Part shown: positions 1 to 64,000 of the stretch, one piece after another
How positions within the stretch are numbered: the stretch's first letter is position 1
Layout of the letters: each line of letters starts with the position of its first letter
From: an uncultured Candidatus Peribacteria bacterium
GTDB lineage: Bacteria > Patescibacteriota > Gracilibacteria > BD1-5 > JAGOOR01
Assembly (NCBI GenBank): GCA_964544625.1
Contig: CAZJBQ010000003.1
Coordinates: forward strand, 2,658 to 66,657
Direction: 5' to 3'
Length of the DNA: 64,000 bases
Made by a program: the position numbers and the translations under genes
The notes under the pieces: generated by a model
Told to the model about the DNA's origin: nothing
The model's database searches: none
Seen by the model: only the letters and a program-made list of their open reading frames with translations

Positions 1-481
1 GTCCACACTGTTCTGCTGTCGCAAACGGGACGCCCATGAATCATTGTGTATCACCTTCACCTGCTTTTATTTTGTCTATGTAGGTAATAGCTTTATCGAC
101 TGATGCACGTGTTGCTTTTCTCAGTATATCTCCGTTGAGCTCGACAAGAGAAGTAATACGAAAACCGTATGCACCTGTTTCAGTCTGAAATGGTGAGACA
201 TCGAGAATCATTTTTGTATCGAGTTCTGGTATGAGTTCTTTGAGGCTGGCACGGAGACTGCCTGTATCAGGTGTATAGGCCAGGAGATGCTCGTTGGTAT
301 GCATACCAGCATGAAAATCATCATACTCTTCGCTCCTTGGTTCACCGAAGAGATGAAGTGCATAGGTATGGATTTTGAGGGCCTCTGTTGAGTCTATTTC
401 CTTATCGACAGATAGTGTCCCTCCTGTCATGATTTTGTGGTCTTTTTCACTTGAGTGAAGTCCTGCGTTTATGGTTATCAT
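1..481 (-). CDS. luxS: S-ribosylhomocysteine lyase (LuxS); C-terminus runs off the left window edge
   Basis: ORF 41..481 carries HTNEHLLAY, the LuxS HxxEH metal motif. Reading TGA at 41-43 as Gly continues in frame to ...ATAEQCG, which matches the LuxS C-terminal QCG zinc-ligand region. Confidence 0.8.
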
Positions 482-488
482 ATTGTAA

Positions 489-1127
489 TTAATTATTGAT
501 GATGAAATCGAGAATAAAAGGGAGGTGTTTCACGACGCGTTCTCCCGCGTGGAGATTTTGGAAAAAGTTTTCTCCCGCTTCTTCGTCGGCATTATCAGAG
601 ATTATTTTGAGTGCTATGAGCGGTTTTTTATAATGGTGTGCCACCTTTGCCAGAGCGGCTCATTCCATATCGACGAGTTGTCCGCCTCTTGCCTGGAGTG
701 CTTCTCGTGTTTTTCCAGAAGCGACGAATTGATCGCCCGTGACCAGGACTCCGGATTTGAGTTCTGGATGTTCTACCGTGAGGAGATTGAAAAGCGGATA
801 GAGCCGTGACTGTGCTTCGTTATCTCATTCGATAAATCCATCATGTTCGACTGTGTGCTCCACGACCACGACATCACCGAATTCGAGATGTGGTGACAGG
901 CTTCCAGCGAGTCAGACGTTGATGATTGTATCGATAGGATATTGTTCGAGGACTTTTGTCAGTGTCATGGCGGCTGAGACTTTTCAGATGGAGCTCACAG
1001 CAAAGACGAAATTCCCATGTTCGACGATATCTCCTGGTGCGAGTGTTTTTTCGTAGCTCAGATACTTCGTGAGAGGAAGCATCTCTTCAGCCATGGCAGA
1101 GATAATGAGGATTTTTTTGTGTTGCAT
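489..1127 (-). CDS. mtnN: 5'-methylthioadenosine/S-adenosylhomocysteine nucleosidase
   Basis: Minus-strand ATG at 1127 and TAA at 489-491 give 212 aa. Sequence MQHKKILIISAMAEE...SSI[G]KVSAAMT...IINV[G]LAGSL matches the MtnN GIGKV and AGG motifs, with TGA at the conserved Gly positions (e.g. 984-986). The plus-strand ORFs in the track here are antisense. Confidence 0.85.
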
Positions 1128-1173
1128 AGTTTTTTGTTTCAAATTTACAGGGCTTTTTACAGGCTACGTTATT

Positions 1174-1284
1174 GTACTTTTGTTACCAAAAGTACCAAAA
1201 GTATTTAGGGGAACCAAAACTCGCTATGAACTGTATTCAACTTATATCTTTTTTCATCCCGCTCAGACAGTTGTTCCCCTAAAA
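1174..1284. repeat. Structured intergenic repeat, copy A (hairpin GTACTTTTG-TTA-CCAAAAGTAC plus long-range stem TTTAGGGGAAC...GTTCCCCTAAA)
   Basis: About 110 nt between the apt stop and the mtnN start. It shares its core with the copies at 22668-22774 and 26864-26920. Confidence 0.7.
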
Positions 1285-1304
1285 ACCTTTCTCCTTTTAA
1301 TAAT

Positions 1305-1820
1305 CTAAAATTGGATTGCTGAAAAAATTTCGTATTGATGTAATTTTTCTCTTCCTTTGAGTCATTTTAGTTCTATTAATACACCACCAAATACTTCACT
1401 CGCTCCATTGTTTTTCGCGAGACTGAGAGCCGCTCCGAGTGTGCCACCAGTCGCCAGGACATCATCGATAACGAGGACTCTGTGATTCTGGAGTATATCT
1501 TTCCTGATTGCGAGTGTTGCTGAGCTGTATTCGTAACTATAGGATTCTTTTGCGACGAGATCGGGAGGGAGTTTACCATCTTTGCGTATCATGACGAAAG
1601 GGAGATGATATTTTTCGGCTAGCATGCCACCGAGGACAAAACCTCTCGCATCGATTCAAGCGATGGCATCTATATTTTTATCTTGGATAAATACTCTGAA
1701 GCTCTCGAGTATTTCACTACGAGCCTCTACATCGAAGAGGAGAGGTGACATATCACGGAAGAGCACTCCAGGTGCTGGAAAATCAGGATAATTGGTGAGA
1801 AGGTGTGAATAGTCTTTCAT
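1305..1820 (-). CDS. apt: Adenine phosphoribosyltransferase
   Basis: VLVIDDVLATGGTL is the PRPP-binding motif. The N-terminal extension (DAIA[G]IDARGF) and the C-terminal extension (IELK[G]LKGREKL...) each cross an in-frame TGA. ATG at 1820, TAG at 1305-1307, 171 aa. Confidence 0.9.
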
Positions 1821-1845
1821 ATCGGTGTATTGTAGTGAGAATTTT

Positions 1846-2328
1846 TTATTTCAAAGTCTCGTCGAATTGAGCTATGCCACAGAGTTGAAAGGGGCTTCCT
1901 CCACTTTTTTGTATGTCTTTTTTGAGCGAGCCATTTCGTACAATAGGTTCTAGACAATCTATGATTGCATCAATAGTTTTTCGTGTTTCCGTCACTATGA
2001 TTGGTTCACATTTTCACGACCAAGGGAGTGCTCGGGTATAATTGATCGATTCAGGATTATAATCATGTGTATTGATTTGTACTCCATTCACGAGTAAGTC
2101 GAGCCCAAGTGTGTGTACTCACTCGAGTCGACGAACATGCTCATTGGTTCGGAGAACGAGAGAGAGATTTTTACAAACATAGGGGCCATAGTATGTTGTT
2201 CTATTCTGGACAAAAGGCCATTCAGAACCTGTGATAATCAGTGTGAGGAGAGTTATGCCGACACAGATACCTATGAGTGCCAATGCTTGTCAGAGTATAT
2301 GTCTGTAGGCATGAAACATATGGTTCAT
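1846..2328 (-). CDS. Hypothetical membrane-anchored protein (160 aa)
   Basis: ATG at 2328, TAA at 1846-1848, four in-frame TGA. There is an N-terminal TM segment (ALALIGICVGITLLTLIITG). No family recognised. Confidence 0.5.
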
Positions 2329-2395
2329 TATAGGGAGAATATGAAAAATAAAACATGATAATTGACAATATATTGATTTATCTACTATAGTATCC

Positions 2396-3214
2396 ATGAA
2401 ACATGCAGAAGAGTCATTGTTAGAGCGAGTTTCTGATGAGGCGGCAAAGTCTATCTTGGCTGAAAATGGTGGTATGGCACCGTTTGACGCACCTGCTTTG
2501 ATTATTCGTCCAAAATTTGAACATCATCCTTATGCCGATGAACCCCTTCGTGTTATATGAAAGGCCGTACGTATGGCTCTGACTACGGTATTGCGAGATT
2601 CGGCTACTGTTCCGAGTCATTTGGATCGATTTTTTGCTAGAGCATGTCGGAGGGTATTTGATAGACTCAAAATGGCTCCTGTGCTCAATTATACTCAGGA
2701 TAATCCGATTGTTTGCGATAATAATTCAGGTCATTTTATTCAAGATGGATTTAGTACGCTTGATGAATTATGAATCACGACTGAAATAGGGGTACCAGTG
2801 AATCGTCTCATACCCTTTATTTCTGAACAAGATACGTCAACCGAGAAAATGCTAATTTATCCAAAAGTACACTGAATGCGTCAGCTCAGAGAATTACAAG
2901 AATCCCTCCCAGAGGATAACGAAAGTCATCAATTACGAACGCTTATTGTCTTCATTATAAATACCTTTATTGATTTTACTCAACAAGTGCTTCATTTGAC
3001 AGCTCAAAATGATATTGATGACGCAGATTATAGAACATCTATGACGACTTTACGACTCGATTTTCTGAGCCAAATTTCTCGGTATCACCAAGACATTCGC
3101 TGTGGTGAGTTTTTTGATCCTGAGTGTGAGCATGCCGTTATATTGTGATATATCCAAACACGTCTTGGTGAGATTTTGCAAGAAACCAAACAATTTATTA
3201 CGTCTTCCAAGTAG
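2396..3214 (+). CDS. Hypothetical protein (272 aa)
   Basis: Joins track ORFs 2573..2773 and 2876..3148 (same frame) with an upstream ATG at 2396. Four in-frame TGA, TAG at 3212-3214. Confidence 0.6.
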
Positions 3215-3244
3215 TTTTTTCTTTGCTTTCCCTATAATTATCTC

Positions 3245-4891
3245 ATGCAATCTCGTTGTCGTATTTCTGGTATCGATTTTGATGTCTCTGTTCGAGAGAT
3301 GGAGATGCGTCGTTCCTTTGGTTTTGATGCTCTACCCGATGTAGCCCCTTTTTTACGGATTAGACATTTGGGAGCATTTTGGCCGCATTGGGCTCTCCAT
3401 AAGAGAAAATGTGACAGAACAGGGCGTGATATTGTCTCGGTTTTTCGACCTGACTGTCCTTATCCTGTCTGGCACAAAGATGAATGGTACAAATCTGCAC
3501 TACCTCCATCCGCCAAGATAGATTTTGGGCAGACATTTTTTGAGCAGGTGGAGAGACTCTTTAAACAGTGTCCGATTCCGCACAATTCTGGTATAGGTAA
3601 TGAAAACTGTGAATTTACCGATGATTGGTGGTTTAGTCGTAACTGTTATCTATGTCATAGCGGAGTGAAATGCGAAAATAATCGATATTGTTATCGTATG
3701 ATTGGTTCACGAGAATGCCTCTATTGCACGTTTTGTTTTGAGTGTGAGTATTGTTTTGATGCGACCAATTCTGAAAAATGTTATCGATGCGTCTACGGCC
3801 TGTATCTCAAGAATTGTCAGGAAACAGCATTCTGTTATGACTGTCGTAATTGTCATGACTGTATGTTTTGTTTCAATCTCCGTAACAAACAGTACTGTAT
3901 AGGTAATAAACAGCTTTCTCGTGAAGATTATGAGCAACAAAAGAAACAATTTGATTATTCCACGTTCGTAGGATATACACATTGTCAGGAATTATTTCGC
4001 AAGATGATGCGTGAGATTGCGTGGCATCGATCTGCATATCTGGATTTTGTTGAAAATTCAACTGGTAACTACGCATTGAGACTTAAAAATGTCTCTCATA
4101 CATTTTTTGGTGCCGATGGTGAAGACGGACTTAATATTACTCGTTTTGGATGGGCAAAAACAGCTCTTGATAGCATCAATTTGCAAGATGCGGAGCGCAT
4201 TTTTTATACTGCTGGGGCGCAAGTAAAAACGTATGATGTCGCGTGTTCGTTTATGCTTGATAATGTCCGATTTGCGCTCTATAGTGGATATAGTTCCAAG
4301 TGTGAAAATATATTTGGCTGTTGTGGTCTTCTTGATGCCAAGAACGCTATTTTAAACACTATTTATTCTGCGCAAGAGTATGCTACCTTCAAACAAAAGC
4401 TCATAGATCATATGAAATCAACAGGAGAATGGTGACAATTTTTCCCAGGTTCATTTGCCCCCAACCCGTACGATGAGAGCTGGGTAAGTTTTTACGCTCC
4501 TCTTACGTCAGAGCAACAAACTCACCTTGGCTTATTCTGTTCTCCGCAATCAGAGATCTCCCAGATGGAGTATCTCGCTGTTTCTTCGATACCATCTTCT
4601 GCCCAAGAGGCTACTCCTGCAATAACCAAAAATACTTATTGGGATGATGTTTCTCAAAAACCATTTCAAATTCTCCCACAGGACATTAATTTCTGCAGAA
4701 TACTCTGAGTGCCATTACCCCATACTCACTCAATGCGTCGTATGCAGGATAATTTCCGCTGGATGCCTTATGATTGAGCTCTTCGTGCTACCAAATGTGC
4801 AAAATCAGGTGTTGATATACAGACGTCTTGGCCCTCAGAATATGATGGGCGTATACTTTCTGAGCCTGAATATATCAAAATAATCGCATAA
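3245..4891 (+). CDS. Cys-rich hypothetical protein (548 aa) with dense CxxC-type spacing
   Basis: ORF 3245..4435 continues in frame through TGA at 4433, 4706 and 4775 to TAA at 4889-4891. The central region holds many C-x2-C and C-x-C motifs (CYLCHSGVKCENNRYCY...CFECEYCF...CRNCHDCMFCF). Confidence 0.7.
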
Positions 4892-4928
4892 TTTTGCGAT
4901 TTATATCAAAAATTGTTATACTGTAGTT

Positions 4929-6089
4929 ATGTCATCCAATATTTCTCCATCGACACGTCAGTTTCTCATCAATATCGTCATTTTGGTGAGCACGGGGCTC
5001 ATACTCTGGTTGGCCTATATTCTGAGAGATATTATTGGTTTATTTCTGATATCTTGTTTTTTTGCTCTTCTTTTGTGACCTTTTGTTGTTCGTCTCAAAA
5101 AGTGGAAAATACCTGATGTATTAGGTATTTTATTGACTTTTTTTGGTGTTTTTGCTACTTTTACGCTTTTTATTGCTTCTATAGTTCCCGTTTTTGTTGG
5201 GTTGGCCGAAGATTCAAAGACATATATCGTTCATACTGTAACAACTCTTGAGCAACAGGCTCGAGCGGGCTTTCCCATCATCGATTCTTTGCCTTTCAAT
5301 GCTGGTAAACTCATCCGCAGCGAGATAGATATTGCCCATATTGCTTCGTTTGTGACTGATCAAAATCGTGCACAATTTGTTGTAGATGGCCTGATTGGAA
5401 ATATTGATACTATCAAAGACTTTGTTCAAAAATGAGTGGGGCAATTTTCGACCGTGAGTCTCTCATTGGCAACAGGTGTTACCTCAGCTGTGACGACTTT
5501 CACGCTCTTTCTTCTTCTGACATTTTTTATTATTCTCGAACGTCGTTCGTTGATTCGTTGGTTTTTTGGTATATTGCCATCAGACCTAGGACATTATTTT
5601 CGTCATCGACAGGCTGTGATCGCTCATGCTATACATGCATGGCTCCGTGGTCAACTCATGCTCGCACTGTTTATGTTTGTTATTAATCTGGTAGGACTCT
5701 CTATTGCGCAATGGTTTGGGCTTCCCGTGAATCACATATTTTCACTTGCGCTCATAGCATGAGCTATGGAATTTGTTCCATATCTTGGTCCAGTTATTGC
5801 TTTTATCCCTGCATTTTTGATGGTTCTCGTGAGTCCTGAGGTGAGCATGTGGGGGATTGGCGCCGTTATTGGTCTCTATATCCTCTTTCAACAACTCGAA
5901 GGGAATGTCATGGTGCCTCTCATTATGAGTCGTACTCTGAGTCTCTCATCGCTCTATATTCTCGTTGTGACTCTTGTATGAGCTTCGCTCTGAGGGGCCC
6001 TCGGTGTGCTCTTGGCTATCCCACTTGCATCGATTCTCAATATATTTTATCACGACTGGATGCATTACCGTCGTTCACTTAAGGAGTAA
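4929..6089 (+). CDS. AI-2E family transporter (PerM/YhhT, UPF0118)
   Basis: Three same-frame track fragments (5133.., 5436.., 5766..) plus an upstream ATG at 4929. A multi-TM protein with the C-terminal EFVPYLGP...QQLEGNVMVPLIMSR...LLAIPLAS pattern typical of UPF0118. 386 aa. Confidence 0.75.
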
Positions 6090-6091
6090 GA

Positions 6092-6787
6092 ATGCACACG
6101 TATCTTTCTGATAGAGTTCTCTATACGTGAATTGGTCCGAATTCTTGCGTGTATCTGGAGCCTGATTTTAGTCATTTTATTGGTTCTCTTATTCGAGTAG
6201 ATAATTTTCTCTGAGACTATGTCGGATATGACGACTGGATGAGCCATTTTTCTCGTCAAGAGGAGGTAACAATCGTCACAAAGAGCGTAGAGCAGGCCAA
6301 GCTCTCTCCTGGGAAACGAATCCATATTTGTGGTATTTCGACTGCTGAATCTGTAGAATGTATCAGAGACTATTATCGCGAATGTGGTTATGAAGATGCA
6401 CTCGCCAAGAATTATACACTTCCTCTCGATGTTACCTTGACCGTGAGCGTCTCACTTGGTCATGTATTATGGTGTGAAAAGGATAAAACATTCCTTGATT
6501 CAGACGGGATTGATAGTACTTTTTATGGACAGGCTTGTCCGCCATTTCGTTCTCCTCATGATCTCAGATCCCTCCAACAGGCACTTCGTATGGGTGTGAT
6601 TTTGGGGCTCGAGCTCTCTCCACGAGAGATACCATTTCTTTCTGATATATTGATACGACAGATAGTTCCACCTTTTTTGCTCAGCCAGATGATCTATTTT
6701 CGTTGGCAGAAATATGGTTTTACAGGCTCACAGCATTCGATTGATATTCAGTATCCAGATTTCTCCCAAACCAATAGTGATAACTAG
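6092..6787 (+). CDS. Hypothetical protein (231 aa)
   Basis: The ATG at 6092 is in frame with ORF 6239..6787, with two in-frame TGA upstream. PPFRSPHDLRSLQQALRMGVI weakly resembles the dihydroorotase NPPLR region, but no metal-binding histidines are visible. Confidence 0.55.
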
Positions 6788-6993
6788 AGAAAAAAGTTTT
6801 TCTCATATTGGTGAAATATCTCTACTCGGACACTTCTGAGAGATTCGTTGTATGTTTGGTTTTTTTGTACTATTTTTTTTGCCCTGATGTTTATATAGAT
6901 GGCTATAATGACGAGAAAAGTAATGATACCTGCAATATCTATCCAGTACATCTGAGTGAGAAAAATCGTGAGCTGTTCTTGAAAAATTATCAT
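6784..6993 (-). CDS. Small membrane protein (69 aa)
   Basis: ATG start and TAG stop. It begins 4 nt after the sortase stop and has one TM segment (IDIAGIITFLVIIAIYINI). Confidence 0.5.
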   Translation of the reverse strand: MIIFQEQLTIFLTQMYWIDIAGIITFLVIIAIYINIRAKKIVQKNQTYNESLRSVRVEIFHQYEKNFFL

Positions 6994-6996
6994 ATT

Positions 6997-7938
6997 TTAA
7001 ATAGTATTAGTTATTTCTTTTAGCTCGGTGATGATAAGGAGTCGGCTAATAGTGGTTCATAGTGGCCAACAAGTCATGAGCGTGAGTTGCTTCATTTCTT
7101 CAGTCCCACCGAGAGATGATACATGTCCTGGCTTTACTACTTTTTTGTCCTTGACCATATAGACGAATTTTTTGTGTTTGAAGTAGACGATAATCTCATC
7201 TCCATTTTCGAGTTCATTGAGTAGGGCAAATACATCATTATAGTTTCCTTTTGCCCACGGGTAGTTCGAGCTATGACCGAATATAAAACTATTTCCTTTT
7301 TCTCCTGGATCAGCAGATCCTGGATATTTTACGATGCCGTTTTCGAGCTCTTTCATAAATATCTTGTGCCATTCAGTTGAGTTGCTCGCATCGTGTTGTT
7401 CGACATTGATGAGAGGGATATTTTTACCTATTTTTGGTATGATGATACGATCTTCGTAGGGGGTGACGTTGACTGAGAGTGTTACACTGGAAACTTCTTG
7501 ATCAAAGTAATCCACCCCGAGAGTTTGTGTCGGAGTATTGCTTTTTTCGAGACGTCGTTTCAGCATTCTCTGTATTTTCATTTGTTTGATTTCCTCTTCA
7601 TCGTTTGGGACACTTGTCACCTCTATTTTTTTGAGACCACCTTCTATGGCCTTTTGTTCGTTCGCGAGTTTTTCAGGAGCTAGGTATGCACCCGCGAAAG
7701 TACTGTATGCTGACCAGTTAGAGATTAAGAGAAGTATGATGAATAATATACTCGTGAGGAGTACAAAATGTATCATTCCACTGAGATTTTTCAGCCATTT
7801 ATGCTTTTTCTTGAGCTGTTTCTCTTCTTTTTTTACCCAATCAAAGACATCATGAGAAGTATCAAATACTTCTTGTACGAGATTTATTGGTTTATTGTTG
7901 TGTTTCTGAGGTTGTAAATCGCTCCATCGGTTCTTCAT
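6997..7938 (-). CDS. Sortase family transpeptidase
   Basis: N-terminal TM anchor, the FGHSS histidine, and LTLMTCWPL[G]TTISRLLI, which is the TLxTC active site with the downstream Arg. The Arg is reached only by reading TGA at 7057-7059 as Gly. TAA at 6997-6999, 313 aa. Confidence 0.85.
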
Positions 7939-7998
7939 GAAAATATGCTACCATACCTTTTCCCCAATCGCAATTTTTTGGACTGTTTCCACTTTACT

Positions 7999-9537
7999 TT
8001 ACCCGATTTTCCATGGTATACGTTTTTTGAGACTCAAAATGCCCCAAAACAGCACCGCACTGCCATAGACGATAAACATGCCTGCAAAGCCTACAAATGA
8101 TATCAGAGCACCTCAGAAAATGAGACCAAGAGCGTTGGCAAAGTTGTTGAGTATTTTGAGTGGTGCAGCAGAGGCATCGGCGTTGATGACATTGGACATT
8201 GTTACTCCAGCGTAGGATTTATTATACTCATCGGCAAAAATACCCTGACTCATCGGATAACCAGCTGCGTATCCTGTGCTATTTGTCATACCGAGTACTA
8301 CCACTATGAGGAGGCCAAATACACCCTCGAGAGCCCCTGTTAATGCTAGTCCAAAGAGCGCTATTGCAGACAAAAAGAGACCGAGAGTAATAATAGGGAA
8401 TTTTCATCGTTGGTCTGCTTGTTTGATCCAGAACATCTGTAGTCCGTAGGCTGGTATGGCGAGCACGCCAATCAAGATGAAACCACTCTGGATGATATTT
8501 TGTACTCCTGAATTTTGTAATACTTCCTCGAGATAGGTGATAAAAAATGTCGTTACAATAGTATCCCAGCATCAAAAGAGAAATATACACCCTGTGGTCC
8601 AGAGTAGTACGGGTACGAGCGTTTCTTTACCGAATATCAGTTTGTAGAGCATGCGATATTCTAGCTTTGTTTTTTGGAAGATATCATCCCAATCGAGTTC
8701 CTTGGTAATTTCTTTTGGCTTCATGATGATGTAACTCATGTCTCATTTTATTTTTTGGAAATCGCCAGTTGTGACGGTTGTTTTGACGTATGAGCCTGTA
8801 TTATGCTCGATTTCCTTCGCTTTATCGACTATATGGAGATTTTTGACTGCACTCATATTGAATACTTCGGATGAATTATCAAAATATGATTGTATAAAAA
8901 TCCACACACAGACGATGAGGAATATGAGTACGAGGAGTACGAGCTCTACAGAGCTAGTTTCTTGCGGTATGGCGAGTATACCGATAGAGAGAATAATTCC
9001 CACCACTGACCCTATACCCATTGATATGTTATATTTTGAGAGTACTGCATCATATTCTGATGGATCACAGTGATTGAGGAGATACGATATGGTGGTTATC
9101 TCATAGACTTCCTTGATTGTTCAGTAGAGAATTCCTACGGTGAGGAGAAGTGCGACATTAAATCCTGTTGTAAGGAAATTTCTCGTGATATCAAATATAT
9201 TACCTGTCAATTTGAAACCTTCATCAACCGATGTACGTATGAGATAGAGGAAAAGTATCGCTGCGATAATCATGAACGCATTGGCTACACCAAGCATAAT
9301 TTTTGATGGGACATGTCTCTGGATTGTACCGAGAGGCACATCGATAATCATCGACCAAATATTTCCTATGCCTAAAAATATACCCACCAAGAGAGGCGAA
9401 CCCACGATAAAGCCAAAGAAAAATACACTCGTGAGATGGAATATAATCCAAATCGCGCCGTAGACGCTGACGACATTAAAAAAATTCCTTAATAGTCTCG
9501 ATTTTTCAGGTATTTCGGGGGCAATAATCTGAGTCAT
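7999..9537 (-). CDS. MFS-type transporter (512 aa)
   Basis: Track fragments 9121..9537, 8743..9021 and 8113..8373 share one frame and join through TGA codons. Hydrophobic throughout, roughly 12 TM segments. TAA at 7999-8001. Confidence 0.7.
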
Positions 9538-9589
9538 ACCATGACTTTATCATATTTTTTGTCTGGAGTAAAATTTTCAGGTGTTTTTC

Positions 9590-10282
9590 TTACCTACTTC
9601 CGTAGTTCAATACCCATATATTGTCACATTGACCTATGCCCAGTTCCCGGAGATCTTCGTGATACATATTTTCTCTATGACCTATACTGGTGGTGAGTTG
9701 ATCGAGGAGCTCTGCTACTGTTGTCTGCCCGAGTCCGAGATTTTCGGCTCCAAGCTGGTAATCATATCCTCCATCATCATATCTCTGACTGAGAGTGCTT
9801 CCGTCAAGTCCGTGTGTGATTTGGCCTACTCAGCAGAGTCTGAGTGCGTATTTCTGAGCTATAGCATCGAGTTTTTCTGATTGTTCGAGTTCTCAGAGTC
9901 AGCGATTTTTACGACGAATATTATGTTCTGTAATAAGTATGGACCGGAGCTCATCGAGCGATAGTGTGCTTTTTTCTTTCATAATATCACTCTGAGGATT
10001 GTGATAGTTATCATGACAGAGTACCCCTTCTGTCAAGCTTCTTGTCATACAAAACATATGTTCGAGATAGCCCAATACGTCTCTCCTTGTCGTCGATAGT
10101 GATGTTTTTTGGAGCTGGAGCTTGATTTGATTGGTGATTTTTTCCAGTGATTTTGAGACTGTACTTGCTGATGTCTGTGCCATAAATGTGTCGTAGAGTT
10201 TTTCTGTTCTTATTTCCAGTGCGCCACTCAATCCGTAGCTATTGAGCGTGAGAATAAGTGATAAAAGGAGTGTTTTTTTCAT
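9590..10282 (-). CDS. Secreted CAP/SCP (YkwD-like) domain protein
   Basis: Signal peptide MKKTLLLSLILTL. After TGA at 9899 the frame continues through ...HGLDGSTLSQRY...GAENLG...SIGHRENM...IGIG, the CAP-domain pattern. TAA at 9590-9592, 230 aa. Confidence 0.75.
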
Positions 10283-10343
10283 AGAAAATATTATACTGTA
10301 CCTAAACATACATATACTTTACCATACTAATTTTATTTTGCAA

Positions 10344-11054
10344 ATGTCTGCAGTTTCTCACATGTTAGAGCTTGTTCATAAGGAAATTCTCACCCACGAT
10401 GTCTATGAGTTGTGTTACAAATCTCAAACCCCTCTCAATATATTGCCTGGACAATTTCTCTTGTGTGATACAGATGAGACGAATACGAAACTTCGACGAT
10501 CATACTCCGTGAGCTGGTCCGAATGAAATAATGTGTATTTTATTGTAAAAAGAATAGCAGATGGTGGGGGTGGGAGTATCGCTCTCTGTGATCAGTCAGT
10601 AGGTCATATGATGCAGGTGCGATGACCGATGGGGCAATTTTATCTCAGAGATACTCCGTGTCCAAAAGTCTTTATTGGTACGGGGACAGGATTTGCACCT
10701 CTGTATTTTCAGTTGCGTACGAATCTCATGAGACAGCCAACGGTGCCGACATTTTTTCTCTTTGGAGTTCGTGAATTCGGTGATGTTTTTTATCAATCAC
10801 AACTTGAGGAATGGTATCGCGCCTATCCAGCTTTTGATTATGAGATATTTCTCTCACGAGAAGAGCTCGAATTCGATAAATACAATATCGGTAGAGTAAC
10901 GAGCTATCTCATTCCAGAGAGTATCGCTGAACTCAATTCTGACTGAGACACAGAATTTTATATCTGTGGAAGTCCTGCAATGGTCACAGAAGTACGCCAA
11001 ATCTTAAAAGATGCTGAAATTGCTCAGGAGAGAGTGTTTTTTGAGCAGTATTAG
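10344..11054 (+). CDS. FNR-family FAD/NAD(P)-binding oxidoreductase
   Basis: RRSYSVS (RxYS FAD motif), GTGTGFAPL (NAD(P) motif) and YICGSPAMV. Fragments join across three TGA. 236 aa. Confidence 0.8.
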
Positions 11055-11110
11055 CTTGATTTTATTTTCAATTCAATACTATACTTTGAATTAATGTATA
11101 AATATATATT

Positions 11111-11434
11111 ATGAAATTAAATAACTATCATATTCCTGGTACCTCTTCGCGTAGAGAATTTCTAAAAATTCCACTTGCTCTATCAGCTCTTCTCTGATTA
11201 CGATCTGTTGCTGATAGCAGTGAAATAGGTTGACCTTGGTTTAAATTATATGAATGACAATTTGCTCGGAATAAAAAAACTGGAGAAAGGGTATGGTGTT
11301 ATAGAGGTAATGTTTACTATCTTCGACCTACCTGACGTCCTGCTCCAAATTCTTCAGAAGAGTGTGATATACACCGTATTGTTCCGAATTTACGAGGTAA
11401 TACTGAGTTAGGTGGTATGTGGGAGGCTATATAA
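11111..11434 (+). CDS. Small protein with twin-arginine-like signal (107 aa)
   Basis: N-terminus ...TSSRREFLKIPLALSALL[G]L resembles a Tat signal (S-R-R-x-F-L-K). Four in-frame TGA, TAA at 11432-11434. Confidence 0.5.
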
Positions 11435-11453
11435 AACAGACTTTAATAAATTC

Positions 11454-12875
11454 ATGATAGAATTGCCCCACCATACTGCAAATAAAAAGATTGCTGTTAT
11501 AGGTGGCAGTTTTAGTGGTATTTTGACGGCTCTTCTTTTGAGAGCATATGGGTTTAAGGCGATTGATATACTTGAGAAATCAGAAAGTGTTTTTCCGCAA
11601 CATGCGTCATTTATGAATGCGGGTACTCTTATTCATCATCTTAATTTCTGAGGAGATAAGGAGAGTTTCCAAAAGATGATTTCTGCGTGTCTTTTTTTCT
11701 TAAGAGTATTTCCTATTCATGTCTATTCTGCAACGCGGGCGAACTTACTACTTCCAAATGACTCAGAAAATCCCGCTATTCACGGAGAGTCTTCAGCGCT
11801 TAATAATTTAGCTGAATTGCGGAGAATATATAAGCAACATGTTGCCACTACTGGTCATTCCCCATTTGGTTCTATTGAAAAACTATTTAGAACGTTAGAT
11901 GAGTCAGAACTACGACAACAATATTGATCTATATGATGAAAATCATGGTTATGAGTGGATTGAGTTTTCCATTCGGCTTTTGACGTTGCTCAGTTCTTTG
12001 CTGACCCAGATGCTCTCATACGGCATCTTTATAGGCATCTATTTTCCACTGATGGAAATGCTATTACACTGAAAACTTCATCTCATGTATCATCTATTAT
12101 TCCTGTCATTAATGGATTTGATGTGGGAGGCGAGTCTGCATCATTCTGAACATATAGTGCTATTATTGGCCAAGCGCATGCAGGGAATTTTTCTCTCCGA
12201 ATGCCATGATTATCAGAAAAACTACCCTGTCATATGCGGAGAAAAGGGCTTCTCTTGATGGATGGAAAGGGATTAAGCATTCCCCCGACTGTTATGATTC
12301 GTGGTTTTTATGGGGCGCTTTTGCCTGTTGGTAATGATCAATTTTTGGTCATATCTGGTCGACATTTTGATTTAGATGAGATTCATTTTCCTGGAGATGG
12401 TCAGGATTTAGAGCAGAAATTGCATCAATGGGATACTGCACCAATTGATACATATAGTTCTTGGTCGAGTGAGGAGCAATTTGCAACTGCTGTTATCGAT
12501 GATGTGGCAGAGAGATTGCCCATTGTTCGAAAGATGAGACTCATACGTCCTATTTTTGGTACTCATGTATATGATCCAAGCAGAAAAGATGCAGCAGTAG
12601 ATGTGGCGTCTGTTCGTGATAAAAATCTGATTGCTCATGAATTTGTCCAAAAAGATGCCGTAGCACTTCTGGCCTGACATACTAAATTGACCACTATTCC
12701 TATGTCTTCTGTGCATATAGTAAGTAGAGTACTTGCGACCTTGTCTTGAGGAAAGCATCCAGGTATACGATTCACAGAGTATGGTTTTCCTATAATCCCT
12801 GACCAAATATTAGGTTCATGGATGACAAAAGATGTTGTTGTTTCCCAGCAGAAGCCATGTCCACGTTTTAAATAA
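11454..12875 (+). CDS. FAD-dependent oxidoreductase (DAO-like), 473 aa
   Basis: KIAVIGGSFSGILTALLL is a GxGxxG dinucleotide fold. Track ORFs 11412.., 11676.. and 12234.. are in one frame and join through TGA. TAA at 12873-12875. Confidence 0.7.
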
Positions 12876-12877
12876 AG

Positions 12878-14974
12878 TTATAGACACACCACTACTGGTT
12901 CTCTTTCCCAGACTTTGAGCACCATTTTCCCGAGATCTTTTGCGAGGAATTCGCAGAAATTTTTGTGATGTTCTTCTGGTTTTTTATTTGCCACTGCTTT
13001 CTTCACGTAGTCAGCTATAGCTCCGTGTGATGCACTGATTTCATCAGGGAAGAAGAGGCCACGAGATTCGACGAGAGCCTCTTTGACATTGACGACGAGG
13101 ACACCTTCTTCACCGAGTTGTATACGGTCTTTGACTGCTTTTGTCTCGAGAGAACCGATACTCATACCATCGACGCCGAGGGCTTCGAGCTGGATTTTTT
13201 TGCGAGAGAAAATGAGTTCATGGCGTTCATCGAGTTCGACTATGGAACCGTCTTCGAGCATGAGGACATTTTTTGGATCCCATCCCATTTTCACTGCTTC
13301 GCGTTTGAGTGTAAGACGTTGTGTGATATCTCCGTGCACAGGGATGATGTATTTTGGTCTCACGAGATTCATAATAACACGCTGTTCTGCTATACCACCA
13401 TGACCACCAGAGTGGACTTCATTTTCTTTGATGGTGATGATTTTTGCACCAAATCGATTGAGACGATTCATCATATCGATGATAGCCAGTTCATTACCAG
13501 GAATGATTGAAGAGGAGAGGATGATAGTATCTCGAGGTTTGATCGAAATAGTCTGATGATCTCCGCGAGAAATATTGTTGAGACCTCCAAATTCTTCTCC
13601 TTGGGCGCCAGTGGTGATGATGATTTGTTTGTTTTCTGGGATACTCTCCATCGTCTTAGAGTCGAGAGGTTTGAGTGTCCCTTCTTTGCATTTCAGGATG
13701 CCCATTTCTCGTGCGATAGCGACACAATCGACCATACTTCGTCCATTGACGAGGACATGACGACCGAGTTGCTCAGCAATCGTGACGACGTCCTGGATAC
13801 GACTAATGAGCGTTGAAAAGTTTCCAATGATGACACGTTCTGGTGCATCTTGGATGAGTTGTTTGAGCTCTCCGGTTACTTTTGTTTCTGATGTCGTCCA
13901 ATCTTGTTTGTATGAATTGGTTGTTTCTTGGAGGAGAATATCGATACCGCGTGACGCTATGCGACTATAATTCGCGAGGTCAACAGGCTTGTCGATGCGA
14001 GGGAAGAATTCGAGCTTGTAGTCACCCATATGCATGATACGAGCTGATGGCGTCTCGATATAGACACCACAACTATCTGGGATGGTGTGGTTAACGCGGA
14101 AGAATTCATATTTAAAGACTCCAACATTTGCCATTTTTCCAGCATCTGGATTGACGGTAAAAAATTGGACTTTATTTTTGAGACCAGCTTCTTCGAAACT
14201 TTTTTTGATCATGGCTATGGTAAATGGGGCACCATAGAGAGGAGGAAATCCGAGAGCAGGAACGAGATTCTTGAGCGCTCCAATATGGTCGAGATGGCCA
14301 TGGGTGATAAACATCGCTTTGATTCTTTTCAAGTGTGGTTGAAGGAATCGAATATCAGGAAGGAGATAATTGAAACCAGGAGAATTACCGCCACGAGCGA
14401 ATTCGAGACCACCATCGACGATGAGGATATCTTCACCATGTTCAAACATCGTCATATTCGCACCGACAGTACGGAGACCCCCGATAGGAATCATACGAGT
14501 GACATTGTGCTCTACTTTTGGTAGGACTTGTGGTTCAGACGTTTTTGGGAATATAACTGGTACATTGAGACTCTTTATCACGGCAGGAGAGAGTTGAGTA
14601 GGCGTCTCTGTGCTTTGACCGACTTCCGGAGATGGATTACGTAAAATAGGTTTCTCAGGTGGGAGCTCGAGACGTTTGAGTGGTCGATTCTTTGGGAGAA
14701 ATGGTTTTTCTGTTGCCGAAAAAGGTTTACGAGCTCCTGTTGGGTTTGGCCTAGGGGCGAGAGGCGTACCTGGCTTTTTTAGAGGTGCAATGTGGCTCTT
14801 GGGCTGTTGAGGAAGGATTGGTTTTGGAGCTATCTTAGCTGCAAATGGTCGTACTTCAGAAGGGTTTCCTGGTTGTACTGGCGATCCCTGAGTTGGGATT
14901 TCTGGTTTTGGGGTTGGTTGCTTGGTGACTTCTCAGAGTTCTGAGTCAAGTTCAGCAAAAAAATTGTCGGACAT
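12878..14974 (-). CDS. rnj: Ribonuclease J with a Pro-rich N-terminal extension
   Basis: The 567-aa core ORF has the metallo-beta-lactamase motif THGHLDHIGAL and the beta-CASP layout. An in-frame ATG at 14974 adds 131 low-complexity residues if the TGA near 14935 is read as Gly. Confidence 0.9.
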
Positions 14975-15230
14975 AAAAAATAATACAAAATAAAACGGAG
15001 GATGTATGAATCCGCAAGGAAAAGCTAGGAGAGTGTATGCGGTGACATGAGCATCATCGAGACCACAGTATGAGCTCTATTGATGACCACGGACGGGACG
15101 TGAGTGGTACGAAGTGAGAATATGATAGCTTGTTTTCTCTTCTGAAACAACTGGTAGTGTCTTGATTTTTTGTATTTTATAGTTCTAACCTGCATAGAGG
15201 AGTATAAATATTTTAGAATTGATTGCAAAT

Positions 15231-16277
15231 TTATTCGAACAAGCTGTCGTCGTGTTCGCTGACCCAATTTGTAGTTTTCCCTTTTCCATACCATGGCCAG
15301 AGGAGCACGTCTGTGTGTTCAAAAGTACCTGCTTTGATATCGTTGAGGGGATTCATCGCGAGTTCAAAGTGGAGATGGTAGAGATATTTTTTGTCTGGCA
15401 CAGCTGATCCTCACACGTGTCAGAGCACAGTACCTTGTCATACTCTTCTTCATTCATACATATCCTCAGGTATGCTCTCGAGGTGAGCGTATATAGCGAC
15501 ATGTCCTGAAACTGTTTTGAGATAGACAGTGTTACCACGATAGGTATCGAGATTTTCTTGTTTCTCTATATCTGAATCACCATCATGGAGATGAGCCATT
15601 TCTTGCCAGCTAAAGTCGCGTTTGACGTGGATGATTGTACCGTCTTCGATCGCAGTGACTGGAGTTCATTCGGAGGTATAAAAATCCCAACCATGATGAA
15701 TTCCATCAGTTGAATCTGCCCGAAACGGACGTGGAGAATTTGGGAGGTGTGTAGATTTTGTTGGGAGAGCAACACTTGCTATAGGAAGAGAGTATTTCCT
15801 TTTTCGAGCTGCGAGGACGGTGTCGATATTGTCGAAAAATTGTCGTATCTTCATCGAAGAGAGCTTGTAATCTGTACGGAGTATGCTCCCAGCTTTGAGT
15901 GTATTTTCGAGAGTACTGGTAGATACATCAGAGAGGGTTTCTATTTCAGGCAGATTATTTGCTATAGGGAGTATGTAGTTCTTTTTTTGAAAAGTGACCA
16001 CGGGGAGTGTACATCGTCCTTTTGATTTCCATTGTACGACTGATGATGTGTCTGATGATTTGAGTATGATTCTCTTTTGAGAACAAGGCGAAGTGAGACC
16101 ATCAACATCTCACGAAGAGAGCCCTATGAGTACACCAGATCCTGTATCCAGAGAAGTCACACCAGAATAGAGTATCTCTAGAGGTGGCGTGACATAAGGC
16201 TCAGAATTGGCTTCGGATATGAGAATGCCAGGGAGTAAAAGTGTTATCAATCAGACTGACAAGGAGTGTCGAATCAT
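15231..16277 (-). CDS. M23 family metallopeptidase (348 aa)
   Basis: Signal peptide, then GIHHGWDF (HxxxD) and ...[G]HV[G]GSAVPDKKYLYHLHFEL (the HLH motif). Eight in-frame TGA. TAA at 15231-15233. Confidence 0.85.
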
Positions 16278-16480
16278 ACGATTTTTTGGTGTGTTTTTTC
16301 TACGAACAATTGATAATAGTGTATAAAAAAATTGATCGAATCAAGTTATTTATGATATTTCTCTGCTTGATTATGCTTTTTTCTCTTTTTTGCGATAAAA
16401 AATGATCAGTTGTGTGAAGAGCGTGTGAAGTATGCTTTCTTTTCTCGATGTTTCCTTTATCATCTCCCCACCTTCTTTTT

Positions 16481-18352
16481 ATGAAAAAAATCTTTCTTTC
16501 TTTTCTTTTTTGTTTTACTGCTTTTACATGGGCCTCTTGACAGCTCGACAGCGCTCGTTATCTCGCAGAACAAGATATCATCGTCAATCAATCAATACGG
16601 GCTCAACAGTATCGTATTAATACATCTCTTGAGATGCAAGAGGTAGCAATGTATCGACTCGGTGACTTCCTTACGAGACAGGAGGCTCTCGGAATTATTG
16701 TCAAAATGGCGAATCTCTACCTCCCTCCATCGTATAGTTGTCGTAAGTATTTCACTGATACACCAGAGTGGTGGGTCTGTCGTGCGGCAGAAGTGTCAGC
16801 TAATAATGGGATAGTGTCACGTAACAATACGAGATTCCGACCACGTGATACACTCACTCTCGCTGAGTCACTTGGTCTCATGATTAAAGCTCTCAATATA
16901 CCTCTTTCTACGTCTTCGACGAGTACTATTTCTGGTAATATTCCTGACTGGCAAAAGAGAATTATCCTCACTCTCCGAGAGCAAAATATAGGGTATGTAC
17001 AAGAAATACAGCCAAGAACTCCTTATGGAAATATCATATATAATTTTTATTGGGATGGTTATGATGGGAGAGGTTTGTGATTAGATTTTTCTCATCGTCT
17101 TACTCGTGGTGAATTTTTTCAGATTGCTTTTCTCTTTCTTACTCGCAATGAGTCAGTAGATCCTGTTTGTGAGAATTATCGATATAGTAATTGTCCATCT
17201 CGTTGTGATGCTGTTTGTGTTTCATCGAGTTGTAGTGGTGACATGTGTACTGCTGATTGTGAGTGACCGAATAGTTGTGTTCCAAAACCTTTTTCCTTTG
17301 AATGATGTAAAACGTATAATGATGGATGTAATGAATGTAGTGTTTCGTGAGGTGATGCTATTGCCTGTACTGAGCGTGCTTGTATTTGGCAGGGTACTCC
17401 ATCGTGTTCTGTCTGTGAACCAGGTTATGTGTTGAGCAATAAACGATGTATACCTGCTCCTAATTCTTGTGTCAAAGAGGGGGGTTATGCAGGTGGTGGT
17501 ATGATTATAGATGAGAATTATTCTGGTTATGTTTGTTGTAGTGGTCTGACTCGTGCTGAGCGTGCTGATGGTACGACTTTTGCCGATGCAGGATATACCT
17601 GTATCCGCCAAGGCGATAACTATTGTGATAGTCGTTATGAAAATGCTTATAATTCTTCTGATTGTCGGACGACTGCTTGTGTCAAAGAAGGTGGTGAGGT
17701 GGGGAATTATTCCGTTGCTCCAGAATATCAAAATATCGGTACTTGTTGTAGTGGATTAACGAGCGTATGACCAAAAGACCTCGTTGTCGGTGGCTCCAAT
17801 ATATGTGCGAACATAGGAGATGGATATTGCGATAGTCGATATGAGAGTACGTTGAATTCTTCTGATTGTTCGTCGACAACAACTTTTGATTCATCTATCT
17901 GTCAGAGTTATTTTGATGGATGTAATAGTTGTTCTCGTCAGTCAAATGGCCAAACTATTTGTACTATGATGGCTTGTTTTACCAATGGGCCAGCATATTG
18001 TACCAGCTACGTTTCGTATTCTCCTATAAATCAATCTCAGGATGATACGTATCTTAACAGAGTCTTAAATGAAATCCATAATTATACGAAAGACCTCTCT
18101 TGTACGAACCATAGCCAATGTGATTGGAAACTTTTTGGTCGTAATCCATGTGGCAGCTCAAGTATTGGTATCAAGTATTCATCCAAAAATATTGATATGA
18201 CTCTTTTTGAGAGCAAGACAAATTTTTATACTTCCGCTCAAGCACTTTATCATCAAACATATCCTACTTTTGGTACGTGTGCGATGATGTCTCCTCCACC
18301 ATCATTGAGTTGTATCAATAATGTTTGTAGCTACGGTGGAGAAGCTCTATAA
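16481..18352 (+). CDS. Secreted Cys-rich protein with an SLH-like N-terminal module (623 aa)
   Basis: Signal peptide MKKIFLSFLFCFTAF. The module FTDTPEWWVCRAAEVSANNGIVS...RPRDTLTLAE is followed by a long Cys-rich region. Track ORFs 16634.., 17429.. and 17852.. share the frame. Confidence 0.7.
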
Positions 18353-20089
18353 TTACATCTCTTCAGGAAGAGGCATGCCGAGAATAGTTGCTGTGTAGCG
18401 AATAATTTCGAGACTGGTACGGATAATTTTTATTCGTGCTCCTCTTTCATTTTCTGGTGTCTCTTTGAGTTTCGGAGTATTCACATAGAGAGCATTCAGA
18501 TGTCTCGTCATCGTGGCAATATGGGCTATCAAAAGGTGAAATTTGTATGTTTCTCCACAGGCTATCAGGAGCTCATTGAAAGCGAGAATGTCCAATACGA
18601 TATCACGATCGAAAGTGGTGAAGTTTACTGTTGATAGTTTATTGTTGATAGTTGTTTCGGGGCCGATTTCATCAAGTATTTTTTTCCATCGTACATAGGT
18701 GTACTGGAGGTATGGTCCACTATTTCCTTCGAAGGCGAGGACTTTATCCCATTCAAAAATCCAATCGCGTTCACGATCTTGACTTAAAAAAGAGTAGACA
18801 ATCGCTCCAAGGGCCACGGCTTTTGTGTCGCTGTCAGAGAGCGTTCTCTCACGCGCTTCAAGTATTTTTTTGACACGATCAAAGCTTTCTCCAATCAAAT
18901 CTTTCAAAAATATCACACGTCCGTGTCGTGTCGACATAGCCCCATCGGGGAGACTTACGAAACCATTTCCTGCATGAGTGAGCTCAGTATTTTTTCCATC
19001 GAGCCAAGCCTTTGCCGCTGTTGCGAATAGTTGCCTAAAATGGAGCGCTTGTCGATTATCGACAAAATAGACAATACGACTTGGAGACCAGTTTTTGAGA
19101 CGGTACTTGATAGCGGCGAGATCACTCGCGAGATAGCCATGCGTTCCGTCTCGTTTTTGGAGAATACATGAGGGGAGTTTTGTTTCTTTTAGAAATACTA
19201 CTCCGACACTTTCGTCTTCATTTTTCGTAGCAATTCATCTCTCGGTGAGTTCGTCGACGACCGCAGACATCGTATTGTCAGGTGTGAGATCGGGCCAATT
19301 GCCGAGTTTTGGAAGTGGTAGACCTTCATAGAAACTCTCACCAATCCAGATATCAGGATGGACACCAAATTCGCTCATGACAGCCCGCACTCCTGCGAGA
19401 CTTTTGTCGGTGAATTGTTGCCAGAGTTTTACTGATGCTTCGTCACCTTCGGAGAGAAGCTTAAATGCATCACGACACTCTTGTTCTATTGCTGGCTCTT
19501 TTTCTGTTTTTTCTGTGATAGCGACATAGATTTCTAGCAGATGATGCACTGGATCTTTTTCAAATGCATCTTCATCACCGAAATATTTCCAACCGGTGAT
19601 GAGTTTGCCAAATATTCCACCCCAATCCCCCTGATGCATATCAGCCGTGACATCGTATCCCATGAGACGGAGGAGGTTGATCGTCGCTTGTCCGAAAAGT
19701 GGTGTGCAGAGATGACCTATATGGAGCGGTTTCCCGATATTTGCCCCCATATAATCGACGACGATTTTCTCATTTTTCTTTTCAAATATTGGCAGTGACC
19801 AATTTTCTAACTCTTTTGTATAAAAATCGTCTGTGACGGTGAGATTCACGAAACCGCCTTGGATATTTCCATCTGTTACATAGCTTTCATTTTTCATGAA
19901 ATCAAGAACTTCTTGTGCGAGCACTGGCGGAGGTGTTTTTGTCGCTTTCACAGCCGGAAATATATTGATACAGATATCACCAAATTTGCGATCTGGGGGT
20001 ATAGTGAACTGAAAAATATCGCTGGAACAGTTTTTGTTGGTCTTTTTGAGATAGTGTCCGAGGGATTCTCTGAGGGCTGTAGACTGCAT
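18353..20089 (-). CDS. argS: Arginine--tRNA ligase
   Basis: PLHIGHL (HIGH motif), MSTRHG, and a C-terminal anticodon-binding region. The two track fragments join across TGA at 19235-19237. Likely start is MQSTALRE at 20089. 578 aa. Confidence 0.9.
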
Positions 20090-20192
20090 AAATAAAGGGA
20101 AAGAATTATGAGCAGTATATGCGTAAAACAAAAAGGGGCAATATTTGCATATGAGTTCAGGATAGTGTACTATGAGTGGGTAATTATTTTTT

Positions 20193-21593
20193 ATGGCAGG
20201 ACCCGAAAAAACACCCGCGCAAAAAGAAGCTGAAAAAGCTGCTCTCGAGCAGGCTCGTCTCAAGGCTGCTCAAGAAGCTCAAGAACAACAAGAAAGAGCA
20301 GAAATGGCACAGGAATTATTGAAATCCAAAAAAGAATGAGTTGTTCAAGATACTAAAGAAAAAGAAGAACAACTCGACGTAGCTCTCCCTCCAGAAAATA
20401 TACTCAAAGATGAGAAAAAATTCGGAGAAATATTTGATCTCAAGCTCGCTAATACTCCTCGTAATATCCCAGCCTTTCTCGATGCAATAGCAGAGAAAAA
20501 TCCTACTCTTCTCCAGAATCCAATTATTATCCAGGTCCTTGCTGAGAAAATTCAGACACTTCTCCAAACGGTTGCCAAAGATTCGAGCCTCTCTGGAGAT
20601 CGTGATTGGATGGATCATCTTCGTCAGAGTATTCAGCGAGTTATCATCGATCCTGACCTCTACAAAAAAATGGATGCGTATGGTACGATGGATAAAGCCC
20701 TTCGAGACAAACTCCAGAGCCAACTCTGAATTGAGGGGATTACGGCGGATTTGGATAAAAACACAATAGACATTGTTCGTAGAGTGCATACTGGCTTTTA
20801 TCAATTTGATACTGAGATAAACGGTTGGGTGAATTCTCTCTGAGCCCATGTATTTCTCTGGCCAGAGAATATAGCCGGTATCAAGACATATCTCCGCGCT
20901 GTCCAGCCAGATCATCCTTTTCTCTCTGTCACCAATTATCATAGCAATGATAAAGAAGGGAAGTATACATTTCAATTCACAGGCGGTGGTCACAATATGG
21001 CACTGGCAGAAGCGGATTATCTCCAGCATTATCTCGCAGAACGTGCGAAAGGTCCGAAAATGACTCACGCAGAAATAGTGAATAAACTCGCTCAAACCCA
21101 TGCCGTGACTACTGGTTCTCAGGCTGCTGTTGATGCATTTGAAAATACGTATAAGCAAGGACGTGTAAGCTATTTGAATGAATCAAAAGGAAATTTTGTT
21201 ACCCAAAATACTGAGCTTTCAAAGACCATTTTACCGACAGAACCATATCTCCAACTAACTGCACTCGTCGAAAGTCCAAATTATGCTGACCAGAAGGAAA
21301 AATATGATAAAATACGTGAAAAACGTCCAGAAATTATGGATATTATTTATGATATTGCATGAGGATTTATACGTTTTGATACCGATCATCATCGTTTTGA
21401 AACTGCGACACAAAGAATTATACATTTCAATCGTTCTGAACTATCTATGATTGATGAAATATTTCAAAAATTTCAACCAAATTCTCCGTTTCTCATTGAT
21501 AGAAAAATTCGTACTAATGAAAATCGTCTCATAATGCAGGAACATGAGAAGCCAAAGATTCTCCAAGAGCGTCTCAATTACTATCAACAATAA
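20193..21593 (+). CDS. Hypothetical protein (466 aa)
   Basis: ATG at 20193 is in frame with ORF 20997..21362. Four in-frame TGA. The composition is charged and helical. The 280-aa minus-strand track ORF across this region looks like antisense noise. Confidence 0.6.
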
Positions 21594-21614
21594 TTATTTT
21601 CTAATTTTTATTAT

Positions 21615-22043
21615 ATGTCTATCAAATCATCTGTTCGTTCTGCTCTCTCAGCTATTGATGATAATCGCCCTGCTGATGCAAAAAGTGCACTCAATAGTAT
21701 TGGTGGTGACCTTTCTTCTATAGTGAGTAATGCTAATTCAGCTGATGGAGATAACGCACGTGTCAAAACTGAGTCTACCCAGGCTCAATCTGATATGAGT
21801 CGTGATATGCAAGAGGCGCAAAGTAAGTTCACTACTGCCATGAATGAAGCGACTCGAATACTTGAAGAAGCAATTACGGAAGCGCAATGAAACTTTTCTC
21901 GTGCCCGTACTGCTGCCGAAGAAACACTAGCAAGTGATCTCAATAGCGCTCAAAGTACTCTGAATGGACATGTTGCTGACATACAAGGATTGACTGCTAA
22001 AATTGATAGTTCTTTGAATAGGATAAAAGATTTAGCTTCCTAG
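21615..22043 (+). CDS. Hypothetical coiled-coil-like protein (142 aa)
   Basis: ORF 21615..21890 extends across TGA to TAG at 22041-22043. Confidence 0.55.
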
Positions 22044-22078
22044 TTTCGCGAGTATCGCTATACTCTGCATGATTTTTC

Positions 22079-22594
22079 ATGCACTACTCAGCTCCATCAC
22101 ATCCACTCATACATGCTCTTCTGCTTCGCCGAGAAGAATTTCGTGGTATTCAGAGACTTATCGTCGAGACGCGGGAGCAGTGAGAAAAATTATTAAAAAC
22201 CCTTCAAACACTCGCTGAAATCGAAAAAAATAACAAACAATACCGACTCATCTCCAACAAAACAGATATCCTAGAAGTGCTCTATGATACAGAGCTAGTT
22301 GGTATATTCCCAATTGAAACGCTGGATTGGGATGTAACTGAACTCGAATCAAAACTCACACTCTCTCTGGAGAAAAATATGAAATACAGCGAAGAAAAAC
22401 TCGTCAATTGGCTCACTGATCATGGATTCAAAGCCGGGAAATCCGATGAAGAACATACATTTTTTCGACAAGGCGACACAGTGAGTATCCAGACACGGAA
22501 ATGAACTCTTCTTGTAAACTTTTTTGGCACGATACTAGAAACCCTCTATCTCGGTTCTGAGGAAATAGGTGAGTTTCGATTGTTTTCTTGTTAG
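22079..22594 (+). CDS. Hypothetical protein (171 aa)
   Basis: ATG at 22079 is in frame with ORF 22277..22504. Two in-frame TGA, TAG at 22592-22594. Confidence 0.5.
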
Positions 22595-22599
22595 TCGTC

Positions 22600-22619
22600 A
22601 TTCCCGCGAAGGCGGGAAT
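22600..22619. repeat. GC-rich perfect hairpin ATTCCCGC-GAAG-GCGGGAAT
   Basis: An 8-bp stem with a 4-nt loop, 6 nt after the stop of the preceding gene. It is far more GC-rich than its surroundings and is not followed by a T-tract. Confidence 0.6.
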
Positions 22620-22667
22620 CCAGGCCAGAAACTAATTCTACTCATTATACCTTAGGATATATCTCTT

Positions 22668-22774
22668 GTACTTTTTGCAGAAAAAGTACCAAAACTGTTT
22701 AGGGGACAAAAACTCGGTCAGTTTTTCGACTTACAGTTCTGCATTCATGGACCTTAGACAGTTTGTCCCCTAAA
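22668..22774. repeat. Structured intergenic repeat, copy B
   Basis: GTACTTTTTG-CAG-AAAAAGTAC, then CAAAA, then TTTAGGGGACAAA...TTTGTCCCCTAAA. Lies between convergent genes. Confidence 0.7.
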
Positions 22775-22803
22775 GACCCGTTTCCGTTTAGCTTTTTTTA
22801 AAA

Positions 22804-23349
22804 TTAAATCAGATTTTTCTCTTTGAGTATTCCTGATTTTTCGAGAATCATTGCTTCTTCGACGCACCATGGCGAATATTTATCCGTGTTATTTTTTATT
22901 TCAGTGAGAAAATCATCCCAACTTATCCATTCGATGGCTTCGACTTCGTCTGGATTTATCATCGGTTCATCTTCGGTGTATCAGATATGGATAGGGCATA
23001 TCTCATTCTCCATGACGCCATCTTTGGTAAATTGGTAGCGGTAAGGTGATGCTTCTTCGATCCATTGCACAGTCATTCCGAGTTCGTCTTTGATTCTTCT
23101 CTTGGCTGCATCGGTATTTGGCTCATTGAGTCCGGGGTGACCACAACAACTATTTGACCAGGCAAGAGGCCAAGTTTTTTTGACGTGGCTTCTTTGTTGG
23201 AGGAGGAGCTTCTTTTCGGCATTAAAAATAAAAGCTGAAAATGCTCGATGGAGAGGCGTATTGGCGGTATGCACTTCGGATTTTGGCATGGTGCCCAGTA
23301 TATTGTTTTGTTCATCGACGAGGACGACGAGCTCTGCAGGAGTATTCAT
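22804..23349 (-). CDS. idi: Isopentenyl-diphosphate delta-isomerase (type 1, Nudix fold)
   Basis: HRAFSAFIFN...LLLQQRS..K..WPLAWSNSCCGHP is the type-1 IDI pattern. The frame extends across TGA at 22981. 181 aa. Confidence 0.85.
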
Positions 23350-23358
23350 GGCGAATGA

Positions 23359-23730
23359 TTATTGTGCGAAGTGTACAAAAAGAAGAGCAAATGCAACGAT
23401 TCATACACAGAGAAGTAACCACAAGATCCAATGTTTTTTCTGGGGTTTCTTTTTCTCTTGAGTTACGATATACGCACGAGCATCATTGAGCACTGAATTG
23501 GGTATCAGTATCCACATGAGGAGAGGTATAATCATAGCGTCATCGACTATCCCTAGGAGTGGTAAAATCTCTGGTAAGACATCAACAGGATTGATAACAT
23601 ATATGAGAGAGAGTATCGCTATGACGAACTTCGTACCTACAGGAGTTCTATTGTCCATATAGGCACGTGCGAGCATACGAATCTCATTTCTTATACCACG
23701 AATTTTTTTGATATTTTGGAGGAGCTTCAT
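23359..23730 (-). CDS. DUF1232 (YkvA-like) membrane protein
   Basis: INPVDVLPEILPLLGIVDDAMII matches the DUF1232 signature. The frame extends 13 codons past TGA at 23401. Confidence 0.7.
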
Positions 23731-23737
23731 AGATGAA

Positions 23738-24190
23738 TTAGATTATTGTGAACTCACCTTGATTGATTGGTAGTTGTGTGAGTTTCTGTACGATTTCAGG
23801 GATATTTGGAATCTGAGGTGTGCATGATGATATGTCTTCAAGTGGCGCCCATCTGTATTCCGAATATTCATCATTCAGAACAATATCGCCCTCAACATGT
23901 ATGGCGAGATAATGGGGGAGTATCATAGCATTGCCATCTTTTTTTCTGAACATTGTGTTATGACTCAATGTCGGAAATATCTTTATCTTGAAATTCTCTC
24001 AGACTTCTTCATCTTTTTCACGTTTCAATCCAGCGAGTATTGATGTATCAGTAGTTTCCATTTTCCCTCCAATAAAGGAAAAAACTCCATCGTAATCTGC
24101 CTCTCATTTTCTCTTGCAGAGGAGGACGCTCTTATGATCCGCTGAGAGGACAACTATTTTCTGGCAGTACTGAAAAAGATACTCATTCAT
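23738..24190 (-). CDS. Nudix hydrolase (150 aa)
   Basis: Nudix box GGKMETTDTSILAGLKREKDEEV[G]. The final conserved Gly is the TGA at 23999-24001. Confidence 0.8.
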
Positions 24191-24224
24191 AGAATGATTG
24201 TACAGATTGAGGCCCTTTTGCAAC

Positions 24225-24503
24225 TTACGACTTTTTTTTGGGAACTATAAGAACAACCACTCTATTTTTTACTTCGTCTACACGAAATTCAACAGAATGT
24301 TGTCTATATCTATTTTTTGGATGCTCTTTTCTGAGCGATGTTGCTAGGTCTTCAGCACTTATCCCTCATGCTGGGACAAATGTTCTTTCATGGTCTACAA
24401 TGTTTCACTCATCAGGTGATTCTTCTGGGATGACTCGAGTGTCTAATCTGGCAGTTCTTTTGGGTTTTTTGGTAGCGGGTGATTCTGAAGGTACTTCTGT
24501 CAT
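24225..24503 (-). CDS. Hypothetical small basic protein (92 aa)
   Basis: ATG at 24503, TAA at 24225-24227, two in-frame TGA. It sits on the same strand as its neighbours. The overlapping plus-strand ORF 24238..24522 has a less protein-like composition. Confidence 0.4.
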
Positions 24504-24535
24504 AAATAATTATTATAAATAAAATTTATGGTATT

Positions 24536-25102
24536 TTATACATTCTCAGCTGTTGTCAAACGGCCGTTTTTCATGAGGTCGTGTATGCATTGCATAGTTT
24601 TCCAGTTTCTGGTTGTCGCTGTTACGCCGAGTTTTTTCTCGAAAAACATGGTTGAGAATTTCGTCATACCGTATCCGTCAGGGCAGTAGAGGTAGATAGT
24701 TTTTCCGGTGATAGTGAATTCATCACTCTGATATTTCTCATCTCTCGTACTCGCGAGGAGTTTCTCATCGGGGAGATTATCGAGGAGGGTGACGTGGAGT
24801 TTTGTGATGTCTTTTTTGTGGTCGTTGTATGGATTATTTTTGAGAATCTCGGCGATATCTTTCTCGGCGAGTACCAACACAGGAACTTCGAAACCGTAGT
24901 GATTATGGATGATATCTGTTATTTCTTTTGCGAGTTTTTTGGTACTTGTTTCGGTACTTCCGAACACAATATTACCACTCTGGATGTAGGTCATGACATT
25001 TTCATAGCCTCACTTTTGAAAAAGTGCCTTGAGGTCCTTCATATTGATCATCCTCTGGCCACTGACATTGATGCCGCGAAGCACCGCTACATAGGTATTC
25101 AT
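24536..25102 (-). CDS. DUF1697 family protein
   Basis: N-terminus MNTYVAVLRGINVSGQRMINMKDLKALF...YIQSGNIVF is the DUF1697 signature. One in-frame TGA. Confidence 0.8.
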
Positions 25103-25137
25103 GGCGCGAGTATACTGGCTTTTCTCAATCCCGGTAA

Positions 25138-26091
25138 TTAGTTTTGTATGAGATAAACAATATATCCACTATAGACCATGACAAATACGAGACCTTGCCA
25201 GCGCTCCAGTTTGTCTTTTCTCCCAATAAAAAATGCCAAAAAAAGAAAAATAGTCGTACCGATACACATCCAGATATCAGCAAAACTTCATGTATTGATA
25301 TTGATGGGTGCAAATACTGATGAAATACCGAGAATCCAGAAAATATTAAAAATATTTGAACCAACGATATTACCGACAGCAATATCGTTTTGTCCTTTTC
25401 GAGCAGCAACAATCGATGTCATAAGCTCTGGCATAGATGTGCCTATGGCGACAATAGTGAGACCAATCACACGTTCTGAGACACCAAACAATTGTGCAAT
25501 TTTGACTGCTCCATCAACAAACATTTTTCATCCTACTATGAGCCCCACGAGACCGAGCACTATGAGTCCAATTGAAATCCAAGTACTATATTTTTTGATA
25601 CCAGAATCGGTGTTTTCTTCATCATTGCTAATGCCAGCGATATAGTAGAGGAAGAGAATAAAAAAACCTATCAACGCGAGCCCATCCCCACCACTGATCA
25701 TATTCTTTGTGCCTTGTCCAAAGTAGACATCCGCACCGAGAACGAGCACTGTGAGTATAGCGAGCAGTGAAAATGGTACTTCTTTCCAGACTGTCGATGA
25801 TTTGACGGGGATGATTCCCAGGACACTCGTGATACCGAGAATGAGCAAAATATTTGCGATATTTGAACCGACGACATTTCCGAGTGCTATGTCGCTATTG
25901 CCTCGTATGGCTGCCAGGAGACTCACAGTGAGTTCTGGAAGTGATGTACCAAATGCGACGACGGTCAAGCCGATGACGAGACTGGAGACGCCGAATTTTT
26001 TGGCAATAGAAGCAGAACCAGAGACGAGAAAATCAGCACCTTTGACGAGGATGACGAGACCGACGATAACGAGGAGAAGAGGAAGTATCAT
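25138..26091 (-). CDS. Ca2+/Na+ antiporter, CaCA (YrbG-type)
   Basis: Two alpha-repeats: GTSLPELTVSLLAA...GNVVGSNI and GTSMPELMTSIVAA...GNIVGSNI. Fragments join through two TGA. 317 aa. Confidence 0.85.
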
Positions 26092-26152
26092 GATATAAAA
26101 TTACATAACCCGTACATCGTATGAGTTTGCGTAGATTTTCAATGGAATTGTA

Positions 26153-26821
26153 TTATTTGATAGACGCGTTATTTTGTTCTTGTTCTTCTTTGTAGTCGAG
26201 GATTTTTTTCGCGAATTCAAAGACTTCTTCGCGTGTTGCCAGTGAATTTGCTCTTGGATCTATGCGGAGTTGAGCATCATTACGGAGTATCTTCCTGATA
26301 TATTCATAAAACACACCCGCTTGCCACTCAGCGCCAAAGTCGTAAGCACTTTCATAACCACCAGATTGACCGTCAACAGGGAAATTGTATCACCAATAGT
26401 ATCAATATCCTGCCCATGCTCCATCTTCTGGGAATGCTTTCATCAAAATCCCCAATGCTTCAGCCCGAGTAATGTTTCCATAAGGGCGAGTTTTCATACC
26501 AATAGGTTTTGCATTTATGAGTCCGTGATCAGCGGCTGTTTCTATCGTACGACAGACCCAGTCAGTATTTGATTTTGGCACATCAGCGAAGTCCCCACGA
26601 CAAGTCGTATTGCGTGTTATATTCATCATCGCGAGCACCATACCCATGATTTCTGAGCGAGCGATATAGTCATCGAAACGATAATTTTTTGGTTCACTAC
26701 TCCAATCCTTGATGATTCTTTTACTGGCGAGATAGTTTGCTTGAGAGACATCAGTCGTTGTATACCCGAAAGTTCCTACTACAAAAGAGGAGAGGAGGAT
26801 GAATGTGATTATTTTTTTCAT
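26153..26821 (-). CDS. Secreted protein with an SLH-like module (222 aa)
   Basis: Signal peptide MKKIITFILLSSFVVG. The module FADVPKSNTDWVCRTIETAADHGLIN...ITRAEALG looks paralogous to the N-terminus of the 16481 gene. The frame extends across TGA at 26402. Confidence 0.65.
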
Positions 26822-26863
26822 GTGAAAAGTATAGGGATTTTTATTCTGCTACAAAATCTCTTT

Positions 26864-26920
26864 GTACTTTTTGTCGAAAAAGTACCAAAACGATTCAAGG
26901 GGCAAAAACTCGGACTGTTT
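26864..26920. repeat. Structured intergenic repeat, copy C (3' arm missing)
   Basis: GTACTTTTTG-TCG-AAAAAGTAC CAAAA...CAAGGGGCAAAAACTCGG is present. The closing ...CCCCTAAA arm is absent, and the AT-rich gene begins at 26959. Confidence 0.6.
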
Positions 26921-26958
26921 TCATCTTTCGGTTATATGCTCATACACATCAACATAAC

Positions 26959-29214
26959 CTAGGTTCTTTGAAATAAATCGTCTATATCCTCCTCTCATTG
27001 ATAGATCCTTGATAATTCTTTATAACTCTCACTGTCACTATTGGTTAAGTCAGAAATATAATCATCTATCAGCGTTTTTATGTCGACACCAGCTGATACA
27101 TAACTTGTAGTTATATCTAACTGTTCTGCCCATTCTTCAAAATTTTCTAAACATTTTTCTGCTATTTTTTCTATTTCTCTTTCTATAGTCCACTCATCAT
27201 AATCTATTTCGTATTCACCATACGGGCCTCTTATTACATCTATAAAATCGCCTAAATATAGATCTTTTTTTCTATAATCCATATCGCTCTGCACATGATA
27301 TAAAATATCATCTCTTACTACTTCATCCAACGAATTATTTTTCAAGTTAAATTTTTCTACAAAAAACCATAAACCATTTAATTCTGATTCATCTAATATT
27401 CTTTGTGGTAGATAATCAACAATAAAATTAAAATCTGTTAATCACAATTCCTTATAGTATTCTGTTATTAAATCTAGGAAATAAACTATTTCATCAATTG
27501 GTTGTGGCGTTGAAAATATTTTCCTTAAGTACATTAGTATTTTTGTTTTAACTCATTCTTCTTCGTAGTATCTACATGAAGATAATAAATAGATTATGTA
27601 GTTCGAGTTTTTATCTGCCAATCATGCATCATTTAATAAACTGAGCTTTATTTGTTTTTCAATATCCTTACTTACAATTTTATTAAAACTTAAGTTACCT
27701 AGTAACTTCAGAGATTTTGTCGTGTTCAATGCTTTAAATATTTTTTCTAGTTTTTTTGTATTTGTATTTAAGTGATTTAAAACGTAGTCGGTTATTGATG
27801 GATTGAATAAAGAATAAATAATTATTTTCTCCGAGTTTTTAGATCTATTTAAAAAAATTTTTATAGCTAATCTTACCATAGAATTAAAATCTTTTTCTGT
27901 ATGTGAATTATTTTGCAATTTTTCATATTCAATTAGTTTTTCATAACTAATCTGTAAATTTTTTTCAGTGATTTCTCATCAATTAAATACTGTTAGATAA
28001 ACTAAACATCGTACATATTCATTAGTTTGACTGCCCAATGAGTTTGCCCAAATATTTTTTGGATTATTAAGCGCATCTAGAACATAATCCCAAAAACCTT
28101 CTTTTTCTTCATATCCAGATGTTATTGATTCAATAATGCGAGGATTATAATTTTTATGCTTTATAATTTCTTTATATCTTTTATCTTTATATATTTCGCT
28201 TACCTGTTTTTCTGTTAATTTTCAAAAGTATATATGATTATAAAGTATTCTTGCTTTCTCTAAGAGGTTTAGATTTTCTACCTTGAGAAGTAATTCATTT
28301 GTTTCAATTCTTGCTTTCTCTATGTAAGGACTATAAGCTTTTCAGTTATTTAGTATGTTTGTTCTGGTAGTTAATATAAATCTCTTCTGAGGGTCATTTT
28401 TAATTCTTTCAATGAAATTGATTATGTGAGAGTCCTTTTTATTTTCTATTGCTTCAAAATAATTACTTCCTAAGAAATCGTCAAAATAAAATATTTGTTT
28501 ATTTTTATTGTAAGCATTTTCAGCCTCACTTATATTTTCTTCAATACTAACAAATTCATACCCATTGCCTGTAAAGAATAAAGATAAATTCTCTGCAAGA
28601 GTTGTTTTCCCTATGCCAGGTTCTCAATAAATTATTAAAACATGCTTTTCTTTTAATATCTTCAATGCTCTTTCGTGATTCTCTGTCAGAATGTATTTAT
28701 TTATTTTTTTTTGTATTCTTTCTATTTCAAACTTGCTTCTTCCAATGATTGCATTATTTACAATCTTGCTAATTGTGCCTGGATTATTCATCCAGAGTTT
28801 ATAATTATTTTCATATATGTCTTGATTTGTATCTAATAAATCGCTCAAGTCCTCTTCTCAAAATACATCATCATCTTGTTTTAGATAAGGATTGAATTTT
28901 TCTTTTATATCTTTTTTTTGTTTTCTAGATAATCATAAAGATGTTATAAAAATGTATCTTCCGGGGTTAAGGGCTTTAACTTTATTTTTTTCTTCTTTTT
29001 CTATTTCACGCATTAGTCACTTGTATCATGTTTTTAGATAATGTTTACATTGAATTATGCACTCTTTTCATTCATCGTAAAAAAATCGCCCGTCAACTCA
29101 TTGGTCTTTTCCTGATTTAAATCTTTCAATTCTTCTGTTTAGTAGTTTTGATATTAGTTGTATTGCCAATGTTTCAAATTCTTTGTCATTTAGTGCCTGA
29201 AAGTTATATTTCAT
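26959..29214 (-). CDS. Mrr-like PD-(D/E)xK nuclease fused to a STAND-type P-loop NTPase (751 aa)
   Basis: Four track fragments share one frame and I translated them line by line with no TAA or TAG. N-terminus has KSGKDQ[G]VDGRFF...IIQCKHY (D...QxK nuclease core). Walker A is [G]EPGIGKTT, Walker B-like is IFYFDDF, then ILTTR, then about 400 aa of helical C-terminal region. 15 in-frame TGA. Very AT-rich. Confidence 0.75.
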
Positions 29215-29278
29215 ATTTTTATCCTTTCTTAAACTATTGCTTTCCATTCTATCCACTATACTATCCTCTGCAATGTTC

Positions 29279-31639
29279 ATGGCAAATAAACACCCACAAT
29301 CCCTGGCTCTTTGACTCGATTTCGCACCTGATTTTGAGAGGATTCGTCGTGAGTACTCGCCGATTGAGATAAATCAAATAGCCAATCCAGAGCATCCGCC
29401 CGTGGGAATTGAGTATGTCGAGTGTGATACGCTCTCGGAACTGGTCGAGTTTCTGAAAAAACAAAAAAATATTCTCGTTCTCACCAAACAGACACCCGTG
29501 ATGGAGAAGTTTTGCAGTGAGAATGAGATAGAAGCACGGATTCATGCGTGGAAACTCTGAGGTCCGTCGTTTGTCCTCGACGGTCAGTGTGTGATTACTG
29601 ATGAGCTGATTTGACCACTCTTGGGCGGAGTCTTCCGACGGAAGAAGCGACCGCAACTAGACTTGCTCGTCCAGATAAAAGCAGGAGATCCTGTGGTGCA
29701 TCTCTTTCATGGTGTGGGGATATTTCAGTGAATCGTGCGCAATACTCTTTCCGGAACTGAGCGTGAATATATTGAGATAGAATACGCGGAGAAGGATAGG
29801 CTCTTTGTGCCAGTCGAGGAGCTTCATCGTGTCTCGAAATTCGTCGGAGAGACGACGCCGACACTCACTCGTCTGGGTTCACCTGCGTGGAAAACTATCC
29901 TCGCAAAAACAAACGAAGAAATCCAACAAATCGCTGAAGAACTTCTCGCGAATCACGCCGCTCGTCGTATGGCTGGTGGTGTGTCGATGATGGATTTTCC
30001 GGAAAAAGAAGAGACATTTCATCTCGCATTTCCACATAAGCACACGCTCGATCAAGAAGAGGCGATTCACGGGATTATGGCCGACATGAATAGTGAAAAA
30101 CCGATGGACAGACTCCTCTCTGGTGATGTCGGATTTGGCAAAACAGAGGTGTCACTGCATGCGGTCTATCGTGCATTTCTCAATGAAAAACAAACTATTT
30201 TTCTCGCACCGCTCGTGGTCCTCGCTTACGAACATTATGAGTCAATTCGTGAACGTCTCAAACCGTTTGGAGTGAATGTCGCGATGATGACGCGCATGAG
30301 TACGACCAAGGAAATTACTACCGTTTTAAAAGGTCTCAAAGATGGCTCTATTCATTGTGTTATTGGGACACACAGACTCCTCTCACCAGATATAAAATTC
30401 AGAAATCTCGGACTTGTTGTCGTCGACGAAGAACATAAATTTGGTGTGGCAGATAAAGAAAAAATCATGCACCTCAAAGCAGGTGTCGATACGCTCGCAC
30501 TCTCAGCAACTCCGATTCCGCGCTCCCTCAATCTCGCACTCTCTGGTGTGAAAAATTTCTCAATATTGTCTACTCCGCCACACGGGAAAAAGCCGATTCA
30601 TACAGCTGTGGCACGCTATGATCAGACCATAGTCAAGCGAGCTATCGAAGAAGAGCTCGCTCGTGGTGGCAAAGTATTTTTCGTTCACAATACCATCAAG
30701 ACACTCCCGATTCTCAAAAAAGAAATCGAATCGCTCGTACCAAAAGCAAAAGTGGTTATCACGAATGGTCAGCTTCCATCGGATGATCTCGAAGACCGTA
30801 TCATGGAATTCAAACTCGGTATGCACAACGTTCTCCTCACGACGACCGTGATAGAAAACGGTATCAACTTCCTCGATACCAACACTATCATCATCGATGA
30901 AGCAGAAGATTTCGGACTCGCACAACTCCACCAACTTCGTGGACGTGTCGGTCGTGGACAGATTCAGGGGATTTGTTATCTCATGTATCGACAACCAGAA
31001 CTGCAGGACGAAGCACGAGAGAGGCTGATGACGATCGCGAACCATACCCATCTCGGTGCAGGATTTGAGATAGCGCTTCGTGATATGGAAATCCGATGAG
31101 TGGGTGATGTTCTCTGAGTTCGACAGTCTGGCAAGACTCGTGATGTTGGCGTGAGTTTCTATCTGAAATTATTGGAACAAAAAATCGAAGAACTTCAGTC
31201 TGGAAAAAAAGAATCAAAAGTGGATACCACGATTGATCTGCCTATCAGCGCCTATATCCCTGACGAGGCGTTTAGTTCTGATATTGAGAAGATTCATTTC
31301 TACCGTGAACTCGAATCTGTCCGTAGTGAAGAAGAGCTCGCAGAAGTTATCGAACCACTGAAGACTCGTATCGATATAAAACAATCAGCCGTCGACCATC
31401 TCTTTCTCCTTATTCGTGCACGACTCCGACTCTCATCACTTGGTGTCCGTCGCGTCTTTATGCAGCTCGGGAAATATACGCTTGAATGGGGAAGTGAAGG
31501 TGAGAAAACGCTCGATGCGATGAAACAGATTATCAAAGACGATACCAAAAAATGTGCAGAAGTCCTCTCAGGCAAAAAAATTGCCTTCTCGAGGAAGGCA
31601 TTTTTGAATCATGGGGAATTTCTCGGGTATTTTCTTTAA
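29279..31639 (+). CDS. mfd: Transcription-repair coupling factor, N-terminally short form (786 aa)
   Basis: GDPVVHLFHGVGIFQ[G]I, EYAEKDRLFVPVEEL, GDVGFGKTEV, VVDEEHKFG, LSATPIPR, GRVGRG, and MEIR[G]VGDVL[G]VRQSGK with TGA at the conserved Gly positions (31097, 31115). Only about 130 aa precede the RNAP-interaction region. Confidence 0.9.
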
Positions 31640-32011
31640 TTAGAATCCATGACTATCAACCCATCGACCGTGCTTCCACTGAAGTACTTTCAGAATCCGG
31701 GAGTGGAAATCGCTAAATACTGGGGTGACCCCTTTCTCAATCAACCTTGTTCGTTCAAATTGTTCTGCAGCGGTCCACTGTTTCGCTTCTTCATCAGTGG
31801 CGGCATACAACGCATGATGACATTCGCGGCTTATGAGACCAACACGGAGCATTTCAAGGTTATCCGTCCAGAGCTCCTCTTTTTCTCTAGCTTCTCCTAG
31901 GAGCTGATTTACATATGCTCTCAATTCAGTTTCCTTGTCTCATGCAAGAACTCCTGCTACTACGGAATCTGCTTCATCGATTGGTGGCTCAGCCACAGCG
32001 CTAATACCCAT
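31640..32011 (-). CDS. Hypothetical protein (123 aa)
   Basis: ATG at 32011 is in frame with ORF 31640..31924 across one TGA. TAA abuts the mfd stop. Confidence 0.5.
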
Positions 32012-32188
32012 ATTTTATTGATTATAGTACTTTATTATGATTAAAAATATATTATTGCAAATTTTCTTAAACAGGAAAACTTGTTTTTTTACCGTTTTAT
32101 TACTAAATTCTCGGCTCAAGAAAACAAATATAATATATTCAAAATTATAATTGACTAAAAGTAAATATAGCGATAATAGGACAATATT

Positions 32189-33988
32189 ATGCCAGATTCT
32201 CCAATATCTACGGATCTTCTTCCTGCTCCAGAGGCTCAAACCTCTCCTATCCCTGAACCGTTACCAAGAAAAAAATTACCAAACCTGTCGGATATTCCTC
32301 GACAGCCTGGAGTGATGAGTTTGAGAGCCAAACTTTTTCCAAATGGCCCAACATCTGCCGTAGGACTCAATTTTGTTATACGAGAAGAGATTTTTGCTCT
32401 TCTGGAAAGCCAAACTGAAAATATTGCGCCCGATGTACTCCGACAGTTAGCACACAGTATTCGACGTAATGAAGCAGGAGGATTGGAGTATGTTCTGCCA
32501 CATATACATGCAATAAATTGGAGACTCACTACTCTTTTAAGCGAGGGGTTGGGCATGCAGACAGTACCTGAGGAGAAGTCTCTAGCGACTCATCAGCCAG
32601 ATAGTGCCGGTTTGCTCCTCGATGTTCATAGCATAAAGCCACTACCACAGTGACCAAAAATACCACAGTGACCAAGTATTTATCAGAGTCATTATTTTCA
32701 TATTGATGCCCTCCTCATGCGTTTGCTCAAAATGGACGAAGATGGTCAGAGATTGGATCGTCCTGATGCTGATACATTTGTGCTACGAATTGATGATCAA
32801 GCCTACAGCACTTTGATGCAGACACATCTTGATTTGAACCTGATAGATAGTTTTTATAATGCTCCTGATGTTGCTGATCTCAAATCAGAAGCAAGTCATG
32901 CGATGAGTCCTGCTGGAAAAAGAAAAAAGAGCGTATGGGATGAATCTTTGCGTGAATTGGAGACATTTTGTCAGAAGAGAATAAAAAAATCACAAACAAG
33001 TGTTATCTATGTTCCTGTTGATACTTTCTACTCGTATGAACGTATAAACTTTGAAAATACGATACCAAATCGCTACGCAGCTGCCATAGCACTTGCTCGA
33101 AAAAATTGACACACGATATTACTGGTTACTCAAAAGCCAATTTCTGCACATAAAAATTTCTTTCATTCTACGGGTGTTTTTTTTAAACAACTTTTTGGAG
33201 ATGATAATATGTGAGAACATGATCCAAATGTAGTTCATTTTTCTCCTTCCCCTGCAGAAAATAATCGTGTTCATCATCTCCAGATTCTTCATTTACTCTA
33301 CCAATTTCTCGCTGAAGATATAAGGACAGAAATCGCCACTTCGCGAGAAAAAATTGCTGGCCTTCCATTGTTTGAAGAAGTTTTTGCGTCTGAATGAATG
33401 AAGGTAGATCGAGAAAGGGAAGTGTTGCGAAGAGTTAATTTTCTCAAAGAACTCGCCTTGATTCTCTCTCTGCGCGATAAATCTCCACATGCATTTCCTC
33501 ATGTTGGACAAACGAAATCAGAACTTGAGAAACTCCTTGATTTGATACGTTCTGTCGGTTTCAAATGGGATAAGTCAGTATCTACTTTTCTCAAAAAAGA
33601 GATGAAAAACCCATATACCGATCAAACCCTCAAACAGAGACTCTGGGAACAGTTTTGTCTTTTTTGTCATCAAGGATCTGATAATGAAATACCAAATGCT
33701 CTTGAACGTAGCAAAGAAAAAGTTCCTGACTCTATACAAGACCAAGATACACTCCGTCTCGCATTCGAATACTATCTTGCCAAGATGATATATCATGAGT
33801 GATGGTCTATGCCATGAATAGAGTGATTAACACAATGGACGCGAACTATGTATGATGCTTTTGTTGGTGAACATGCTGGCAAAGAGTTTCTCGATGTATC
33901 ATTTGCCGCAGAGGTATTCCCACACCCGGGGCCATATACTGATAAGACAGGTGCTATTATACTCGATCCGCAACAACTCGCTCACTAA
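32189..33988 (+). CDS. Hypothetical protein (599 aa), Pro-rich N-terminus
   Basis: Track ORFs 32189.., 32717.. and 33398.. are in one frame and join through TGA. TAA at 33986-33988. No motif recognised. Confidence 0.6.
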
Positions 33989-34659
33989 TATATTAGTTCC
34001 CCAAAACTCTCCACAGACTGTTCTGCTATTTCTGAGCAGGCCTTATCTTGTCTATCAAATCGATGATAGTATATTGTCTGAGTACCTGCTTTTTTTGCTC
34101 CTGTGAGACCGGGGAGATGATCGTCGATAGCGATACATTCTTCTGGGGGTGTTTCGAGTAATTCTGCACAACGAATCCACACTTCGGGGTCAGGTTTATG
34201 GTGTGTGATATCATTGGCTCCTATGATAGCATATCATTTTCCTGGATTCTTTTTGTCATACAAAAAATAACTATCGATTTTCATGAGTTTGATGACCCAT
34301 TCGATTCGGTCACGAATAGAGTTGGAGCCGATCGCGAGTTTTATCTCTCTCTGTTGACAGTATTCGAGAAAGGGGATGAGAGATGGGTCAGATTCGAGAC
34401 CGATTTGAAAGAGGGATTTCTGAGATTCCCATATATTTGCTCTGAGTTCATTTACTTCGAGATGTATAGCGTGTTTTTCTCGTAATATATCACAGACTTG
34501 TGCGAGAGATTTACTCGCCCATCCATCTTGTTCGAATTCCTCCTCAGCGACTTGCATCTTTCTCTCTCAGAAAAATTTCCATAATGCTTGTTGCATAATC
34601 GGTTGTGTATGGGCTATGACACCATCAAAATCAAAGAGAACAGCTTGGAATGGTTTCAT
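33985..34659 (-). CDS. HAD-superfamily hydrolase (beta-phosphoglucomutase-like)
   Basis: LFDFDGVI (motif I), AIGSNS (motif II-like), HHKPDPE, and AIDDHLPGLTGAKKAG (motif IV region). Three in-frame TGA. 224 aa. Confidence 0.8.
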
Positions 34660-34660
34660 A

Positions 34661-34936
34661 CTATTTGAGTGTCTGAGCTATACACCATTTTGCTCGAGAT
34701 TCATACCAGCTAAATCCTGCAAAAAACGTCAAAATCGGCATACCAAAATAGAGTCCGCAGATGAGGAGCGCAACTGCTATATATGCCCTGAGTTGGATTC
34801 ATTTTTTCTTGATATTACACTGTCAGAGTGGTTTGTGGATTTTACCCAATACTTTCTGAAAACCGATACCAGCGATATACCCAAATATCGTTGCAAAAAA
34901 ACACACGAGCAAAAAAGAACTGTTCATGTCGTTCAT
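34661..34936 (-). CDS. Small membrane protein (91 aa)
   Basis: ATG at 34936 and TAG at 34661-34663, ending 2 nt before the HAD start. Two or three hydrophobic segments. Antisense to the non-coding 5' part of track ORF 34616..35191. Confidence 0.45.
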
Positions 34937-35014
34937 AGTACGAGTTTTTGTTCTTCTATCAAATGTCTACCACCCCCTCTTTGCTTTTTTCTCATACAGG
35001 ACTACACTTCTTGT

Positions 35015-36547
35015 ATGAAAAAATTCATTATAGCATTACTCTTTCTCTCTGTTTCTGGAGTTTTTGCCGCTCCAAAAAATCTCACCGTCGGAGAGACTCT
35101 GACACTCTATTTCAATGAAATATTCCCCGATACATCAGAAGAAATCAATGATATCATGGTGAATTATGGTGACATCGGGAATCGTACATGACTGAGATCA
35201 GCCCTCCAGAGGGGGATTTACTATGGCATGCTCCCAAATACGTCTGCCTATCTCAAGCCTGATACAGTGATGACAGATAGAGCATTTGCGCTCCTTCTCA
35301 AGCGCCATTTTGGCGTGAAAATATCTTCGGACTTGTCGCCACTCACGATAGAAGATTATGAGAACTATATGACAGACATACGTATCTCGTACGTGTATTC
35401 ATTTCTTCAGGCGATTAATCAAAACACTCTCACTACCGTCCTCCAGCCAGCACTCCCGATGCCGCGTATCGCTGAAGCGGAGAAATATCATATTCTCGAT
35501 GATGTCTACTCTATCATACGTCAGAATCATCTCAATACAGCTACTATTACAGACAAAGATCTCCTCTATGGTGCTGCAGAGGGGATGACTGATGCGGCTG
35601 GTGATCCATATACCAAATTTTTCAGACCTGATGCGTCGACTGATTTTCACCAATCACTCGAGGGAAAAATCGCAGGCATAGGTGTCGTGATAGATATCGA
35701 TGCGACGGGATCAATCCTCGTGACGGATGTTATCGACCATAGTCCAGCGGAAAAAGCTGGCATCCTCCCAAATGATAAAATCGTCAAAGTGGCTGGAGTT
35801 ATCGTGACGACTCAGGACGGAATTGAAGACGATATCGCTCGTCTACGAGGCAAAGAAGGAACCACAGTAGATATCACGATTCTCTCTGGTAAAAAAGCGA
35901 AACAGATCACTATCACTCGTGCTGTTATTTCTATCCCTCTGATTGAAACAAAAATCCTCGATAAAGCCTATTACCTCAAGTATCGAGAAGTAGCATTTGG
36001 TTCCGACCATCTCATCGGAGATACTTTGCGAGCTTTTCTCAAAACTGGCAAAAAACGTCTCATCCTCGATCTGCGAGATAATCCAGGAGGTTCTATGCTT
36101 GAAACTCGCAATATCCTCAATTTTTTCATCGATAAAGGCAATCCTCTTGTCGTCCTCAAATATCCACAAACAGAAATTACTCACAAGGCTTCACAAGAAA
36201 AAATGACTGACTGGTCACAGTATGAAATCGTGATTATTATCAATCAAGATACTGCTTCTGCTGCAGAAGTTATCACGACAACTCTTCGTGAGTATTTCCC
36301 AAAGACGGTTGCGGTGGTTGGTGAAACATCGTACGGGAAAGGAACTGTCCAAGAGCTAGTACCATTTGACGATGGTTCTCTCCTAAAATATACAATAGCT
36401 GCTTGGGTGACACCAAAAGACCAAAAATCTATTGATAAAATAGGTATCACTCCTGATAAAACAGTTGTGTTTGATAAAACTATCTGGCTCAATAAACATA
36501 TAGATACTCAGTTCCTCGCTGCTGAGAAATACCTCTTCCAGATATAG
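35015..36547 (+). CDS. S41 family C-terminal processing peptidase
   Basis: Signal peptide MKKFIIALLFLSVSGVFA, a PDZ region (GIGVVIDID...SPAEKAGILPNDKIVKV), then LILDLRDNPGGS and ASAAE. Joins across TGA at 35189. 510 aa. Confidence 0.85.
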
Positions 36548-36551
36548 TTAT

Positions 36552-39500
36552 TTAGTTGTCATCATCATCGCCACGTCACTGTCACTGTTGACCTTGTCCG
36601 TGTGATTCTGGCACATTATCGCTGTGTTGTATTTGTTCGCCTTGTTGTGGCTGCGCTGGTGTTGTGTTATCTGTTCTGAGGCCTGCTTCCGTTGTGCTGA
36701 GAATGTCAGATATTTTATCATGCACATCAGGTTTTTTCTTAGCTTTCTTTGCTGTTCCGCTTCCTGTATCGAGCTCTGCTACTGATTTGCCTCGTAGATC
36801 TTCTTCTGAAGAAACTACTTTTTCAAATCGTTGCCACATCTTAGTGCGATATCGTATACTGGCCGCAAAACCTTCTGTTGCAGCAATTCTCTGAGCAGTG
36901 GCATTGACGCCTTCCATCTTGATTTTCCAATCTGCGAATATGGCATTGAGCTCAGGACTTGCGCCTGTTTTGGTGAGCGTACGGATGTCAGCCATACCGA
37001 GTATCATCGCTGCGACGTTATAGTACGAACATTTGGTTTCTGTATTAAATTTCGCCTGGTTCATAAGTCGATACACGCCACCAACATTCTTTTCAAAAAT
37101 AGTTTGGCTCATTTTATCTATGTATTTTTTTGCTGTTTCTCCCTTGAATCACATGTTTTTTGCCATGTCTGTACACATGTCAGGGATTTTATCAAAGAAT
37201 CAGCGCATATCGTTGAATATACCATCTCCTTTGGTACCATCTCCTTTGGTAAATGCGTCTTCTAGGTTGGCATCGATATAAGCATCCCAGTCAATCCAGA
37301 ACATCGGATAACCATTATCAAATCCTTTTCTAAATCGGAAATGATCTCCTTCGTAGTAAGCTCATCATCGTATATTTGAGTGCGCAGCACTATTTTGCAT
37401 ATCATAGAGCCTATCGTAGTAGGATTTGATAGCCGGTGATTTTTTTTGTAGTTGTTCGTAATGCTCTCTTTTTTCGGCAGGGAGATCCTTCATCATCTCA
37501 TTAAACAATGCAGGATCATTGATCATGAGATTGAGCATCGGGTCGCGCATACCCGTCATTTTGTGCATGATTTCTTTGCCATGTTTTCTCCAGAGAGCTT
37601 CAAAGCGTTTTCTCCATGTACTTGTTTTACTGTCTTCTCAGCGCCCACCTGCTCTCTCGTCTATGAGACTCTGGAGTTCTTTTCCGACTGCTGGACTAAT
37701 AGTGTAAGCAAAAGCGACCCCAGTTTCTCGAAATATATTTCCGAGGTTACGGTTCTGCATAAAGACAAACATTGGTACTTTTGCATTGCCTTGAAATGCT
37801 TCACGAAGACTCTCTTGAGTATCAGGCAACATCTGCTGTTCACGAGAAGCGAAGAGCATCGCTGCATATGGCATAGTTGATACTTCAGTTGGATATCATT
37901 CTCTGAGCCAAGGCTCAATAGCTCCTCCGAGAGTTTCAGTGAGTTTTGAGTGAAGAGCTGACCCCATCATCCAGTCGAGTTTGCTCTCCATGGTGAGTCG
38001 TTCTGCGAGATTACCGACACCACCATCTTTGAGGCTCTCATGTCATTTTTTCATGTATTTCTGGAAACGTCGTCCGAGGTTTTTGAGCATCGGATGTTGG
38101 AATTTATCAAAGAGTTCTCTCGTCATCTGTATTTCACTGAGCATATTACCTTCCTTATCCACTGGATAAGGTTCATGGGGCATGTGATGTGGGAATTGCT
38201 TTTCATCGACATTGGTGACGACGTGTCGGACGTTGTTGTAGAAATGCCATTGTCCACGTGAGTCTTTTTTTGAACCATCATCATATGGATAAAGATGGCT
38301 GAAGTTGTGAAACGAGGCAAACATGGCTGCCATGAATTTCGGATCAGGGAAGTGATAGGATGACCATTTTTTGATCAGACGGACACGATGGTAACTACCC
38401 ATGCCATCGATTTTGTTGACGAGTTCGTCGAGGTAGCTCTGGAAACTCCCGTTTCCATCCGCAACCATGATTGATGGCCACTCTGCCCAGTTGAGGATCC
38501 CTGCAATAGGTCATTTTCCGCTCTGAAGTTTTTCCATCGCGAGTGCCGCAGTGAGCTTACCAGCGAAGGCGTGGTCTTTGTGGTGTTGTTCTTCCCAGGC
38601 TTTGTATGGTGCTTTCCAGAGGTCACCGTGGAGAATAGTTCCCCAACTATGTGCATGGAGAAAGACATTGAGCCAACTCATACCGCCACCTTTATATTCG
38701 ACTTCTTGTTGATATGTGTCTCCTTTTTCTGGTGGTTTTTCGAGTTCACAATTATTCGACTGGAGATACGCCCAGAGCCATGATAGTTGCATAGTCATAC
38801 TCCCCGTACCTTTGAACCCAGCTCGTTGTGTTATCTTTCCAGTTTTTTTATCAAATTTTTCACTCTTGTATGTTCCCATACGGAGCGTGACTTCTTCACC
38901 ATGGATACTCTCGATATAGAGGTCTTGTTTTTCGCCCACTCGTACGATAGACATACTCTGAAATACGCCTGTATTGGTATCTACTTTTCAGAATTCTAAA
39001 CCTTTTTTTCCTTCCTGAATGGTGATATCTTTATATTTTTTATGTCGTCATTCTCTGTTATGTTTTTCACTTCCCATCATGACTTTGAACTGGTCGACGC
39101 CGAATTTTTTACCTCGGGTAGGAACACGATAGGTTTCTTTTCTTATTTCTTTTTGTTGTTTGAGGATATTGAGGAAATCTCCAAATGAATACGACTTGAT
39201 AGATCGTTCTCCTGATCCCCACCCATCCCAGAGAGTCACCTCTCATCCGTCTCCTGTTGCGGGATCAGAGTCGGTGATAGATTTAATCTGAAATGTATTA
39301 AAACTCTCATCATTGCCCACAAGAGCAATAATCATGCCTTCATGGATTTTTCTCTCTTCTGGTTTTTCTGCTTCGAGTCATTTTGACTTATCGTAGAGGA
39401 GTTCGTCGACTTCTTTGTCGAGCACTTCTCGAGAGGGTATATTGGTACTACCAAATTTTTCTCTCAACACTTCTTTTACTTCGTCATCGGTTCTCATTTT

Positions 39501-41054
39501 TGAGCCGTCTTTGACGACTTCTTTTTCGAGTTCAGAGCCCTCTATGAAATCAATCGTTCCATTGTCACTACAGCCAGAGAGGTAATGATAGAGTTCTGGC
39601 CCAGAATAAAATAATGGCATCCCAGCTGGTGAAACGGGATTTTTGTTATTTCCGAGGAATCTGAGTTTCGCGACACCTTCTTCTTCGAGAGATTCAGGGA
39701 GGAGGTGATCAACAGCATAATATCCAACCATCGATATATTCCCATCTTTATCTTTTTGTCGCCAGACCATGACATTTCCTTCTTTGAATTTATCGAGATT
39801 GGTGATTTTATTTCCGAGTTTTGCGGTGATTTCAGCCAAGAAACCACTCTGTGTCATGACTTTCTCAGAGTGGAGCCCGTGTGTTCGGAGAAATGCATTT
39901 TTGTAATCGATACCTACCCCGCGTAATGAGCCAGGTTTTCCTTGCCAGAAATTTCTCTGTTGTTCTATTTTTCGAGCTGATCCAAATCGACCCAAGAGAC
40001 GCACTTGTGTTTCGAACGGGAGATTGCGTGTGACGATATTTGTATCGGTGAGTCCTGTGAGGTATTCGTTTTTGGCTGTATTTTCTCTGTCCTCACGGAC
40101 GTATCTGTCCATCTCGGCGTCACCAGTGGCTATATCGTTCGTGAGAGGAGCGTGTTTTGCTAGGATATCTTTTGCGGCTTTTGGATCGACTGATTCCACG
40201 GCATCGTACGTGACGAGTGGGAGATATTGTCGTGAGAGGAATCCCAGTATTCTCTTTTTATTTTCTTTGGAAATGAGAGTATTTTCGTCGGAGAAAAATT
40301 TCTCAAAATCAGCGCTGAGATTGCCTTCTGAACCATTTGCTTGGATACGTCTTATGGCATCTTGCATGCTTTCACCGTCCTCAAGTTTAAATCCTCACAT
40401 GATACTCCGCCATGCGTCTTGTATACCACGACTGTTGGGATTATTCGGAGGGAGTTTCGTAATCTCAGTATTGAGCGTTTCGAAATCTATATCATCGAGC
40501 GTTTTGGCTTTGAGCTCAGAAACGAGTGCCTGATCGAGACGTTTTTTCCGATAACTCGGTATCTCGAGAAATGAACGAATAGTTTTTGTGCTTTCTTTTT
40601 TGAGTACTTTTCTGAGAGTTTTTTTATGATCATCGGCTAGCCCCTCGTACTCGTCTGCCACCACTTCGATAGCGCCTTCTATCATCTCATCTTTTGCTGT
40701 GTCTTTGAGCTTCTGACTATGCTCTATATGGTACATGAGTTGATTTTCAAAACAGCCTGTTTTTGATAAAAATGCATCAATATCAGTATCCGAGTCGCCT
40801 GAGAGGCCCATTTTTCCTCTATTCTCTGGTGAGAGTGTTTTGAGTCTTTTTTTGAATTCTTCCTTGAGCTTATCTCGTGAGAGCGTGCTCTGGTGGAATT
40901 GTTTGATGAAGTCTTTGAATGCTGGATCTTTGATTGATTCTTCGCAAAATTGTCTGGTTTTCCGTACTTGTTCACCCACTATATCATGCTCTTGGCCTTG
41001 CTGTTCGAGGTTTTCTAGATTCTCTCCTGGTCATGTAGTGCTCCCAGGTAACAT
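36552..41054 (-). CDS. Giant hypothetical protein (1500 aa)
   Basis: Eight minus-strand track ORFs (40395.., 39378.., 39048.., 38511.., 38043.., 37638.., 37365.., 36582..) all share one frame. I translated the junctions and they contain only TGA. ATG at 41054 is preceded by an in-frame TAA. TAA at 36552-36554. Confidence 0.7.
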
Positions 41055-41097
41055 GATTGTATTTTACATTCAAAACTAAAAAAGGCAAAAGAGAAAA

Positions 41098-42009
41098 CTA
41101 CGATTGTTGTTTTTTCCATGCATTCCACCCACTCGCTACGACAAATGCGAGAGCCAAAAGTATCCATAACTCTGGGCCTGTCTGTACTTTTGTTTGTTGT
41201 TTGACTGTTGGTTTTGGTTTATCATCTTTTTTTGTTTCTTCTGCACCAGCTGCATTGAGTGGTGGTAGTACATCTGTTTTTGCAGGATCTACGGTGCCTG
41301 TCTCAGAGGGGAGAGGAGCAGCATTGAGATTTGGGACTTCTACGACTGGTTTTGGTGTTGGAGGAGTCACTTTTGGAGTCTCAACTACTGGGCCTGTAGT
41401 GACTGGTACAGGTGGTTTGATAGCTGCAGAAGCTGCTTGTTCATCGACAGTAGGTTTGAATTTACCGAGAACACAGATATTTCTATCTTTTGGCTGGCCA
41501 TCTTGATTGATTTTTGGATCAAATGGTCGGACTGTGAGAGGCGCGAGGAAAATAATTGTGTCATCTGGTTTCTTTCCTTCGACATGGACGGTTGATTTTG
41601 CCTTGAGACGATAAAGCCCGACTTCTTCATCCTTTTTTACGATAGCTTCTTTGTGATCTGGAAATGGATCCCAGATAAGTGTCTCATGATTTTCCCAGAG
41701 GTCTTCTGGTTTTTCTGGTTTACTGGTGACAGTGATTTCACTTTTGATGCTTGGGAGCTCTTGTTCGTTGCTGTAGATGATTTCAAACAGGTCACCGCTT
41801 TGATTTTTCCATGGGATTTTTATTTCGGTGATATCGCTCGACCAGCCTTCTTTGCTTGTCTGAGAGGCAAAAGTCTCTTCATAACAAACGTCACAAGAGT
41901 TTTTATCAAATGATGGATGTGTCGTACAGGCTACACCCTTGACCTCTGCAAAAGCTGAGAGACTGAGAAGTGTCGCTCCGATGAGCACAATTGAGTGGGA
42001 AAGTTTCAT
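41098..42009 (-). CDS. Surface protein: signal peptide, Pro-rich linker, C-terminal anchor (303 aa)
   Basis: MKLSHSIVLIGATLLSLSAFA signal peptide, a PVPVTTGPVVETPKVTPPTPKP linker, and a C-terminal ...VQTGPELWILLALAFVVASGWNAWKKQQS. Confidence 0.7.
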   Translation of the reverse strand: MKLSHSIVLIGATLLSLSAFAEVKGVACTTHPSFDKNSCDVCYEETFASQTSKEGWSSDITEIKIPWKNQSGDLFEIIYSNEQELPSIKSEITVTSKPEKPEDLWENHETLIWDPFPDHKEAIVKKDEEVGLYRLKAKSTVHVEGKKPDDTIIFLAPLTVRPFDPKINQDGQPKDRNICVLGKFKPTVDEQAASAAIKPPVPVTTGPVVETPKVTPPTPKPVVEVPNLNAAPLPSETGTVDPAKTDVLPPLNAAGAEETKKDDKPKPTVKQQTKVQTGPELWILLALAFVVASGWNAWKKQQS

Positions 42010-42071
42010 AAATACAAGGTTACTCCTCTATAGTACTAGAGTTTTAACGGAAAAGCAAATATATCACTCTC

Positions 42072-43034
42072 TTATTTTTTTGCAGGTATGGCTTTGAGTT
42101 CCCAACCTGACTTTTTGAACATGATATGGTCAAAACTATTTTTGTAGAGAGGCTCAATCTGATAGCCTAATTCTTCGAGTTTGTAGCCTGTTTCTTTGAT
42201 AAAATCTTCGATAACTTTCGCAGCATCTGCTTTGGTTGTCTTGGCTTGTACGTCCTGGAAGAGTGCCACGACTGTGACATATTGTACGATTGCCTCACGG
42301 ATATCATTTCGAATCTCTGAGCTCGTCTTGGTACACAGGCTGAGGAGGAGTTTGAAGTCCTCTGGTGTTTCTTTTTCTGGATCGAGCATTTCTCGATATT
42401 GTCTGAGATTCTGAGCAGCGGATTGGAAATATATCTCATTCACCCCTGCATCTCTCGTGTACTGGAGCAGGTCAACAATATAATTGAGACAACCATTATA
42501 TATCGCTGGATGTTTGCCGATAACTGGTTTTCGACGATAAAAATATGCACAAGCTCGGACAGTTTCATAGGCTTGGAATTCTTCGTGAATCTTGGTATTT
42601 ACAGCATCCAAGAGACTTCGGAGCTCCTCGAGGTCACTGATGACATCGAGATTGTAGAGCCCATCTATGTATTTCTGAGGCATTTCATCATATTCATGGA
42701 TACCCTTAAACGGATCGGCATATTTTTTACCACCTTGAGACCAGATAAAGACTGTTTTTCGGAAATGGAGGAGTACCTTGTCACACGTTTCATGCGCATA
42801 GGCATTACGCGCACTCACAAAGAGATTCTTTTCTTGGAGTTCTCGTTTGATTAGTGTATTGCGTGCGAGAGTGGCATTGTTGTAGTACACATTGGCATTT
42901 TCTGTGAGTTCTTTTTTGATTCTCTCTTCTGAGATGACATCACTGAATACGTCAAAAAAATCATGTATATCCGGTTGTGCTCGATAATGCTCGATATGTT
43001 GATCGACAACGAGTTGGCTGAGAGTATTTTCCAT
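42072..43034 (-). CDS. Hypothetical protein (320 aa)
   Basis: Intact ATG-to-TAA ORF with no TGA. First gene of the minus-strand cluster that ends with the giant ORF. Confidence 0.65.
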   Translation of the reverse strand: MENTLSQLVVDQHIEHYRAQPDIHDFFDVFSDVISEERIKKELTENANVYYNNATLARNTLIKRELQEKNLFVSARNAYAHETCDKVLLHFRKTVFIWSQGGKKYADPFKGIHEYDEMPQKYIDGLYNLDVISDLEELRSLLDAVNTKIHEEFQAYETVRACAYFYRRKPVIGKHPAIYNGCLNYIVDLLQYTRDAGVNEIYFQSAAQNLRQYREMLDPEKETPEDFKLLLSLCTKTSSEIRNDIREAIVQYVTVVALFQDVQAKTTKADAAKVIEDFIKETGYKLEELGYQIEPLYKNSFDHIMFKKSGWELKAIPAKK

Positions 43035-43158
43035 AGTGAAAAAAGAATTACCTCCATAGAGTACCCTATATTTTCTGGGGATGCAAATATTTTAACTCCG
43101 TTTTTATACGCATCCTCGTTTATATTTGACTTTTCATATAATTATTTATATTACAGCA

Positions 43159-43803
43159 ATGCCTGACGTAAATTTTAATCATCCAGAAATAGATACAGAG
43201 CTTCTTCCGTGTCATGACCACACTGTTCCAGAAGTTGCTGACATCACCACTCAAGTTGCCGAGCATTTTTGAAAAGCTATGCGGTTATTTATCTGACTCA
43301 AAAAAGCAGGAAAATTGGGGAGTACGAGTATTGTAGCACATCGTGCATTTGTTGGTTGTATTTCTCATCATCATGATACGGCAACTGTTGAATGTGCTGA
43401 TCCTCGTTATTTTGGTAATGAGCCTCAGGAATTTTATTTTTATGAAACTGCTGAACAAAAGAGGGTAATTCCATATACAAGTTTGGAGGTTGTGAGAGAT
43501 GGTTCTGTTTCTTCGTGACCACCGAGATATTATATCAAATTTCATCATGAACAGGATTTACCTATTGGTTATTTTGACGACAAAACTCACACCTATCATG
43601 CCATAGGTGATGATGATTTTCAGGCACATTGAAAAATGCTGCTTCAGAAAATGCTTCAAACTGGTTTCGTGAGTTTTTTGGCATGACACTCAGAATCACT
43701 GACGACTGAGCAGGTAAGGACATTACTGTCTCGAAATATTCCCCGATTAGGAGATGCTATGATTGCAGATTTACAGCAAGCTATTGCCCAAATTAAACAG
43801 TAG
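43159..43803 (+). CDS. Hypothetical protein (214 aa)
   Basis: ATG at 43159 is in frame with ORF 43315..43518. Five in-frame TGA, TAG at 43801-43803. Confidence 0.5.
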
Positions 43804-45571
43804 TTTCAAACTCCGCGAGCCATCCCTCAATTGTCGCGAATGCATCGCTATAAAACGCTGGTTGTGTGACGTCGATATCGATAGACTGGAGGATTTCGAC
43901 AGGTGGGACGCTTCCGCCAGAAGAGAGAAGTTTCACATAATCATCGATCATCGCTGCTCCTTCGCGCTTGTATTTCTCGACGAGAGCGAGAGAGACGAGC
44001 ATGCCAAACGAATAGGCGTAACAATAAAATGGTGTCGAGAAGATATGTGGAATTGCTGACCAAGTGTAGTTTTTTTCTGGTGGTAGTATCGGTGTCACGA
44101 CATCACCTCCGAGTTTTTTTGATTCTTCGTCCCACCAGAGATTGAGTTCTTTGTAGGTCATTTCGCTGCCTCCGTGGATATGCTCGTGGACACGTCGTTC
44201 GAAGCTGACATACATGATTTGACGGTGAATAGAGCCAAAGACATCGAGGAGTTTTTGATTGAGGAGTTCGAGTTTTTCTTCAGGGGAGAGTGTCGCCTGA
44301 ATTTTCTCCATGAGGAGAGATTCTGAGAAAATACTCGCTGTCTCTGCGAGGACGAGCGGTGCGTCGTAGACAGGGGATTTCTGGACTTGTGCGAGGTGAC
44401 CATGGATAGCATGTCCGAGCTCGTGTGCGAGGGTAAAACTATCATCGACTGTCTCGGTATAATTCAGGAGTACAAAACTCTCGATTCCTTTGTCATAGCT
44501 CGCAAAAGCTCCGCCTCGTTTTCCTGCTTTTGGAAAGGCATCGACACGACCTGCTTCGAGCATATCGCGAGCGTAGTTGCCAAATCGGCTATCAAATCCC
44601 GCAAACATTTCCATCACAGTTTTGCATGCTTCTTCGTAGGGGATTTTTTTCTCGATTTTGAAAATCGGTGCATGGACATCGTAGCCGTAGAGCGTATCGA
44701 GTCCGAGATGTTTCTGTTTCGCACGGAGAAATCGCTGATAGAGCGGATAAAATTTCTGTACTTCAGACATGAGTGTATCGACGACATTATCGGGGACTTG
44801 TTCGCTGATATTGCGCTTGCTCATCACTGTCTTGTAGCCTCGGAGTTCCATCGAAGAGCTCCAGTTTTTCACGATACCTGTGTAGAGATTGCCGAGCGTG
44901 ATCTGATTCTGATGGACGAGATAGACACTGTTCATCGATTCTGCTGCTTTCCGACGAATATCACGATTTGGATTTTTTGCGAACGCTCTGATTTCTTCTT
45001 CAGTCAGTTTTTTCTGCGTGCCGTCTTCTTCTGTCCAAGGAAATTCAAACGAACTTCGGAGTTCTTCATGCAGTCCAAAAATACCCAGTGCACGAGACTT
45101 CTTTGTGAGAGCTCGCTCGACTGCTTCTTCCAAGACATACTGGACGCTATTTGCTGTCTCGATGAGATCATTGCGGTAGGCTGCGAGAAGAGGGGATTCG
45201 GCGAAAGCACGGATTTTTTCTGCTCCCAATTCTTTCCATTCTTGGCTCACAAAGAGCGTCAGTTCTGAGAGTTGAATCCCCAGATATTCGAGCTCTCCCA
45301 CTTTCTTCTGAACTTCGGTGTCCTGAGTATCGAGCGCTGAGAGATACGACAAATAGTGCATCGTCTTCTTGCCGACCATGTCCATCGTCTCGTTGTACTC
45401 GTAGTATTCGAGGACTTCTTCGGGCGTAGTGAACGTACGGATTTTTCATTTATACCGCTCAGCATACGCTTGCGTGACCGGAAGCCATGTCGCTATATCG
45501 GCATCGATACGTGCATCAGTGAGGCTGTTGTAGAAGTAATGGGGAAGGTTCCAGGAGGTGGGGAGGGACAT
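43793..45571 (-). CDS. pepF: Oligoendopeptidase F (M3B)
   Basis: TLAHELGHAIH zinc motif in a 530-aa ORF. The N-terminal 62 aa are reached across one TGA (ATG at 45571). Confidence 0.9.
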
Positions 45572-45575
45572 ATGA

Positions 45576-46328
45576 TTAGAGTTGCATAATTTCGGTAGGG
45601 TCTATCTTGAATTGGAGCATATTTGCTGAATCTCTTCAGCCATCTCATCATTTTCTTTGAACTGTTATTCTTCAAATGTTTATGCTTCATCGAGGTGATA
45701 TTTTAATCTCACCATTACCATAGTAGTTCATTACTTCTCAAATTGGTTTTAGAACCCATTCATACAGTGATGTTTTTCTTATAACAAGCATCCATTCAGC
45801 ACAAAAGTCACCACGACCACGAATTATATCGCTTACAATCATGATTTTATTTTGTTTAAAAAAATTTAGTATGGTTGTCTGTTCTTGTGAGGACATTTCA
45901 TGTAAAAACATTCGTCTCTTATCTTTTGTTCATTTTTTGTAAGGTTTCTTTTCTCCACAAAAATAGGCAAGTAGCTCATAAACATCTTCCGGTATGCCCC
46001 ACATCTCTTTGTAGTTTTTGAGCCATCTTTTATCAATTTGGTTAAATCAAGAATCATTAGATACAAGTTTTACGGATATGTTCTGTAAATCTATTGCATC
46101 TTGAAGTTTTATGATAATTTTTACTTGCACCTGAACATCTGTTTTATTTCCCATTGGCACTTTAACCGCTTTTACATATTCTATTTTTTTTAAATCATAT
46201 CCCATGGTTGTGAGCCATTTTTGTGCAATTTCATTATGCTGCCAATCATTGAATATCTCAATAATGTCTGCTTCATTCTGGAATCATTGTTTTGCTGTCT
46301 GAGATCAGCGTTGTATTGGGTCGAGCAT
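45576..46328 (-). CDS. Putative type II restriction endonuclease (250 aa)
   Basis: Translated line by line with no TAA or TAG, about 10 in-frame TGA. It overlaps the 3' end of the adjacent C5-MTase gene. ...MGNKTDVQVQVKI...ISVKLVS...ITVQRK[GG]D[GG]RDSANMLQFKI loosely recalls MspI/HpaII-type enzymes, from memory only. Confidence 0.55.
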
Positions 46329-47304
46329 AAGAATTTTGATGAGATATAAAAGTGGCAAGAGATTTACCGAGTGCTTCAATTACATTTACCGACATAGCAT
46401 TACCCGCTTGACCGAGTAAGTCTTGGTCAGGAATTGTTCATTGAGTCTTGATTGCCTTGTTATAATCAATTCATTGTAATAATAGTGCCTCTAATCCTGA
46501 AATATCTCGCAATTTACCATCTCGAACATAGAGAAGCCCATGTCTGCCCGTGCGTAATGTTGGAGAAAAATCCTTATAGAAACGAATGTCACTTTGTCGT
46601 GTATCAATTATGTATCATGTTTTTTTCAGTAGATCATTTATTGTTATAGATCATTTATTGTATTTATTTTTTAAATAATGTTCTAATGTATTTAACCTGC
46701 TTTCGCTTAATACATATTTTGATGATTTTTCGATGAGATATTTTTCTAATCCTACTTTATGTTTTTTTTCTGGGAAACTTAACTTTGTCTGAAAAGGTCA
46801 TAAATCTTTTCTTATTCATAAAAAGTAAACTCTATCTCTTGATTGGGGGAGACCGTAATCTATTGTATTTAAAACTTCCCATTTAACGTAGTATCCTGCA
46901 TCATTAAGCAATTCAACAATACTTTTTATAGTTTTCCCATTTTCGTGATTTACGAGTCATTTTACATTTTCTAAAATAAAATACTTTATTTTTCTTTCTT
47001 TAAGTATTTTGGTAATTCAAAAAATAATTTGTCATCTTGGATCTTCCATTCATTTTCTTTGCCCCATTACGGAGAAAGTCTGACAAGGAAATCAGGCTAT
47101 CAATATATCAAAATGAGGCAATTCTGAGCTATTAATTTTCATTAGATCTCAGAAATTTCTTTCTTCATGTCAATAAAAAGTACGATAAGTTCATTCCGCT
47201 TTTTTATTTATTTCTGAGAAAGCTACACACTGAAATCAAGCTCGTTCAAGACCTAAACGACCACATCAAATCCCTGCACAGAAATCCATAAACGTGTAAA
47301 TCAT
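46234..47304 (-). CDS. DNA (cytosine-5)-methyltransferase
   Basis: Motif I FCAGI[G]CG, motif IV [G]FPCQTFS, motif VI ENVK[G]L, motif VIII QSRDRVYF, motif X GNAMSVNV. 356 aa with 19 in-frame TGA. No track ORF of 60 aa or more lies in this gene's reading frame. Confidence 0.85.
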
Positions 47305-47414
47305 CAATATATGGAGAATATATAAAAGTTATCTTGATTATCTCTAAAACTTAATCCTATACAATCTAAATTTCTATAAAATATCTTGACTTCAATTTTT
47401 ACCTTTATCTTGTC

Positions 47415-47807
47415 CTATACTCTAGGAATCTCCTCCTCTAATATCACATTCCCAGCTGTGTCATAATAGGTACAGGTCATCGCTTCTGTATCGACAGTCC
47501 ATTTTTCTACGCCTGCGTTTGCGGCGTCTTGGCTAAACTGGAAATAGTCAGTTTCTCCTCGCTGATGAGCTTTCAGTCTTTCGGCGAAAGTGTCGGCGTC
47601 GCTCATCTCTGCGATAGGGTAGACAGGATGATGAGTGGGTCAGGTGAGAGTGAATCCGTCAGTACCGAAATACTCAGCGTGTCCGTCGGTCACGTAGGCG
47701 TCGTATTTGGTGACTCCGAGTTCTCGGATGTCGTGGGCGAATTTCGGAAAGTCGGCACCGCTTTTGACGCTTGCATGAGCTTCGTCTATTTGATTGAGAG
47801 TGAACAT
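47415..47807 (-). CDS. DUF1398-like protein (130 aa)
   Basis: ATG at 47807 is in frame with ORF 47415..47606 across one TGA. The overall pattern recalls DUF1398, from memory. Confidence 0.5.
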
Positions 47808-47824
47808 GAGTTTTTAATAAGTTG

Positions 47825-48163
47825 TTATTTTCTATCCAATTTTTTGCTGGTAGCAAATAATTCAGCCTCGTTCTCTATTTCTCTTATGTATTGTTTATAA
47901 TCTTGATATTGATTATATGAATCTTTATGTGAATGGCTACCTTCAGACATACTGAGTATTTTTGAGTCTAGATCTATCTCTTCTTTTATTTTTCGTTCCT
48001 GATATTCGTCATCTTTATTTTTTGCCGTACTCATTTTGTATAAGAAGTATAGAAAAAATATTGTTCATATAATCATTACCCACTCTACACTTTTTACATA
48101 TTCTGGGAATAATTCTTCCACAGTGTAATTGGAAGAGCACTGTTCTATACTATCGATGGTCAT
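47825..48163 (-). CDS. Hypothetical small membrane protein (112 aa)
   Basis: ORF 47825..48034 extends upstream across one TGA to ATG at 48163, adding a TM segment (WVMII[G]TIFFLYFLY). AT-rich. Confidence 0.45.
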
Positions 48164-48179
48164 ATAAATAATTTAAGAA

Positions 48180-48590
48180 TTATTGTTTTTCCGCTATCTC
48201 TTTGACAGCTTGGAGTGCTTCGTCCCAGCCAGCGACAGCGTCAGCGTATTCTTCTTCATCGAGGTCTTCGATTTGTCCTTCGGTTCCTGTGAGGAGAGTA
48301 TTATTGCCTTGTGCCGTGAATTTGTAGGTGATGACAGAAGTGACTTCGCCTGTGTCCTCAGCATCGAAGAGGTCGTGTTCGATAAGTTCGTGTTTTTTGA
48401 TTGCGAGGAGAGCCCCACGAGTGTACATGACACCATCATTGCCCATCCAGCCAAAGTCACTCCCGACTTTCCAGTCGGTGACGTATTTTCCTCCCATTTT
48501 TGAGGTGAGGGCCGGATCAGTAAAGACGCGCCAGACAGTTTCGACTGGAGCTTTTATAGTGATGGATTTGGTGATGGTTTTCTGAGACAT
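48180..48590 (-). CDS. SRPBCC/AHSA1-like domain protein
   Basis: 136-aa intact ORF. N-terminus ITIKAPVETVWRVFTDP is typical of the START/AHSA1 fold. Confidence 0.7.
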   Translation of the reverse strand: MSQKTITKSITIKAPVETVWRVFTDPALTSKMGGKYVTDWKVGSDFGWMGNDGVMYTRGALLAIKKHELIEHDLFDAEDTGEVTSVITYKFTAQGNNTLLTGTEGQIEDLDEEEYADAVAGWDEALQAVKEIAEKQ

Positions 48591-48691
48591 GACCGGATTA
48601 TACTCCGCGTCTTATTATTTCAAAGTGCCTCTGAGCATTGCGATGGTGAGAAGAATTGAGAGTGTATTTATCGCTGGTTGAAAGCCTTAAA

Positions 48692-49627
48692 TTATCCTCG
48701 TGGGAGAACTTCATTGACGATAGCATCACTGTTATCGATGTTGAGAGTTTCTTGGATAACGCTTCTCAGTGTCGTGAGAACATCTGAACGGAACTGGAGC
48801 TTCTTCGCGGCAGGGATGATAGCGGTGAATCCATCGTCTGATTGGATTGATTCGACGAGTTTCTTTTGTTTATCAGTTGCTTCTTTGATGAGTGTATCGA
48901 TTTTAGTAGCGAGTGCTTCGAGGATTGGGTTAAAATCTGCTGCTGTTTTATTACCACGCATGGTTGTGAGTCGGTCTCGTATTATTCCTCCAAATGTATT
49001 TTCGCCCATTTGTGTGAAATCGTTGATATTGACATATCCATTTGTATAGAGAAGTGTTGAGAGATATGCCACACGAGCATCGATACCCTGAGTGTTGAGT
49101 CCGTAGACACTCCCGACGAGAGAATATGGTATGTAGTTACCTTCTCCGAGTTCGAGGATGAGCTGAACTGTGTAGCCATAATCTACAGTCCCAGTAGATT
49201 TGATTTTACTGATATCGACTATTATCCCTTTTGAGACCTTACTGATATCAACCGGTATTTGTCCTACTTCCATGCCGTTTGGTCCTATGTATGCTCCGCT
49301 AGCATAATTGAATTGTCCGACGAGAACATAAGCTCGTGTGACATGTTTCGCGATTTCTTCGGGTATTTCACCGACGAATGTGAGTCCTTTTGTGAAAAAA
49401 TGGTTCGTATTGTATGTGTCGTCAGCGATAATTGTGTTGCTCGCTGCGCGGATGATGTGTTTCTGAACTATTGCCTGGAGAGCAGGATCCTTGATACTAT
49501 TGATGATTTGGACGATGCTCGCTGTCATGCTGATATCTTGAGATGGTACGTATGATCCTCCACCAGCAAAGGTGAGTGAACTCGAGATTGCGACTGTTGC
49601 GAGCAGGAGGGAGAGTGACTTTTTCAT
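48692..49627 (-). CDS. Secreted hypothetical protein (311 aa)
   Basis: Intact ORF with signal peptide MKKSLSLLLATVAISSSLTFA. Confidence 0.65.
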   Translation of the reverse strand: MKKSLSLLLATVAISSSLTFAGGGSYVPSQDISMTASIVQIINSIKDPALQAIVQKHIIRAASNTIIADDTYNTNHFFTKGLTFVGEIPEEIAKHVTRAYVLVGQFNYASGAYIGPNGMEVGQIPVDISKVSKGIIVDISKIKSTGTVDYGYTVQLILELGEGNYIPYSLVGSVYGLNTQGIDARVAYLSTLLYTNGYVNINDFTQMGENTFGGIIRDRLTTMRGNKTAADFNPILEALATKIDTLIKEATDKQKKLVESIQSDDGFTAIIPAAKKLQFRSDVLTTLRSVIQETLNIDNSDAIVNEVLPRG

Positions 49628-49770
49628 AGGAAAAATAATAAAATAAGAACAGATTTATTCTATTGAGAACGTATTTTTTACAAGAATTGAAATGAGCCGA
49701 AAACCTATATTGAATATTATTTTGAAAACAACGGTTTTATTTTTATCTTTTTTCTTATAATTCAAATCCT

Positions 49771-50217
49771 ATGACTAAACTCGCTATTACTTCTGTCTAT
49801 GCTAATCCGATTCACCCGGGGCATATTGATTCATTTGAACTCTCAAAATCTGTCGCTGGAGCTGATGAGCTCTGGGTTATCGTCAACAATGACCACCAGG
49901 CTCGCCTCAAACGCGGTGTCGAGAGTTTCCAAGATGAGACATACCGTTGTCGCGTTGTGAGTGCTATCCGTGCTGTCGATAGAGTATTTCTCAGTATCGA
50001 CCAAGATAGAACTGTGTGTGAGAGTCTTCGCGCCCTCATCCTCGAGGCAAATGCGAGCGGTAAATATAGCGAAATTATTTTCACAAAAGGCGGAGATCGA
50101 TTTGCTGGAGAAATCCCAGAATCAGTCGTTTGCAATGAATTTGGTGTCAAAATCGTCGATGGACTTGGAGAAAAAACACATAATAGTTCTGACTACGCTA
50201 TCAAAAAGCAGAGTTAA
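49771..50217 (+). CDS. Cytidylyltransferase-like nucleotidyltransferase (148 aa)
   Basis: ANPIHPGHID is the HxGH motif, on a small Rossmann-like protein. Confidence 0.7.
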   Translation: MTKLAITSVYANPIHPGHIDSFELSKSVAGADELWVIVNNDHQARLKRGVESFQDETYRCRVVSAIRAVDRVFLSIDQDRTVCESLRALILEANASGKYSEIIFTKGGDRFAGEIPESVVCNEFGVKIVDGLGEKTHNSSDYAIKKQS

Positions 50218-50253
50218 TTATTGTATTTAGTGTGCTTTGAGTAGAATAACTCC

Positions 50254-50730
50254 ATGAGAAAAGGTCCTGAAAAATTATCCAATAATGCTCCTGAGAATTG
50301 AGACAATTCTTCGGAGTATCTCAAAGCCAAAAAAGAAGCGGTTGATAGAGCAAAAAAATTGCAATCCGAGCTTGCTTCAAACCTCGAAAAATCTGATACA
50401 CGCGGACGTATCGATACCAATGATATAGCGTGGCTCGGTGGCCCTGATAAGAATAAAAAACGTGAGCAAAATACAGATCGTACTGAGACACCTTTTGGTT
50501 CGCCCCTTCCAGAATACAATCATATTGGTCAAGGAGCATTTCCAGCACTAGAAGATGTTTGATTTACCGAAGCTAAGACGCTTCCAGCGCTCGCCCTGGG
50601 GCTGACTGCGCCTATCGGTGAAACGGCGAAAGTCCTCAGTCATGTGCCGGGTGATTTGGTGGCACTCGTGACCAATCCTCTCGGTGAGTTTCGTAATACG
50701 ATGGATGTTTGGAAAAATTGAATGTCCTAG
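50254..50730 (+). CDS. Hypothetical protein (158 aa)
   Basis: ATG at 50254 is in frame with ORF 50359..50562. Three in-frame TGA, TAG at 50728-50730. Confidence 0.5.
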
Positions 50731-50733
50731 TCT

Positions 50734-51567
50734 ATGCTCTGCTCTGTTATACCCTATACTCGCTCTATCGACGATACGCTCGTGACGTACGAATTACCAG
50801 CTGAATTTATTCCTTTTGTGAAAGTGGGGAGTAGTGTGCGAGTTCCCTGGGGTAATGACACTATTATTGCTATTGTCGCTTCTATTGCTGCCGAGATTCC
50901 CTATGAGTGACAACTCAAGCCTATTGTCGGTCCTCACTGTACTGTACCATGGTTGTCTCCATCAGAGATAGCGCTCGTGATCCATCTCGCACGACAGCTC
51001 TTTACTCGCATTCACATTATTGCGCAACTGTTTGTTCCTGTGGGGTTATTTTCACTTTTTGAGCGTGATAATTTTCTCCAACTGACTCCGCCACTCACCA
51101 AAATCGGTAAAGGTGCAGCGACCTATACCATAGCACCAGATAAGGATACTATGTTGGTGCATTTGCGTGAACAACTGTGACGAGAACCAGGACTGGTGAG
51201 TCTCCCTGAGGGGATATCTGTGGCTTCGTGGTCAGAACAATGTGATATACCAGCGATAGCTGATACACATCCGAAATCACTCACGAAACAACGCAAACTC
51301 TATCTCGATATCCTCAATCATTCTGAAGATGTCGTATTCGGTACGAGACGCACGCTCTTCAAGCGAATAGCGCCATATCAACATATCTATGTCATTCATG
51401 AAAATCTCTCTAAACACGTGTATTATGGTCTCCATAAAATGCCTCTCTGGCTCGTGTTGCAACAACTCGAACAGCATGGCCATATAATTCATTATTTGAC
51501 CACAACTCCGTCAATTCGTACCCTCACTCAGTTTCTCCAAGAAAAAAAATCAGTACAATACCTCTAA
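50734..51567 (+). CDS. Degenerate PriA-like protein (277 aa)
   Basis: N-terminus YELPAEFIPFVKVGSSVRVPWGNDTIIAIV resembles the PriA 3'-DNA-binding domain. VVFGTRRTLF, YVIHEN and LTTTPS sit where PriA has iGtRSAlF, DEEH and SATPS. No Walker A is visible. Confidence 0.55.
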
Positions 51568-51648
51568 AGCGAAACTAAAAATGCAAAGTGCAAAGTTCAA
51601 AGTGAACTCTTCTGTACAGTTGTATATAGACAAAATATATTATTCCCT

Positions 51649-54015
51649 ATGCGAGAACTCTTTGACAAGATAAGTGCCATATTTGACCATCTCTCGACCC
51701 AATCACGTATTTGGGTTGTTCTGAGTTGTATTGGTTTCTGTCTTTTGTTTATTATTGTTGTTCTCGCGAAATATACACTCGTCGATCATGAGTTCTATAA
51801 AAACCTTGCTGACAGACAACAGCTCCGAAAAATAGAGCTATCAGTCAATAGAGGCACAATTTACAGTACTCTTGATCCTCATCGTATCAATGTAGCGAGT
51901 GATTTTTCCCCGACGTCGATATTGGCGACGACTTCTGTTGCCAAAGATCTCAAAATCGACCCTTCTGCACCATGTAATCTGACTCTTCTTGAGCCATTTC
52001 TGCTTGATATAGCGTATCAGCACCTCTGTGTGGGACGTTCCCAGGTGAGCTGTTTTGATAATATCATGAAGTTCACTAATACATTTGTGACACCAGATAA
52101 TTTCTCATTTACCAAAGAGCAAATACTCGGATTTATCGCTCCCACAGTGCATGAGATGACCAACCGTGTCCACAAAACTCGTATACTCCTCGTCGATAAT
52201 CTCAGCCCACAAGAGCTCAATACGGTTCTCGGTCTCGGCAATCCCGGTATTTCTGTTATCGAGTCAGCGGTCTATATCAATCCCGATAAATTTGACCGAT
52301 CCCGCGGTATCGAAGCGCTCCTCAATATCCTCCGTATCGACCCTTCTGTCCTCGAAGATGCTCTCGTTCCACGTAAAAACCGTAACGTCGATATCGTCGA
52401 AAAACTCGCGAGCGATGTCTCTCTGCAGGTCGTGAATCGTATCAATAGTGAGCTCGCTCTCGCGAAACAGCAACCACTCAAGGACCAAGAAGAGTATCTC
52501 AAAAAGAATACCATCTACAAATGCCTCAAGCTCAACGATCATCCTGTGCGACAATATCCAGAAGGTTCTGTCGCGAGTCAGGTAACAGGTTTTGTTGATC
52601 GAGAAGATGTGGGCAAGCTCGGTATCGAGTGATATTTTCAGGACATGCTCGCTGGTAAATCAGGTCGAAAAGATGAGCGTCGTGATAGTCTCGGACGGCC
52701 TATATTTGACGAAGACGCAGAGCAAGAAGTAAAGTGAGTCGATCTCTATCTCACCCTCGATATCAATGTCCAAAAAGCCGTCATGGATGCCCTCGAAAAT
52801 GGTGTTCGTTTCGCAGGAGCTAACACGGCATCCGCGATTGTGATGGATCCAAAAACAGGAGCAATTCGTGCTATGGCGACGTATCCATCGTTTGATCCTG
52901 AGCGTCCTGGTAATGTCGATAAGATTGTCCGTTTTTTCCCCGCGGATCATCCTAATCCAATTCAATTCCTTCTCGGAAAAACACTCTTTGTGGAGTCGCC
53001 ATCCGGGACGGTTAAAAAGATTTTTGAAAATCGACTCGTTACGGTTGTAGAGCTCCATGATGAGGATCAGATGCTCGAAGCATTGGCTATACCTGAGGCA
53101 GTCTTTTATGTCTATGAAAATAATGTTTGACTCGGAGCGCACCAAAATATGGCCCTCACATCACCCTATGAACCAGGAAGTATTTTCAAATGACTCACGG
53201 CAGCTATTGGTCTCGATGCTGGTGAGATAGAGCCAGATATGATTTATGAAGACAGAGGAAGGATCAAAATCGATGAATTCGAAATCAATAACCTCGATAA
53301 TAATAAATGTCAGTGATGGCATACGTTTCGTAATGCTCTGAACTTCAGTTGTAATGTGGGCATGATCAATATCGTACAACGTGTCGGCAAAGCGCTTTTT
53401 TATGAATATCTCAAGAAATTTTGACTCGGAGATATCACTGGTCTCACGCTTGATGGCGAGCATACTGGTTCTCTCGAAGCTGTCGAAAAATGGCCGAAAG
53501 CTAAATTATTTACTATGACATTCGGACAAGGTATCCAGGTCAATCTCGTCCAAATGGCAGCAGCATATTCAGTTTTTGCCAACGGAGGAGTGTACATGCA
53601 ACCCTATATAGTTGGACGACGTGTCTATCCTGATGGTGATAGTGTCGATACCGAACCTATCCCAGTGCGCCGAGTCATCAGTCAGGCTGCCGCTCAAAAA
53701 GCGACTGCTATGCTCACAGAATCAACCAAACAAGGTTTCGCGAAAGCGGGTGCTGTTCCTGGGTATAGTCTCGCTGGTAAAACTGGTACCTCTCAGATAT
53801 CGAGTAGTCGAGGAGGATACGAAAAAGGTGAAAATGGTCGTACCAATACATCTTATGCTGGTTTTGGTCCTTCCAATGATCCAAAATTTGTCATCATTGT
53901 CCGTTTTGATCGTCCTCGCAATACCCAATATGCTGAGTTTTCTGCTGCGAAAACATTCAAAGAAATTGCGGCCTTTATGCTCCAGTATTACGGAGTACCA
54001 CCAAATAATAAATAA
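51649..54015 (+). CDS. Class B penicillin-binding protein (PBP2/FtsI-type transpeptidase)
   Basis: N-terminal TM anchor, then SIFK (SxxK), SCN (SxN) and KTGT. Three track fragments share one frame and join through TGA. 788 aa. Confidence 0.9.
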
Positions 54016-54033
54016 ATAATTTTTATAAAAAAA

Positions 54034-54058
54034 TCCTTCTTATAAAGAAGGAATTTTT
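54034..54058. terminator. Bidirectional rho-independent terminator candidate
   Basis: TCCTTCTT-ATA-AAGAAGGA hairpin flanked by an A-run upstream and ATTTTTG downstream. Lies between the PBP stop and the 3' side of the tRNA locus. Confidence 0.55.
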
Positions 54059-54069
54059 GTTGTGAAAAC

Positions 54070-54148
54070 TGGTGGGAACGCTGGGAATTGAACCAGAGGA
54101 TTGCATTTATTGCAATCCGAGTAGTAACGGGTTCATGTGATTTGAATC
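54070..54148 (-). other. tRNA-like fragment: degenerate copy of the tRNA-Lys T-arm and 3' acceptor end, plus two unrelated hairpins
   Basis: It ends in CTGG-TTCAATT-CCCAGCGTTCCCACCA, about 27 nt nearly identical to the 3' end of the adjacent tRNA-Lys. It has no 5' acceptor strand (GGGAACG) and its central 7-bp hairpin loop is AATAAAT, with no U33. Confidence 0.5.
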
Positions 54149-54224
54149 TGGTGGGAACGCTGGGAATTGAACCCAGGACCATCACCTTAAAAGGGTGCTG
54201 CTCTACCAATTGAGCTACGTTCCC
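54149..54224 (-). tRNA. tRNA-Lys(UUU): tRNA-Lys (anticodon UUU), CCA encoded
   Basis: GGGAACG TA GCTC AATTGGTA GAGC A GCACC CTTTTAA GGTGA TGGTC CTGGG TTCAATT CCCAG CGTTCCC A CCA folds as a cloverleaf with U33, anticodon TTT and A37. Confidence 0.85.
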
Positions 54225-54342
54225 GTGACAACTAACGTGGCGTGACTATATGAAAAAAATAAACTTTGTCTAGTCGATTTTCCCCCTGTTTATTTGACCG
54301 AACCCGAAAAGCATAGTATGGTTATACAGTAATCACAATTTT

Positions 54343-56685
54343 ATGCGTCGTGCTCTCCTTATTTTTCTCGGAATACTCTCTGCAAATTTCACGTTTGGTA
54401 TTTGATATACCGTGAGTTGTAGCAGTATCCCAGAAGCGGCTGGTAGCTGTGATCAGTGTTTCCACTTTGATCTCGGCTCGAGTAACTCTCCTTCTGATAA
54501 TTTTGTTCCCAGAACTGGTATTGCTTCTGGCAGTTATGAATTTATCTACACCGCGCAGAGCTCTATCACTGGTACGACGTATCAGGGGGCAAATGTTACT
54601 CCTACAGGGAATATCACCAGTTTATTCAATCTCACAGACAGAGGTGTCGCTAATAATTCATGGACGTGGGCGAGCATGAAAAGCGGAAGTGCCATCGTCA
54701 AGGGTACAGTACCAACCACTATAGATATTGGCCGACCTATCTATCTTCTCAAATTCACAACACTCTCAGGTATCAAGGATGCGAATAATGTTATCCAGCC
54801 TGGTCAAGATGTGACTCATCGTGAATGTGCTTTTTACTACCAAACTGCGCCAACTGCTTTTTGTGGTAATGGTAATCGTGAGGGAACAGAACAGTGTGAT
54901 GATGGTAATACGGTCAATACCGATGCATGTAGTAATACATGTACCAATAACTCTGCCGGGGCATGTGGTACACAAAATAATAACTCTGTTTATGATCAAT
55001 CAGCTGGTACGGCTCTTGTAGCCTCTACTTCTGGTCTTTGTGCTTCTGGTGCTGTTGCGAGTTTTCTCTATAGTCCGTCACAGAATCGATGGACATGGAG
55101 CTGTGCTGGCTCAAATAATGGTGCATCACCGAGCTGTCAAGCAAATCGAACCTACTGTGGTAATGGAACTATAGAAAGCACAGAACAGTGTGATGATGGG
55201 AATACAAATAATAATGATGGATGTAATACGAGCTGTCGTATAGCGAGTATCCCAAGCCCGGCTATCCGAATCTATAAAGATGATGCCGATAATCGTGATG
55301 ATCGTCAGACCATTACTTCTGGTACGAGACCACGATTCACCATTACGGTTATCAACTATGGTAATGTCGATCTCCGTGATGTCGTCGTCACAGATCAACG
55401 AGCGCCTGGTTGTGATAAGACTATTGGGACATTGGCTCGCAATGATTCAAAGACCTACACTTGTGAAGGTACGACAACCACAGCTTCATTTACGAATACT
55501 GCTCGTGCTACTGGTCGGAGCATCACTGATACGACTGTTGTTTCTGATGATGATACCACAGAAGTAACTGTCGGGGCAACAGCCGTTTCGTGTACTGTAG
55601 GGGCTTCCAACAAGAGTGGTTATGCACCACTTCAGACGACATTGACTTGTAGTGGTTCACCTTCTGGTAAAACAGTCATGGCGGTGAAGAAAAATGGTAC
55701 AACACTTGAGCTTATCAATGCTTCTTCGAAGAATTATACCTTTAATAATATTGGTAGCTATACAGTTGTTTGTTACCCAGATGGTAGTCAACAGAATCAA
55801 GGCAACGCTTGTACAACAAATATCCAGGTTGGTTCTCTCTGTGGTAATAGAAAAGTAGAAGGTGCCGAACAATGTGATGATGGAAACACTCGTTCTGGTG
55901 ATGGTTGTAATCAGTCTTGCGAAATCGAATACAAAATCCAGCCTATATGCTGAAATGGTAAACTCGAGGGAAGTGAAGAATGTGACGATGGAAATCGTGA
56001 TAATAATGATTCATGTTCGAATATTTGTCTCGCTCCAACATGTGGTAATGGTATCAGAGAAGGGAATGAGCAATGTGATGACGGCAATATGAGCAATAAA
56101 GATTCTTGTTCGAACATTTGTCGTACTATAGAACTCACTGATCCTCGATGTCGCGTAGAAGCCCTTGATTATAGTGGCCCTGCTCCGTTTTCGACGTCAC
56201 TCCTCTGTACTGGAGAGCCACGGGGTCGTACCTTTATGGTGATTGAGAGAGGTGGTAAAACCATTAGTACTATCGAAACGGGTAATAGGAACTATACATT
56301 TACAAAATCAGGGACATATACTATTACATGTTATCCAGATAGTAGCCCAGAAAATCATCGAAATCTCTGTCGTACCACGGTCGAAGTTGGTGGGCAGTGT
56401 GGAAATGGTGTCGTCGAAAATGGTGAACAATGTGATGATGGTAACACTATTTCTGGTGATGCATGTAATCGATTCTGCCGTATCAATGGTTCATCATGTG
56501 GTAATGGATACCTCGATCGTGGCGAACAATGTGATGATGGAAACAATGATAGTGGTGATTACTGCACCAATATCTGTCAACGAAACACACCGGATTCTGG
56601 TCCTCTCGGCATGATGGCTATTATCTTTGCCTTAGCTATCCTCGGCGGTGCGTACGTGACCTATAGGAAATATTATCGTATTTAG
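54343..56685 (+). CDS. Surface protein with seven CGNG-x-E-x-CDDGN Cys-rich repeats and a C-terminal anchor (780 aa)
   Basis: Signal peptide MRRALLIFLGILSA. Seven copies of ...E(Q/E)CDDGN-x4-5-D-x-C-x3-C. Two paralogous modules of about 100 aa. C-terminal TPDSGPLGMMAIIFALAILGGAYVTYRKYYRI. Joins across TGA at 55951. Confidence 0.8.
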
Positions 56686-56729
56686 TTCTTCGTAGTACCT
56701 TTTGAGGATATTTTCAATTCATACACAGC

Positions 56730-57653
56730 ATGACCTCCAATGTTCTCACTAAACAGTACCCACACTTTCAATATATAGAGTATTGCGGTCTGACGGATGC
56801 TCTTCAGAAAAAACTCGAAACTGAATTTCATATACTCCCCGATGATATCGAGGATATATTTTCTCCGACTCAGTTGTCAAAATTTGAAATACGAAAAAAT
56901 TATGCCTATTTTGCTCTTCAGTTCTCGGATATAGATATCCATAGTCGTATTTGTATTCAGCAGATTCACTGTATTGTGAGCAAAAAATACCTCTTCGTCA
57001 TTGATGAAGATGGTTTCCTCGGTATCAAAGAGTTTGATCGTATACGTAATCGCTTGGTAGATAAAGAAAACTACAATAGTTTTGATCTTTTTTATGAACT
57101 CCTCGATATCTCTGTGATTCGCATGTTTAGTCTCCTCAACGCGATACAAAATCGTGTGAGAACAATCGAATCAACTATTTTCTCTGATGGACACCTCGAA
57201 AACGATCAAATATCCGACATACAGGACACTAAAAAATGCATTATCAATTTCAAATCCATACTCTCTCCGCTGTATGATATGTTCGAAGAGCTCTCTCTCA
57301 AACACACCGATCTCATCGATGAAACTGGGAAAGAATCTATCGATGATTCGCTCGATAAAATCAAAAAACTCGTCAACCGGCTCGATAATTTCCGTGAAAT
57401 TACCAAACTCCTGACGGAAACCAATGAGATGCTCATGGCACGTAATACCAATCAGACCGTTCGACGTCTGACGATGTTCAATGTCCTCTTACTTGTCCCG
57501 AGCTTAACGGCTGCTTTTTTTGGAATGAATGTGCATTTTGGCTGGTTCTCTGTTCTCGATGATCAGCTCTGGCCACTCTTCACTATAGTTGGAATCATGC
57601 TATTACTCACACTCGGAATATACCTTTTCTTTACATGGAAAAAGTGGATTTAG
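56730..57653 (+). CDS. corA: CorA-family magnesium transporter
   Basis: C-terminal two TM segments with FFGMNV (GMN motif). Intact 307-aa ORF. Confidence 0.85.
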   Translation: MTSNVLTKQYPHFQYIEYCGLTDALQKKLETEFHILPDDIEDIFSPTQLSKFEIRKNYAYFALQFSDIDIHSRICIQQIHCIVSKKYLFVIDEDGFLGIKEFDRIRNRLVDKENYNSFDLFYELLDISVIRMFSLLNAIQNRVRTIESTIFSDGHLENDQISDIQDTKKCIINFKSILSPLYDMFEELSLKHTDLIDETGKESIDDSLDKIKKLVNRLDNFREITKLLTETNEMLMARNTNQTVRRLTMFNVLLLVPSLTAAFFGMNVHFGWFSVLDDQLWPLFTIVGIMLLLTLGIYLFFTWKKWI

Positions 57654-57669
57654 TTTGTTTTGCAAGAGA

Positions 57670-57969
57670 TTATTCTTTTGGTTCTTCTAGTTGTTTTTCG
57701 AGGTCGTAGAGTTCGCTTCGGAGCTGTATAGCTCTATCTGGGTCATTTGTCTCACCGAGGATTTCTTTTTTTATAGCTTCAATTCTTTTTTGGATTTTTT
57801 CTCTTTCTTCAGGCGTTGTCGCTTTTGGTGTTATTTTGATAGTCTGTGATTGGACACTATTGGTGAATGTACTTCCCAAAAACTTTTGATCAATGCGAGA
57901 AAAATACATACCTCCTCCGAGAGCAAAAGCTCAGAGGACTGTCATAATTGATACTGCTTTTATGTTCAT
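57670..57969 (-). CDS. Membrane-anchored hypothetical protein (99 aa)
   Basis: ORF 57670..57909 extends 20 codons upstream across one TGA to ATG at 57969, adding a TM or signal segment. Confidence 0.5.
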
Positions 57970-58006
57970 GGTGGTAGTATAGTGAAAATATATCCTTGTT
58001 GCAAAT

Positions 58007-59017
58007 TTATCTTATCACGGTGTAGTATGTTCGAGCGACTTCTTCCCATTTTGGATCGAGTTTTTTGAGCTCTGCGTAGACTCATGAGAAGTGGAGGGCG
58101 CCATAATGGATATAGATTTTTTTTGAGGGGGAATCAACAATTGCTCGGACGATATTTTTGTTTCTCTCGTCGAGGAGCACACTAAATACCGGGAGCTCTG
58201 ATTGCATATTACTCACAAAATTATTACTTGTGTAGGTTCTCAGGAGCATGTTCATCATTCCACGTGAGAGGACTTGGGCTATGTTTTTCTGAAAAGGTGA
58301 CATAGTTGGATAATATTTTTTTACTCCATCGATGATCAGAGCTTGCTCTCCTGTCGGTGCGGCTATGTTATTCTTTTCTGCGATAGCGACTATTTCATCT
58401 GTTGAGAGATCTACATTGACGCTTGGAAGTATGTCGATAAATATCTCATCACCTTGATACGAGAGTTCTGCAATATCGGCGAGCGTATCATACATCTCTG
58501 GTGATACATCGGTTCAGACGAGGTTACTCAATTTCTCTAGACTTGCTGCGCTCCCAGGTTTTACTCATTCATAAAAAAACACATAGTCCTGTCCGATGAG
58601 CTGTTGCATATCTTTTTTTATGTCTTCATAAAATCCAGGCGATGCAATGTGCATCATAGATTGAAATATGACAGTTTTTTCTCCATTTGACAGGGTGATG
58701 CGAGCGAGTGTGGCTGGTGCGGTTTTATTCATCAGAGATATCCCACCGTATGTTATCCATGGCAAGAGCCATATACAACTCACAAGTATGATCCAGCCTT
58801 TTAAGAAACTTGATAAAAAACGCTTCATCTTCGTCCTATCATCATGTTTTCCAAAAACTGCTCATACGAGACCGATAGCAATAGCCCCACCTATGGTGAT
58901 AAAAATAGATACTGGTATGATAACAAGAAAAATACCTACTCACTGCCATCATCCGAGTGTCCAGCTGAGCCAAAAATCAGCTATTAATGTCAAAAAAATA
59001 ATCAGTGAGAGAATCAT
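58007..59017 (-). CDS. Membrane protein, possibly TraB/GumN-like (336 aa; alternative start at 58828)
   Basis: Track ORFs 58565.. and 58082.. share one frame. MMHIASPGFY and IHYGALHF[G] recall the TraB/GumN family. In-frame upstream ATG at 59017, 10 nt after the PGM stop. Confidence 0.5.
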
Positions 59018-59027
59018 AAGTGAGTGT

Positions 59028-60443
59028 TTATACTTTTTCGACCGCACCATAACTGGTGAAAAATTCTCTGAGTTCTCCGATGATGATGTTATACATAGAC
59101 CTATCTTTTGCTTCGAGGGCGACTTTGAGCAGTGGTTCCGTATTTGATTTTCTCACACAAAACCAGTAGTCAGGAGCTTCGATCCTGATACCATCGAGGG
59201 TGATTTGTTCGTAGGCTTTGTATTTTTCCTTTATAGCGTCGATGATTTCATCTTTTTTTTCTGTTTTGAATTGAAATACTTGTCCTCGTGCGTACGTATT
59301 ATATTCTGCAATCATCGATGTTGCGGTGTCGTAATTTTCGAGGACTTTGAGGAGGTAGTAGAGTCCTGCGAGGGGCATCTCTATAGTTCCGTATTCTTTG
59401 AAGAGCAAGTGTGTTGAGACTTCACCCGCGAGGAGACCGTTTGCTTCGATGACTTCGCGGACAAATGCTTCTCGACCGACACGAGTCATACGGAGCGTCC
59501 CTCCGTATTTTTTGACGACATCACCGACGATACGACCACAGAATACTTCTTGAAAAATTGTTTTTGTACCGAGTCGCTCTGCTGTACCATCAATGAGGAG
59601 CTGTTTCCCAATAATTGAGAGGAGTATATCACCTGTGACGACTGTACCATCAGGTATGACCATGCCAAATCTATCAGCATCACCATCAAATATAAAACCA
59701 AAATCACTCCCATTTTTCTGTATTTCGGCTATGAGTTTTTCATAGCTTGCAAATCGGGAAGTGTCTGTTTCATGAGCAGGAAATGACCCGTCTGGAGTGG
59801 TGAAAATATGGATAGCTTTATCGCCAAAAATATCTCGTAAAAATGCTTGCTCAAAATGTGTGGCAGCCCCATGACTGTAATCAATGGTTATTTTTGGTAT
59901 TTTTTTGAGTGTCTGAAATTTTGTTTTCAAATCAGTCATAAGAGATGCGATACGTGTATCTGAATATAGCTTTATTTCAGGCATTGTATCTCCTTCGATA
60001 ATATCATGCTCGTGAGCTTCGAACATGCTCCGTAAATCATGTGATTTGATAGAGAGGCATTTGTTATCAACGATTTTGATACCGACGTACTCAGATGGGT
60101 TGTGTGATGCGGTGAAGATACAGGCACAATCAAAAGTATCAATCGCAGCGTAGTAGGCCATTGGAGTAGAACATACACCATAGGTATATCCTGTGATGGA
60201 TGGGTCTTGACCAATCACGGTTACTTCGCTCACCCCAGCAGTTTTCATGCCACGGAGAAACTCATCGATAAAGAGCATATTTGCTTCACGGACATCTGAA
60301 CTAATCAGAATTTTTGGTGTTGTATATTTCTCGATGAGATGGAGTCCAAGAGCGTACCCCATGATGCGACCGAGTTTTTCATCGATTTCTGTCTGCCAGA
60401 CACCACGGATATCGTACGGTTTAAATGCTGAGAGTGAGTACAT
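59028..60443 (-). CDS. Phosphomannomutase/phosphoglucomutase
   Basis: FTASHNPSEYVGIK is the active-site Ser loop, and GFIFDGDADR is the Mg loop. Intact 471-aa ORF with no TGA. Confidence 0.9.
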   Translation of the reverse strand: MYSLSAFKPYDIRGVWQTEIDEKLGRIMGYALGLHLIEKYTTPKILISSDVREANMLFIDEFLRGMKTAGVSEVTVIGQDPSITGYTYGVCSTPMAYYAAIDTFDCACIFTASHNPSEYVGIKIVDNKCLSIKSHDLRSMFEAHEHDIIEGDTMPEIKLYSDTRIASLMTDLKTKFQTLKKIPKITIDYSHGAATHFEQAFLRDIFGDKAIHIFTTPDGSFPAHETDTSRFASYEKLIAEIQKNGSDFGFIFDGDADRFGMVIPDGTVVTGDILLSIIGKQLLIDGTAERLGTKTIFQEVFCGRIVGDVVKKYGGTLRMTRVGREAFVREVIEANGLLAGEVSTHLLFKEYGTIEMPLAGLYYLLKVLENYDTATSMIAEYNTYARGQVFQFKTEKKDEIIDAIKEKYKAYEQITLDGIRIEAPDYWFCVRKSNTEPLLKVALEAKDRSMYNIIIGELREFFTSYGAVEKV

Positions 60444-60461
60444 AGGAGAGTTATTATGAAA

Positions 60462-60695
60462 TTATCGTTTTACATCGAGCTTTATATCGTCCGTCATTTT
60501 CGTCCCATTGAGAAAAATTTCAATATCATTTCTATTTTTGCTGATATTCATCTTTGTCTTGAGTTGTTCTATGAATACTCGCGGTGGTTCTTGTTTGAGT
60601 ATTTGTTTTTCTTGTGTCTCTGCGAAGTATTTACCACAGAGAAAAGCTGCTATGAGAAGTACTGTGACCGCTAGAGATACTCTTAGTTTTTTCAT
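60462..60695 (-). CDS. Small membrane-anchored protein (77 aa)
   Basis: [21 protein letters not shown] looks like a signal peptide or anchor. Its ATG overlaps the last 13 nt of folD. Confidence 0.5.
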
Positions 60696-61525
60696 TGGAG
60701 AGAATGAGCGAGGAGTACATTTGAGAGCAGCATGGCTATAGTCATAGGCCCTACACCACCAGGTACTGGTGTTATATCAGCTATTTCTGCGATTGACTCT
60801 GTGTCACAATCACCGAAAAGTTTTCGTCCTTCGTTATTTTCTTCTACATTGATACCGACATCAATCACGAGAGATCATGGTGCTATCATATCAGCTGTTA
60901 TGAGATGTTTTTTGCCCACCGCTGAGATCACGATATCCGCATTTTTTGTATGGACCGAGAGTTCTTTTGTCCGGCTATGACATATGGTGACCGTTGCGCC
61001 AGCGTGGAGTAGGAGCATCGCGAGAGGTTTCCCAACGATAGTGCTTTTACCGATGACAACGACATTTTTCCTTTCGAGGGTTCTGTGTTTTTTTATTATT
61101 TCTATAATCCCTTTCGGAGTTCCTGGTATGAGTCCAGATTCGTCTCCGCTGTAGAGTTTGGCTATGTTTGTTGCAGAGAATCCATCGACATCTTTGTCTG
61201 GATGGATAGCGTTAAATATTTTTTGGGCATCGATATGGACGGGGAGAGGGGATTGCACGAGTATTCCATCAACTCCTGCATCGTTGTTGAGCTCGTGAAT
61301 TGTTTTGAGGAGTTCTTGCTCAGATATTTGTTCCGAGAGTCCCAAGAGTATTCATTTGATGCCGACACTTTCACAGGTTTTGATTTTATTTTTTACGTAT
61401 ACCTCACTTGCACTGTTATTTCCGACTATGATAATCGTGAGTAATGGCTGTGTTTTTTTCTCTCATACTTGTTTTCGTATTTCATCTGTTATAGCCTCAG
61501 TGATGTCTCGTGTATTGAGTATCAT
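60683..61525 (-). CDS. folD: Bifunctional methylene-THF dehydrogenase/methenyl-THF cyclohydrolase
   Basis: [46 protein letters not shown] and [10 protein letters not shown]. Five in-frame TGA. 280 aa. Confidence 0.9.
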
Positions 61526-61526
61526 G

Positions 61527-61814
61527 TTATTGGAGTAATTGAGCGAGAGAGGGCACTCATAATCCTATGAGTACATCGATGATGAGGAGGAGTATGAGTG
61601 GTGCGAGATCGAGCATACCTATAGTTGTCGGGAGAGTTTTCCTGACAAAATCATAGAGAGGTCGCGTGATACTATTGAGTGGCCCTATGACTATATGGAG
61701 GCCAAAGAGTGTGAGCCATCCAAGTATGACGTCGATGATGATGCACCAATAAATAGTACGGAGAAAAAATGATATTCCCGCGAGGAGATAGAGTCAGACA
61801 AGAGAAAGAATCAT
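61527..61814 (-). CDS. YggT (YlmG/Ycf19) family membrane protein
   Basis: ITRPLYDFVRKTLPTTIGMLDLAPLILLLIIDVL matches the YggT signature. 95 aa with two in-frame TGA. No track ORF. Confidence 0.7.
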
Positions 61815-61861
61815 AGCCAATGAAATCCCACCATTACGAAGTATATTTCTGAACTGTTCGA

Positions 61862-62176
61862 TTAAGCGAGATGTTTGCTGAGGAGTCCGACGAGACTTTC
61901 TTTATCAGAGAGCCCGACCGTCTTGTCGACGAGTTGGCCGTCTTTGAAGATGAGGATAGTTGGGATACTCATCACGCCGAATTGTTGTGCGATATCACCA
62001 GAAGCATCGACATCGAGCTTGGTAATATTTGCTTTGCCCTCATATTCATGAGCGAGCTCTTCGACGATAGGAGCGATACGTTGGCAAGGGCCACACCAGT
62101 CAGCATACATGTCGACGAGAGTTACGCCAGAGGCGATAGTAGATGTGAAATCAGCAGAAGTAAGTACGCGTGTCAT
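61862..62176 (-). CDS. trxA: Thioredoxin
   Basis: WCGPC active site in an intact 104-aa ORF. Confidence 0.95.
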   Translation of the reverse strand: MTRVLTSADFTSTIASGVTLVDMYADWCGPCQRIAPIVEELAHEYEGKANITKLDVDASGDIAQQFGVMSIPTILIFKDGQLVDKTVGLSDKESLVGLLSKHLA

Positions 62177-62349
62177 AAAAGAAAAATAATGAAATAAATC
62201 TATATTTCAGTATAGGTGTTTTTTTCTCATTGCAAATTTTTAGCACGTAATTTGTTTAGGTGCTAGTTTTAATAATAAAATATTTGTTTGACATAATACT
62301 TTTATTACATAAAATAATTTTGTTTTAAATTAATTTATTATAAAAATTT

Positions 62350-62577
62350 ATGACAAGTACACTTCCAGAATCACATCCAGAAATCTATAGCCATGCTGGT
62401 GCTCATTGAGGTATTCTCAAGCATGTTCCTGAGCATGTTTACCGTGCAATGTGAGAGTATGCACCTACCGCTAAAAAAGAAGATGGTACTTTTAAGTTAG
62501 TCAATCCTCGTTGAGACGGTGTTGCTGGCCCAGATATTTCATCACCTCCGCCAAACGCTGACCAGTATGCATCCTAA
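62350..62577 (+). CDS. Hypothetical small protein (75 aa)
   Basis: ATG at 62350 and TAA at 62575-62577, three in-frame TGA. Sits between the trxA upstream region and pyrG. Confidence 0.35.
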
Positions 62578-62627
62578 TTTTTCTTTGATTTTTTAGAAAA
62601 ATCGATACTCTCTGTCAATAACACTGT

Positions 62628-64000
62628 ATGAAAATAATTTTTGTGACGGGGGGTATCATTTCTGGTTTAGGGAAAGGTGTGACGGCCTCATCGATAGGTC
62701 GTCTTTTAAAATCTTCTGGATACAGTGTCACGATGATGAAGATTGACCCATATCTTCAGGTCGATGCGGGGACGATGTCACCCTATGAACATGGCGAGGT
62801 ATTCGTCACTGAAGACGGTGCCGAGACTGATCTCGATATCGGTAACTATGAGAGATTTGTTGATATAGCTCTCGATAAAGGCTCGAATCCAACAACAGGT
62901 AAAATCTATCTCTCTGTGATTGAAAAAGAACGAAGAGGAGATTATCTCGGGAAAACTGTGCAGGTTATCCCACACATCTCTGATGAGATCAAGAGTCGTA
63001 TCCTCGCTCAGGCGGCAAAAGCCGATATATGTATCGTCGAAGTAGGAGGTCTCGTCGGTGATGCTGAGAGCCCTGTTTTTATCGAATCAATCCGTCAAAT
63101 CCGCAAAGATATTGGTCGAGAAAATGTCTGTTATGTTCATGTCGTTCCACTGCTGTACATCGATGTCTCTGGAGAATTCAAAACCAAGGCCATCCAGCTC
63201 TCGAGTAGACAACTCCGTGAGTCAGGCATCCAGGCAGATATCCTCGTTACTCGATGTCCAAAATCGATGCCAGAGGAACTCCGTGCGAAAATATCAATGT
63301 TTACTGATGTTGAAGAAAAAAACATCATAGAAGCAGTGGATGCACGAACTATTTATGAAGTGCCACTCTTATTCCAGAAACAGGGCCTCAAGGAAATCAT
63401 CGAAGATACACTTCACCTCGAGCATCGAAAGACAGACCTGAGTGAATGGGAAAAATTAGTCGACAATATCGTTTCTCCAACAAAAGAAATCCATATCGCA
63501 ATTGTCGGTAAATATGCAGAACTCGAAGACGCATACATGAGTGTCCGTGAGGCTCTCGTCCATGCTGGTGCGAAATATGCGACCAAGGTAAGGCGTCACT
63601 GGATCAACGCAGAAGATATCGAAGAAAATCCAGAACTCCTCGCAGAGCTCCGAAAAAATGGTCAACTCGATGGTATGATTGTGCCAGGCGGGTTTGGTTC
63701 ACGTGGTATCGAGGGCAAAGTCACAGCTATCAAATATGCTCGCGAAAACAATATTCCGTTCCTCGGTATCTGTCTCGGACTCCAATTATCCGTGGTAGAA
63801 TTTGCTCGTAACGTCTGTGGCGTTGCGGATGCGACATCGACAGAGTTTGAAAAACCAGGAACACCATTTATCGATTATCTCCCAGACCAAAACGATACTA
63901 TCAATAAAGGGGGGACACTTCGTCTGGGAACACAAGAAGCACAGGTTATCGAAGGCTCTCTTATTCACAAACTCTATGGTTCGACGACTATTAGCGATCG
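62628..64000 (+). CDS. pyrG: CTP synthase; 3' end runs off the right window edge
   Basis: MKIIFVTGGIISGLGKGVTASSIGRLLK...KIDPYLQVDAGTMSPYEHGEVFVTEDGAETDLDIGNYERF...TVQVIPHI is the canonical PyrG N-terminus. The frame is open to the window end. Confidence 0.9.
   Translation, partial: MKIIFVTGGIISGLGKGVTASSIGRLLKSSGYSVTMMKIDPYLQVDAGTMSPYEHGEVFVTEDGAETDLDIGNYERFVDIALDKGSNPTTGKIYLSVIEKERRGDYLGKTVQVIPHISDEIKSRILAQAAKADICIVEVGGLVGDAESPVFIESIRQIRKDIGRENVCYVHVVPLLYIDVSGEFKTKAIQLSSRQLRESGIQADILVTRCPKSMPEELRAKISMFTDVEEKNIIEAVDARTIYEVPLLFQKQGLKEIIEDTLHLEHRKTDLSEWEKLVDNIVSPTKEIHIAIVGKYAELEDAYMSVREALVHAGAKYATKVRRHWINAEDIEENPELLAELRKNGQLDGMIVPGGFGSRGIEGKVTAIKYARENNIPFLGICLGLQLSVVEFARNVCGVADATSTEFEKPGTPFIDYLPDQNDTINKGGTLRLGTQEAQVIEGSLIHKLYGSTTISD

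Follow-up and report, generated by a model that had tools for sequence, protein, structure and literature searches.

The 64,000-nt stretch of DNA analysed here (the window) raises the question of what its in-frame TGA codons mean, i.e., whether UGA is a stop codon, a tryptophan codon, a glycine codon, or a codon with more than one function. A preliminary description of the window had proposed that its genes are broken by TGA under the standard code and that UGA is read as glycine. With a probability of roughly 96%, our results indicate that the window derives from a Gracilibacteria-type (CPR/Patescibacteria) bacterium using NCBI translation table 25, in which UGA serves as a regular glycine codon and termination is restricted to UAA and UAG. 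Within this locus, we show that UGA is a sense codon for glycine that is read through and never serves as a stop, all other codons keeping their standard meaning. The reassignment of UGA to glycine is an already known phenomenon, and nothing new is added here on the code itself.

Forty-six genes were curated, comprising 16,912 codons and 161 in-frame TGA, as compared with no in-frame TAA or TAG. At least one TGA was present in 38 of the 46 genes, including essential ones such as those for ArgRS, RNase J, FolD, a penicillin-binding protein and Mfd; the eight TGA-free genes include GlmM, CorA and the part of PyrG that lies inside the window. The initial statement that every standard-code annotation of this DNA would be wrong is thus correct for the 38 TGA-bearing genes and does not apply to the other 8. 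The extent of the disruption was measured with greedily selected ORFs (minimum, 80 aa; no overlaps) under four stop schemes: with code 11 these ORFs covered 66% of the window (median, 139 aa), and coverage rose to 90% (median, 227 aa) when TGA was taken as sense, as compared with 77% and 78% in controls in which TAG or TAA, respectively, was taken as sense. The proposed breakage of genes by TGA was therefore confirmed. Counting TGA as glycine raises the glycine content of the curated genes from 6.1 to 7.1%; counted as tryptophan, it would raise the content of this residue from 1.0 to 2.0%.

Owing to the scarcity of TAA and TAG in every frame, ORFs delimited from stop to stop, with a minimum length of 100 aa, amount to a 2.7-fold coverage of the window and include long antisense and fused ORFs. 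Two criteria for gene selection, ORF length and a self-trained codon-usage score, picked up such ORFs and were found unreliable. Candidates dropped include 48638-50230 (forward strand), 26959-30141 (reverse strand) and the 5' part of 16007-18352 (forward strand), as the Pfam matches lay either antisense to the ORF or in its downstream portion.

The in-frame TGAs could in principle be genuine stops, whether in pseudogenes or split genes or through errors of sequencing or assembly, and public gene callers did fragment these genes: in calls on identical contigs from other samples, FolD is split into 156 and 58 aa, and CTP synthase into pieces of 335 and 180 aa. We regard this explanation as having a negligible probability, in view of the 161 in-frame TGAs found against no in-frame TAA or TAG, and of the essential genes that would be hit. 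Many TGAs are traversed by single Pfam domains without change of frame; the DNA_methylase match, for instance, spans residues 3-282 and runs across 16 of them. In comparisons with orthologs from 14 related genomes (Mfd identity, 76-96%), TGA was kept at the same site in 72 ortholog pairs from other species, and identity over the 30 aa flanking TGA was 0.60 upstream and 0.62 downstream, this equal conservation on both sides indicating that translation continues through the codon. The TGAs are also identical across four independent assemblies, and within-species TGA/GGA polymorphism is present; the in-frame TGAs are not an assembly artefact.

Reading UGA as tryptophan (table 4), as occurs in Mycoplasmatales and several insect endosymbionts, accounts for ORF structure as well as table 25 does, the two tables being inseparable on this basis, with 90% coverage either way. 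The residue was therefore assessed by other means. Proteins were aligned to their best solved-structure homologs in the PDB, from standard-code organisms, and the residues at TGA positions were tabulated: glycine was found at 26 of 40, against a background of ~7%, and tryptophan at none. About one third of the TGA positions compared with distant homologs corresponded to residues other than glycine (Asn, Ser, Asp, Glu, Lys and others), located in variable columns, as is expected for any codon. In a second assay, ten residues were placed in turn at 29 TGA sites of five Pfam families and the bits were summed. Glycine yielded the highest total (483.2), followed by Ser (444.2), Ala (443.0), Lys (427.6), Asp (423.7), Cys (423.0), the neutral X (422.1), Arg (417.4), Leu (395.9) and Trp (389.8), the latter being 93 bits below glycine. 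Glycine was top-scoring in four of the five families, the exception being Pribosyltran, in which Cys exceeded it by 1.7 bits. Selenocysteine was ruled out as a candidate, considering the number of sites (161), their alignment to glycine, and the 60 bits by which Cys fell below glycine in the Pfam test.

Codon exchange with the relatives provided a third line of evidence. Window TGAs were paired with TGA in 72, with glycine codons (GGN) in 81 and with tryptophan codons in none of 176 pairs; reciprocally, the TGAs of the relatives faced glycine codons in 123, TGA in 72 and a tryptophan codon in one of 239 pairs. When distinct TGA sites were considered (n=50), 14 showed TGA only, glycine was seen at 28 and tryptophan at none. 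TGG itself corresponded to tryptophan in 281 of 304 ortholog pairs, and the 61 other sense codons behaved as standard in these alignments. Taken together, three independent tests (PDB homologs, Pfam substitution and codon exchange) support glycine as the meaning of UGA, as first proposed, and exclude tryptophan, so that the table 4 reading is extremely unlikely.

Individual genes illustrate these trends. The six positions singled out in the preliminary description are exact in-frame TGAs of the genes named there, and its assertion that TGA falls on conserved glycines of recognised families was borne out by PDB alignments for MtnN, Mfd, the Nudix hydrolase, the sortase and the GFPCQ motif. The MTA/SAH nucleosidase MtnN (489..1142, reverse strand; Pfam PNP_UDP_1) has TGAs at 660, 825, 912 and 984, and all four align to glycine in PDB 4kn5, including those of GIGK, SGxAG and EMEG, the TGA at 984-986 lying in SSI-X-KV (X in such motifs being the TGA position). 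In the sortase (6997..7938, reverse strand; Pfam Sortase), the TGA at 7057-7059 ends the motif TLMTCWPL-X, which pairs with TLVTCTPY-G in PDB 8gr6. The Nudix hydrolase (23738..24223, reverse strand; Pfam NUDIX, scoring best with glycine) has TGAs at 23999 and 24104; the first (23999-24001) encodes the Nudix-box glycine, REKDEEV-X pairing with REIREEL-G of NudI (PDB 6dt3). The Mfd/TRCF gene (29279..31639, forward strand) contains six TGAs and displays the properly ordered Pfam domains CarD_TRCF_RID, DEAD, Helicase_C and TRCF; its EIR-X-VGDVL-X segment, with TGAs at 31097-31099 and 31115-31117, corresponds to EIRGAGNVLG in the Mfd structures of M. tuberculosis, M. smegmatis and T. thermophilus. 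The M23 peptidase (15231..16277, reverse strand; Pfam Peptidase_M23), with seven in-frame TGAs, scored 51.8 bits with glycine, 38.1 with X and 30.6 with tryptophan. Two of the six TGAs of the class B penicillin-binding protein (51649..54015, forward strand; Pfam Transpeptidase and PBP_dimer) fall on conserved glycines (KF-G-LG, and the glycine preceding xxLTLD), and the rest in variable columns. FolD (60683..61525, reverse strand) carries TGAs at 60692, 60875, 61352 and 61463, the same four being found in four independent assemblies; the TGA in MIAP-X-SLVIDVG corresponds to glycine in 4 of 4 PDB homologs, and the other three columns are variable. Finally, a 1500-aa protein of unassigned family (36552..41054, reverse strand), for which the Pfam scan gave no match, has 16 in-frame TGAs, and in another sample a copy with 96% identity shows GGA at three of nine window TGA sites.

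Three defence genes in two low-GC islands were also found to bear many TGAs. The Mrr_cat and nSTAND3 NTPase gene (26959..29247, reverse strand; Pfam Mrr_cat and nSTAND3, the latter at 1.2e-46) lies in an island of 26.5% GC and has 15 TGAs, which make up 44% of its glycine codons; the TGA at 28624-28626 encodes the first Walker A glycine in the P-loop Y-X-EPGIGKTT. The R.HinP1I-like restriction endonuclease (45576..46379, reverse strand; Pfam R-HINP1I, 2.2e-94; 33% GC) has 10 TGAs, of which eight align to glycine and two to asparagine in PDB 1ynm, and GGN occupies nine of these ten sites in a viral homolog that uses the standard code. The M.HhaI-like C5 cytosine methyltransferase (46234..47304, reverse strand; 32% GC) contains 19 in-frame TGAs; glycine was found at 7 of 12 TGAs aligned to M.HhaI, including those of FxGxG and GFPCQ, and its DNA_methylase match scored 222.7 bits with glycine against 180.8 with tryptophan. 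UGA represents 13.5% of glycine codons overall, and ~51% in the three defence genes versus 10.6% in core genes. Two mobile defence islands are thus richer in UGA-glycine than the core, an observation that bears on the debated idea of recoding as a barrier to gene exchange.

As for termination, each of the 45 complete genes is closed by TAA (33) or TAG (12), in agreement with the early claim that these codons end every reconstructed gene, and the stop positions are consistent with homologs. A dual use of UGA, with glycine as the main meaning and termination retained at certain gene ends or in certain contexts, through incomplete reassignment or context-dependent readthrough, would be compatible with several TGAs close to C-termini at which homology is indecisive, i.e., 60692 in FolD, 36576 and 36582 in the 1500-aa protein, and 46246-46273 in the methyltransferase tail. 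Such duality appears very unlikely, given that every complete gene has its TAA or TAG at a homolog-consistent position, that the sites in relatives orthologous to a window stop never held TGA in 69 pairs (TAA/TAG, 54; sense codons, 15), and that release factor 2 (RF2) is absent from published code-25 genomes. UAA and UAG are the sole stops, and UGA is not used as one.

The published biology of code 25 suggests how UGA may be decoded as glycine. A dedicated tRNA-Gly with anticodon UCA would read UGA; it would be charged by GlyRS through an acceptor stem with G1:C72, C2:G71, G3:C70 and U73; and loss of RF2, which code-25 genomes in the literature lack, would leave UGA without a competitor. The sole RNA gene of the window is tRNA-Lys(UUU) (54149..54224, reverse strand; ARAGORN and Rfam), and tRNA(UCA) was detected neither in the 64-kb window nor in 19 related loci (~250 kb). 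The window ORFs that were scanned with Pfam contained neither a PCRF nor an RF-1 domain, a 64-kb segment being uninformative on prfB in the whole genome.

Use of table 25 by Gracilibacteria, as invoked from the beginning, is published (PMC13293708, PMC8629427, PMC11393006). No rRNA or ribosomal-protein marker lies within the 64-kb window. By title, the 14 related genome records correspond to Candidatus Gracilibacteria (5), Candidatus Peribacteria (8) and plain 'bacterium' (1), and all of them, including those titled Peribacteria, use TGA as glycine. Peribacteria (Peregrinibacteria) correspond to the current GTDB class Gracilibacteria, reported as standard-code, use of code 25 by Peribacteria is unreported in the literature, and mismatches between NCBI and GTDB naming are known for this group. 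If the Peribacteria names reflected true phylogeny and not an artefact of taxonomy mapping, a recoded clade would exist outside JAEDAM01 (BD1-5 and SR1), and both the single origin inferred for code 25 and its distribution would change; we consider this scenario unlikely. With table-11 gene calling, 38 of the 46 genes are broken, and the species already has such fragmented calls on public contigs; therefore, table 25 is needed when this lineage is annotated, when its completeness is estimated and when homology searches are run for it. The window constitutes a clean, internally controlled example of this code.

Compared with known systems, the window most closely resembles table 25 (the SR1/Gracilibacteria code; GTDB class JAEDAM01, i.e., Absconditabacterales and BD1-5), with which it shares UGA as glycine, UAA and UAG as stops, an otherwise standard code, a low coding density under code 11, and relatives titled Gracilibacteria; its GC content of 41% is within the 0.21-0.53 reported for table 25 organisms (PMC8629427). 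No difference was found in the code itself; several of the related records bear the NCBI name Peribacteria. In Absconditabacteria, CGA and CGG are additionally reassigned to tryptophan, as is CGG in some Gracilibacteria (Shulgina and Eddy 2021, PMC8629427); the window has UGA as glycine in common with that variant, but it keeps CGA and CGG as arginine (83% of 305 and 85% of 60 aligned pairs, respectively), with no tryptophan signal for either codon in the ortholog alignments of the window and its relatives. With table 4, used by Mycoplasmatales, Hodgkinia, Zinderia, Nasuia and some Eggerthellaceae, the window shares a sense UGA and restored ORF lengths; however, UGA encodes tryptophan in those organisms and glycine in the window.

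In-frame UGA codons occur throughout the window, as the preliminary description had observed: among 46 curated genes (16,912 codons), 38 contain at least one in-frame TGA, for a total of 161, and the 8 genes without TGA include GlmM, CorA and the window part of PyrG. The six TGA coordinates quoted in that description (984 in MtnN, 7057 in the sortase, 23999 in the Nudix protein, 28624 in the nSTAND3 NTPase, and 31097 and 31115 in Mfd) were exact, all being in-frame and on the correct strand. The 45 complete genes all end in TAA (33) or TAG (12), and the claim that these two codons still end genes was thereby confirmed. Across the 64-kb window (40.9% GC), the trinucleotide TGA occurs 1,642 times, TAA 717 and TAG 611; when non-overlapping ORFs of 80 aa or more are picked greedily, their coverage is 66% under the standard code (code 11; median 139 aa) and 90% with TGA as sense (median 227 aa), control reassignments being lower (TAG as sense, 77%; TAA as sense, 78%).

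The curated genes were chosen from Pfam matches and orthologs, since selection by length, with only two rare stops, gave many long antisense and fused ORFs and was dropped. As TAA and TAG are scarce in every frame, code 25 (UGA as glycine; UAA and UAG as stops) produces long, TGA-rich spurious ORFs, such as 48638-50230 (+), 26959-30141 (-), 16007-16590 (+) and 19943-20647 (-), which lie antisense to real genes or are fused to their upstream side; gene calling by ORF length alone goes wrong in this window.

For the amino acid inserted at UGA, X was placed at each TGA and the proteins were aligned to solved structures of standard-code organisms. Considering the best homolog per protein, glycine occupied 26 of 40 aligned TGA positions and tryptophan none. 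Glycine was found at 7/12 positions in the C5 methyltransferase versus M.HhaI (others E, D, N, C, N), 8/10 in the restriction enzyme versus R.HinP1I (1ynm; others N, N), 4/4 in MtnN versus 4kn5, 2/2 in Mfd versus the M. tuberculosis, M. smegmatis and T. thermophilus proteins, 2/5 in the penicillin-binding protein versus M. tuberculosis PbpB (6kgh; others D, I, Y), 1/1 in the sortase versus 8gr6, 1/2 in the Nudix protein versus NudI (6dt3; other A), and 1/4 in FolD versus four FolD structures, the rest being variable columns; the sole conserved FolD site (MxxGxxVIDVG) is glycine in all four homologs. In a viral standard-code homolog of the restriction enzyme, 9 of the 10 TGA sites carry GGN. 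When ten residues were tried at 29 TGAs in five Pfam families (986 residues), glycine gave the highest summed score (483.2 bits), followed by S (444.2), A (443.0), K (427.6), D (423.7), C (423.0), neutral X (422.1), R (417.4), L (395.9) and W (389.8), and it was top-scoring in 4 of the 5 families.

Orthologs from 14 related loci, found by a genome scan with Mfd (76-96% identity), likewise support the glycine reading proposed earlier. In 176 pairs, window TGAs face TGA (72), glycine codons (81), Ser (7), Ala (7), Lys (5) or others (4), and never Trp; conversely, the relatives' TGAs (239 pairs) face TGA in 72, Gly in 123 and Trp in 1. By distinct site (n=50), 14 align with TGA only, 28 with Gly (24 exclusively), 8 with other residues and 0 with Trp. 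TGG is paired with Trp in 281 of 304 ortholog pairs and with TGA in none.

Assembly error or pseudogenisation could also place TGAs inside genes. Identity to orthologs is, however, 0.60 over the 30 residues before TGA and 0.62 over the 30 after; at orthologous gene ends, window stops face TAA/TAG in 54 pairs, sense codons in 15 and TGA in none; and the TGAs are the same in four independent assemblies of the same species. In addition, a 96% identical copy, from another sample, of the gene for a 1500-aa protein (36552-41054, -) has GGA at 3 of 9 sites that are TGA in the window, a one-base change that should be silent under code 25. Both sources were therefore excluded. In this window, UGA acts as sense and specifies glycine.

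TGA makes up 13.5% of glycine codons overall, with 10.6% in core genes versus 50.6% in three genes of low-GC islands, and its share falls as gene GC rises (Spearman -0.50, p = 5e-4). The first island (26959-29247, -), sharply bounded at 25-27% GC versus approximately 41%, encodes one protein of defence-type architecture, with an Mrr_cat nuclease domain and an nSTAND3 NTPase (gene GC 26.5%; TGA, 44% of Gly codons), for which no ortholog was found in the related loci that have the flanking genes. The second (45576-47304, -; 31-33% GC; gene GC 32-33%; TGA, 53-56% of Gly codons) is a HinP1I/HhaI-type GCGC restriction-modification pair, whose restriction gene (45576-46379) is ~60% identical to R.HinP1I and whose partner (46234-47304) is an M.HhaI-like C5 methyltransferase; both reference enzymes are specific for GCGC. 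Since standard-code homologs have GGN at the TGA sites, it appears that the pair either was acquired and then recoded or derives from a low-GC code-25 donor. Among leucine codons of the curated genes, the preference for CTC is strikingly one-sided (947/1,623, 58%) at a genome GC of 41%.

Several other genes were noted. The 1500-aa protein has no Pfam family, nor do those of the next two genes (41098-42009 and 42072-43034); its identity in relatives is only 34-47%, versus 85-95% for the neighbouring Mfd, so it evolves fast. Of three large cysteine-rich proteins, that at 54343-56685 (+) has seven DUF4215 repeats and a DUF7507, and those at 16592-18352 (+) and 3245-4891 (+) gave no significant family match; N-termini resembling signal peptides are present in the first two and absent from the third. 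Mfd (29279-31639, +) has only 786 aa, shorter than the ~1,150 aa of E. coli Mfd, and its first recognised domain, CarD_TRCF_RID, begins near residue 135; the N-terminal UvrB-homology module thus seems absent.

Among the closest genome records, the titles read Candidatus Gracilibacteria or uncultured Candidatus Peribacteria, the latter in 8 of 14 (including loci L007, L009, L012, L013, L014, L016 and L019). The only route to novelty would be that this label reflects true placement, which we consider very improbable: all the relatives, those so named included, read TGA as Gly, as does the window, and the label is most likely an artefact of GTDB-to-NCBI name mapping. According to the literature, current GTDB places the recoded BD1-5 and Absconditabacterales in class JAEDAM01, the class now named Gracilibacteria (formerly Peregrinibacteria) uses table 11, and NCBI names for this part of the tree are documented as unreliable. 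The 64-kb window contains no phylogenetic marker.

The main value of the finding is a warning for annotation. On public contigs from other samples, genes for identical proteins are broken up because they were called with the standard code; FolD appears as 156 + 58 aa. CTP synthase is split (335 + 180 aa) on contig L001 (1710-3299) and intact (531 aa) on L002 (4082-5677), another contig of the same species, implying a within-species TGA/GGN polymorphism, located past the window's right end.

The code of the window is NCBI table 25, and the use of UGA as glycine is already known. As inferred from published work, the tRNA reading UGA would be a tRNA-Gly(UCA) retaining the glycine identity elements of the acceptor stem, and release factor 2 would have been lost (Campbell 2013; Rinke 2013; as summarised in PMC13293708, PMC8629427 and the gTranslate preprint). 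The only tRNA gene in the window is tRNA-Lys, and no tRNA(UCA) was found in the fetched related loci. Termination occurs at UAA and UAG only and no further codon is changed, the remaining 61 sense codons matching their standard amino acids in ortholog alignments. These include CGA and CGG; therefore, unlike Absconditabacteria and some Gracilibacteria, for which an additional change of CGA/CGG to Trp is reported (PMC8629427), the window lacks this second reassignment.

Follow-up and report, generated by a model that had tools for sequence, protein, structure and literature searches.

A knotted, covarying intergenic element with three copies in a Peribacteria window and relatives in several bacterial phyla

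The analysis presented here defines a family of structured intergenic elements, roughly 125-140 nt in length, that most likely acts as RNA and constitutes a new structured RNA class (a small RNA or a module) rather than a cis-regulator, a reading to which we assign a probability of about 0.5. Its defining feature is a hairpin (P1) whose loop pairs with three bases beyond an adjacent homopolymer linker (PK1), followed by a long-range stem (P2) that covaries between copies. Three copies lie in the window, the 64-kb stretch of DNA that was analyzed.

Three copies and their architecture

The hairpin pattern GTACTTTT-N6-AAAAGTAC, allowing at most two mismatches, matched three times in the 64-kb window against a chance expectation of 0.03, and three matches were reached in none of 100 shuffles. 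As reported by the first-pass annotation, all three copies share one orientation. Strand + is the orientation of description and not a proven transcribed strand.

Copy A, 1174-1300, strand +: complete, 132.7 bits against the covariance model
Copy A, 1174-1195: P1 hairpin
Copy A, 1196-1200: linker CAAAA
Copy A, 1201-1203: GTA, pairing with P1-loop TAC at 1184-1186 (PK1)
Copy A, 1204-1214: P2 5' arm TTTAGGGGAAC, pairing with 3' arm GTTCCCCTAAA at 1273-1283
Copy A, 1215-1223: CAAAACTCG, between the P2 arms
Copy A, 1264-1271: core CAGACAGT, between the P2 arms; tail to ~1300
Copy B, 22668-22795, strand +: complete, 114.6 bits against the covariance model
Copy B, 22668-22689: P1 hairpin; linker at 22690-22694
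Copy B, 22695-22697: CTG, pairing with P1-loop CAG at 22678-22680 (PK1)
Copy B, 22698-22707: P2 5' arm TTTAGGGGAC, pairing with 3' arm GTCCCCTAAA at 22765-22774
Copy B, 22755-22762: core TAGACAGT; tail to ~22795
Copy C, 26864-~26935, strand +: truncated, 61.2 bits (E 4e-11), left out of covariance-model training
Copy C, 26864-26885: P1 hairpin; linker at 26886-26890
Copy C, 26891-26893: CGA, pairing with P1-loop TCG at 26874-26876 (PK1)
Copy C, 26894-26903: P2 5' arm TTCAAGGGGC; AAAAACTCGG and TTTTCATC kept

Conservation in copies A and B extends some 20 nt beyond the ends drawn earlier (to ~1300 and ~22795), and in copy C the first ~70 nt are well conserved, the 3' half being degenerate or replaced. 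A search with the covariance model, filters off, returned no fourth copy in the 64 kb, and the displaced 3' arm of copy C was not found elsewhere in the window, including beyond the AT-rich island that follows it.

P1 consists of four outer pairs and a run of 4-7 U·A pairs, and conservation begins sharply at its first base. The near-invariance of P1 is partly a search effect, because the scan that collected the family demanded the exact P1 sequence; compensatory variants of the outer pairs were recovered in single members (UUAC/GUAA in L035, GUUC/GAAC in L121, CUGC/GCAG in L122). CAAAA follows the hairpin in copies A, B and C, as had been noted, and across the family the length of the linker A-run tracks that of the U·A run (Spearman 0.72, shared ancestry left in), which suggests base triples between the linker and the P1 U·A tract. 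The three bases past the linker are complementary to three bases of the P1 loop (loop/post-CAAAA triplets TAC/GTA in A, CAG/CTG in B and TCG/CGA in C). This pairing is perfect in 61 of 115 distinct copies, as compared with 9.6 in shuffles (maximum 17), and takes the form of 16 different triplet pairs; in an alignment of 27 sequences, both sides change at all three pairs, with 96% paired. The differences among the window hairpins do fall in the loop, as first described, but they are not neutral: they are constrained, since the loop bases pair with the post-CAAAA triplet.

The long-range stems of copies A and B, with arms that change together, were confirmed at slightly shifted coordinates. P2 arms vary freely between copies (GGGGAAC, GGACAGC, GGGTAAT and others), with compensatory changes at 10 of 13 pairs in the 27 sequences, shared ancestry left in. 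For the structure as a whole, 94% of the cells in this alignment are paired, as against 78% after shuffling and 43-57% in all slid controls, and there are 14 pairs in which both sides change. These counts, like those for PK1, also leave shared ancestry in. In the window subtype, P2 encloses ~60 nt and is accompanied by conserved junction strands (AAAACUCG, UCAUC and CUCARACAGU), as well as by a candidate core-tail pairing of CARACAG with CUGUUU immediately before a U run. The R of this pairing, A or G opposite U, switches repeatedly among related copies, and L037 carries a compensatory CAAACAAU/AUUGUUU change.

The same variation bears on whether copies A and B might instead be a small protein gene. 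TTG-started open frames of 35-36 codons (MYF..KYQ..) do span copy A (1172-1282) and copy B (22666-22773), but relatives carry the in-frame stops CTA TAA and CTA TAG (by inspection), their insertions and deletions are not multiples of three, and the variation fits paired helices rather than codons. This reading is refuted and its probability is negligible.

Spread, turnover and gene neighborhood

A single exact 21-base scan of species-representative genomes yielded at least 120 loci. Further copies, put at hundreds, and strong covariation run counter to both outcomes named as refuting in the first-pass annotation. Carriers among the listed matches include Gracilibacteria/Peribacteria, other Patescibacteria, Clostridia, Alistipes (among them a cultured carrier, Alistipes sp. 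i18-0019-D1) and a phage tail operon, and the P1/PK1 knot recurs as a module on four or more distinct bodies from different phyla. The pseudoknot, the cross-phylum spread, the attachment of the knot to several unrelated bodies and the recoded genetic code of the window had all been missed initially. A degenerate viral scan for P1 variants recovered mostly another palindrome family lacking the pseudoknot, and a plasmid and phage BLAST search with one Clostridia-type copy as query gave no match.

TGA is a sense codon in the window, and apparently broken genes are intact when it is read as such. Pseudogene decay in a Leptospira genome, first guessed from the broken ORFs, was rejected, given that reading TGA as sense nearly triples total ORF length and that relative L039 carries a Peribacteria label. 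With genes called in this way, the assertion that all three copies are intergenic holds. The genes next to the copies, and a hairpin upstream of copy B, are as follows.

1305-1820, strand -: apt (adenine phosphoribosyltransferase), Pribosyltran E 1.6e-13, intact only with TGA = Gly
22598-22624, strand +: hairpin GTCATTCCCGCGAAGGCGGGAATCC, 43 nt upstream of copy B
22804-23349, strand -: idi-like Nudix gene (isopentenyl-diphosphate isomerase), named from reading of the translation only, split at one TGA under table 11
26959-29280, strand -: AT-rich island gene (Mrr-type nuclease domain and nSTAND3 NTPase), nSTAND3 E 1.3e-48, Mrr_cat E 7e-06

Copies A and B both have their P2 end close to a stop codon, that of apt at a distance of ~5-20 nt for A and that of the idi-like gene at ~10-30 nt for B. 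The island gene (GC 0.24-0.31) ends at 26959 with TGA as sense, and its 3' end takes the place of the 3' half in copy C. The description of copy C as having lost its 3' arm where the AT-rich island begins is essentially right, since its degenerate remainder overlaps the last codons of the island gene. The location of copy C at an island junction is a single case, which does not amount to a pattern.

Copies turn over, as evidenced by a close relative labelled Peribacteria (L039; mtnN 88% identical to that of the window at the amino-acid level). This genome harbors a syntenic counterpart of copy A, flanked by the same genes (apt and mtnN), as well as a solo P1 and one additional full copy, at a site that in the window is only an 8-nt spacer. 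Near-identical relatives of copy B (L119, L072, L053) occur in other genomic contexts, the resemblance to L119 and L072 holding despite non-homologous flanking genes. Within one genome, copies are 65-85% alike and keep the structure; their spacing is irregular (0.25-21 kb), and in local clusters they often point the same way (the window, L111, L056).

Such dispersal could also be that of a DNA mobile or recombination element (MITE, REP/PATE or attC-like), in which the folds would act in single-stranded DNA and P1 would be bound by a recombinase or HUH transposase acting in trans. Local clustering of multiple copies, gain and loss between close relatives, the solo P1, the sharp edge of conservation where P1 starts, the lack of a preferred orientation toward genes and presence in phage are all compatible with this idea, and P1 has conserved inverted arms around a variable spacer, an arm-spacer-arm layout typical of recombinase core sites. 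Nevertheless, the neighborhoods of ~130 copies, out to 4 kb, show no enrichment of a transposase, integrase or RAYT-type family, and no RAYT-type gene or Y1-transposase cluster was found within that distance. At the junctions compared, no terminal inverted repeats were detected, the only inverted repeats being the internal P1 and P2 stems, and no target-site duplication is visible at the sole filled-versus-empty site (L039 versus the window). Integron attC sites likewise conserve structure over sequence, and the window copies lie just 3' of ORFs, but the P2 arms lack the R/L core boxes (R''/R', RYYYAAC/GTTRRRY), there are no ORF-plus-site cassette arrays and no integrase, and orientation relative to genes is random. 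We know of no precedent in such DNA systems for a three-base pairing between loop and flank or for linked tract and linker lengths, and the retention of structure in diverged copies of one genome suggests selection rather than recent spread. A DNA element is thus considered improbable. The first-pass annotation was right that the element is structured; it left the choice open among small RNA, REP- or MITE-like element and recombination site. MITE and IS-end readings have little support, also because the sequence of the long stem is not fixed but covaries freely.

Gene context also bears on a cis-regulatory leader or riboswitch, in which an H-type pseudoknot aptamer with base triples would control the downstream gene. 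The knot topology resembles that of small pseudoknot riboswitches (SAM-II, SAM-V and preQ1 classes), and the successive G4 and C4 segments found in Clostridia copies leave room for alternative hairpins. However, the element has no fixed position or orientation before a recurrent gene class, copies A and B as written face gene 3' ends, on the other strand B is not followed by a gene, and none of the riboswitch families in Rfam matches. Within 4 kb of about 120-130 copies, enrichment was seen for no protein family, and an all-against-all BLAST of flanking ORFs returned only spurious frames crossing the element itself. In tandem gene contexts the two orientations are found 18 and 16 times, i.e. 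at random relative to genes. A riboswitch is largely refuted by this context and is very unlikely.

Comparison with known elements

The lack of a match to a known RNA family, tRNA or IS end was borne out by Rfam 15, ARAGORN and junction comparison. At the gathering threshold, Rfam 15 identified only tRNA and tmRNA in the whole window and 18 loci, none over the element, and in E-value mode (copy A, the L056 array and eight loci of other body types) it returned only weak chance matches. The sole tRNA of the window is a tRNA-Lys at 54149-54224 (ARAGORN, Rfam), giving no sign of a tRNA-derived origin. With regard to IS200/IS605, PATE or TnpB/IscB guide RNAs, no tnpA, tnpB or iscB cluster was found in about 120 loci, and no element in the window and 18 loci matched a guide-RNA model of Rfam, which presumably holds models related to such guides; known TnpB/IscB-type guides sit beside the hairpin foot, and the covarying triplet of the element is in the loop. 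CRISPR and type III toxin-antitoxin repeats do not fit the irregular spacing and the absence of an associated gene family. Box C/D-like or K-turn, hammerhead and acceptor-stem/ACCA motifs, assessed by eye, were unconserved across variants, and literature searches by sequence and by topic produced nothing relevant to the element.

The family shares with REP/BIME, ERIC, Correia and RUP repeats a multi-copy, intergenic distribution near gene ends, more often between convergent than divergent genes, and a copy number that varies between relatives. It differs in its presence in several phyla, its pseudoknot, a freely covarying stem in place of a conserved palindrome and the absence of a nearby RAYT-type gene. 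Orphan RNAs and self-cleaving ribozymes (twister, hatchet, pistol, HDV-like) are also small, knotted and multi-copy across phyla and phages, with conserved junction nucleotides and no fixed gene neighbor, but none of their models matches and the conserved junction strands of the element are limited to the window subtype. Like H-type pseudoknots with triples (SAM-II, SAM-V and preQ1-class riboswitches, the telomerase RNA pseudoknot), the element pairs a hairpin loop with the adjacent flank and lays a homopolymer linker, U-rich on one strand and A-rich on the other, along a U·A tract of matching length. It departs from them in having no Rfam match, no consistent downstream gene, a second helix of only 3 bp, putative rather than established triples, and a knot tied to large variable bodies.

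Transcript ends and the proposed RNA

Strand tests based on G·U versus A·C mismatches, folding energies and end signals gave conflicting results. In the window subtype, single P2 mismatches are A·C as written, equivalent to G·U on the other strand, in 22 cases versus 4; other subtypes have no such bias (23 versus 24). By reasoning, the pseudoknot geometry favors the reverse strand. On the other hand, the core-tail pairing and some P2 stems (L006, L012) have their G·U pairs in the written orientation, in which the element is also followed by the U run and by terminator-like hairpins. Position-wise base composition revealed no conserved -10 box at a fixed distance upstream of P1, no clear terminator follows P1 on the other strand, and a promoter-like sigma-70 match inside P1 on the reverse strand was discarded as unconserved across copies.

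One alternative is a two-way transcript-end cassette, a dispersed terminator or RNA-end module in a niche comparable to that of REP/BIME. P2 followed by UUUUG would terminate on the reverse strand, and as written the core-tail helix (in Clostridia, the last hairpin) with its U run would terminate in the other direction, placing P1/PK1 just past the reverse-strand stop point. A consensus scan called P2 with ACTTTTGG as a reverse-strand terminator in L003 and L047. In L003 it called a second one, in the written direction, where conservation ends on the 3' side, and in Clostridia copies, whose P2 hairpins are short, P2 has the form of an intrinsic terminator on the reverse strand. For both helices, the strand on which G·U is tolerated is the one that continues into a U run, all three window copies begin 5-30 nt past minus-strand gene stops, elements lie between convergent genes 14 times and between divergent genes 6 times, and the P2-side gene faces the element 66 times versus 45. 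Yet the conserved P1 and PK1, past the proposed stop point on the reverse strand, are left unexplained, the ~60 nt within the window-subtype P2 are unusual for a terminator, and the scan calls none at copy A. In addition, some members are located within operons, a setting in which termination would do harm (the gatC-gatA interval of L027 and, in L121, a site between phage tail genes), and tandem contexts lack orientation bias. We consider the cassette a minority possibility.

In the preferred reading, a new structured RNA, the element would be a compact, doubly knotted small RNA that is either transcribed by itself or freed from a longer transcript. Its knot, in which linker and U·A tract probably form triples, may protect an end from nucleases or act as a handle for a protein. 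The specific function would, at a guess, fall to the P2 domain, and the neighboring gene would not be regulated in cis. Because copies appear to be gained and lost quickly, the family would behave as a dispersed repeat.

A more tentative proposal concerns the knot itself, which by analogy could be a module not previously described, shared by bacteria of different phyla and by phage: a triple-helix pseudoknot in minimal form, placed as a cap or mark at the ends of several structured small RNAs that are otherwise unrelated. As in PAN ENE and the MALAT1 3' end, U-rich strands could clamp a genomically encoded A tract beside an RNA end and so protect it, although those elements are eukaryotic or viral and of another architecture. 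The knot might be a counterpart of such end protection, a handle for an unknown conserved RNA-binding protein, or a self-processing device, in which case the window subtype would be a new doubly pseudoknotted RNA class in reduced-genome bacteria. Known non-coding RNAs are few in candidate-phyla bacteria, whose genomes are tiny. Here three covarying, knotted paralogs lie within 27 kb, and gut Clostridia, Alistipes and a phage share the family, which points to a cross-phylum function or means of spread with no match in Rfam 15. Should the knot be an end-protecting or protein-handle module, it would represent a new general building block of bacterial RNAs and a useful marker for further small RNAs in uncultured lineages; a mobile folded-DNA site would amount to a new dispersal system. 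Either way the family is well defined, by a covariance model, at least 120 loci and at least one cultured carrier.

A terminator hairpin directly upstream of P1 was rejected as a general trait, being present in only 11 of 126 copies. In Oscillospiraceae copies, the upstream motif was considered as a LexA box, but its spacer is 3 or 4 nt (by inspection), and it is thus a hairpin with no fixed operator. Hairpins of the GTCATTCCCGCGAAGGCGGGAATCC kind, as found before copy B, also occur upstream of members L022, L112, L118, L075, L012 and L041.

Genetic code and copies of the element in the window

Under the standard bacterial code the window appears full of broken genes, with apt, mtnN, an idi-like gene and many others looking split. 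With TGA read as a sense codon, long open frames total 57,924 residues instead of 21,361, recoding of TAG or TAA adds far less, and apt becomes intact, its TGA falling at the position of what we take to be a glycine conserved in that enzyme family. The whole window reads TGA as a sense codon, probably glycine (code 25). The first-pass annotation had reported three copies of a structured repeat, all intergenic and in one orientation. Direct reading and repeat finding confirmed copies starting at 1174, 22668 and 26864, and each lies between genes called with TGA as sense.

Copies of the element, all in one orientation, and the gene adjoining copy C (gene calls with TGA as sense)
Copy A, 1174-1300: between the apt stop (1305) and the mtnN start
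Copy B, 22668-22795: between the end of a plus-strand gene (22594) and the stop of the idi-like gene (22804)
Copy C, 26864 to about 26935, truncated: between a gene starting at 26821 and the gene of an AT-rich island
Island gene, 26959-29280, minus strand: GC 0.24-0.31, Mrr-type nuclease domain and nSTAND3 NTPase

Each copy opens with a hairpin (P1), whose pattern GTACTTTT-N6-AAAAGTAC occurs exactly three times in the window against 0.03 expected, and the long-range stem (P2) quoted earlier for two copies was found in A (1204-1214 with 1273-1283) and B (22698-22707 with 22765-22774). The starts of the copies stand as first assigned; the ends of A and B were set too early, conservation continuing for about 20 nt further. 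A covariance model (R1) was built from 27 relatives, with A and B in the training set and C left out, and the entire window was searched with it, filters disabled. It recovered A and B, as well as the untrained copy C at 61 bits (E 4e-11), and detected no fourth copy above noise in the 64-kb window.

Copy C retains only P1, the triplet of a pseudoknot (PK1, see below), the 5' arm of P2 and the first junction strand. The earlier observation that its 3' arm is lost where the AT-rich island begins proved correct: its degenerate 3' part overlaps the last codons of the island gene, so that C is reduced to its 5' portion, and no displaced 3' arm was found elsewhere in the window. The island (about 26940-29300), which adjoins and truncates C, carries this one minus-strand gene, and the Mrr-type nuclease/nSTAND3 fusion is a conflict or defence-type protein. 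Separately, a hairpin GTCATTCC-N-GGAATCC at 22598-22624 recurs just upstream of elements in several Patescibacteria (L022, L112, L118, L075, L012, L041); it may be another repeat of dispersed type or else a terminator in common use.

Fold, covariation and strand signals

With copies taken as independent and shared ancestry ignored, as in all covariation and correlation statistics given here, standard pairs filled 94% of cells in the 27-sequence alignment versus 78% in shuffles, both sides changed at fourteen pairs, and a shift of the partners by 1-3 columns lowered pairing to 43-57%. Compensatory changes were present at 10 of the 13 pairs of P2, and the outer four pairs of P1 show the compensatory variants UUAC/GUAA, GUUC/GAAC and CUGC/GCAG. 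The differences among P1 hairpins do fall in the loop, as first described, but the loop bases are not free: three of them are complementary to the triplet 3' of the CAAAA linker that follows P1, forming the loop-flank pseudoknot PK1 (TAC/GTA in A, CAG/CTG in B, TCG/CGA in C). All 3 PK1 pairs change on both sides in the alignment, where 96% of cells are paired. Among 115 distinct copies PK1 is perfect in 61, where shuffles give 9.6 (at most 17), and the triplet pairs are of 16 kinds. The longer the U·A run inside P1, the longer the linker's A run (rho 0.72), a match that the search pattern did not impose and that suggests a contact between every linker base and one U·A pair. In the window subtype, a conserved core, CARACAGU, is complementary to a conserved CUGUUU located about 25-30 nt past P2, right before a U run; A/G switches at the R position recur among close relatives, always facing U, and locus L037 presents a double change (CAAACAAU with AUUGUUU). 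This core-tail complementarity is likely a second long-range pairing, although a less secure one.

Selection on a folded single strand, most simply RNA, would best account for three features: the freely covarying P2, the pairing of loop with flank, and the match between tract and linker lengths. With a probability of about one half, we favour a small structured RNA or a module set free from longer transcripts, and infer that the P1/PK1 knot would protect the RNA end or act as a handle, with the P2 domain bearing the function.

The strand signals conflict. Several favour the strand as written, that is, the orientation in which the copies are described: G·U pairs occur in the core-tail pairing and, several at a time, in some P2 stems of other subtypes (L006, L012), a U run follows the element, preceded in some subfamilies by a small covarying hairpin, and a terminator-like hairpin ends Clostridia copies. 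Others favour the reverse strand: single P2 mismatches of the window subtype that are A·C as written become G·U there (22 versus 4), and the Clostridia P2 hairpin followed by UUUUGG was called as a terminator. Reasoning from classical pseudoknot geometry points the same way, since a five-base linker could span the deep groove of a helix of eight or nine pairs, with U·A-U triples possible in it, but would be too short for the shallow groove. Wobble is unbiased in P2 of other subtypes (23 versus 24) and in PK1 (17 G·U versus 18 A·C). No fixed -10 box was found upstream of P1; the eight bases preceding P1 are pyrimidine-rich, with T at 72% immediately before it. A cassette ending transcripts in both directions would account for the opposite wobble biases and for the position beside stop codons, yet it is an unlikely reading, leaving unexplained both the conservation of P1 and PK1 and the copies inside operons. 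Such members, found in the gatC-gatA gap of L027 and, in L121, between phage tail genes, indicate that the element is tolerated within transcripts.

Distribution, modularity and turnover

This is a real and widespread element with strong structure, for which Rfam 15 offers no match in any subtype on either strand; the first-pass annotation could not place it in a known RNA family either. An exact scan of species-representative genomes for GTACTTTT-N6-AAAAGTACCAAAA returned at least 120 loci; those listed include Gracilibacteria, Peribacteria, Levybacteria, Magasanikbacteria, Saccharibacteria and other Patescibacteria, many gut Clostridia and Oscillospiraceae, Alistipes, Bacteroidaceae and a few Proteobacteria. 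Sampling the family via one exact pattern inflates the apparent invariance of P1, and the covariance model picks up additional copies outside that pattern, as well as clusters of four or five copies within about 1.2 kb in L056 and L082. Copies A and B have almost identical counterparts in some Peribacteria. At least one carrier is in culture, Alistipes sp. i18-0019-D1 (NZ_AP031424.1, locus L044). Viral contigs yielded two matches, one of them a copy pair between phage tail genes, and a BLAST search of plasmids and phages with one Clostridia-type copy yielded none. Literature searches returned nothing relevant to the element. The element falls into a class already known in general terms, that of orphan small RNAs or dispersed, structured intergenic elements; the architecture and cross-phylum spread are new to us.

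The P1/PK1 knot is attached to different bodies. The window type has AAAACUCG and CUCARACAGU, and one variant is longer by about 45 nt. Levybacteria and other Patescibacteria carry a type of about 170 nt, Clostridia carry short GC-rich hairpins with ACCCC after them, and Alistipes has yet another type. The body of about 170 nt (L012, L027, L041, L076, L090, L097, L117, L015) has conserved GAAAGUCG and CGGGAG...CUCCCUGA segments and no Rfam match. Clusters of four or five members within 1-8 kb occur in L056 (2600-3800, both strands), L082 (4700-5200) and L111, each preceded by an extra P1-like hairpin, CTTACTTT...AAGTAAG. A separate family of AT-rich palindromes, (G/C)TTC-T6-G-A7-GAA(C/G)-CAAAAAACTTTT, has multiple copies in GC-rich viral contigs (L134, L151, L155, L183, L199 and others) and lacks loop-flank pairing.

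Turnover is visible in L039, the closest relative recovered, labelled Candidatus Peribacteria (amino-acid identity to the window 88% for mtnN and 83% for apt). It carries copy A at the same site, and the space from mtnN to the next gene, just 8 nt in the window, houses a further complete copy. A solo P1 (GTACTTTTTGTCGAAAAAGTAC) without body, at 1065-1095 of L039, precedes the syntenic copy A by 39 nt; it is missing from the window and identical to the P1 of copy C. Turnover, clustering and the sharp boundary would all be expected of a mobile or recombination site acting as folded DNA, a rather improbable reading that comes with neither an enzyme nor end signatures. A classical MITE or IS end was rejected, given no terminal repeats, no transposase nearby and no target duplication at the single comparable site. 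A coding sequence was discarded because relatives show in-frame stops and frame-breaking length changes. A cis-regulatory role was discarded as well: the genes within 4 kb of the elements show no enriched protein family, downstream genes are opposed to the element as often as co-oriented, and tandem gene contexts divide 18 versus 16 between the two orientations.

Other features of the window

A 29-nt stretch that overlaps tRNA-Lys (54149-54224, minus strand) at its 3' end occurs twice (54066-54094 and 54145-54173, 79 nt apart, 97% identity) and looks like an integration-site scar. Two large genes (54343-56685 and 16007-18352) contain many cysteine-rich CGNG...EQCDDGN repeats; relatives of their products lie beside elements at several loci of Peribacteria, which is probably coincidental. 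A second low-GC patch (46000-48000, GC 0.34) includes a minus-strand ORF, 46234-47307, whose N-terminus, judged by eye, looks like that of a DNA cytosine methyltransferase.

What the first reader, a model, noticed from the sequence alone, without database searches (positions are those of the whole stretch)
26864..29278. AT-rich single-gene island encodes an Mrr-like nuclease fused to a STAND-type NTPase (candidate anti-phage gene)
Positions 26959-29214 are visibly much more AT-rich than the flanking genes. Under table 25 they form one 751-aa ORF, where the track shows four pieces. The layout is an N-terminal PD-(D/E)xK core (GKDQGVDG...IIQCK), then a P-loop (GEPGIGKTT), a Walker B-like FYFDDF, ILTTR, and about 400 aa of helical region with no motif I recognise. 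Effector, STAND NTPase and sensor in that order is the logic of Avs-type and nSTAND conflict systems, but this protein is shorter than typical Avs proteins. The island's downstream edge coincides with the truncated copy C of the structured repeat. Its start lies 64 nt head-to-head with a shortened mfd.
Basis: partly seen in the sequence, partly recalled or inferred. Interest (0 to 1): 0.75.

Follow-up and report, generated by a model that had tools for sequence, protein, structure and literature searches.

The report
Recoded Mrr-nuclease STAND defence gene island
An AT-rich single-gene insert next to mfd in a TGA-recoded Gracilibacteria genome encodes an Avs-like immune sensor (nuclease + STAND ATPase + helical sensor) of a catalogued but untested anti-phage candidate family, and it sits in a hotspot where related genomes carry other AT-rich genes.

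Summary
On the minus strand, window 29214→26962 (stop 26959-26961) is one 751-aa ORF if TGA is read as Gly. Its GC is 0.266, against 0.421±0.022 for 42 backbone genes (z = -7.1).

The protein matches PADLOC candidate family PDC-S73 end to end (E = 6e-225). It also matches Pfam nSTAND3 (1e-48) and Mrr_cat (above the cut-off). A confident model of a 50%-identical homolog is closest in fold to Avs4, SAMD9 and Avs5. Nuclease and Walker A/B residues are invariant across the family.

The gene is absent upstream of mfd in all 14 related Gracilibacteria loci. Most of those carry a different AT-rich gene at the same spot, including a KAP NTPase (PDC-S20-like) and a PD-T7-4-like protein. A 40-nt promoter-like block lies beside the slot in six of them.

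One other lineage has the same cassette. There dS is 0.24 for the cassette and 1.46 for the flanking gene, so the cassette was exchanged recently between code-25 lineages. It is under purifying selection (ω = 0.16).

44% of its Gly codons are TGA, including invariant glycines next to the nuclease catalytic residues and in Walker A.

Verdict: a real, new member of a known but unvalidated kind. The hotspot and the recoded gene pool are the moderately novel parts.

The parts
26959..29214 (-). Complete CDS (751 codons plus TAG stop) of the Mrr-like nuclease / nSTAND3 / helical-sensor protein, read with table 25 (15 TGA = Gly)
   Evidence: ORF and code. (Pfam, PADLOC PDC-S73 6.4e-225). An AAGGA Shine-Dalgarno-like motif lies 8 nt upstream of ATG 29214.
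28732..29214 (-). N-terminal effector module, aa 1-161: Mrr-like PD-(D/E)xK restriction-endonuclease fold plus a helical extension
   Evidence: Pfam Mrr_cat aa 6-62, 26.6 bits > 21. PADLOC models Aga_TIR-PNTD1-PNTD2 (2e-36) and Aga_REase-TIR-PNTD1-PNTD2 (2e-25) match aa 1-161.
29044..29112 (-). Nuclease catalytic core GKDQGVDG...IIQCK (aa 35-57). D37, D41, Q55 and K57 are invariant, and so is the upstream E14
   Evidence: Invariant columns of the 39-sequence alignment A1. G39 is encoded by TGA.
28225..28695 (-). nSTAND3 NTPase domain (aa 174-330)
   Evidence: Pfam PF20720, E = 1.3e-48, model positions 1-155 of 155.
28603..28626 (-). Walker A GEPGIGKT (aa 197-204). G197 is encoded by TGA
   Evidence: G197, G200, G202 and K203 are invariant.
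28474..28491 (-). Walker B FYFDDF (aa 242-247). LTTRTN (aa 281-286, window 28357-28374), with invariant R284, follows
26962..28224 (-). C-terminal region (aa 331-751): helical/winged-helix STAND arm, variable helical sensor, acidic low-confidence linker, and the conserved terminal motif (E)DIDDLF(Q/E)R(T/S)
   Evidence: No Pfam family. Secondary structure of the homolog model. The consensus is poorly conserved from about aa 500-740, but F748 is invariant and R750 is at least 90% conserved. dN is 0.09 here against 0.01 in the N-terminal domains.
26934..29236 (.). The AT-rich island as delimited by loss of homology to related genomes
   Evidence: blastn of the window against L001-L015. Junction alignments. 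GC profile.
26860..26945 (.). Truncated copy of a dispersed two-hairpin repeat at the downstream (left) junction. Hairpin 1 (GTACTTTTT-n4-AAAAAGTAC) is intact. The 3' arm of hairpin 2 is missing
   Evidence: The full copy L001 2553-2670 folds with z = -6.1.
29237..29278 (-). Conserved backbone block between the island and the mfd ATG. On the minus strand it reads TTGCAG (29273-29268), 16 nt, TAGAAT (29251-29246). This is a candidate resident promoter pointing into the cargo slot
   Evidence: Alignment of the window with L001, L005-L008 and L015. The second hexamer stays TAnAAT in all of them. It is a consensus-level inference only; the promoter scan of the region is not enriched over shuffles.
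29279..31639 (+). mfd (786 aa, short form), the conserved right-hand anchor of the hotspot
   Evidence: Pfam CarD_TRCF_RID, DEAD, Helicase_C and TRCF. 77-96% aa identity in 14 related loci.

Best explanation
The gene encodes a single-polypeptide, Avs-like (bacterial NLR-like) anti-phage sensor of the PADLOC candidate family PDC-S73.

It has three parts:
- an N-terminal Mrr-type PD-(D/E)xK nuclease, which is the effector;
- a central nSTAND3 P-loop NTPase, the same Pfam domain as in Avs5, which is the switch;
- about 420 aa of helical C-terminal region, which is the sensor.

The likely mechanism is inferred from characterised Avs3, Avs4 and Avs5. In the resting state the protein is a monomer with the nuclease held inactive. 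When the C-terminal region binds a phage-derived ligand, the NTP-bound STAND domains oligomerise. This brings the nuclease domains together. They then cut DNA indiscriminately, which stops the infection at the cost of the cell.

Three things are shown here:
- the domain identities;
- intact, invariant catalytic and NTP-binding residues;
- purifying selection with a faster-evolving C-terminus, together with the STAND/Avs-type fold of a homolog.

The ligand, the oligomeric state and the nuclease substrate are inferred.

In this genome the gene is a promoter-proximal cargo in a variable slot directly upstream of mfd, divergent from it. Related Gracilibacteria hold other AT-rich genes in that slot. 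The cassette has been exchanged between code-25 lineages and is thoroughly adapted to that code.
For: **Identity**
- PDC-S73 matches with E = 6.4e-225 over the full length.
- nSTAND3 scores 1.3e-48 and Mrr_cat scores above its gathering cut-off.
- More than 1400 homologs of about 750 aa share the same two Pfam domains.

**Residues**
- E14, D37, D41, Q55-x-K57, G197/G200/G202/K203, D245-D246 and R284 are all invariant or nearly so.

**Fold**
- The model of homolog P0002 has pLDDT 85.3 and pTM 0.73.
- Its best PDB matches are Avs4 bound to phage portal (4.7e-10), SAMD9, the Avs5 filament, EfAvs5, Apaf-1 and NOD2.

**Defence context in other phyla**
- P0027 is embedded in a type I R-M operon beside AbiEi/AbiEii, on an element with an integrase.
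- P0069 lies next to an AAA_15/AAA_21 ATPase.
- Relatives occur on 54 plasmids and in 3 phage records.
- PDC families were defined by exactly this kind of embedding.

**Selection**
- ω = 0.155 overall. dN is 0.09 in aa 521-751, against 0.009-0.013 in the nuclease and NTPase domains.

**Island and hotspot**
- The gene is absent from 14 related loci.
- Alternative cargo at the same slot includes a KAP NTPase matching PDC-S20, QatA and PifA, and a DUF4145 protein matching PD-T7-4.

**Recent transfer**
- Between the window and L015, dS is 0.24 for the cassette and 1.46 for the flanking Na/Ca exchanger.
Against: - No member of PDC-S73 has been shown experimentally to protect against phage, as far as the library shows.
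- The protein matches no PADLOC AVAST model. No solved structure is detectable by sequence profile beyond the P-loop.
- TM-scores to Avs and SAMD9 are low (0.2-0.3).
- Most alternative cargos at the hotspot are unannotated membrane proteins or lipoproteins, not recognisable defence genes. The slot is therefore not exclusively a defence island.
- The only other copy of the cassette (L015) carries a +1 frameshift in a T-run.
Confidence: 0.72

Rival explanations
1. It is an NTP-dependent, modification-dependent (type IV, Mrr/McrBC-like) restriction enzyme. The C-terminal region reads DNA, for example modified bases, rather than a phage protein. The NTPase drives assembly or translocation on DNA, and the Mrr domain cuts foreign DNA without killing the cell.
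For: All named homologs are annotated 'restriction endonuclease'. The Mrr_cat domain is present. The best sequence match among solved structures is the McrB AAA+ domain, E = 4e-4. The family is often embedded in R-M loci.
Against: The McrB match is weak and confined to the P-loop region. The nSTAND3 match is 44 orders of magnitude stronger. The fold search ranks STAND/NLR proteins first, not McrB. No Mrr_N or other known DNA-reading domain is detected. The domain order, effector then NTPase then sensor, is the STAND order. The variable C-terminus with raised dN fits an arms-race sensor.
Confidence: 0.15
2. It is a selfish or addictive cargo, or a decaying remnant with no current host function. 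On this view it is an AT-rich foreign gene carried along at a recombination hotspot, silenced or on its way to loss.
For: It has extreme compositional deviation and a patchy distribution. The L015 copy has a frameshift after codon 43. No close relatives were found in two further collections.
Against: The ORF is intact at 751 codons with every catalytic residue preserved. ω = 0.155 between the two copies, after mentally removing the single extra T. It has a good SD and a conserved promoter-like block upstream. The T9 run in L015 could be an assembly error.
Confidence: 0.08
3. It is a non-immune STAND regulator, MalT- or AfsR-like, that controls host genes.
For: MalT and other non-immune STANDs appear among the fold matches.
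Against: There is no DNA-binding output domain. The output is a nuclease with an intact active site. It is strain-variable and horizontally exchanged. It sits in defence neighbourhoods in other phyla.
Confidence: 0.03

Closest known systems
PADLOC phage-defence candidate PDC-S73 (single-gene candidate, 'guilt-by-embedding' set of Payne et al., bioRxiv 10.1101/2024.01.29.577857)
   Same: The HMM matches end to end: residues 1-750 against model positions 1-751 of 752, E = 6.4e-225. It has the same length and the same two Pfam domains as more than 100 homologs.
   Different: This copy is encoded with 15 TGA = Gly codons in a code-25 CPR bacterium. It is the most divergent member of the set examined, at most 50% identical to full-length (≥700 aa) standard-code members. 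The family itself is only a prediction.
Avs5 / AVAST type 5 (SIR2-nSTAND3-repeat sensor; PDB 9nc9, 9jap)
   Same: It has the same Pfam NTPase domain, nSTAND3, a similar size (768-833 aa), and fold-level similarity over about 700 columns. The tripartite logic is the same.
   Different: The effector is an Mrr-type nuclease, not a SIR2 NADase. There is no sequence-level match to PADLOC AVAST models or to Avs5 PDB sequences. Sensor homology is not established.
Avs4 (EcAvs4, Mrr-like nuclease-STAND-TPR; PDB 8dgf)
   Same: It is the best structural match (E = 4.7e-10). It has an N-terminal Mrr-like nuclease effector followed by a STAND NTPase. Avs4 senses the phage portal and tetramerises to activate the nuclease, according to the PDB title and Gao et al. 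2022 (from memory).
   Different: Avs4 is about twice as long (1534-1541 aa) and has a large TPR sensor. Identity is 12% and TM-score 0.23. The STAND subfamily is different.
Human SAMD9 (antiviral STAND restriction factor; PDB 9zjs, 9zjv)
   Same: It is the second-best structural match (7.5e-8). The Avs5 sensor is reported to cluster with SAMD9 (PMC13581612).
   Different: SAMD9 is eukaryotic, larger and has different effector domains. The similarity is at fold level only.
Mrr / McrBC type IV restriction enzymes
   Same: It shares the Mrr_cat catalytic fold and has a weak AAA+ similarity to McrB.
   Different: The nuclease is N-terminal and lacks the Mrr_N reader. The NTPase is a STAND type, not the McrB GTPase.

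Membership tests
PDC-S73 (PADLOC-DB v2) | Full-length match to the family HMM PDLC05079 | tested here: met
   E = 6.4e-225, 747 bits, protein 1-750 against model 1-751 of 752.
PDC-S73 (PADLOC-DB v2) | Single-gene system found embedded in, or next to, known defence systems | tested here: met
   In the window it is a lone gene. Homolog P0027 sits inside a type I R-M operon beside AbiE. Homolog P0069 lies next to an AAA_15/AAA_21 ATPase.
PDC-S73 (PADLOC-DB v2) | Demonstrated anti-phage activity | not testable with these tools
   No paper in the library mentions PDC-S73. The validated PDCs in PMC12881386 are S05, S70 and M05.
STAND NTPase superfamily (nSTAND3 clade) | P-loop NTPase domain matching nSTAND3, with Walker A, Walker B and a downstream conserved Arg | tested here: met
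   PF20720, E = 1.3e-48, full model. GEPGIGKT, FYFDDF and R284 are invariant.
STAND NTPase superfamily (nSTAND3 clade) | NTPase followed by a helical/winged-helix arm and a C-terminal sensor; overall STAND fold | tested here: met
   Model of homolog P0002 (pLDDT 85.3). The top PDB matches are Avs4, SAMD9, Avs5, Apaf-1, NOD2 and MalT. This was tested on a 50%-identical proxy, not on the window protein itself.
Avs1-5 (AVAST) as defined by PADLOC HMMs | Significant match to an AVAST family HMM | tested here: not met
   No AVAST model is listed at E ≤ 1. There is no sequence-level hit to Avs4 or Avs5 chains in the PDB.
Avs (functional definition: antiviral STAND that senses a phage protein and oligomerises) | Phage-protein-triggered oligomerisation and effector activation | not testable with these tools
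   Inferred from architecture only.
Avs families 6-90+ of PMC13581612 | Placement in one of the published STAND clades or sensor clusters | not tested
   The supplementary tables are not held, so accessions of homologs could not be looked up.
Mrr-type PD-(D/E)xK nuclease | Mrr_cat domain with catalytic D...(E/Q)xK residues | tested here: met
   Mrr_cat scores 26.6 bits against a cut-off of 21. D37, D41, Q55 and K57 are invariant in 39 sequences.
Mrr/McrBC type IV restriction enzymes | N-terminal DNA-modification reader (Mrr_N or McrB-N) with the catalytic domain C-terminal; McrB-type GTPase | tested here: not met
   No reader domain is detected. Mrr_cat is at aa 6-62 and the NTPase is nSTAND3. 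McrB similarity is only E = 4e-4 over the P-loop.
Horizontally acquired genomic island | Atypical composition, absence from close relatives, and discordant divergence from the flanks | tested here: met
   z = -7.1. Absent in 14 of 14 related loci. dS is 0.24 for the cassette and 1.46 for the flank. No integrase, transposase or tRNA lies at the site.

The most novel reading that the evidence does not exclude
The slot upstream of mfd may be an expression-ready cassette hotspot specific to this Gracilibacteria clade. On this reading, a resident promoter (TTGCAG-16-TAnAAT) drives whichever AT-rich, TGA-rich, promoterless gene has been recombined in. The cassettes would form a gene pool private to code-25 organisms. 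With TGA at essential glycines, for example in Walker A and next to the nuclease catalytic residues (G39), these genes cannot be expressed in standard-code cells. The genetic code would then fence off the defence pan-genome of these bacteria. The unannotated cargos (membrane proteins, lipoproteins, an 802-aa protein) would then be candidates for new defence or surface-variation functions. A T-run after codon 43 might also act as a phase-variation switch.
Probability: 0.3. Interest if true: 0.65.

Novelty: new member of a known kind. Interest (0 to 1): 0.45.

Why it matters
CPR bacteria have tiny genomes and are often described as poor in immune systems. Here a code-25 Gracilibacteria chromosome carries at least two AT-rich defence islands in 64 kb: this Avs-like gene and a HinP1I-type R-M pair.

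The STAND gene shows three things.
- NLR-like immunity reaches recoded CPR lineages.
- Such genes become locked to the alternative code, with 44% of Gly codons being TGA.
- They still move between diverged code-25 lineages.

It also gives a compact, 751-aa, single-gene member of an unvalidated candidate family (PDC-S73). That family is an Avs5/SAMD9-type body with an Avs4-type nuclease, and it could be tested directly.

The mfd-adjacent slot, with its conserved promoter-like block, is a practical place to look for further unknown defence genes in this clade.

On a practical level, public databases hold these proteins mistranslated with code 4, for example a Walker A motif reading GEPGVWKT. That hides motifs from annotation.

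Tried and rejected
- **Structure of the window protein.** I modelled the 50%-identical homolog P0002 instead.
- **C-terminal region alone.** A single-sequence model of P0002 residues 331-751 failed (pLDDT 39.5) and was not searched. Whether the sensor is homologous to Avs5 or SAMD9 therefore stays open.
- **Sequence searches against solved structures.** Single-sequence and profile searches gave only P-loop-level hits: McrB at 4e-4 and Lon at 2e-3.
- **NCBIfam.** No family reached anywhere near its cut-off.
- **Close recoded relatives.** A protein-pattern scan and a degenerate DNA pattern spanning the TGA codon found nothing in JGI metagenomes, and the protein-pattern scan found nothing in IMG/VR either.
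- **Published Avs clade number.** Supplements of PMC13581612 and PMC12803255 are not held.
- **Rfam and tRNA scans.** There is no RNA family or tRNA at the island, so a tRNA-targeted integration is rejected.
- **Promoter and terminator scan.** It was not enriched over shuffles. The downstream hairpin is not a canonical terminator, and the fold of the intergenic region has z = -1.3.
- **Island truncating mfd.** Rejected. Relatives without the island have the same short mfd.
- **Code 4 (TGA = Trp).** Rejected. TGA codons align to invariant Gly columns and never to Trp columns.
Full report
**1. The observation**

The window is from an organism that reads TGA as a sense codon. Allowing TGA as sense raises the summed length of ORFs of at least 150 aa from 12.5k to 40k aa.

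The feature lies on the minus strand. ATG 29214 through to TAG 26959-26961 gives one 751-codon ORF containing 15 in-frame TGA codons. Under table 11 the same stretch is split into pieces of 60, 74, 98 and 116 aa.

GC in 400-nt windows drops to 0.23-0.29 across 27000-29200, against 0.42-0.47 on both sides. The CDS has GC 0.266 and GC3 0.198. Forty-two backbone genes average 0.421 ± 0.022, so z = -7.1. No other 2.26-kb stretch of the window is as AT-rich.

The mfd start is at 29279, 64 nt away and divergent. All the quoted motifs exist.

**2. Which code**

I aligned the protein with 120 homologs. Nine of the 15 TGA codons lie in columns where Gly is the majority residue in 118 standard-code homologs. 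Five are essentially invariant:
- G39 of GKDxGVDG
- G63
- G119
- G197, the first Gly of Walker A
- G291

None lies in a Trp column. So TGA = Gly (table 25), not Trp (table 4).

Two database homologs, P0001 and P0069 (the latter labelled 'gcode 4'), carry W at conserved Gly columns because they were translated with code 4. An example is a Walker A motif reading GEPGVWKT.

**3. What the protein is**

- Pfam: nSTAND3 (PF20720), E = 1.3e-48, over the whole 155-position model at aa 174-330.
- Pfam: Mrr_cat (PF04471), 26.6 bits against a gathering score of 21, at aa 6-62. Nothing is detected after aa 330.
- PADLOC: PDC-S73, E = 6.4e-225, residues 1-750 on model positions 1-751 of 752.
- PADLOC: aa 1-161 also match two models named Aga_(REase-)TIR-PNTD1-PNTD2 (2e-36 and 2e-25). 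From memory I take these to be Argonaute-associated effector proteins, which would indicate a shared nuclease module. I did not verify this.
- PADLOC: no AVAST model is listed.
- NCBIfam gives nothing near its cut-offs.

The large protein collection holds more than 1400 relatives. The best 120 are almost all 745-760 aa with the same two Pfam domains. They come from many phyla: Planctomycetota, Ignavibacteria, Omnitrophota, Anaerolineae, Spirochaetota, Paceibacterota and a Pacearchaeota bin. Where they are named at all, they are called 'restriction endonuclease'.

Across 39 aligned sequences the following are invariant or at least 90% conserved:
- E14, D37, D41 and Q55-x-K57, the PD-(D/E)xK-type site
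- G197, G200, G202 and K203
- D245 and D246
- R284

From about aa 500 to 740 the consensus is largely undefined. The last residues, DIDDLFER(T/S), are then strongly conserved, and F748 is invariant.

**4. Fold**

I therefore modelled P0002 (751 aa, 50% identical) with a 38-sequence alignment. The result has mean pLDDT 85.3 and pTM 0.73.

Foldseek against the PDB ranks these matches first:

| Match | PDB | E-value |
|---|---|---|
| EcAvs4 bound to phage portal | 8dgf | 4.7e-10 |
| Human SAMD9 | 9zjs | 7.5e-8 |
| Avs5 filament | 9nc9 | 8.7e-8 |
| EfAvs5 | 9jap | 9.2e-6 |

Apaf-1, NOD2, MalT and plant NLR resistosomes follow.

TM-scores are low (0.2-0.3), as expected for flexible multi-domain proteins, so this is fold-class evidence only. 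Sequence profiles detect no solved relative beyond the P-loop.

The literature adds two links. nSTAND3 is the NTPase subdomain of Avs5 (SIR2-nSTAND3-repeats). The Avs5 sensor clusters with SAMD9 (PMC13581612).

The protein is therefore best described as an Avs5/SAMD9-type STAND body carrying an Avs4-type Mrr nuclease. At 751 aa it is the size of Avs5 (768-833 aa), so it is not anomalously short.

**5. Defence context elsewhere**

- P0027 is found on 24+ contigs. It sits inside a type I R-M operon in the order HsdM, AbiEi, AbiEii, [Mrr-nSTAND3], a 141-aa gene, HsdS, HsdR. An integrase and a D5-type primase lie next to it.
- P0069, from a code-25 bin, is adjacent to an AAA_15/AAA_21 ATPase and an RHS toxin.
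- Relatives sharing the first ~500 aa at about 31% identity occur on 54 plasmids, 28 of them conjugative, and in 3 phage records.
- PDC families were defined by this sort of embedding.
- I found no experimental test of PDC-S73.

**6. The island and the hotspot**

A scan of GTDB species representatives with the mfd protein returned 14 loci from Gracilibacteria-type MAGs. Some are labelled Peribacteria. Their mfd is 77-96% identical to the window's.

A tblastn with genetic code 25 finds the STAND gene in none of them. Backbone homology with the window stops at 26933 on the left and resumes at 29237 on the right.

Immediately upstream of mfd, most relatives carry a different AT-rich gene (GC 0.27-0.33) on the strand opposite to mfd:

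| Locus | Cargo |
|---|---|
| L001 | Cys-rich membrane protein |
| L003, L012 | Membrane proteins |
| L005, L006 | Lipoproteins |
| L007 | 160-aa membrane protein |
| L008 | 241-aa protein |
| L002 | 802-aa protein, GC 0.37 |
| L011 | DUF4145 protein matching PD-T7-4 (1.8e-9) |
| L009 | KAP-family NTPase (Pfam 7e-36) matching PDC-S20 (8.5e-33), QatA and PifA |

L004 and L014 have no such cargo.

A conserved block of about 40 nt (window 29237-29275) separates the slot from the mfd ATG in the window, L001, L005-L008 and L015. On the cargo strand it reads TTGCAG, 16 nt, TAGAAT. The second hexamer varies only as TAnAAT. I infer that this is a resident promoter that drives whatever sits in the slot. 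This is a consensus-level inference, and the generic promoter scan of the region is not above shuffles.

At the other edge, the island ends inside a dispersed two-hairpin repeat. Full copies lie at window 22664-22785 and at L001 2553-2670 (fold z = -6.1). The copy at 26860-~26945 has lost the 3' arm of hairpin 2.

No integrase, transposase or tRNA is nearby. Replacement by recombination between the flanks is therefore the most economical route. This is inferred.

**7. Recent exchange, selection and code adaptation**

One Logan contig (L015) carries the same cassette, also head to head with an mfd start. Comparing the window with L015:
- The cassette is 93% identical in nucleotides, while the neighbouring Na/Ca exchanger gene is 74% identical.
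- By Nei-Gojobori with code 25, dS is 0.24 for the STAND gene and 1.46 for the exchanger.
- ω is 0.155 overall for the STAND gene.
- dN is 0.009-0.013 in the nuclease and NTPase domains and 0.091 in aa 521-751.

The cassette therefore moved between already diverged code-25 lineages. It is kept by purifying selection, and its C-terminus evolves fastest, as expected of a sensor.

The L015 copy has one extra T in a T-run after codon 43. Whether this is a real frameshift or an assembly error cannot be decided here.

TGA supplies 15 of 34 Gly codons (44%) in this gene. In 15 backbone genes it supplies 69 of 720 (9.6%). GGA to TGA is a single transversion, so this fits long residence under AT pressure in code-25 genomes.

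Among the 120 best hits, only P0001 and P0069 show the recoding signature. P0069 groups with standard-code members rather than with the window. This suggests more than one entry of the family into recoded lineages, though the evidence is weak.

No further close relatives were found in JGI metagenomes or IMG/VR.

**8. Mechanism**

Shown:
- an intact nuclease site;
- an intact NTP-binding site;
- a STAND-class fold;
- a variable C-terminus;
- defence neighbourhoods in other phyla;
- mobility.

Inferred by analogy with Avs3/4 and Avs5:
- ligand binding by the C-terminal region;
- NTP-dependent oligomerisation;
- proximity-activation of the Mrr nuclease domains;
- indiscriminate DNA cleavage, leading to abortive infection.

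The main rival is an NTP-dependent type IV restriction enzyme that reads DNA. It is not excluded, but it is disfavoured by the domain order, the absence of a reader domain and the STAND fold.

**9. Verdict**

It is a new member, recoded and CPR-borne, of a catalogued but untested defence candidate family. It is Avs-like in architecture but not a member of Avs1-5 by HMM.

The parts that go beyond the ordinary are:
- the mfd-adjacent cassette slot with a conserved promoter-like block;
- the evidence that defence cassettes circulate within a code-25 gene pool.

I rate interest as moderate (0.45).

Noticed in passing
window 45576-47304 (minus strand): A second AT-rich island (GC 0.32-0.33) encodes a type II R-M pair: an R.HinP1I-family endonuclease (Pfam 1.3e-95) and a C5 cytosine methyltransferase (2.9e-72). 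TGA makes up 10 of 19 and 19 of 34 of their Gly codons, as in the STAND gene.
   Followed up: partly
window 22664-22785; truncated copy 26860-26945; fragment about 1188-1212; L001 2553-2670; L005 6972-7024; L009 3847-3899; L012 about 6083-6237: A dispersed intergenic repeat with two hairpins: GTACTTTTT-n4-AAAAAGTAC, then a long stem TTAAGGGGCAAA...TTTGCCCCTTAA. The L001 copy folds with z = -6.1. There is no Rfam match. Its function is unknown. One copy forms the left junction of the island.
   Followed up: partly
L015 about 205-215 (equivalent to window about 29078-29087): The only other copy of the cassette has T9 where the window has A+T7, directly after the DGR of the nuclease motif. This puts the rest of the gene out of frame. 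It could be an assembly error, a pseudogene, or slipped-strand phase variation.
   Followed up: no
window 26962-26994 (aa 741-751) and alignment A1: The extreme C-terminus, (E)DIDDLF(E/Q)R(T/S), is conserved across phyla, and F748 is invariant. It follows a poorly conserved, acidic, low-confidence linker (pLDDT < 50 at 727-738 of the model). It may be a docking or autoinhibitory peptide.
   Followed up: no
window 29279-31639 and L001-L014: mfd in this whole clade is a short form (786-859 aa). The CarD/TRCF RNAP-interaction domain already begins at aa 134, so most of the N-terminal UvrB-homology module of E. coli Mfd seems to be missing. The comparison with E. coli is from memory.
   Followed up: partly
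L009 8688-10000 (minus strand), chromosome OZ246415.1: In the closest complete genome the slot upstream of mfd holds a roughly 407-aa KAP-family P-loop NTPase with GC about 0.29. It matches PDC-S20, QatA and PifA.
   Followed up: yes
L011 1481-2074 (minus strand): Another relative carries a 197-aa DUF4145 protein with an N-terminal Cys-rich motif in the same slot. It matches the PD-T7-4 defence protein at 1.8e-9.
   Followed up: yes
proteins P0001 and P0069 (public databases): Both are stored translated with code 4, so conserved glycines appear as Trp. Examples are Walker A motifs reading 'YWEPGIGKT' and 'GEPGVWKT'. P0001 is also cut to 684 aa. Annotation of code-25 genes in public collections is affected.
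   Followed up: partly
window 47825-48163 and 21283-21534: Two further small AT-rich ORFs (GC 0.30 and 0.30) lie between GC-typical genes. The first has no Pfam family; the second was not scanned.
   Followed up: no
window 29183-29210 (plus strand): The best promoter-like match in the region, TTGTCA-16-TATATT (10 of 12), lies inside the 5' end of the STAND gene and points towards mfd. If it is functional, part of mfd's upstream control would be supplied by the cargo.
   Followed up: no
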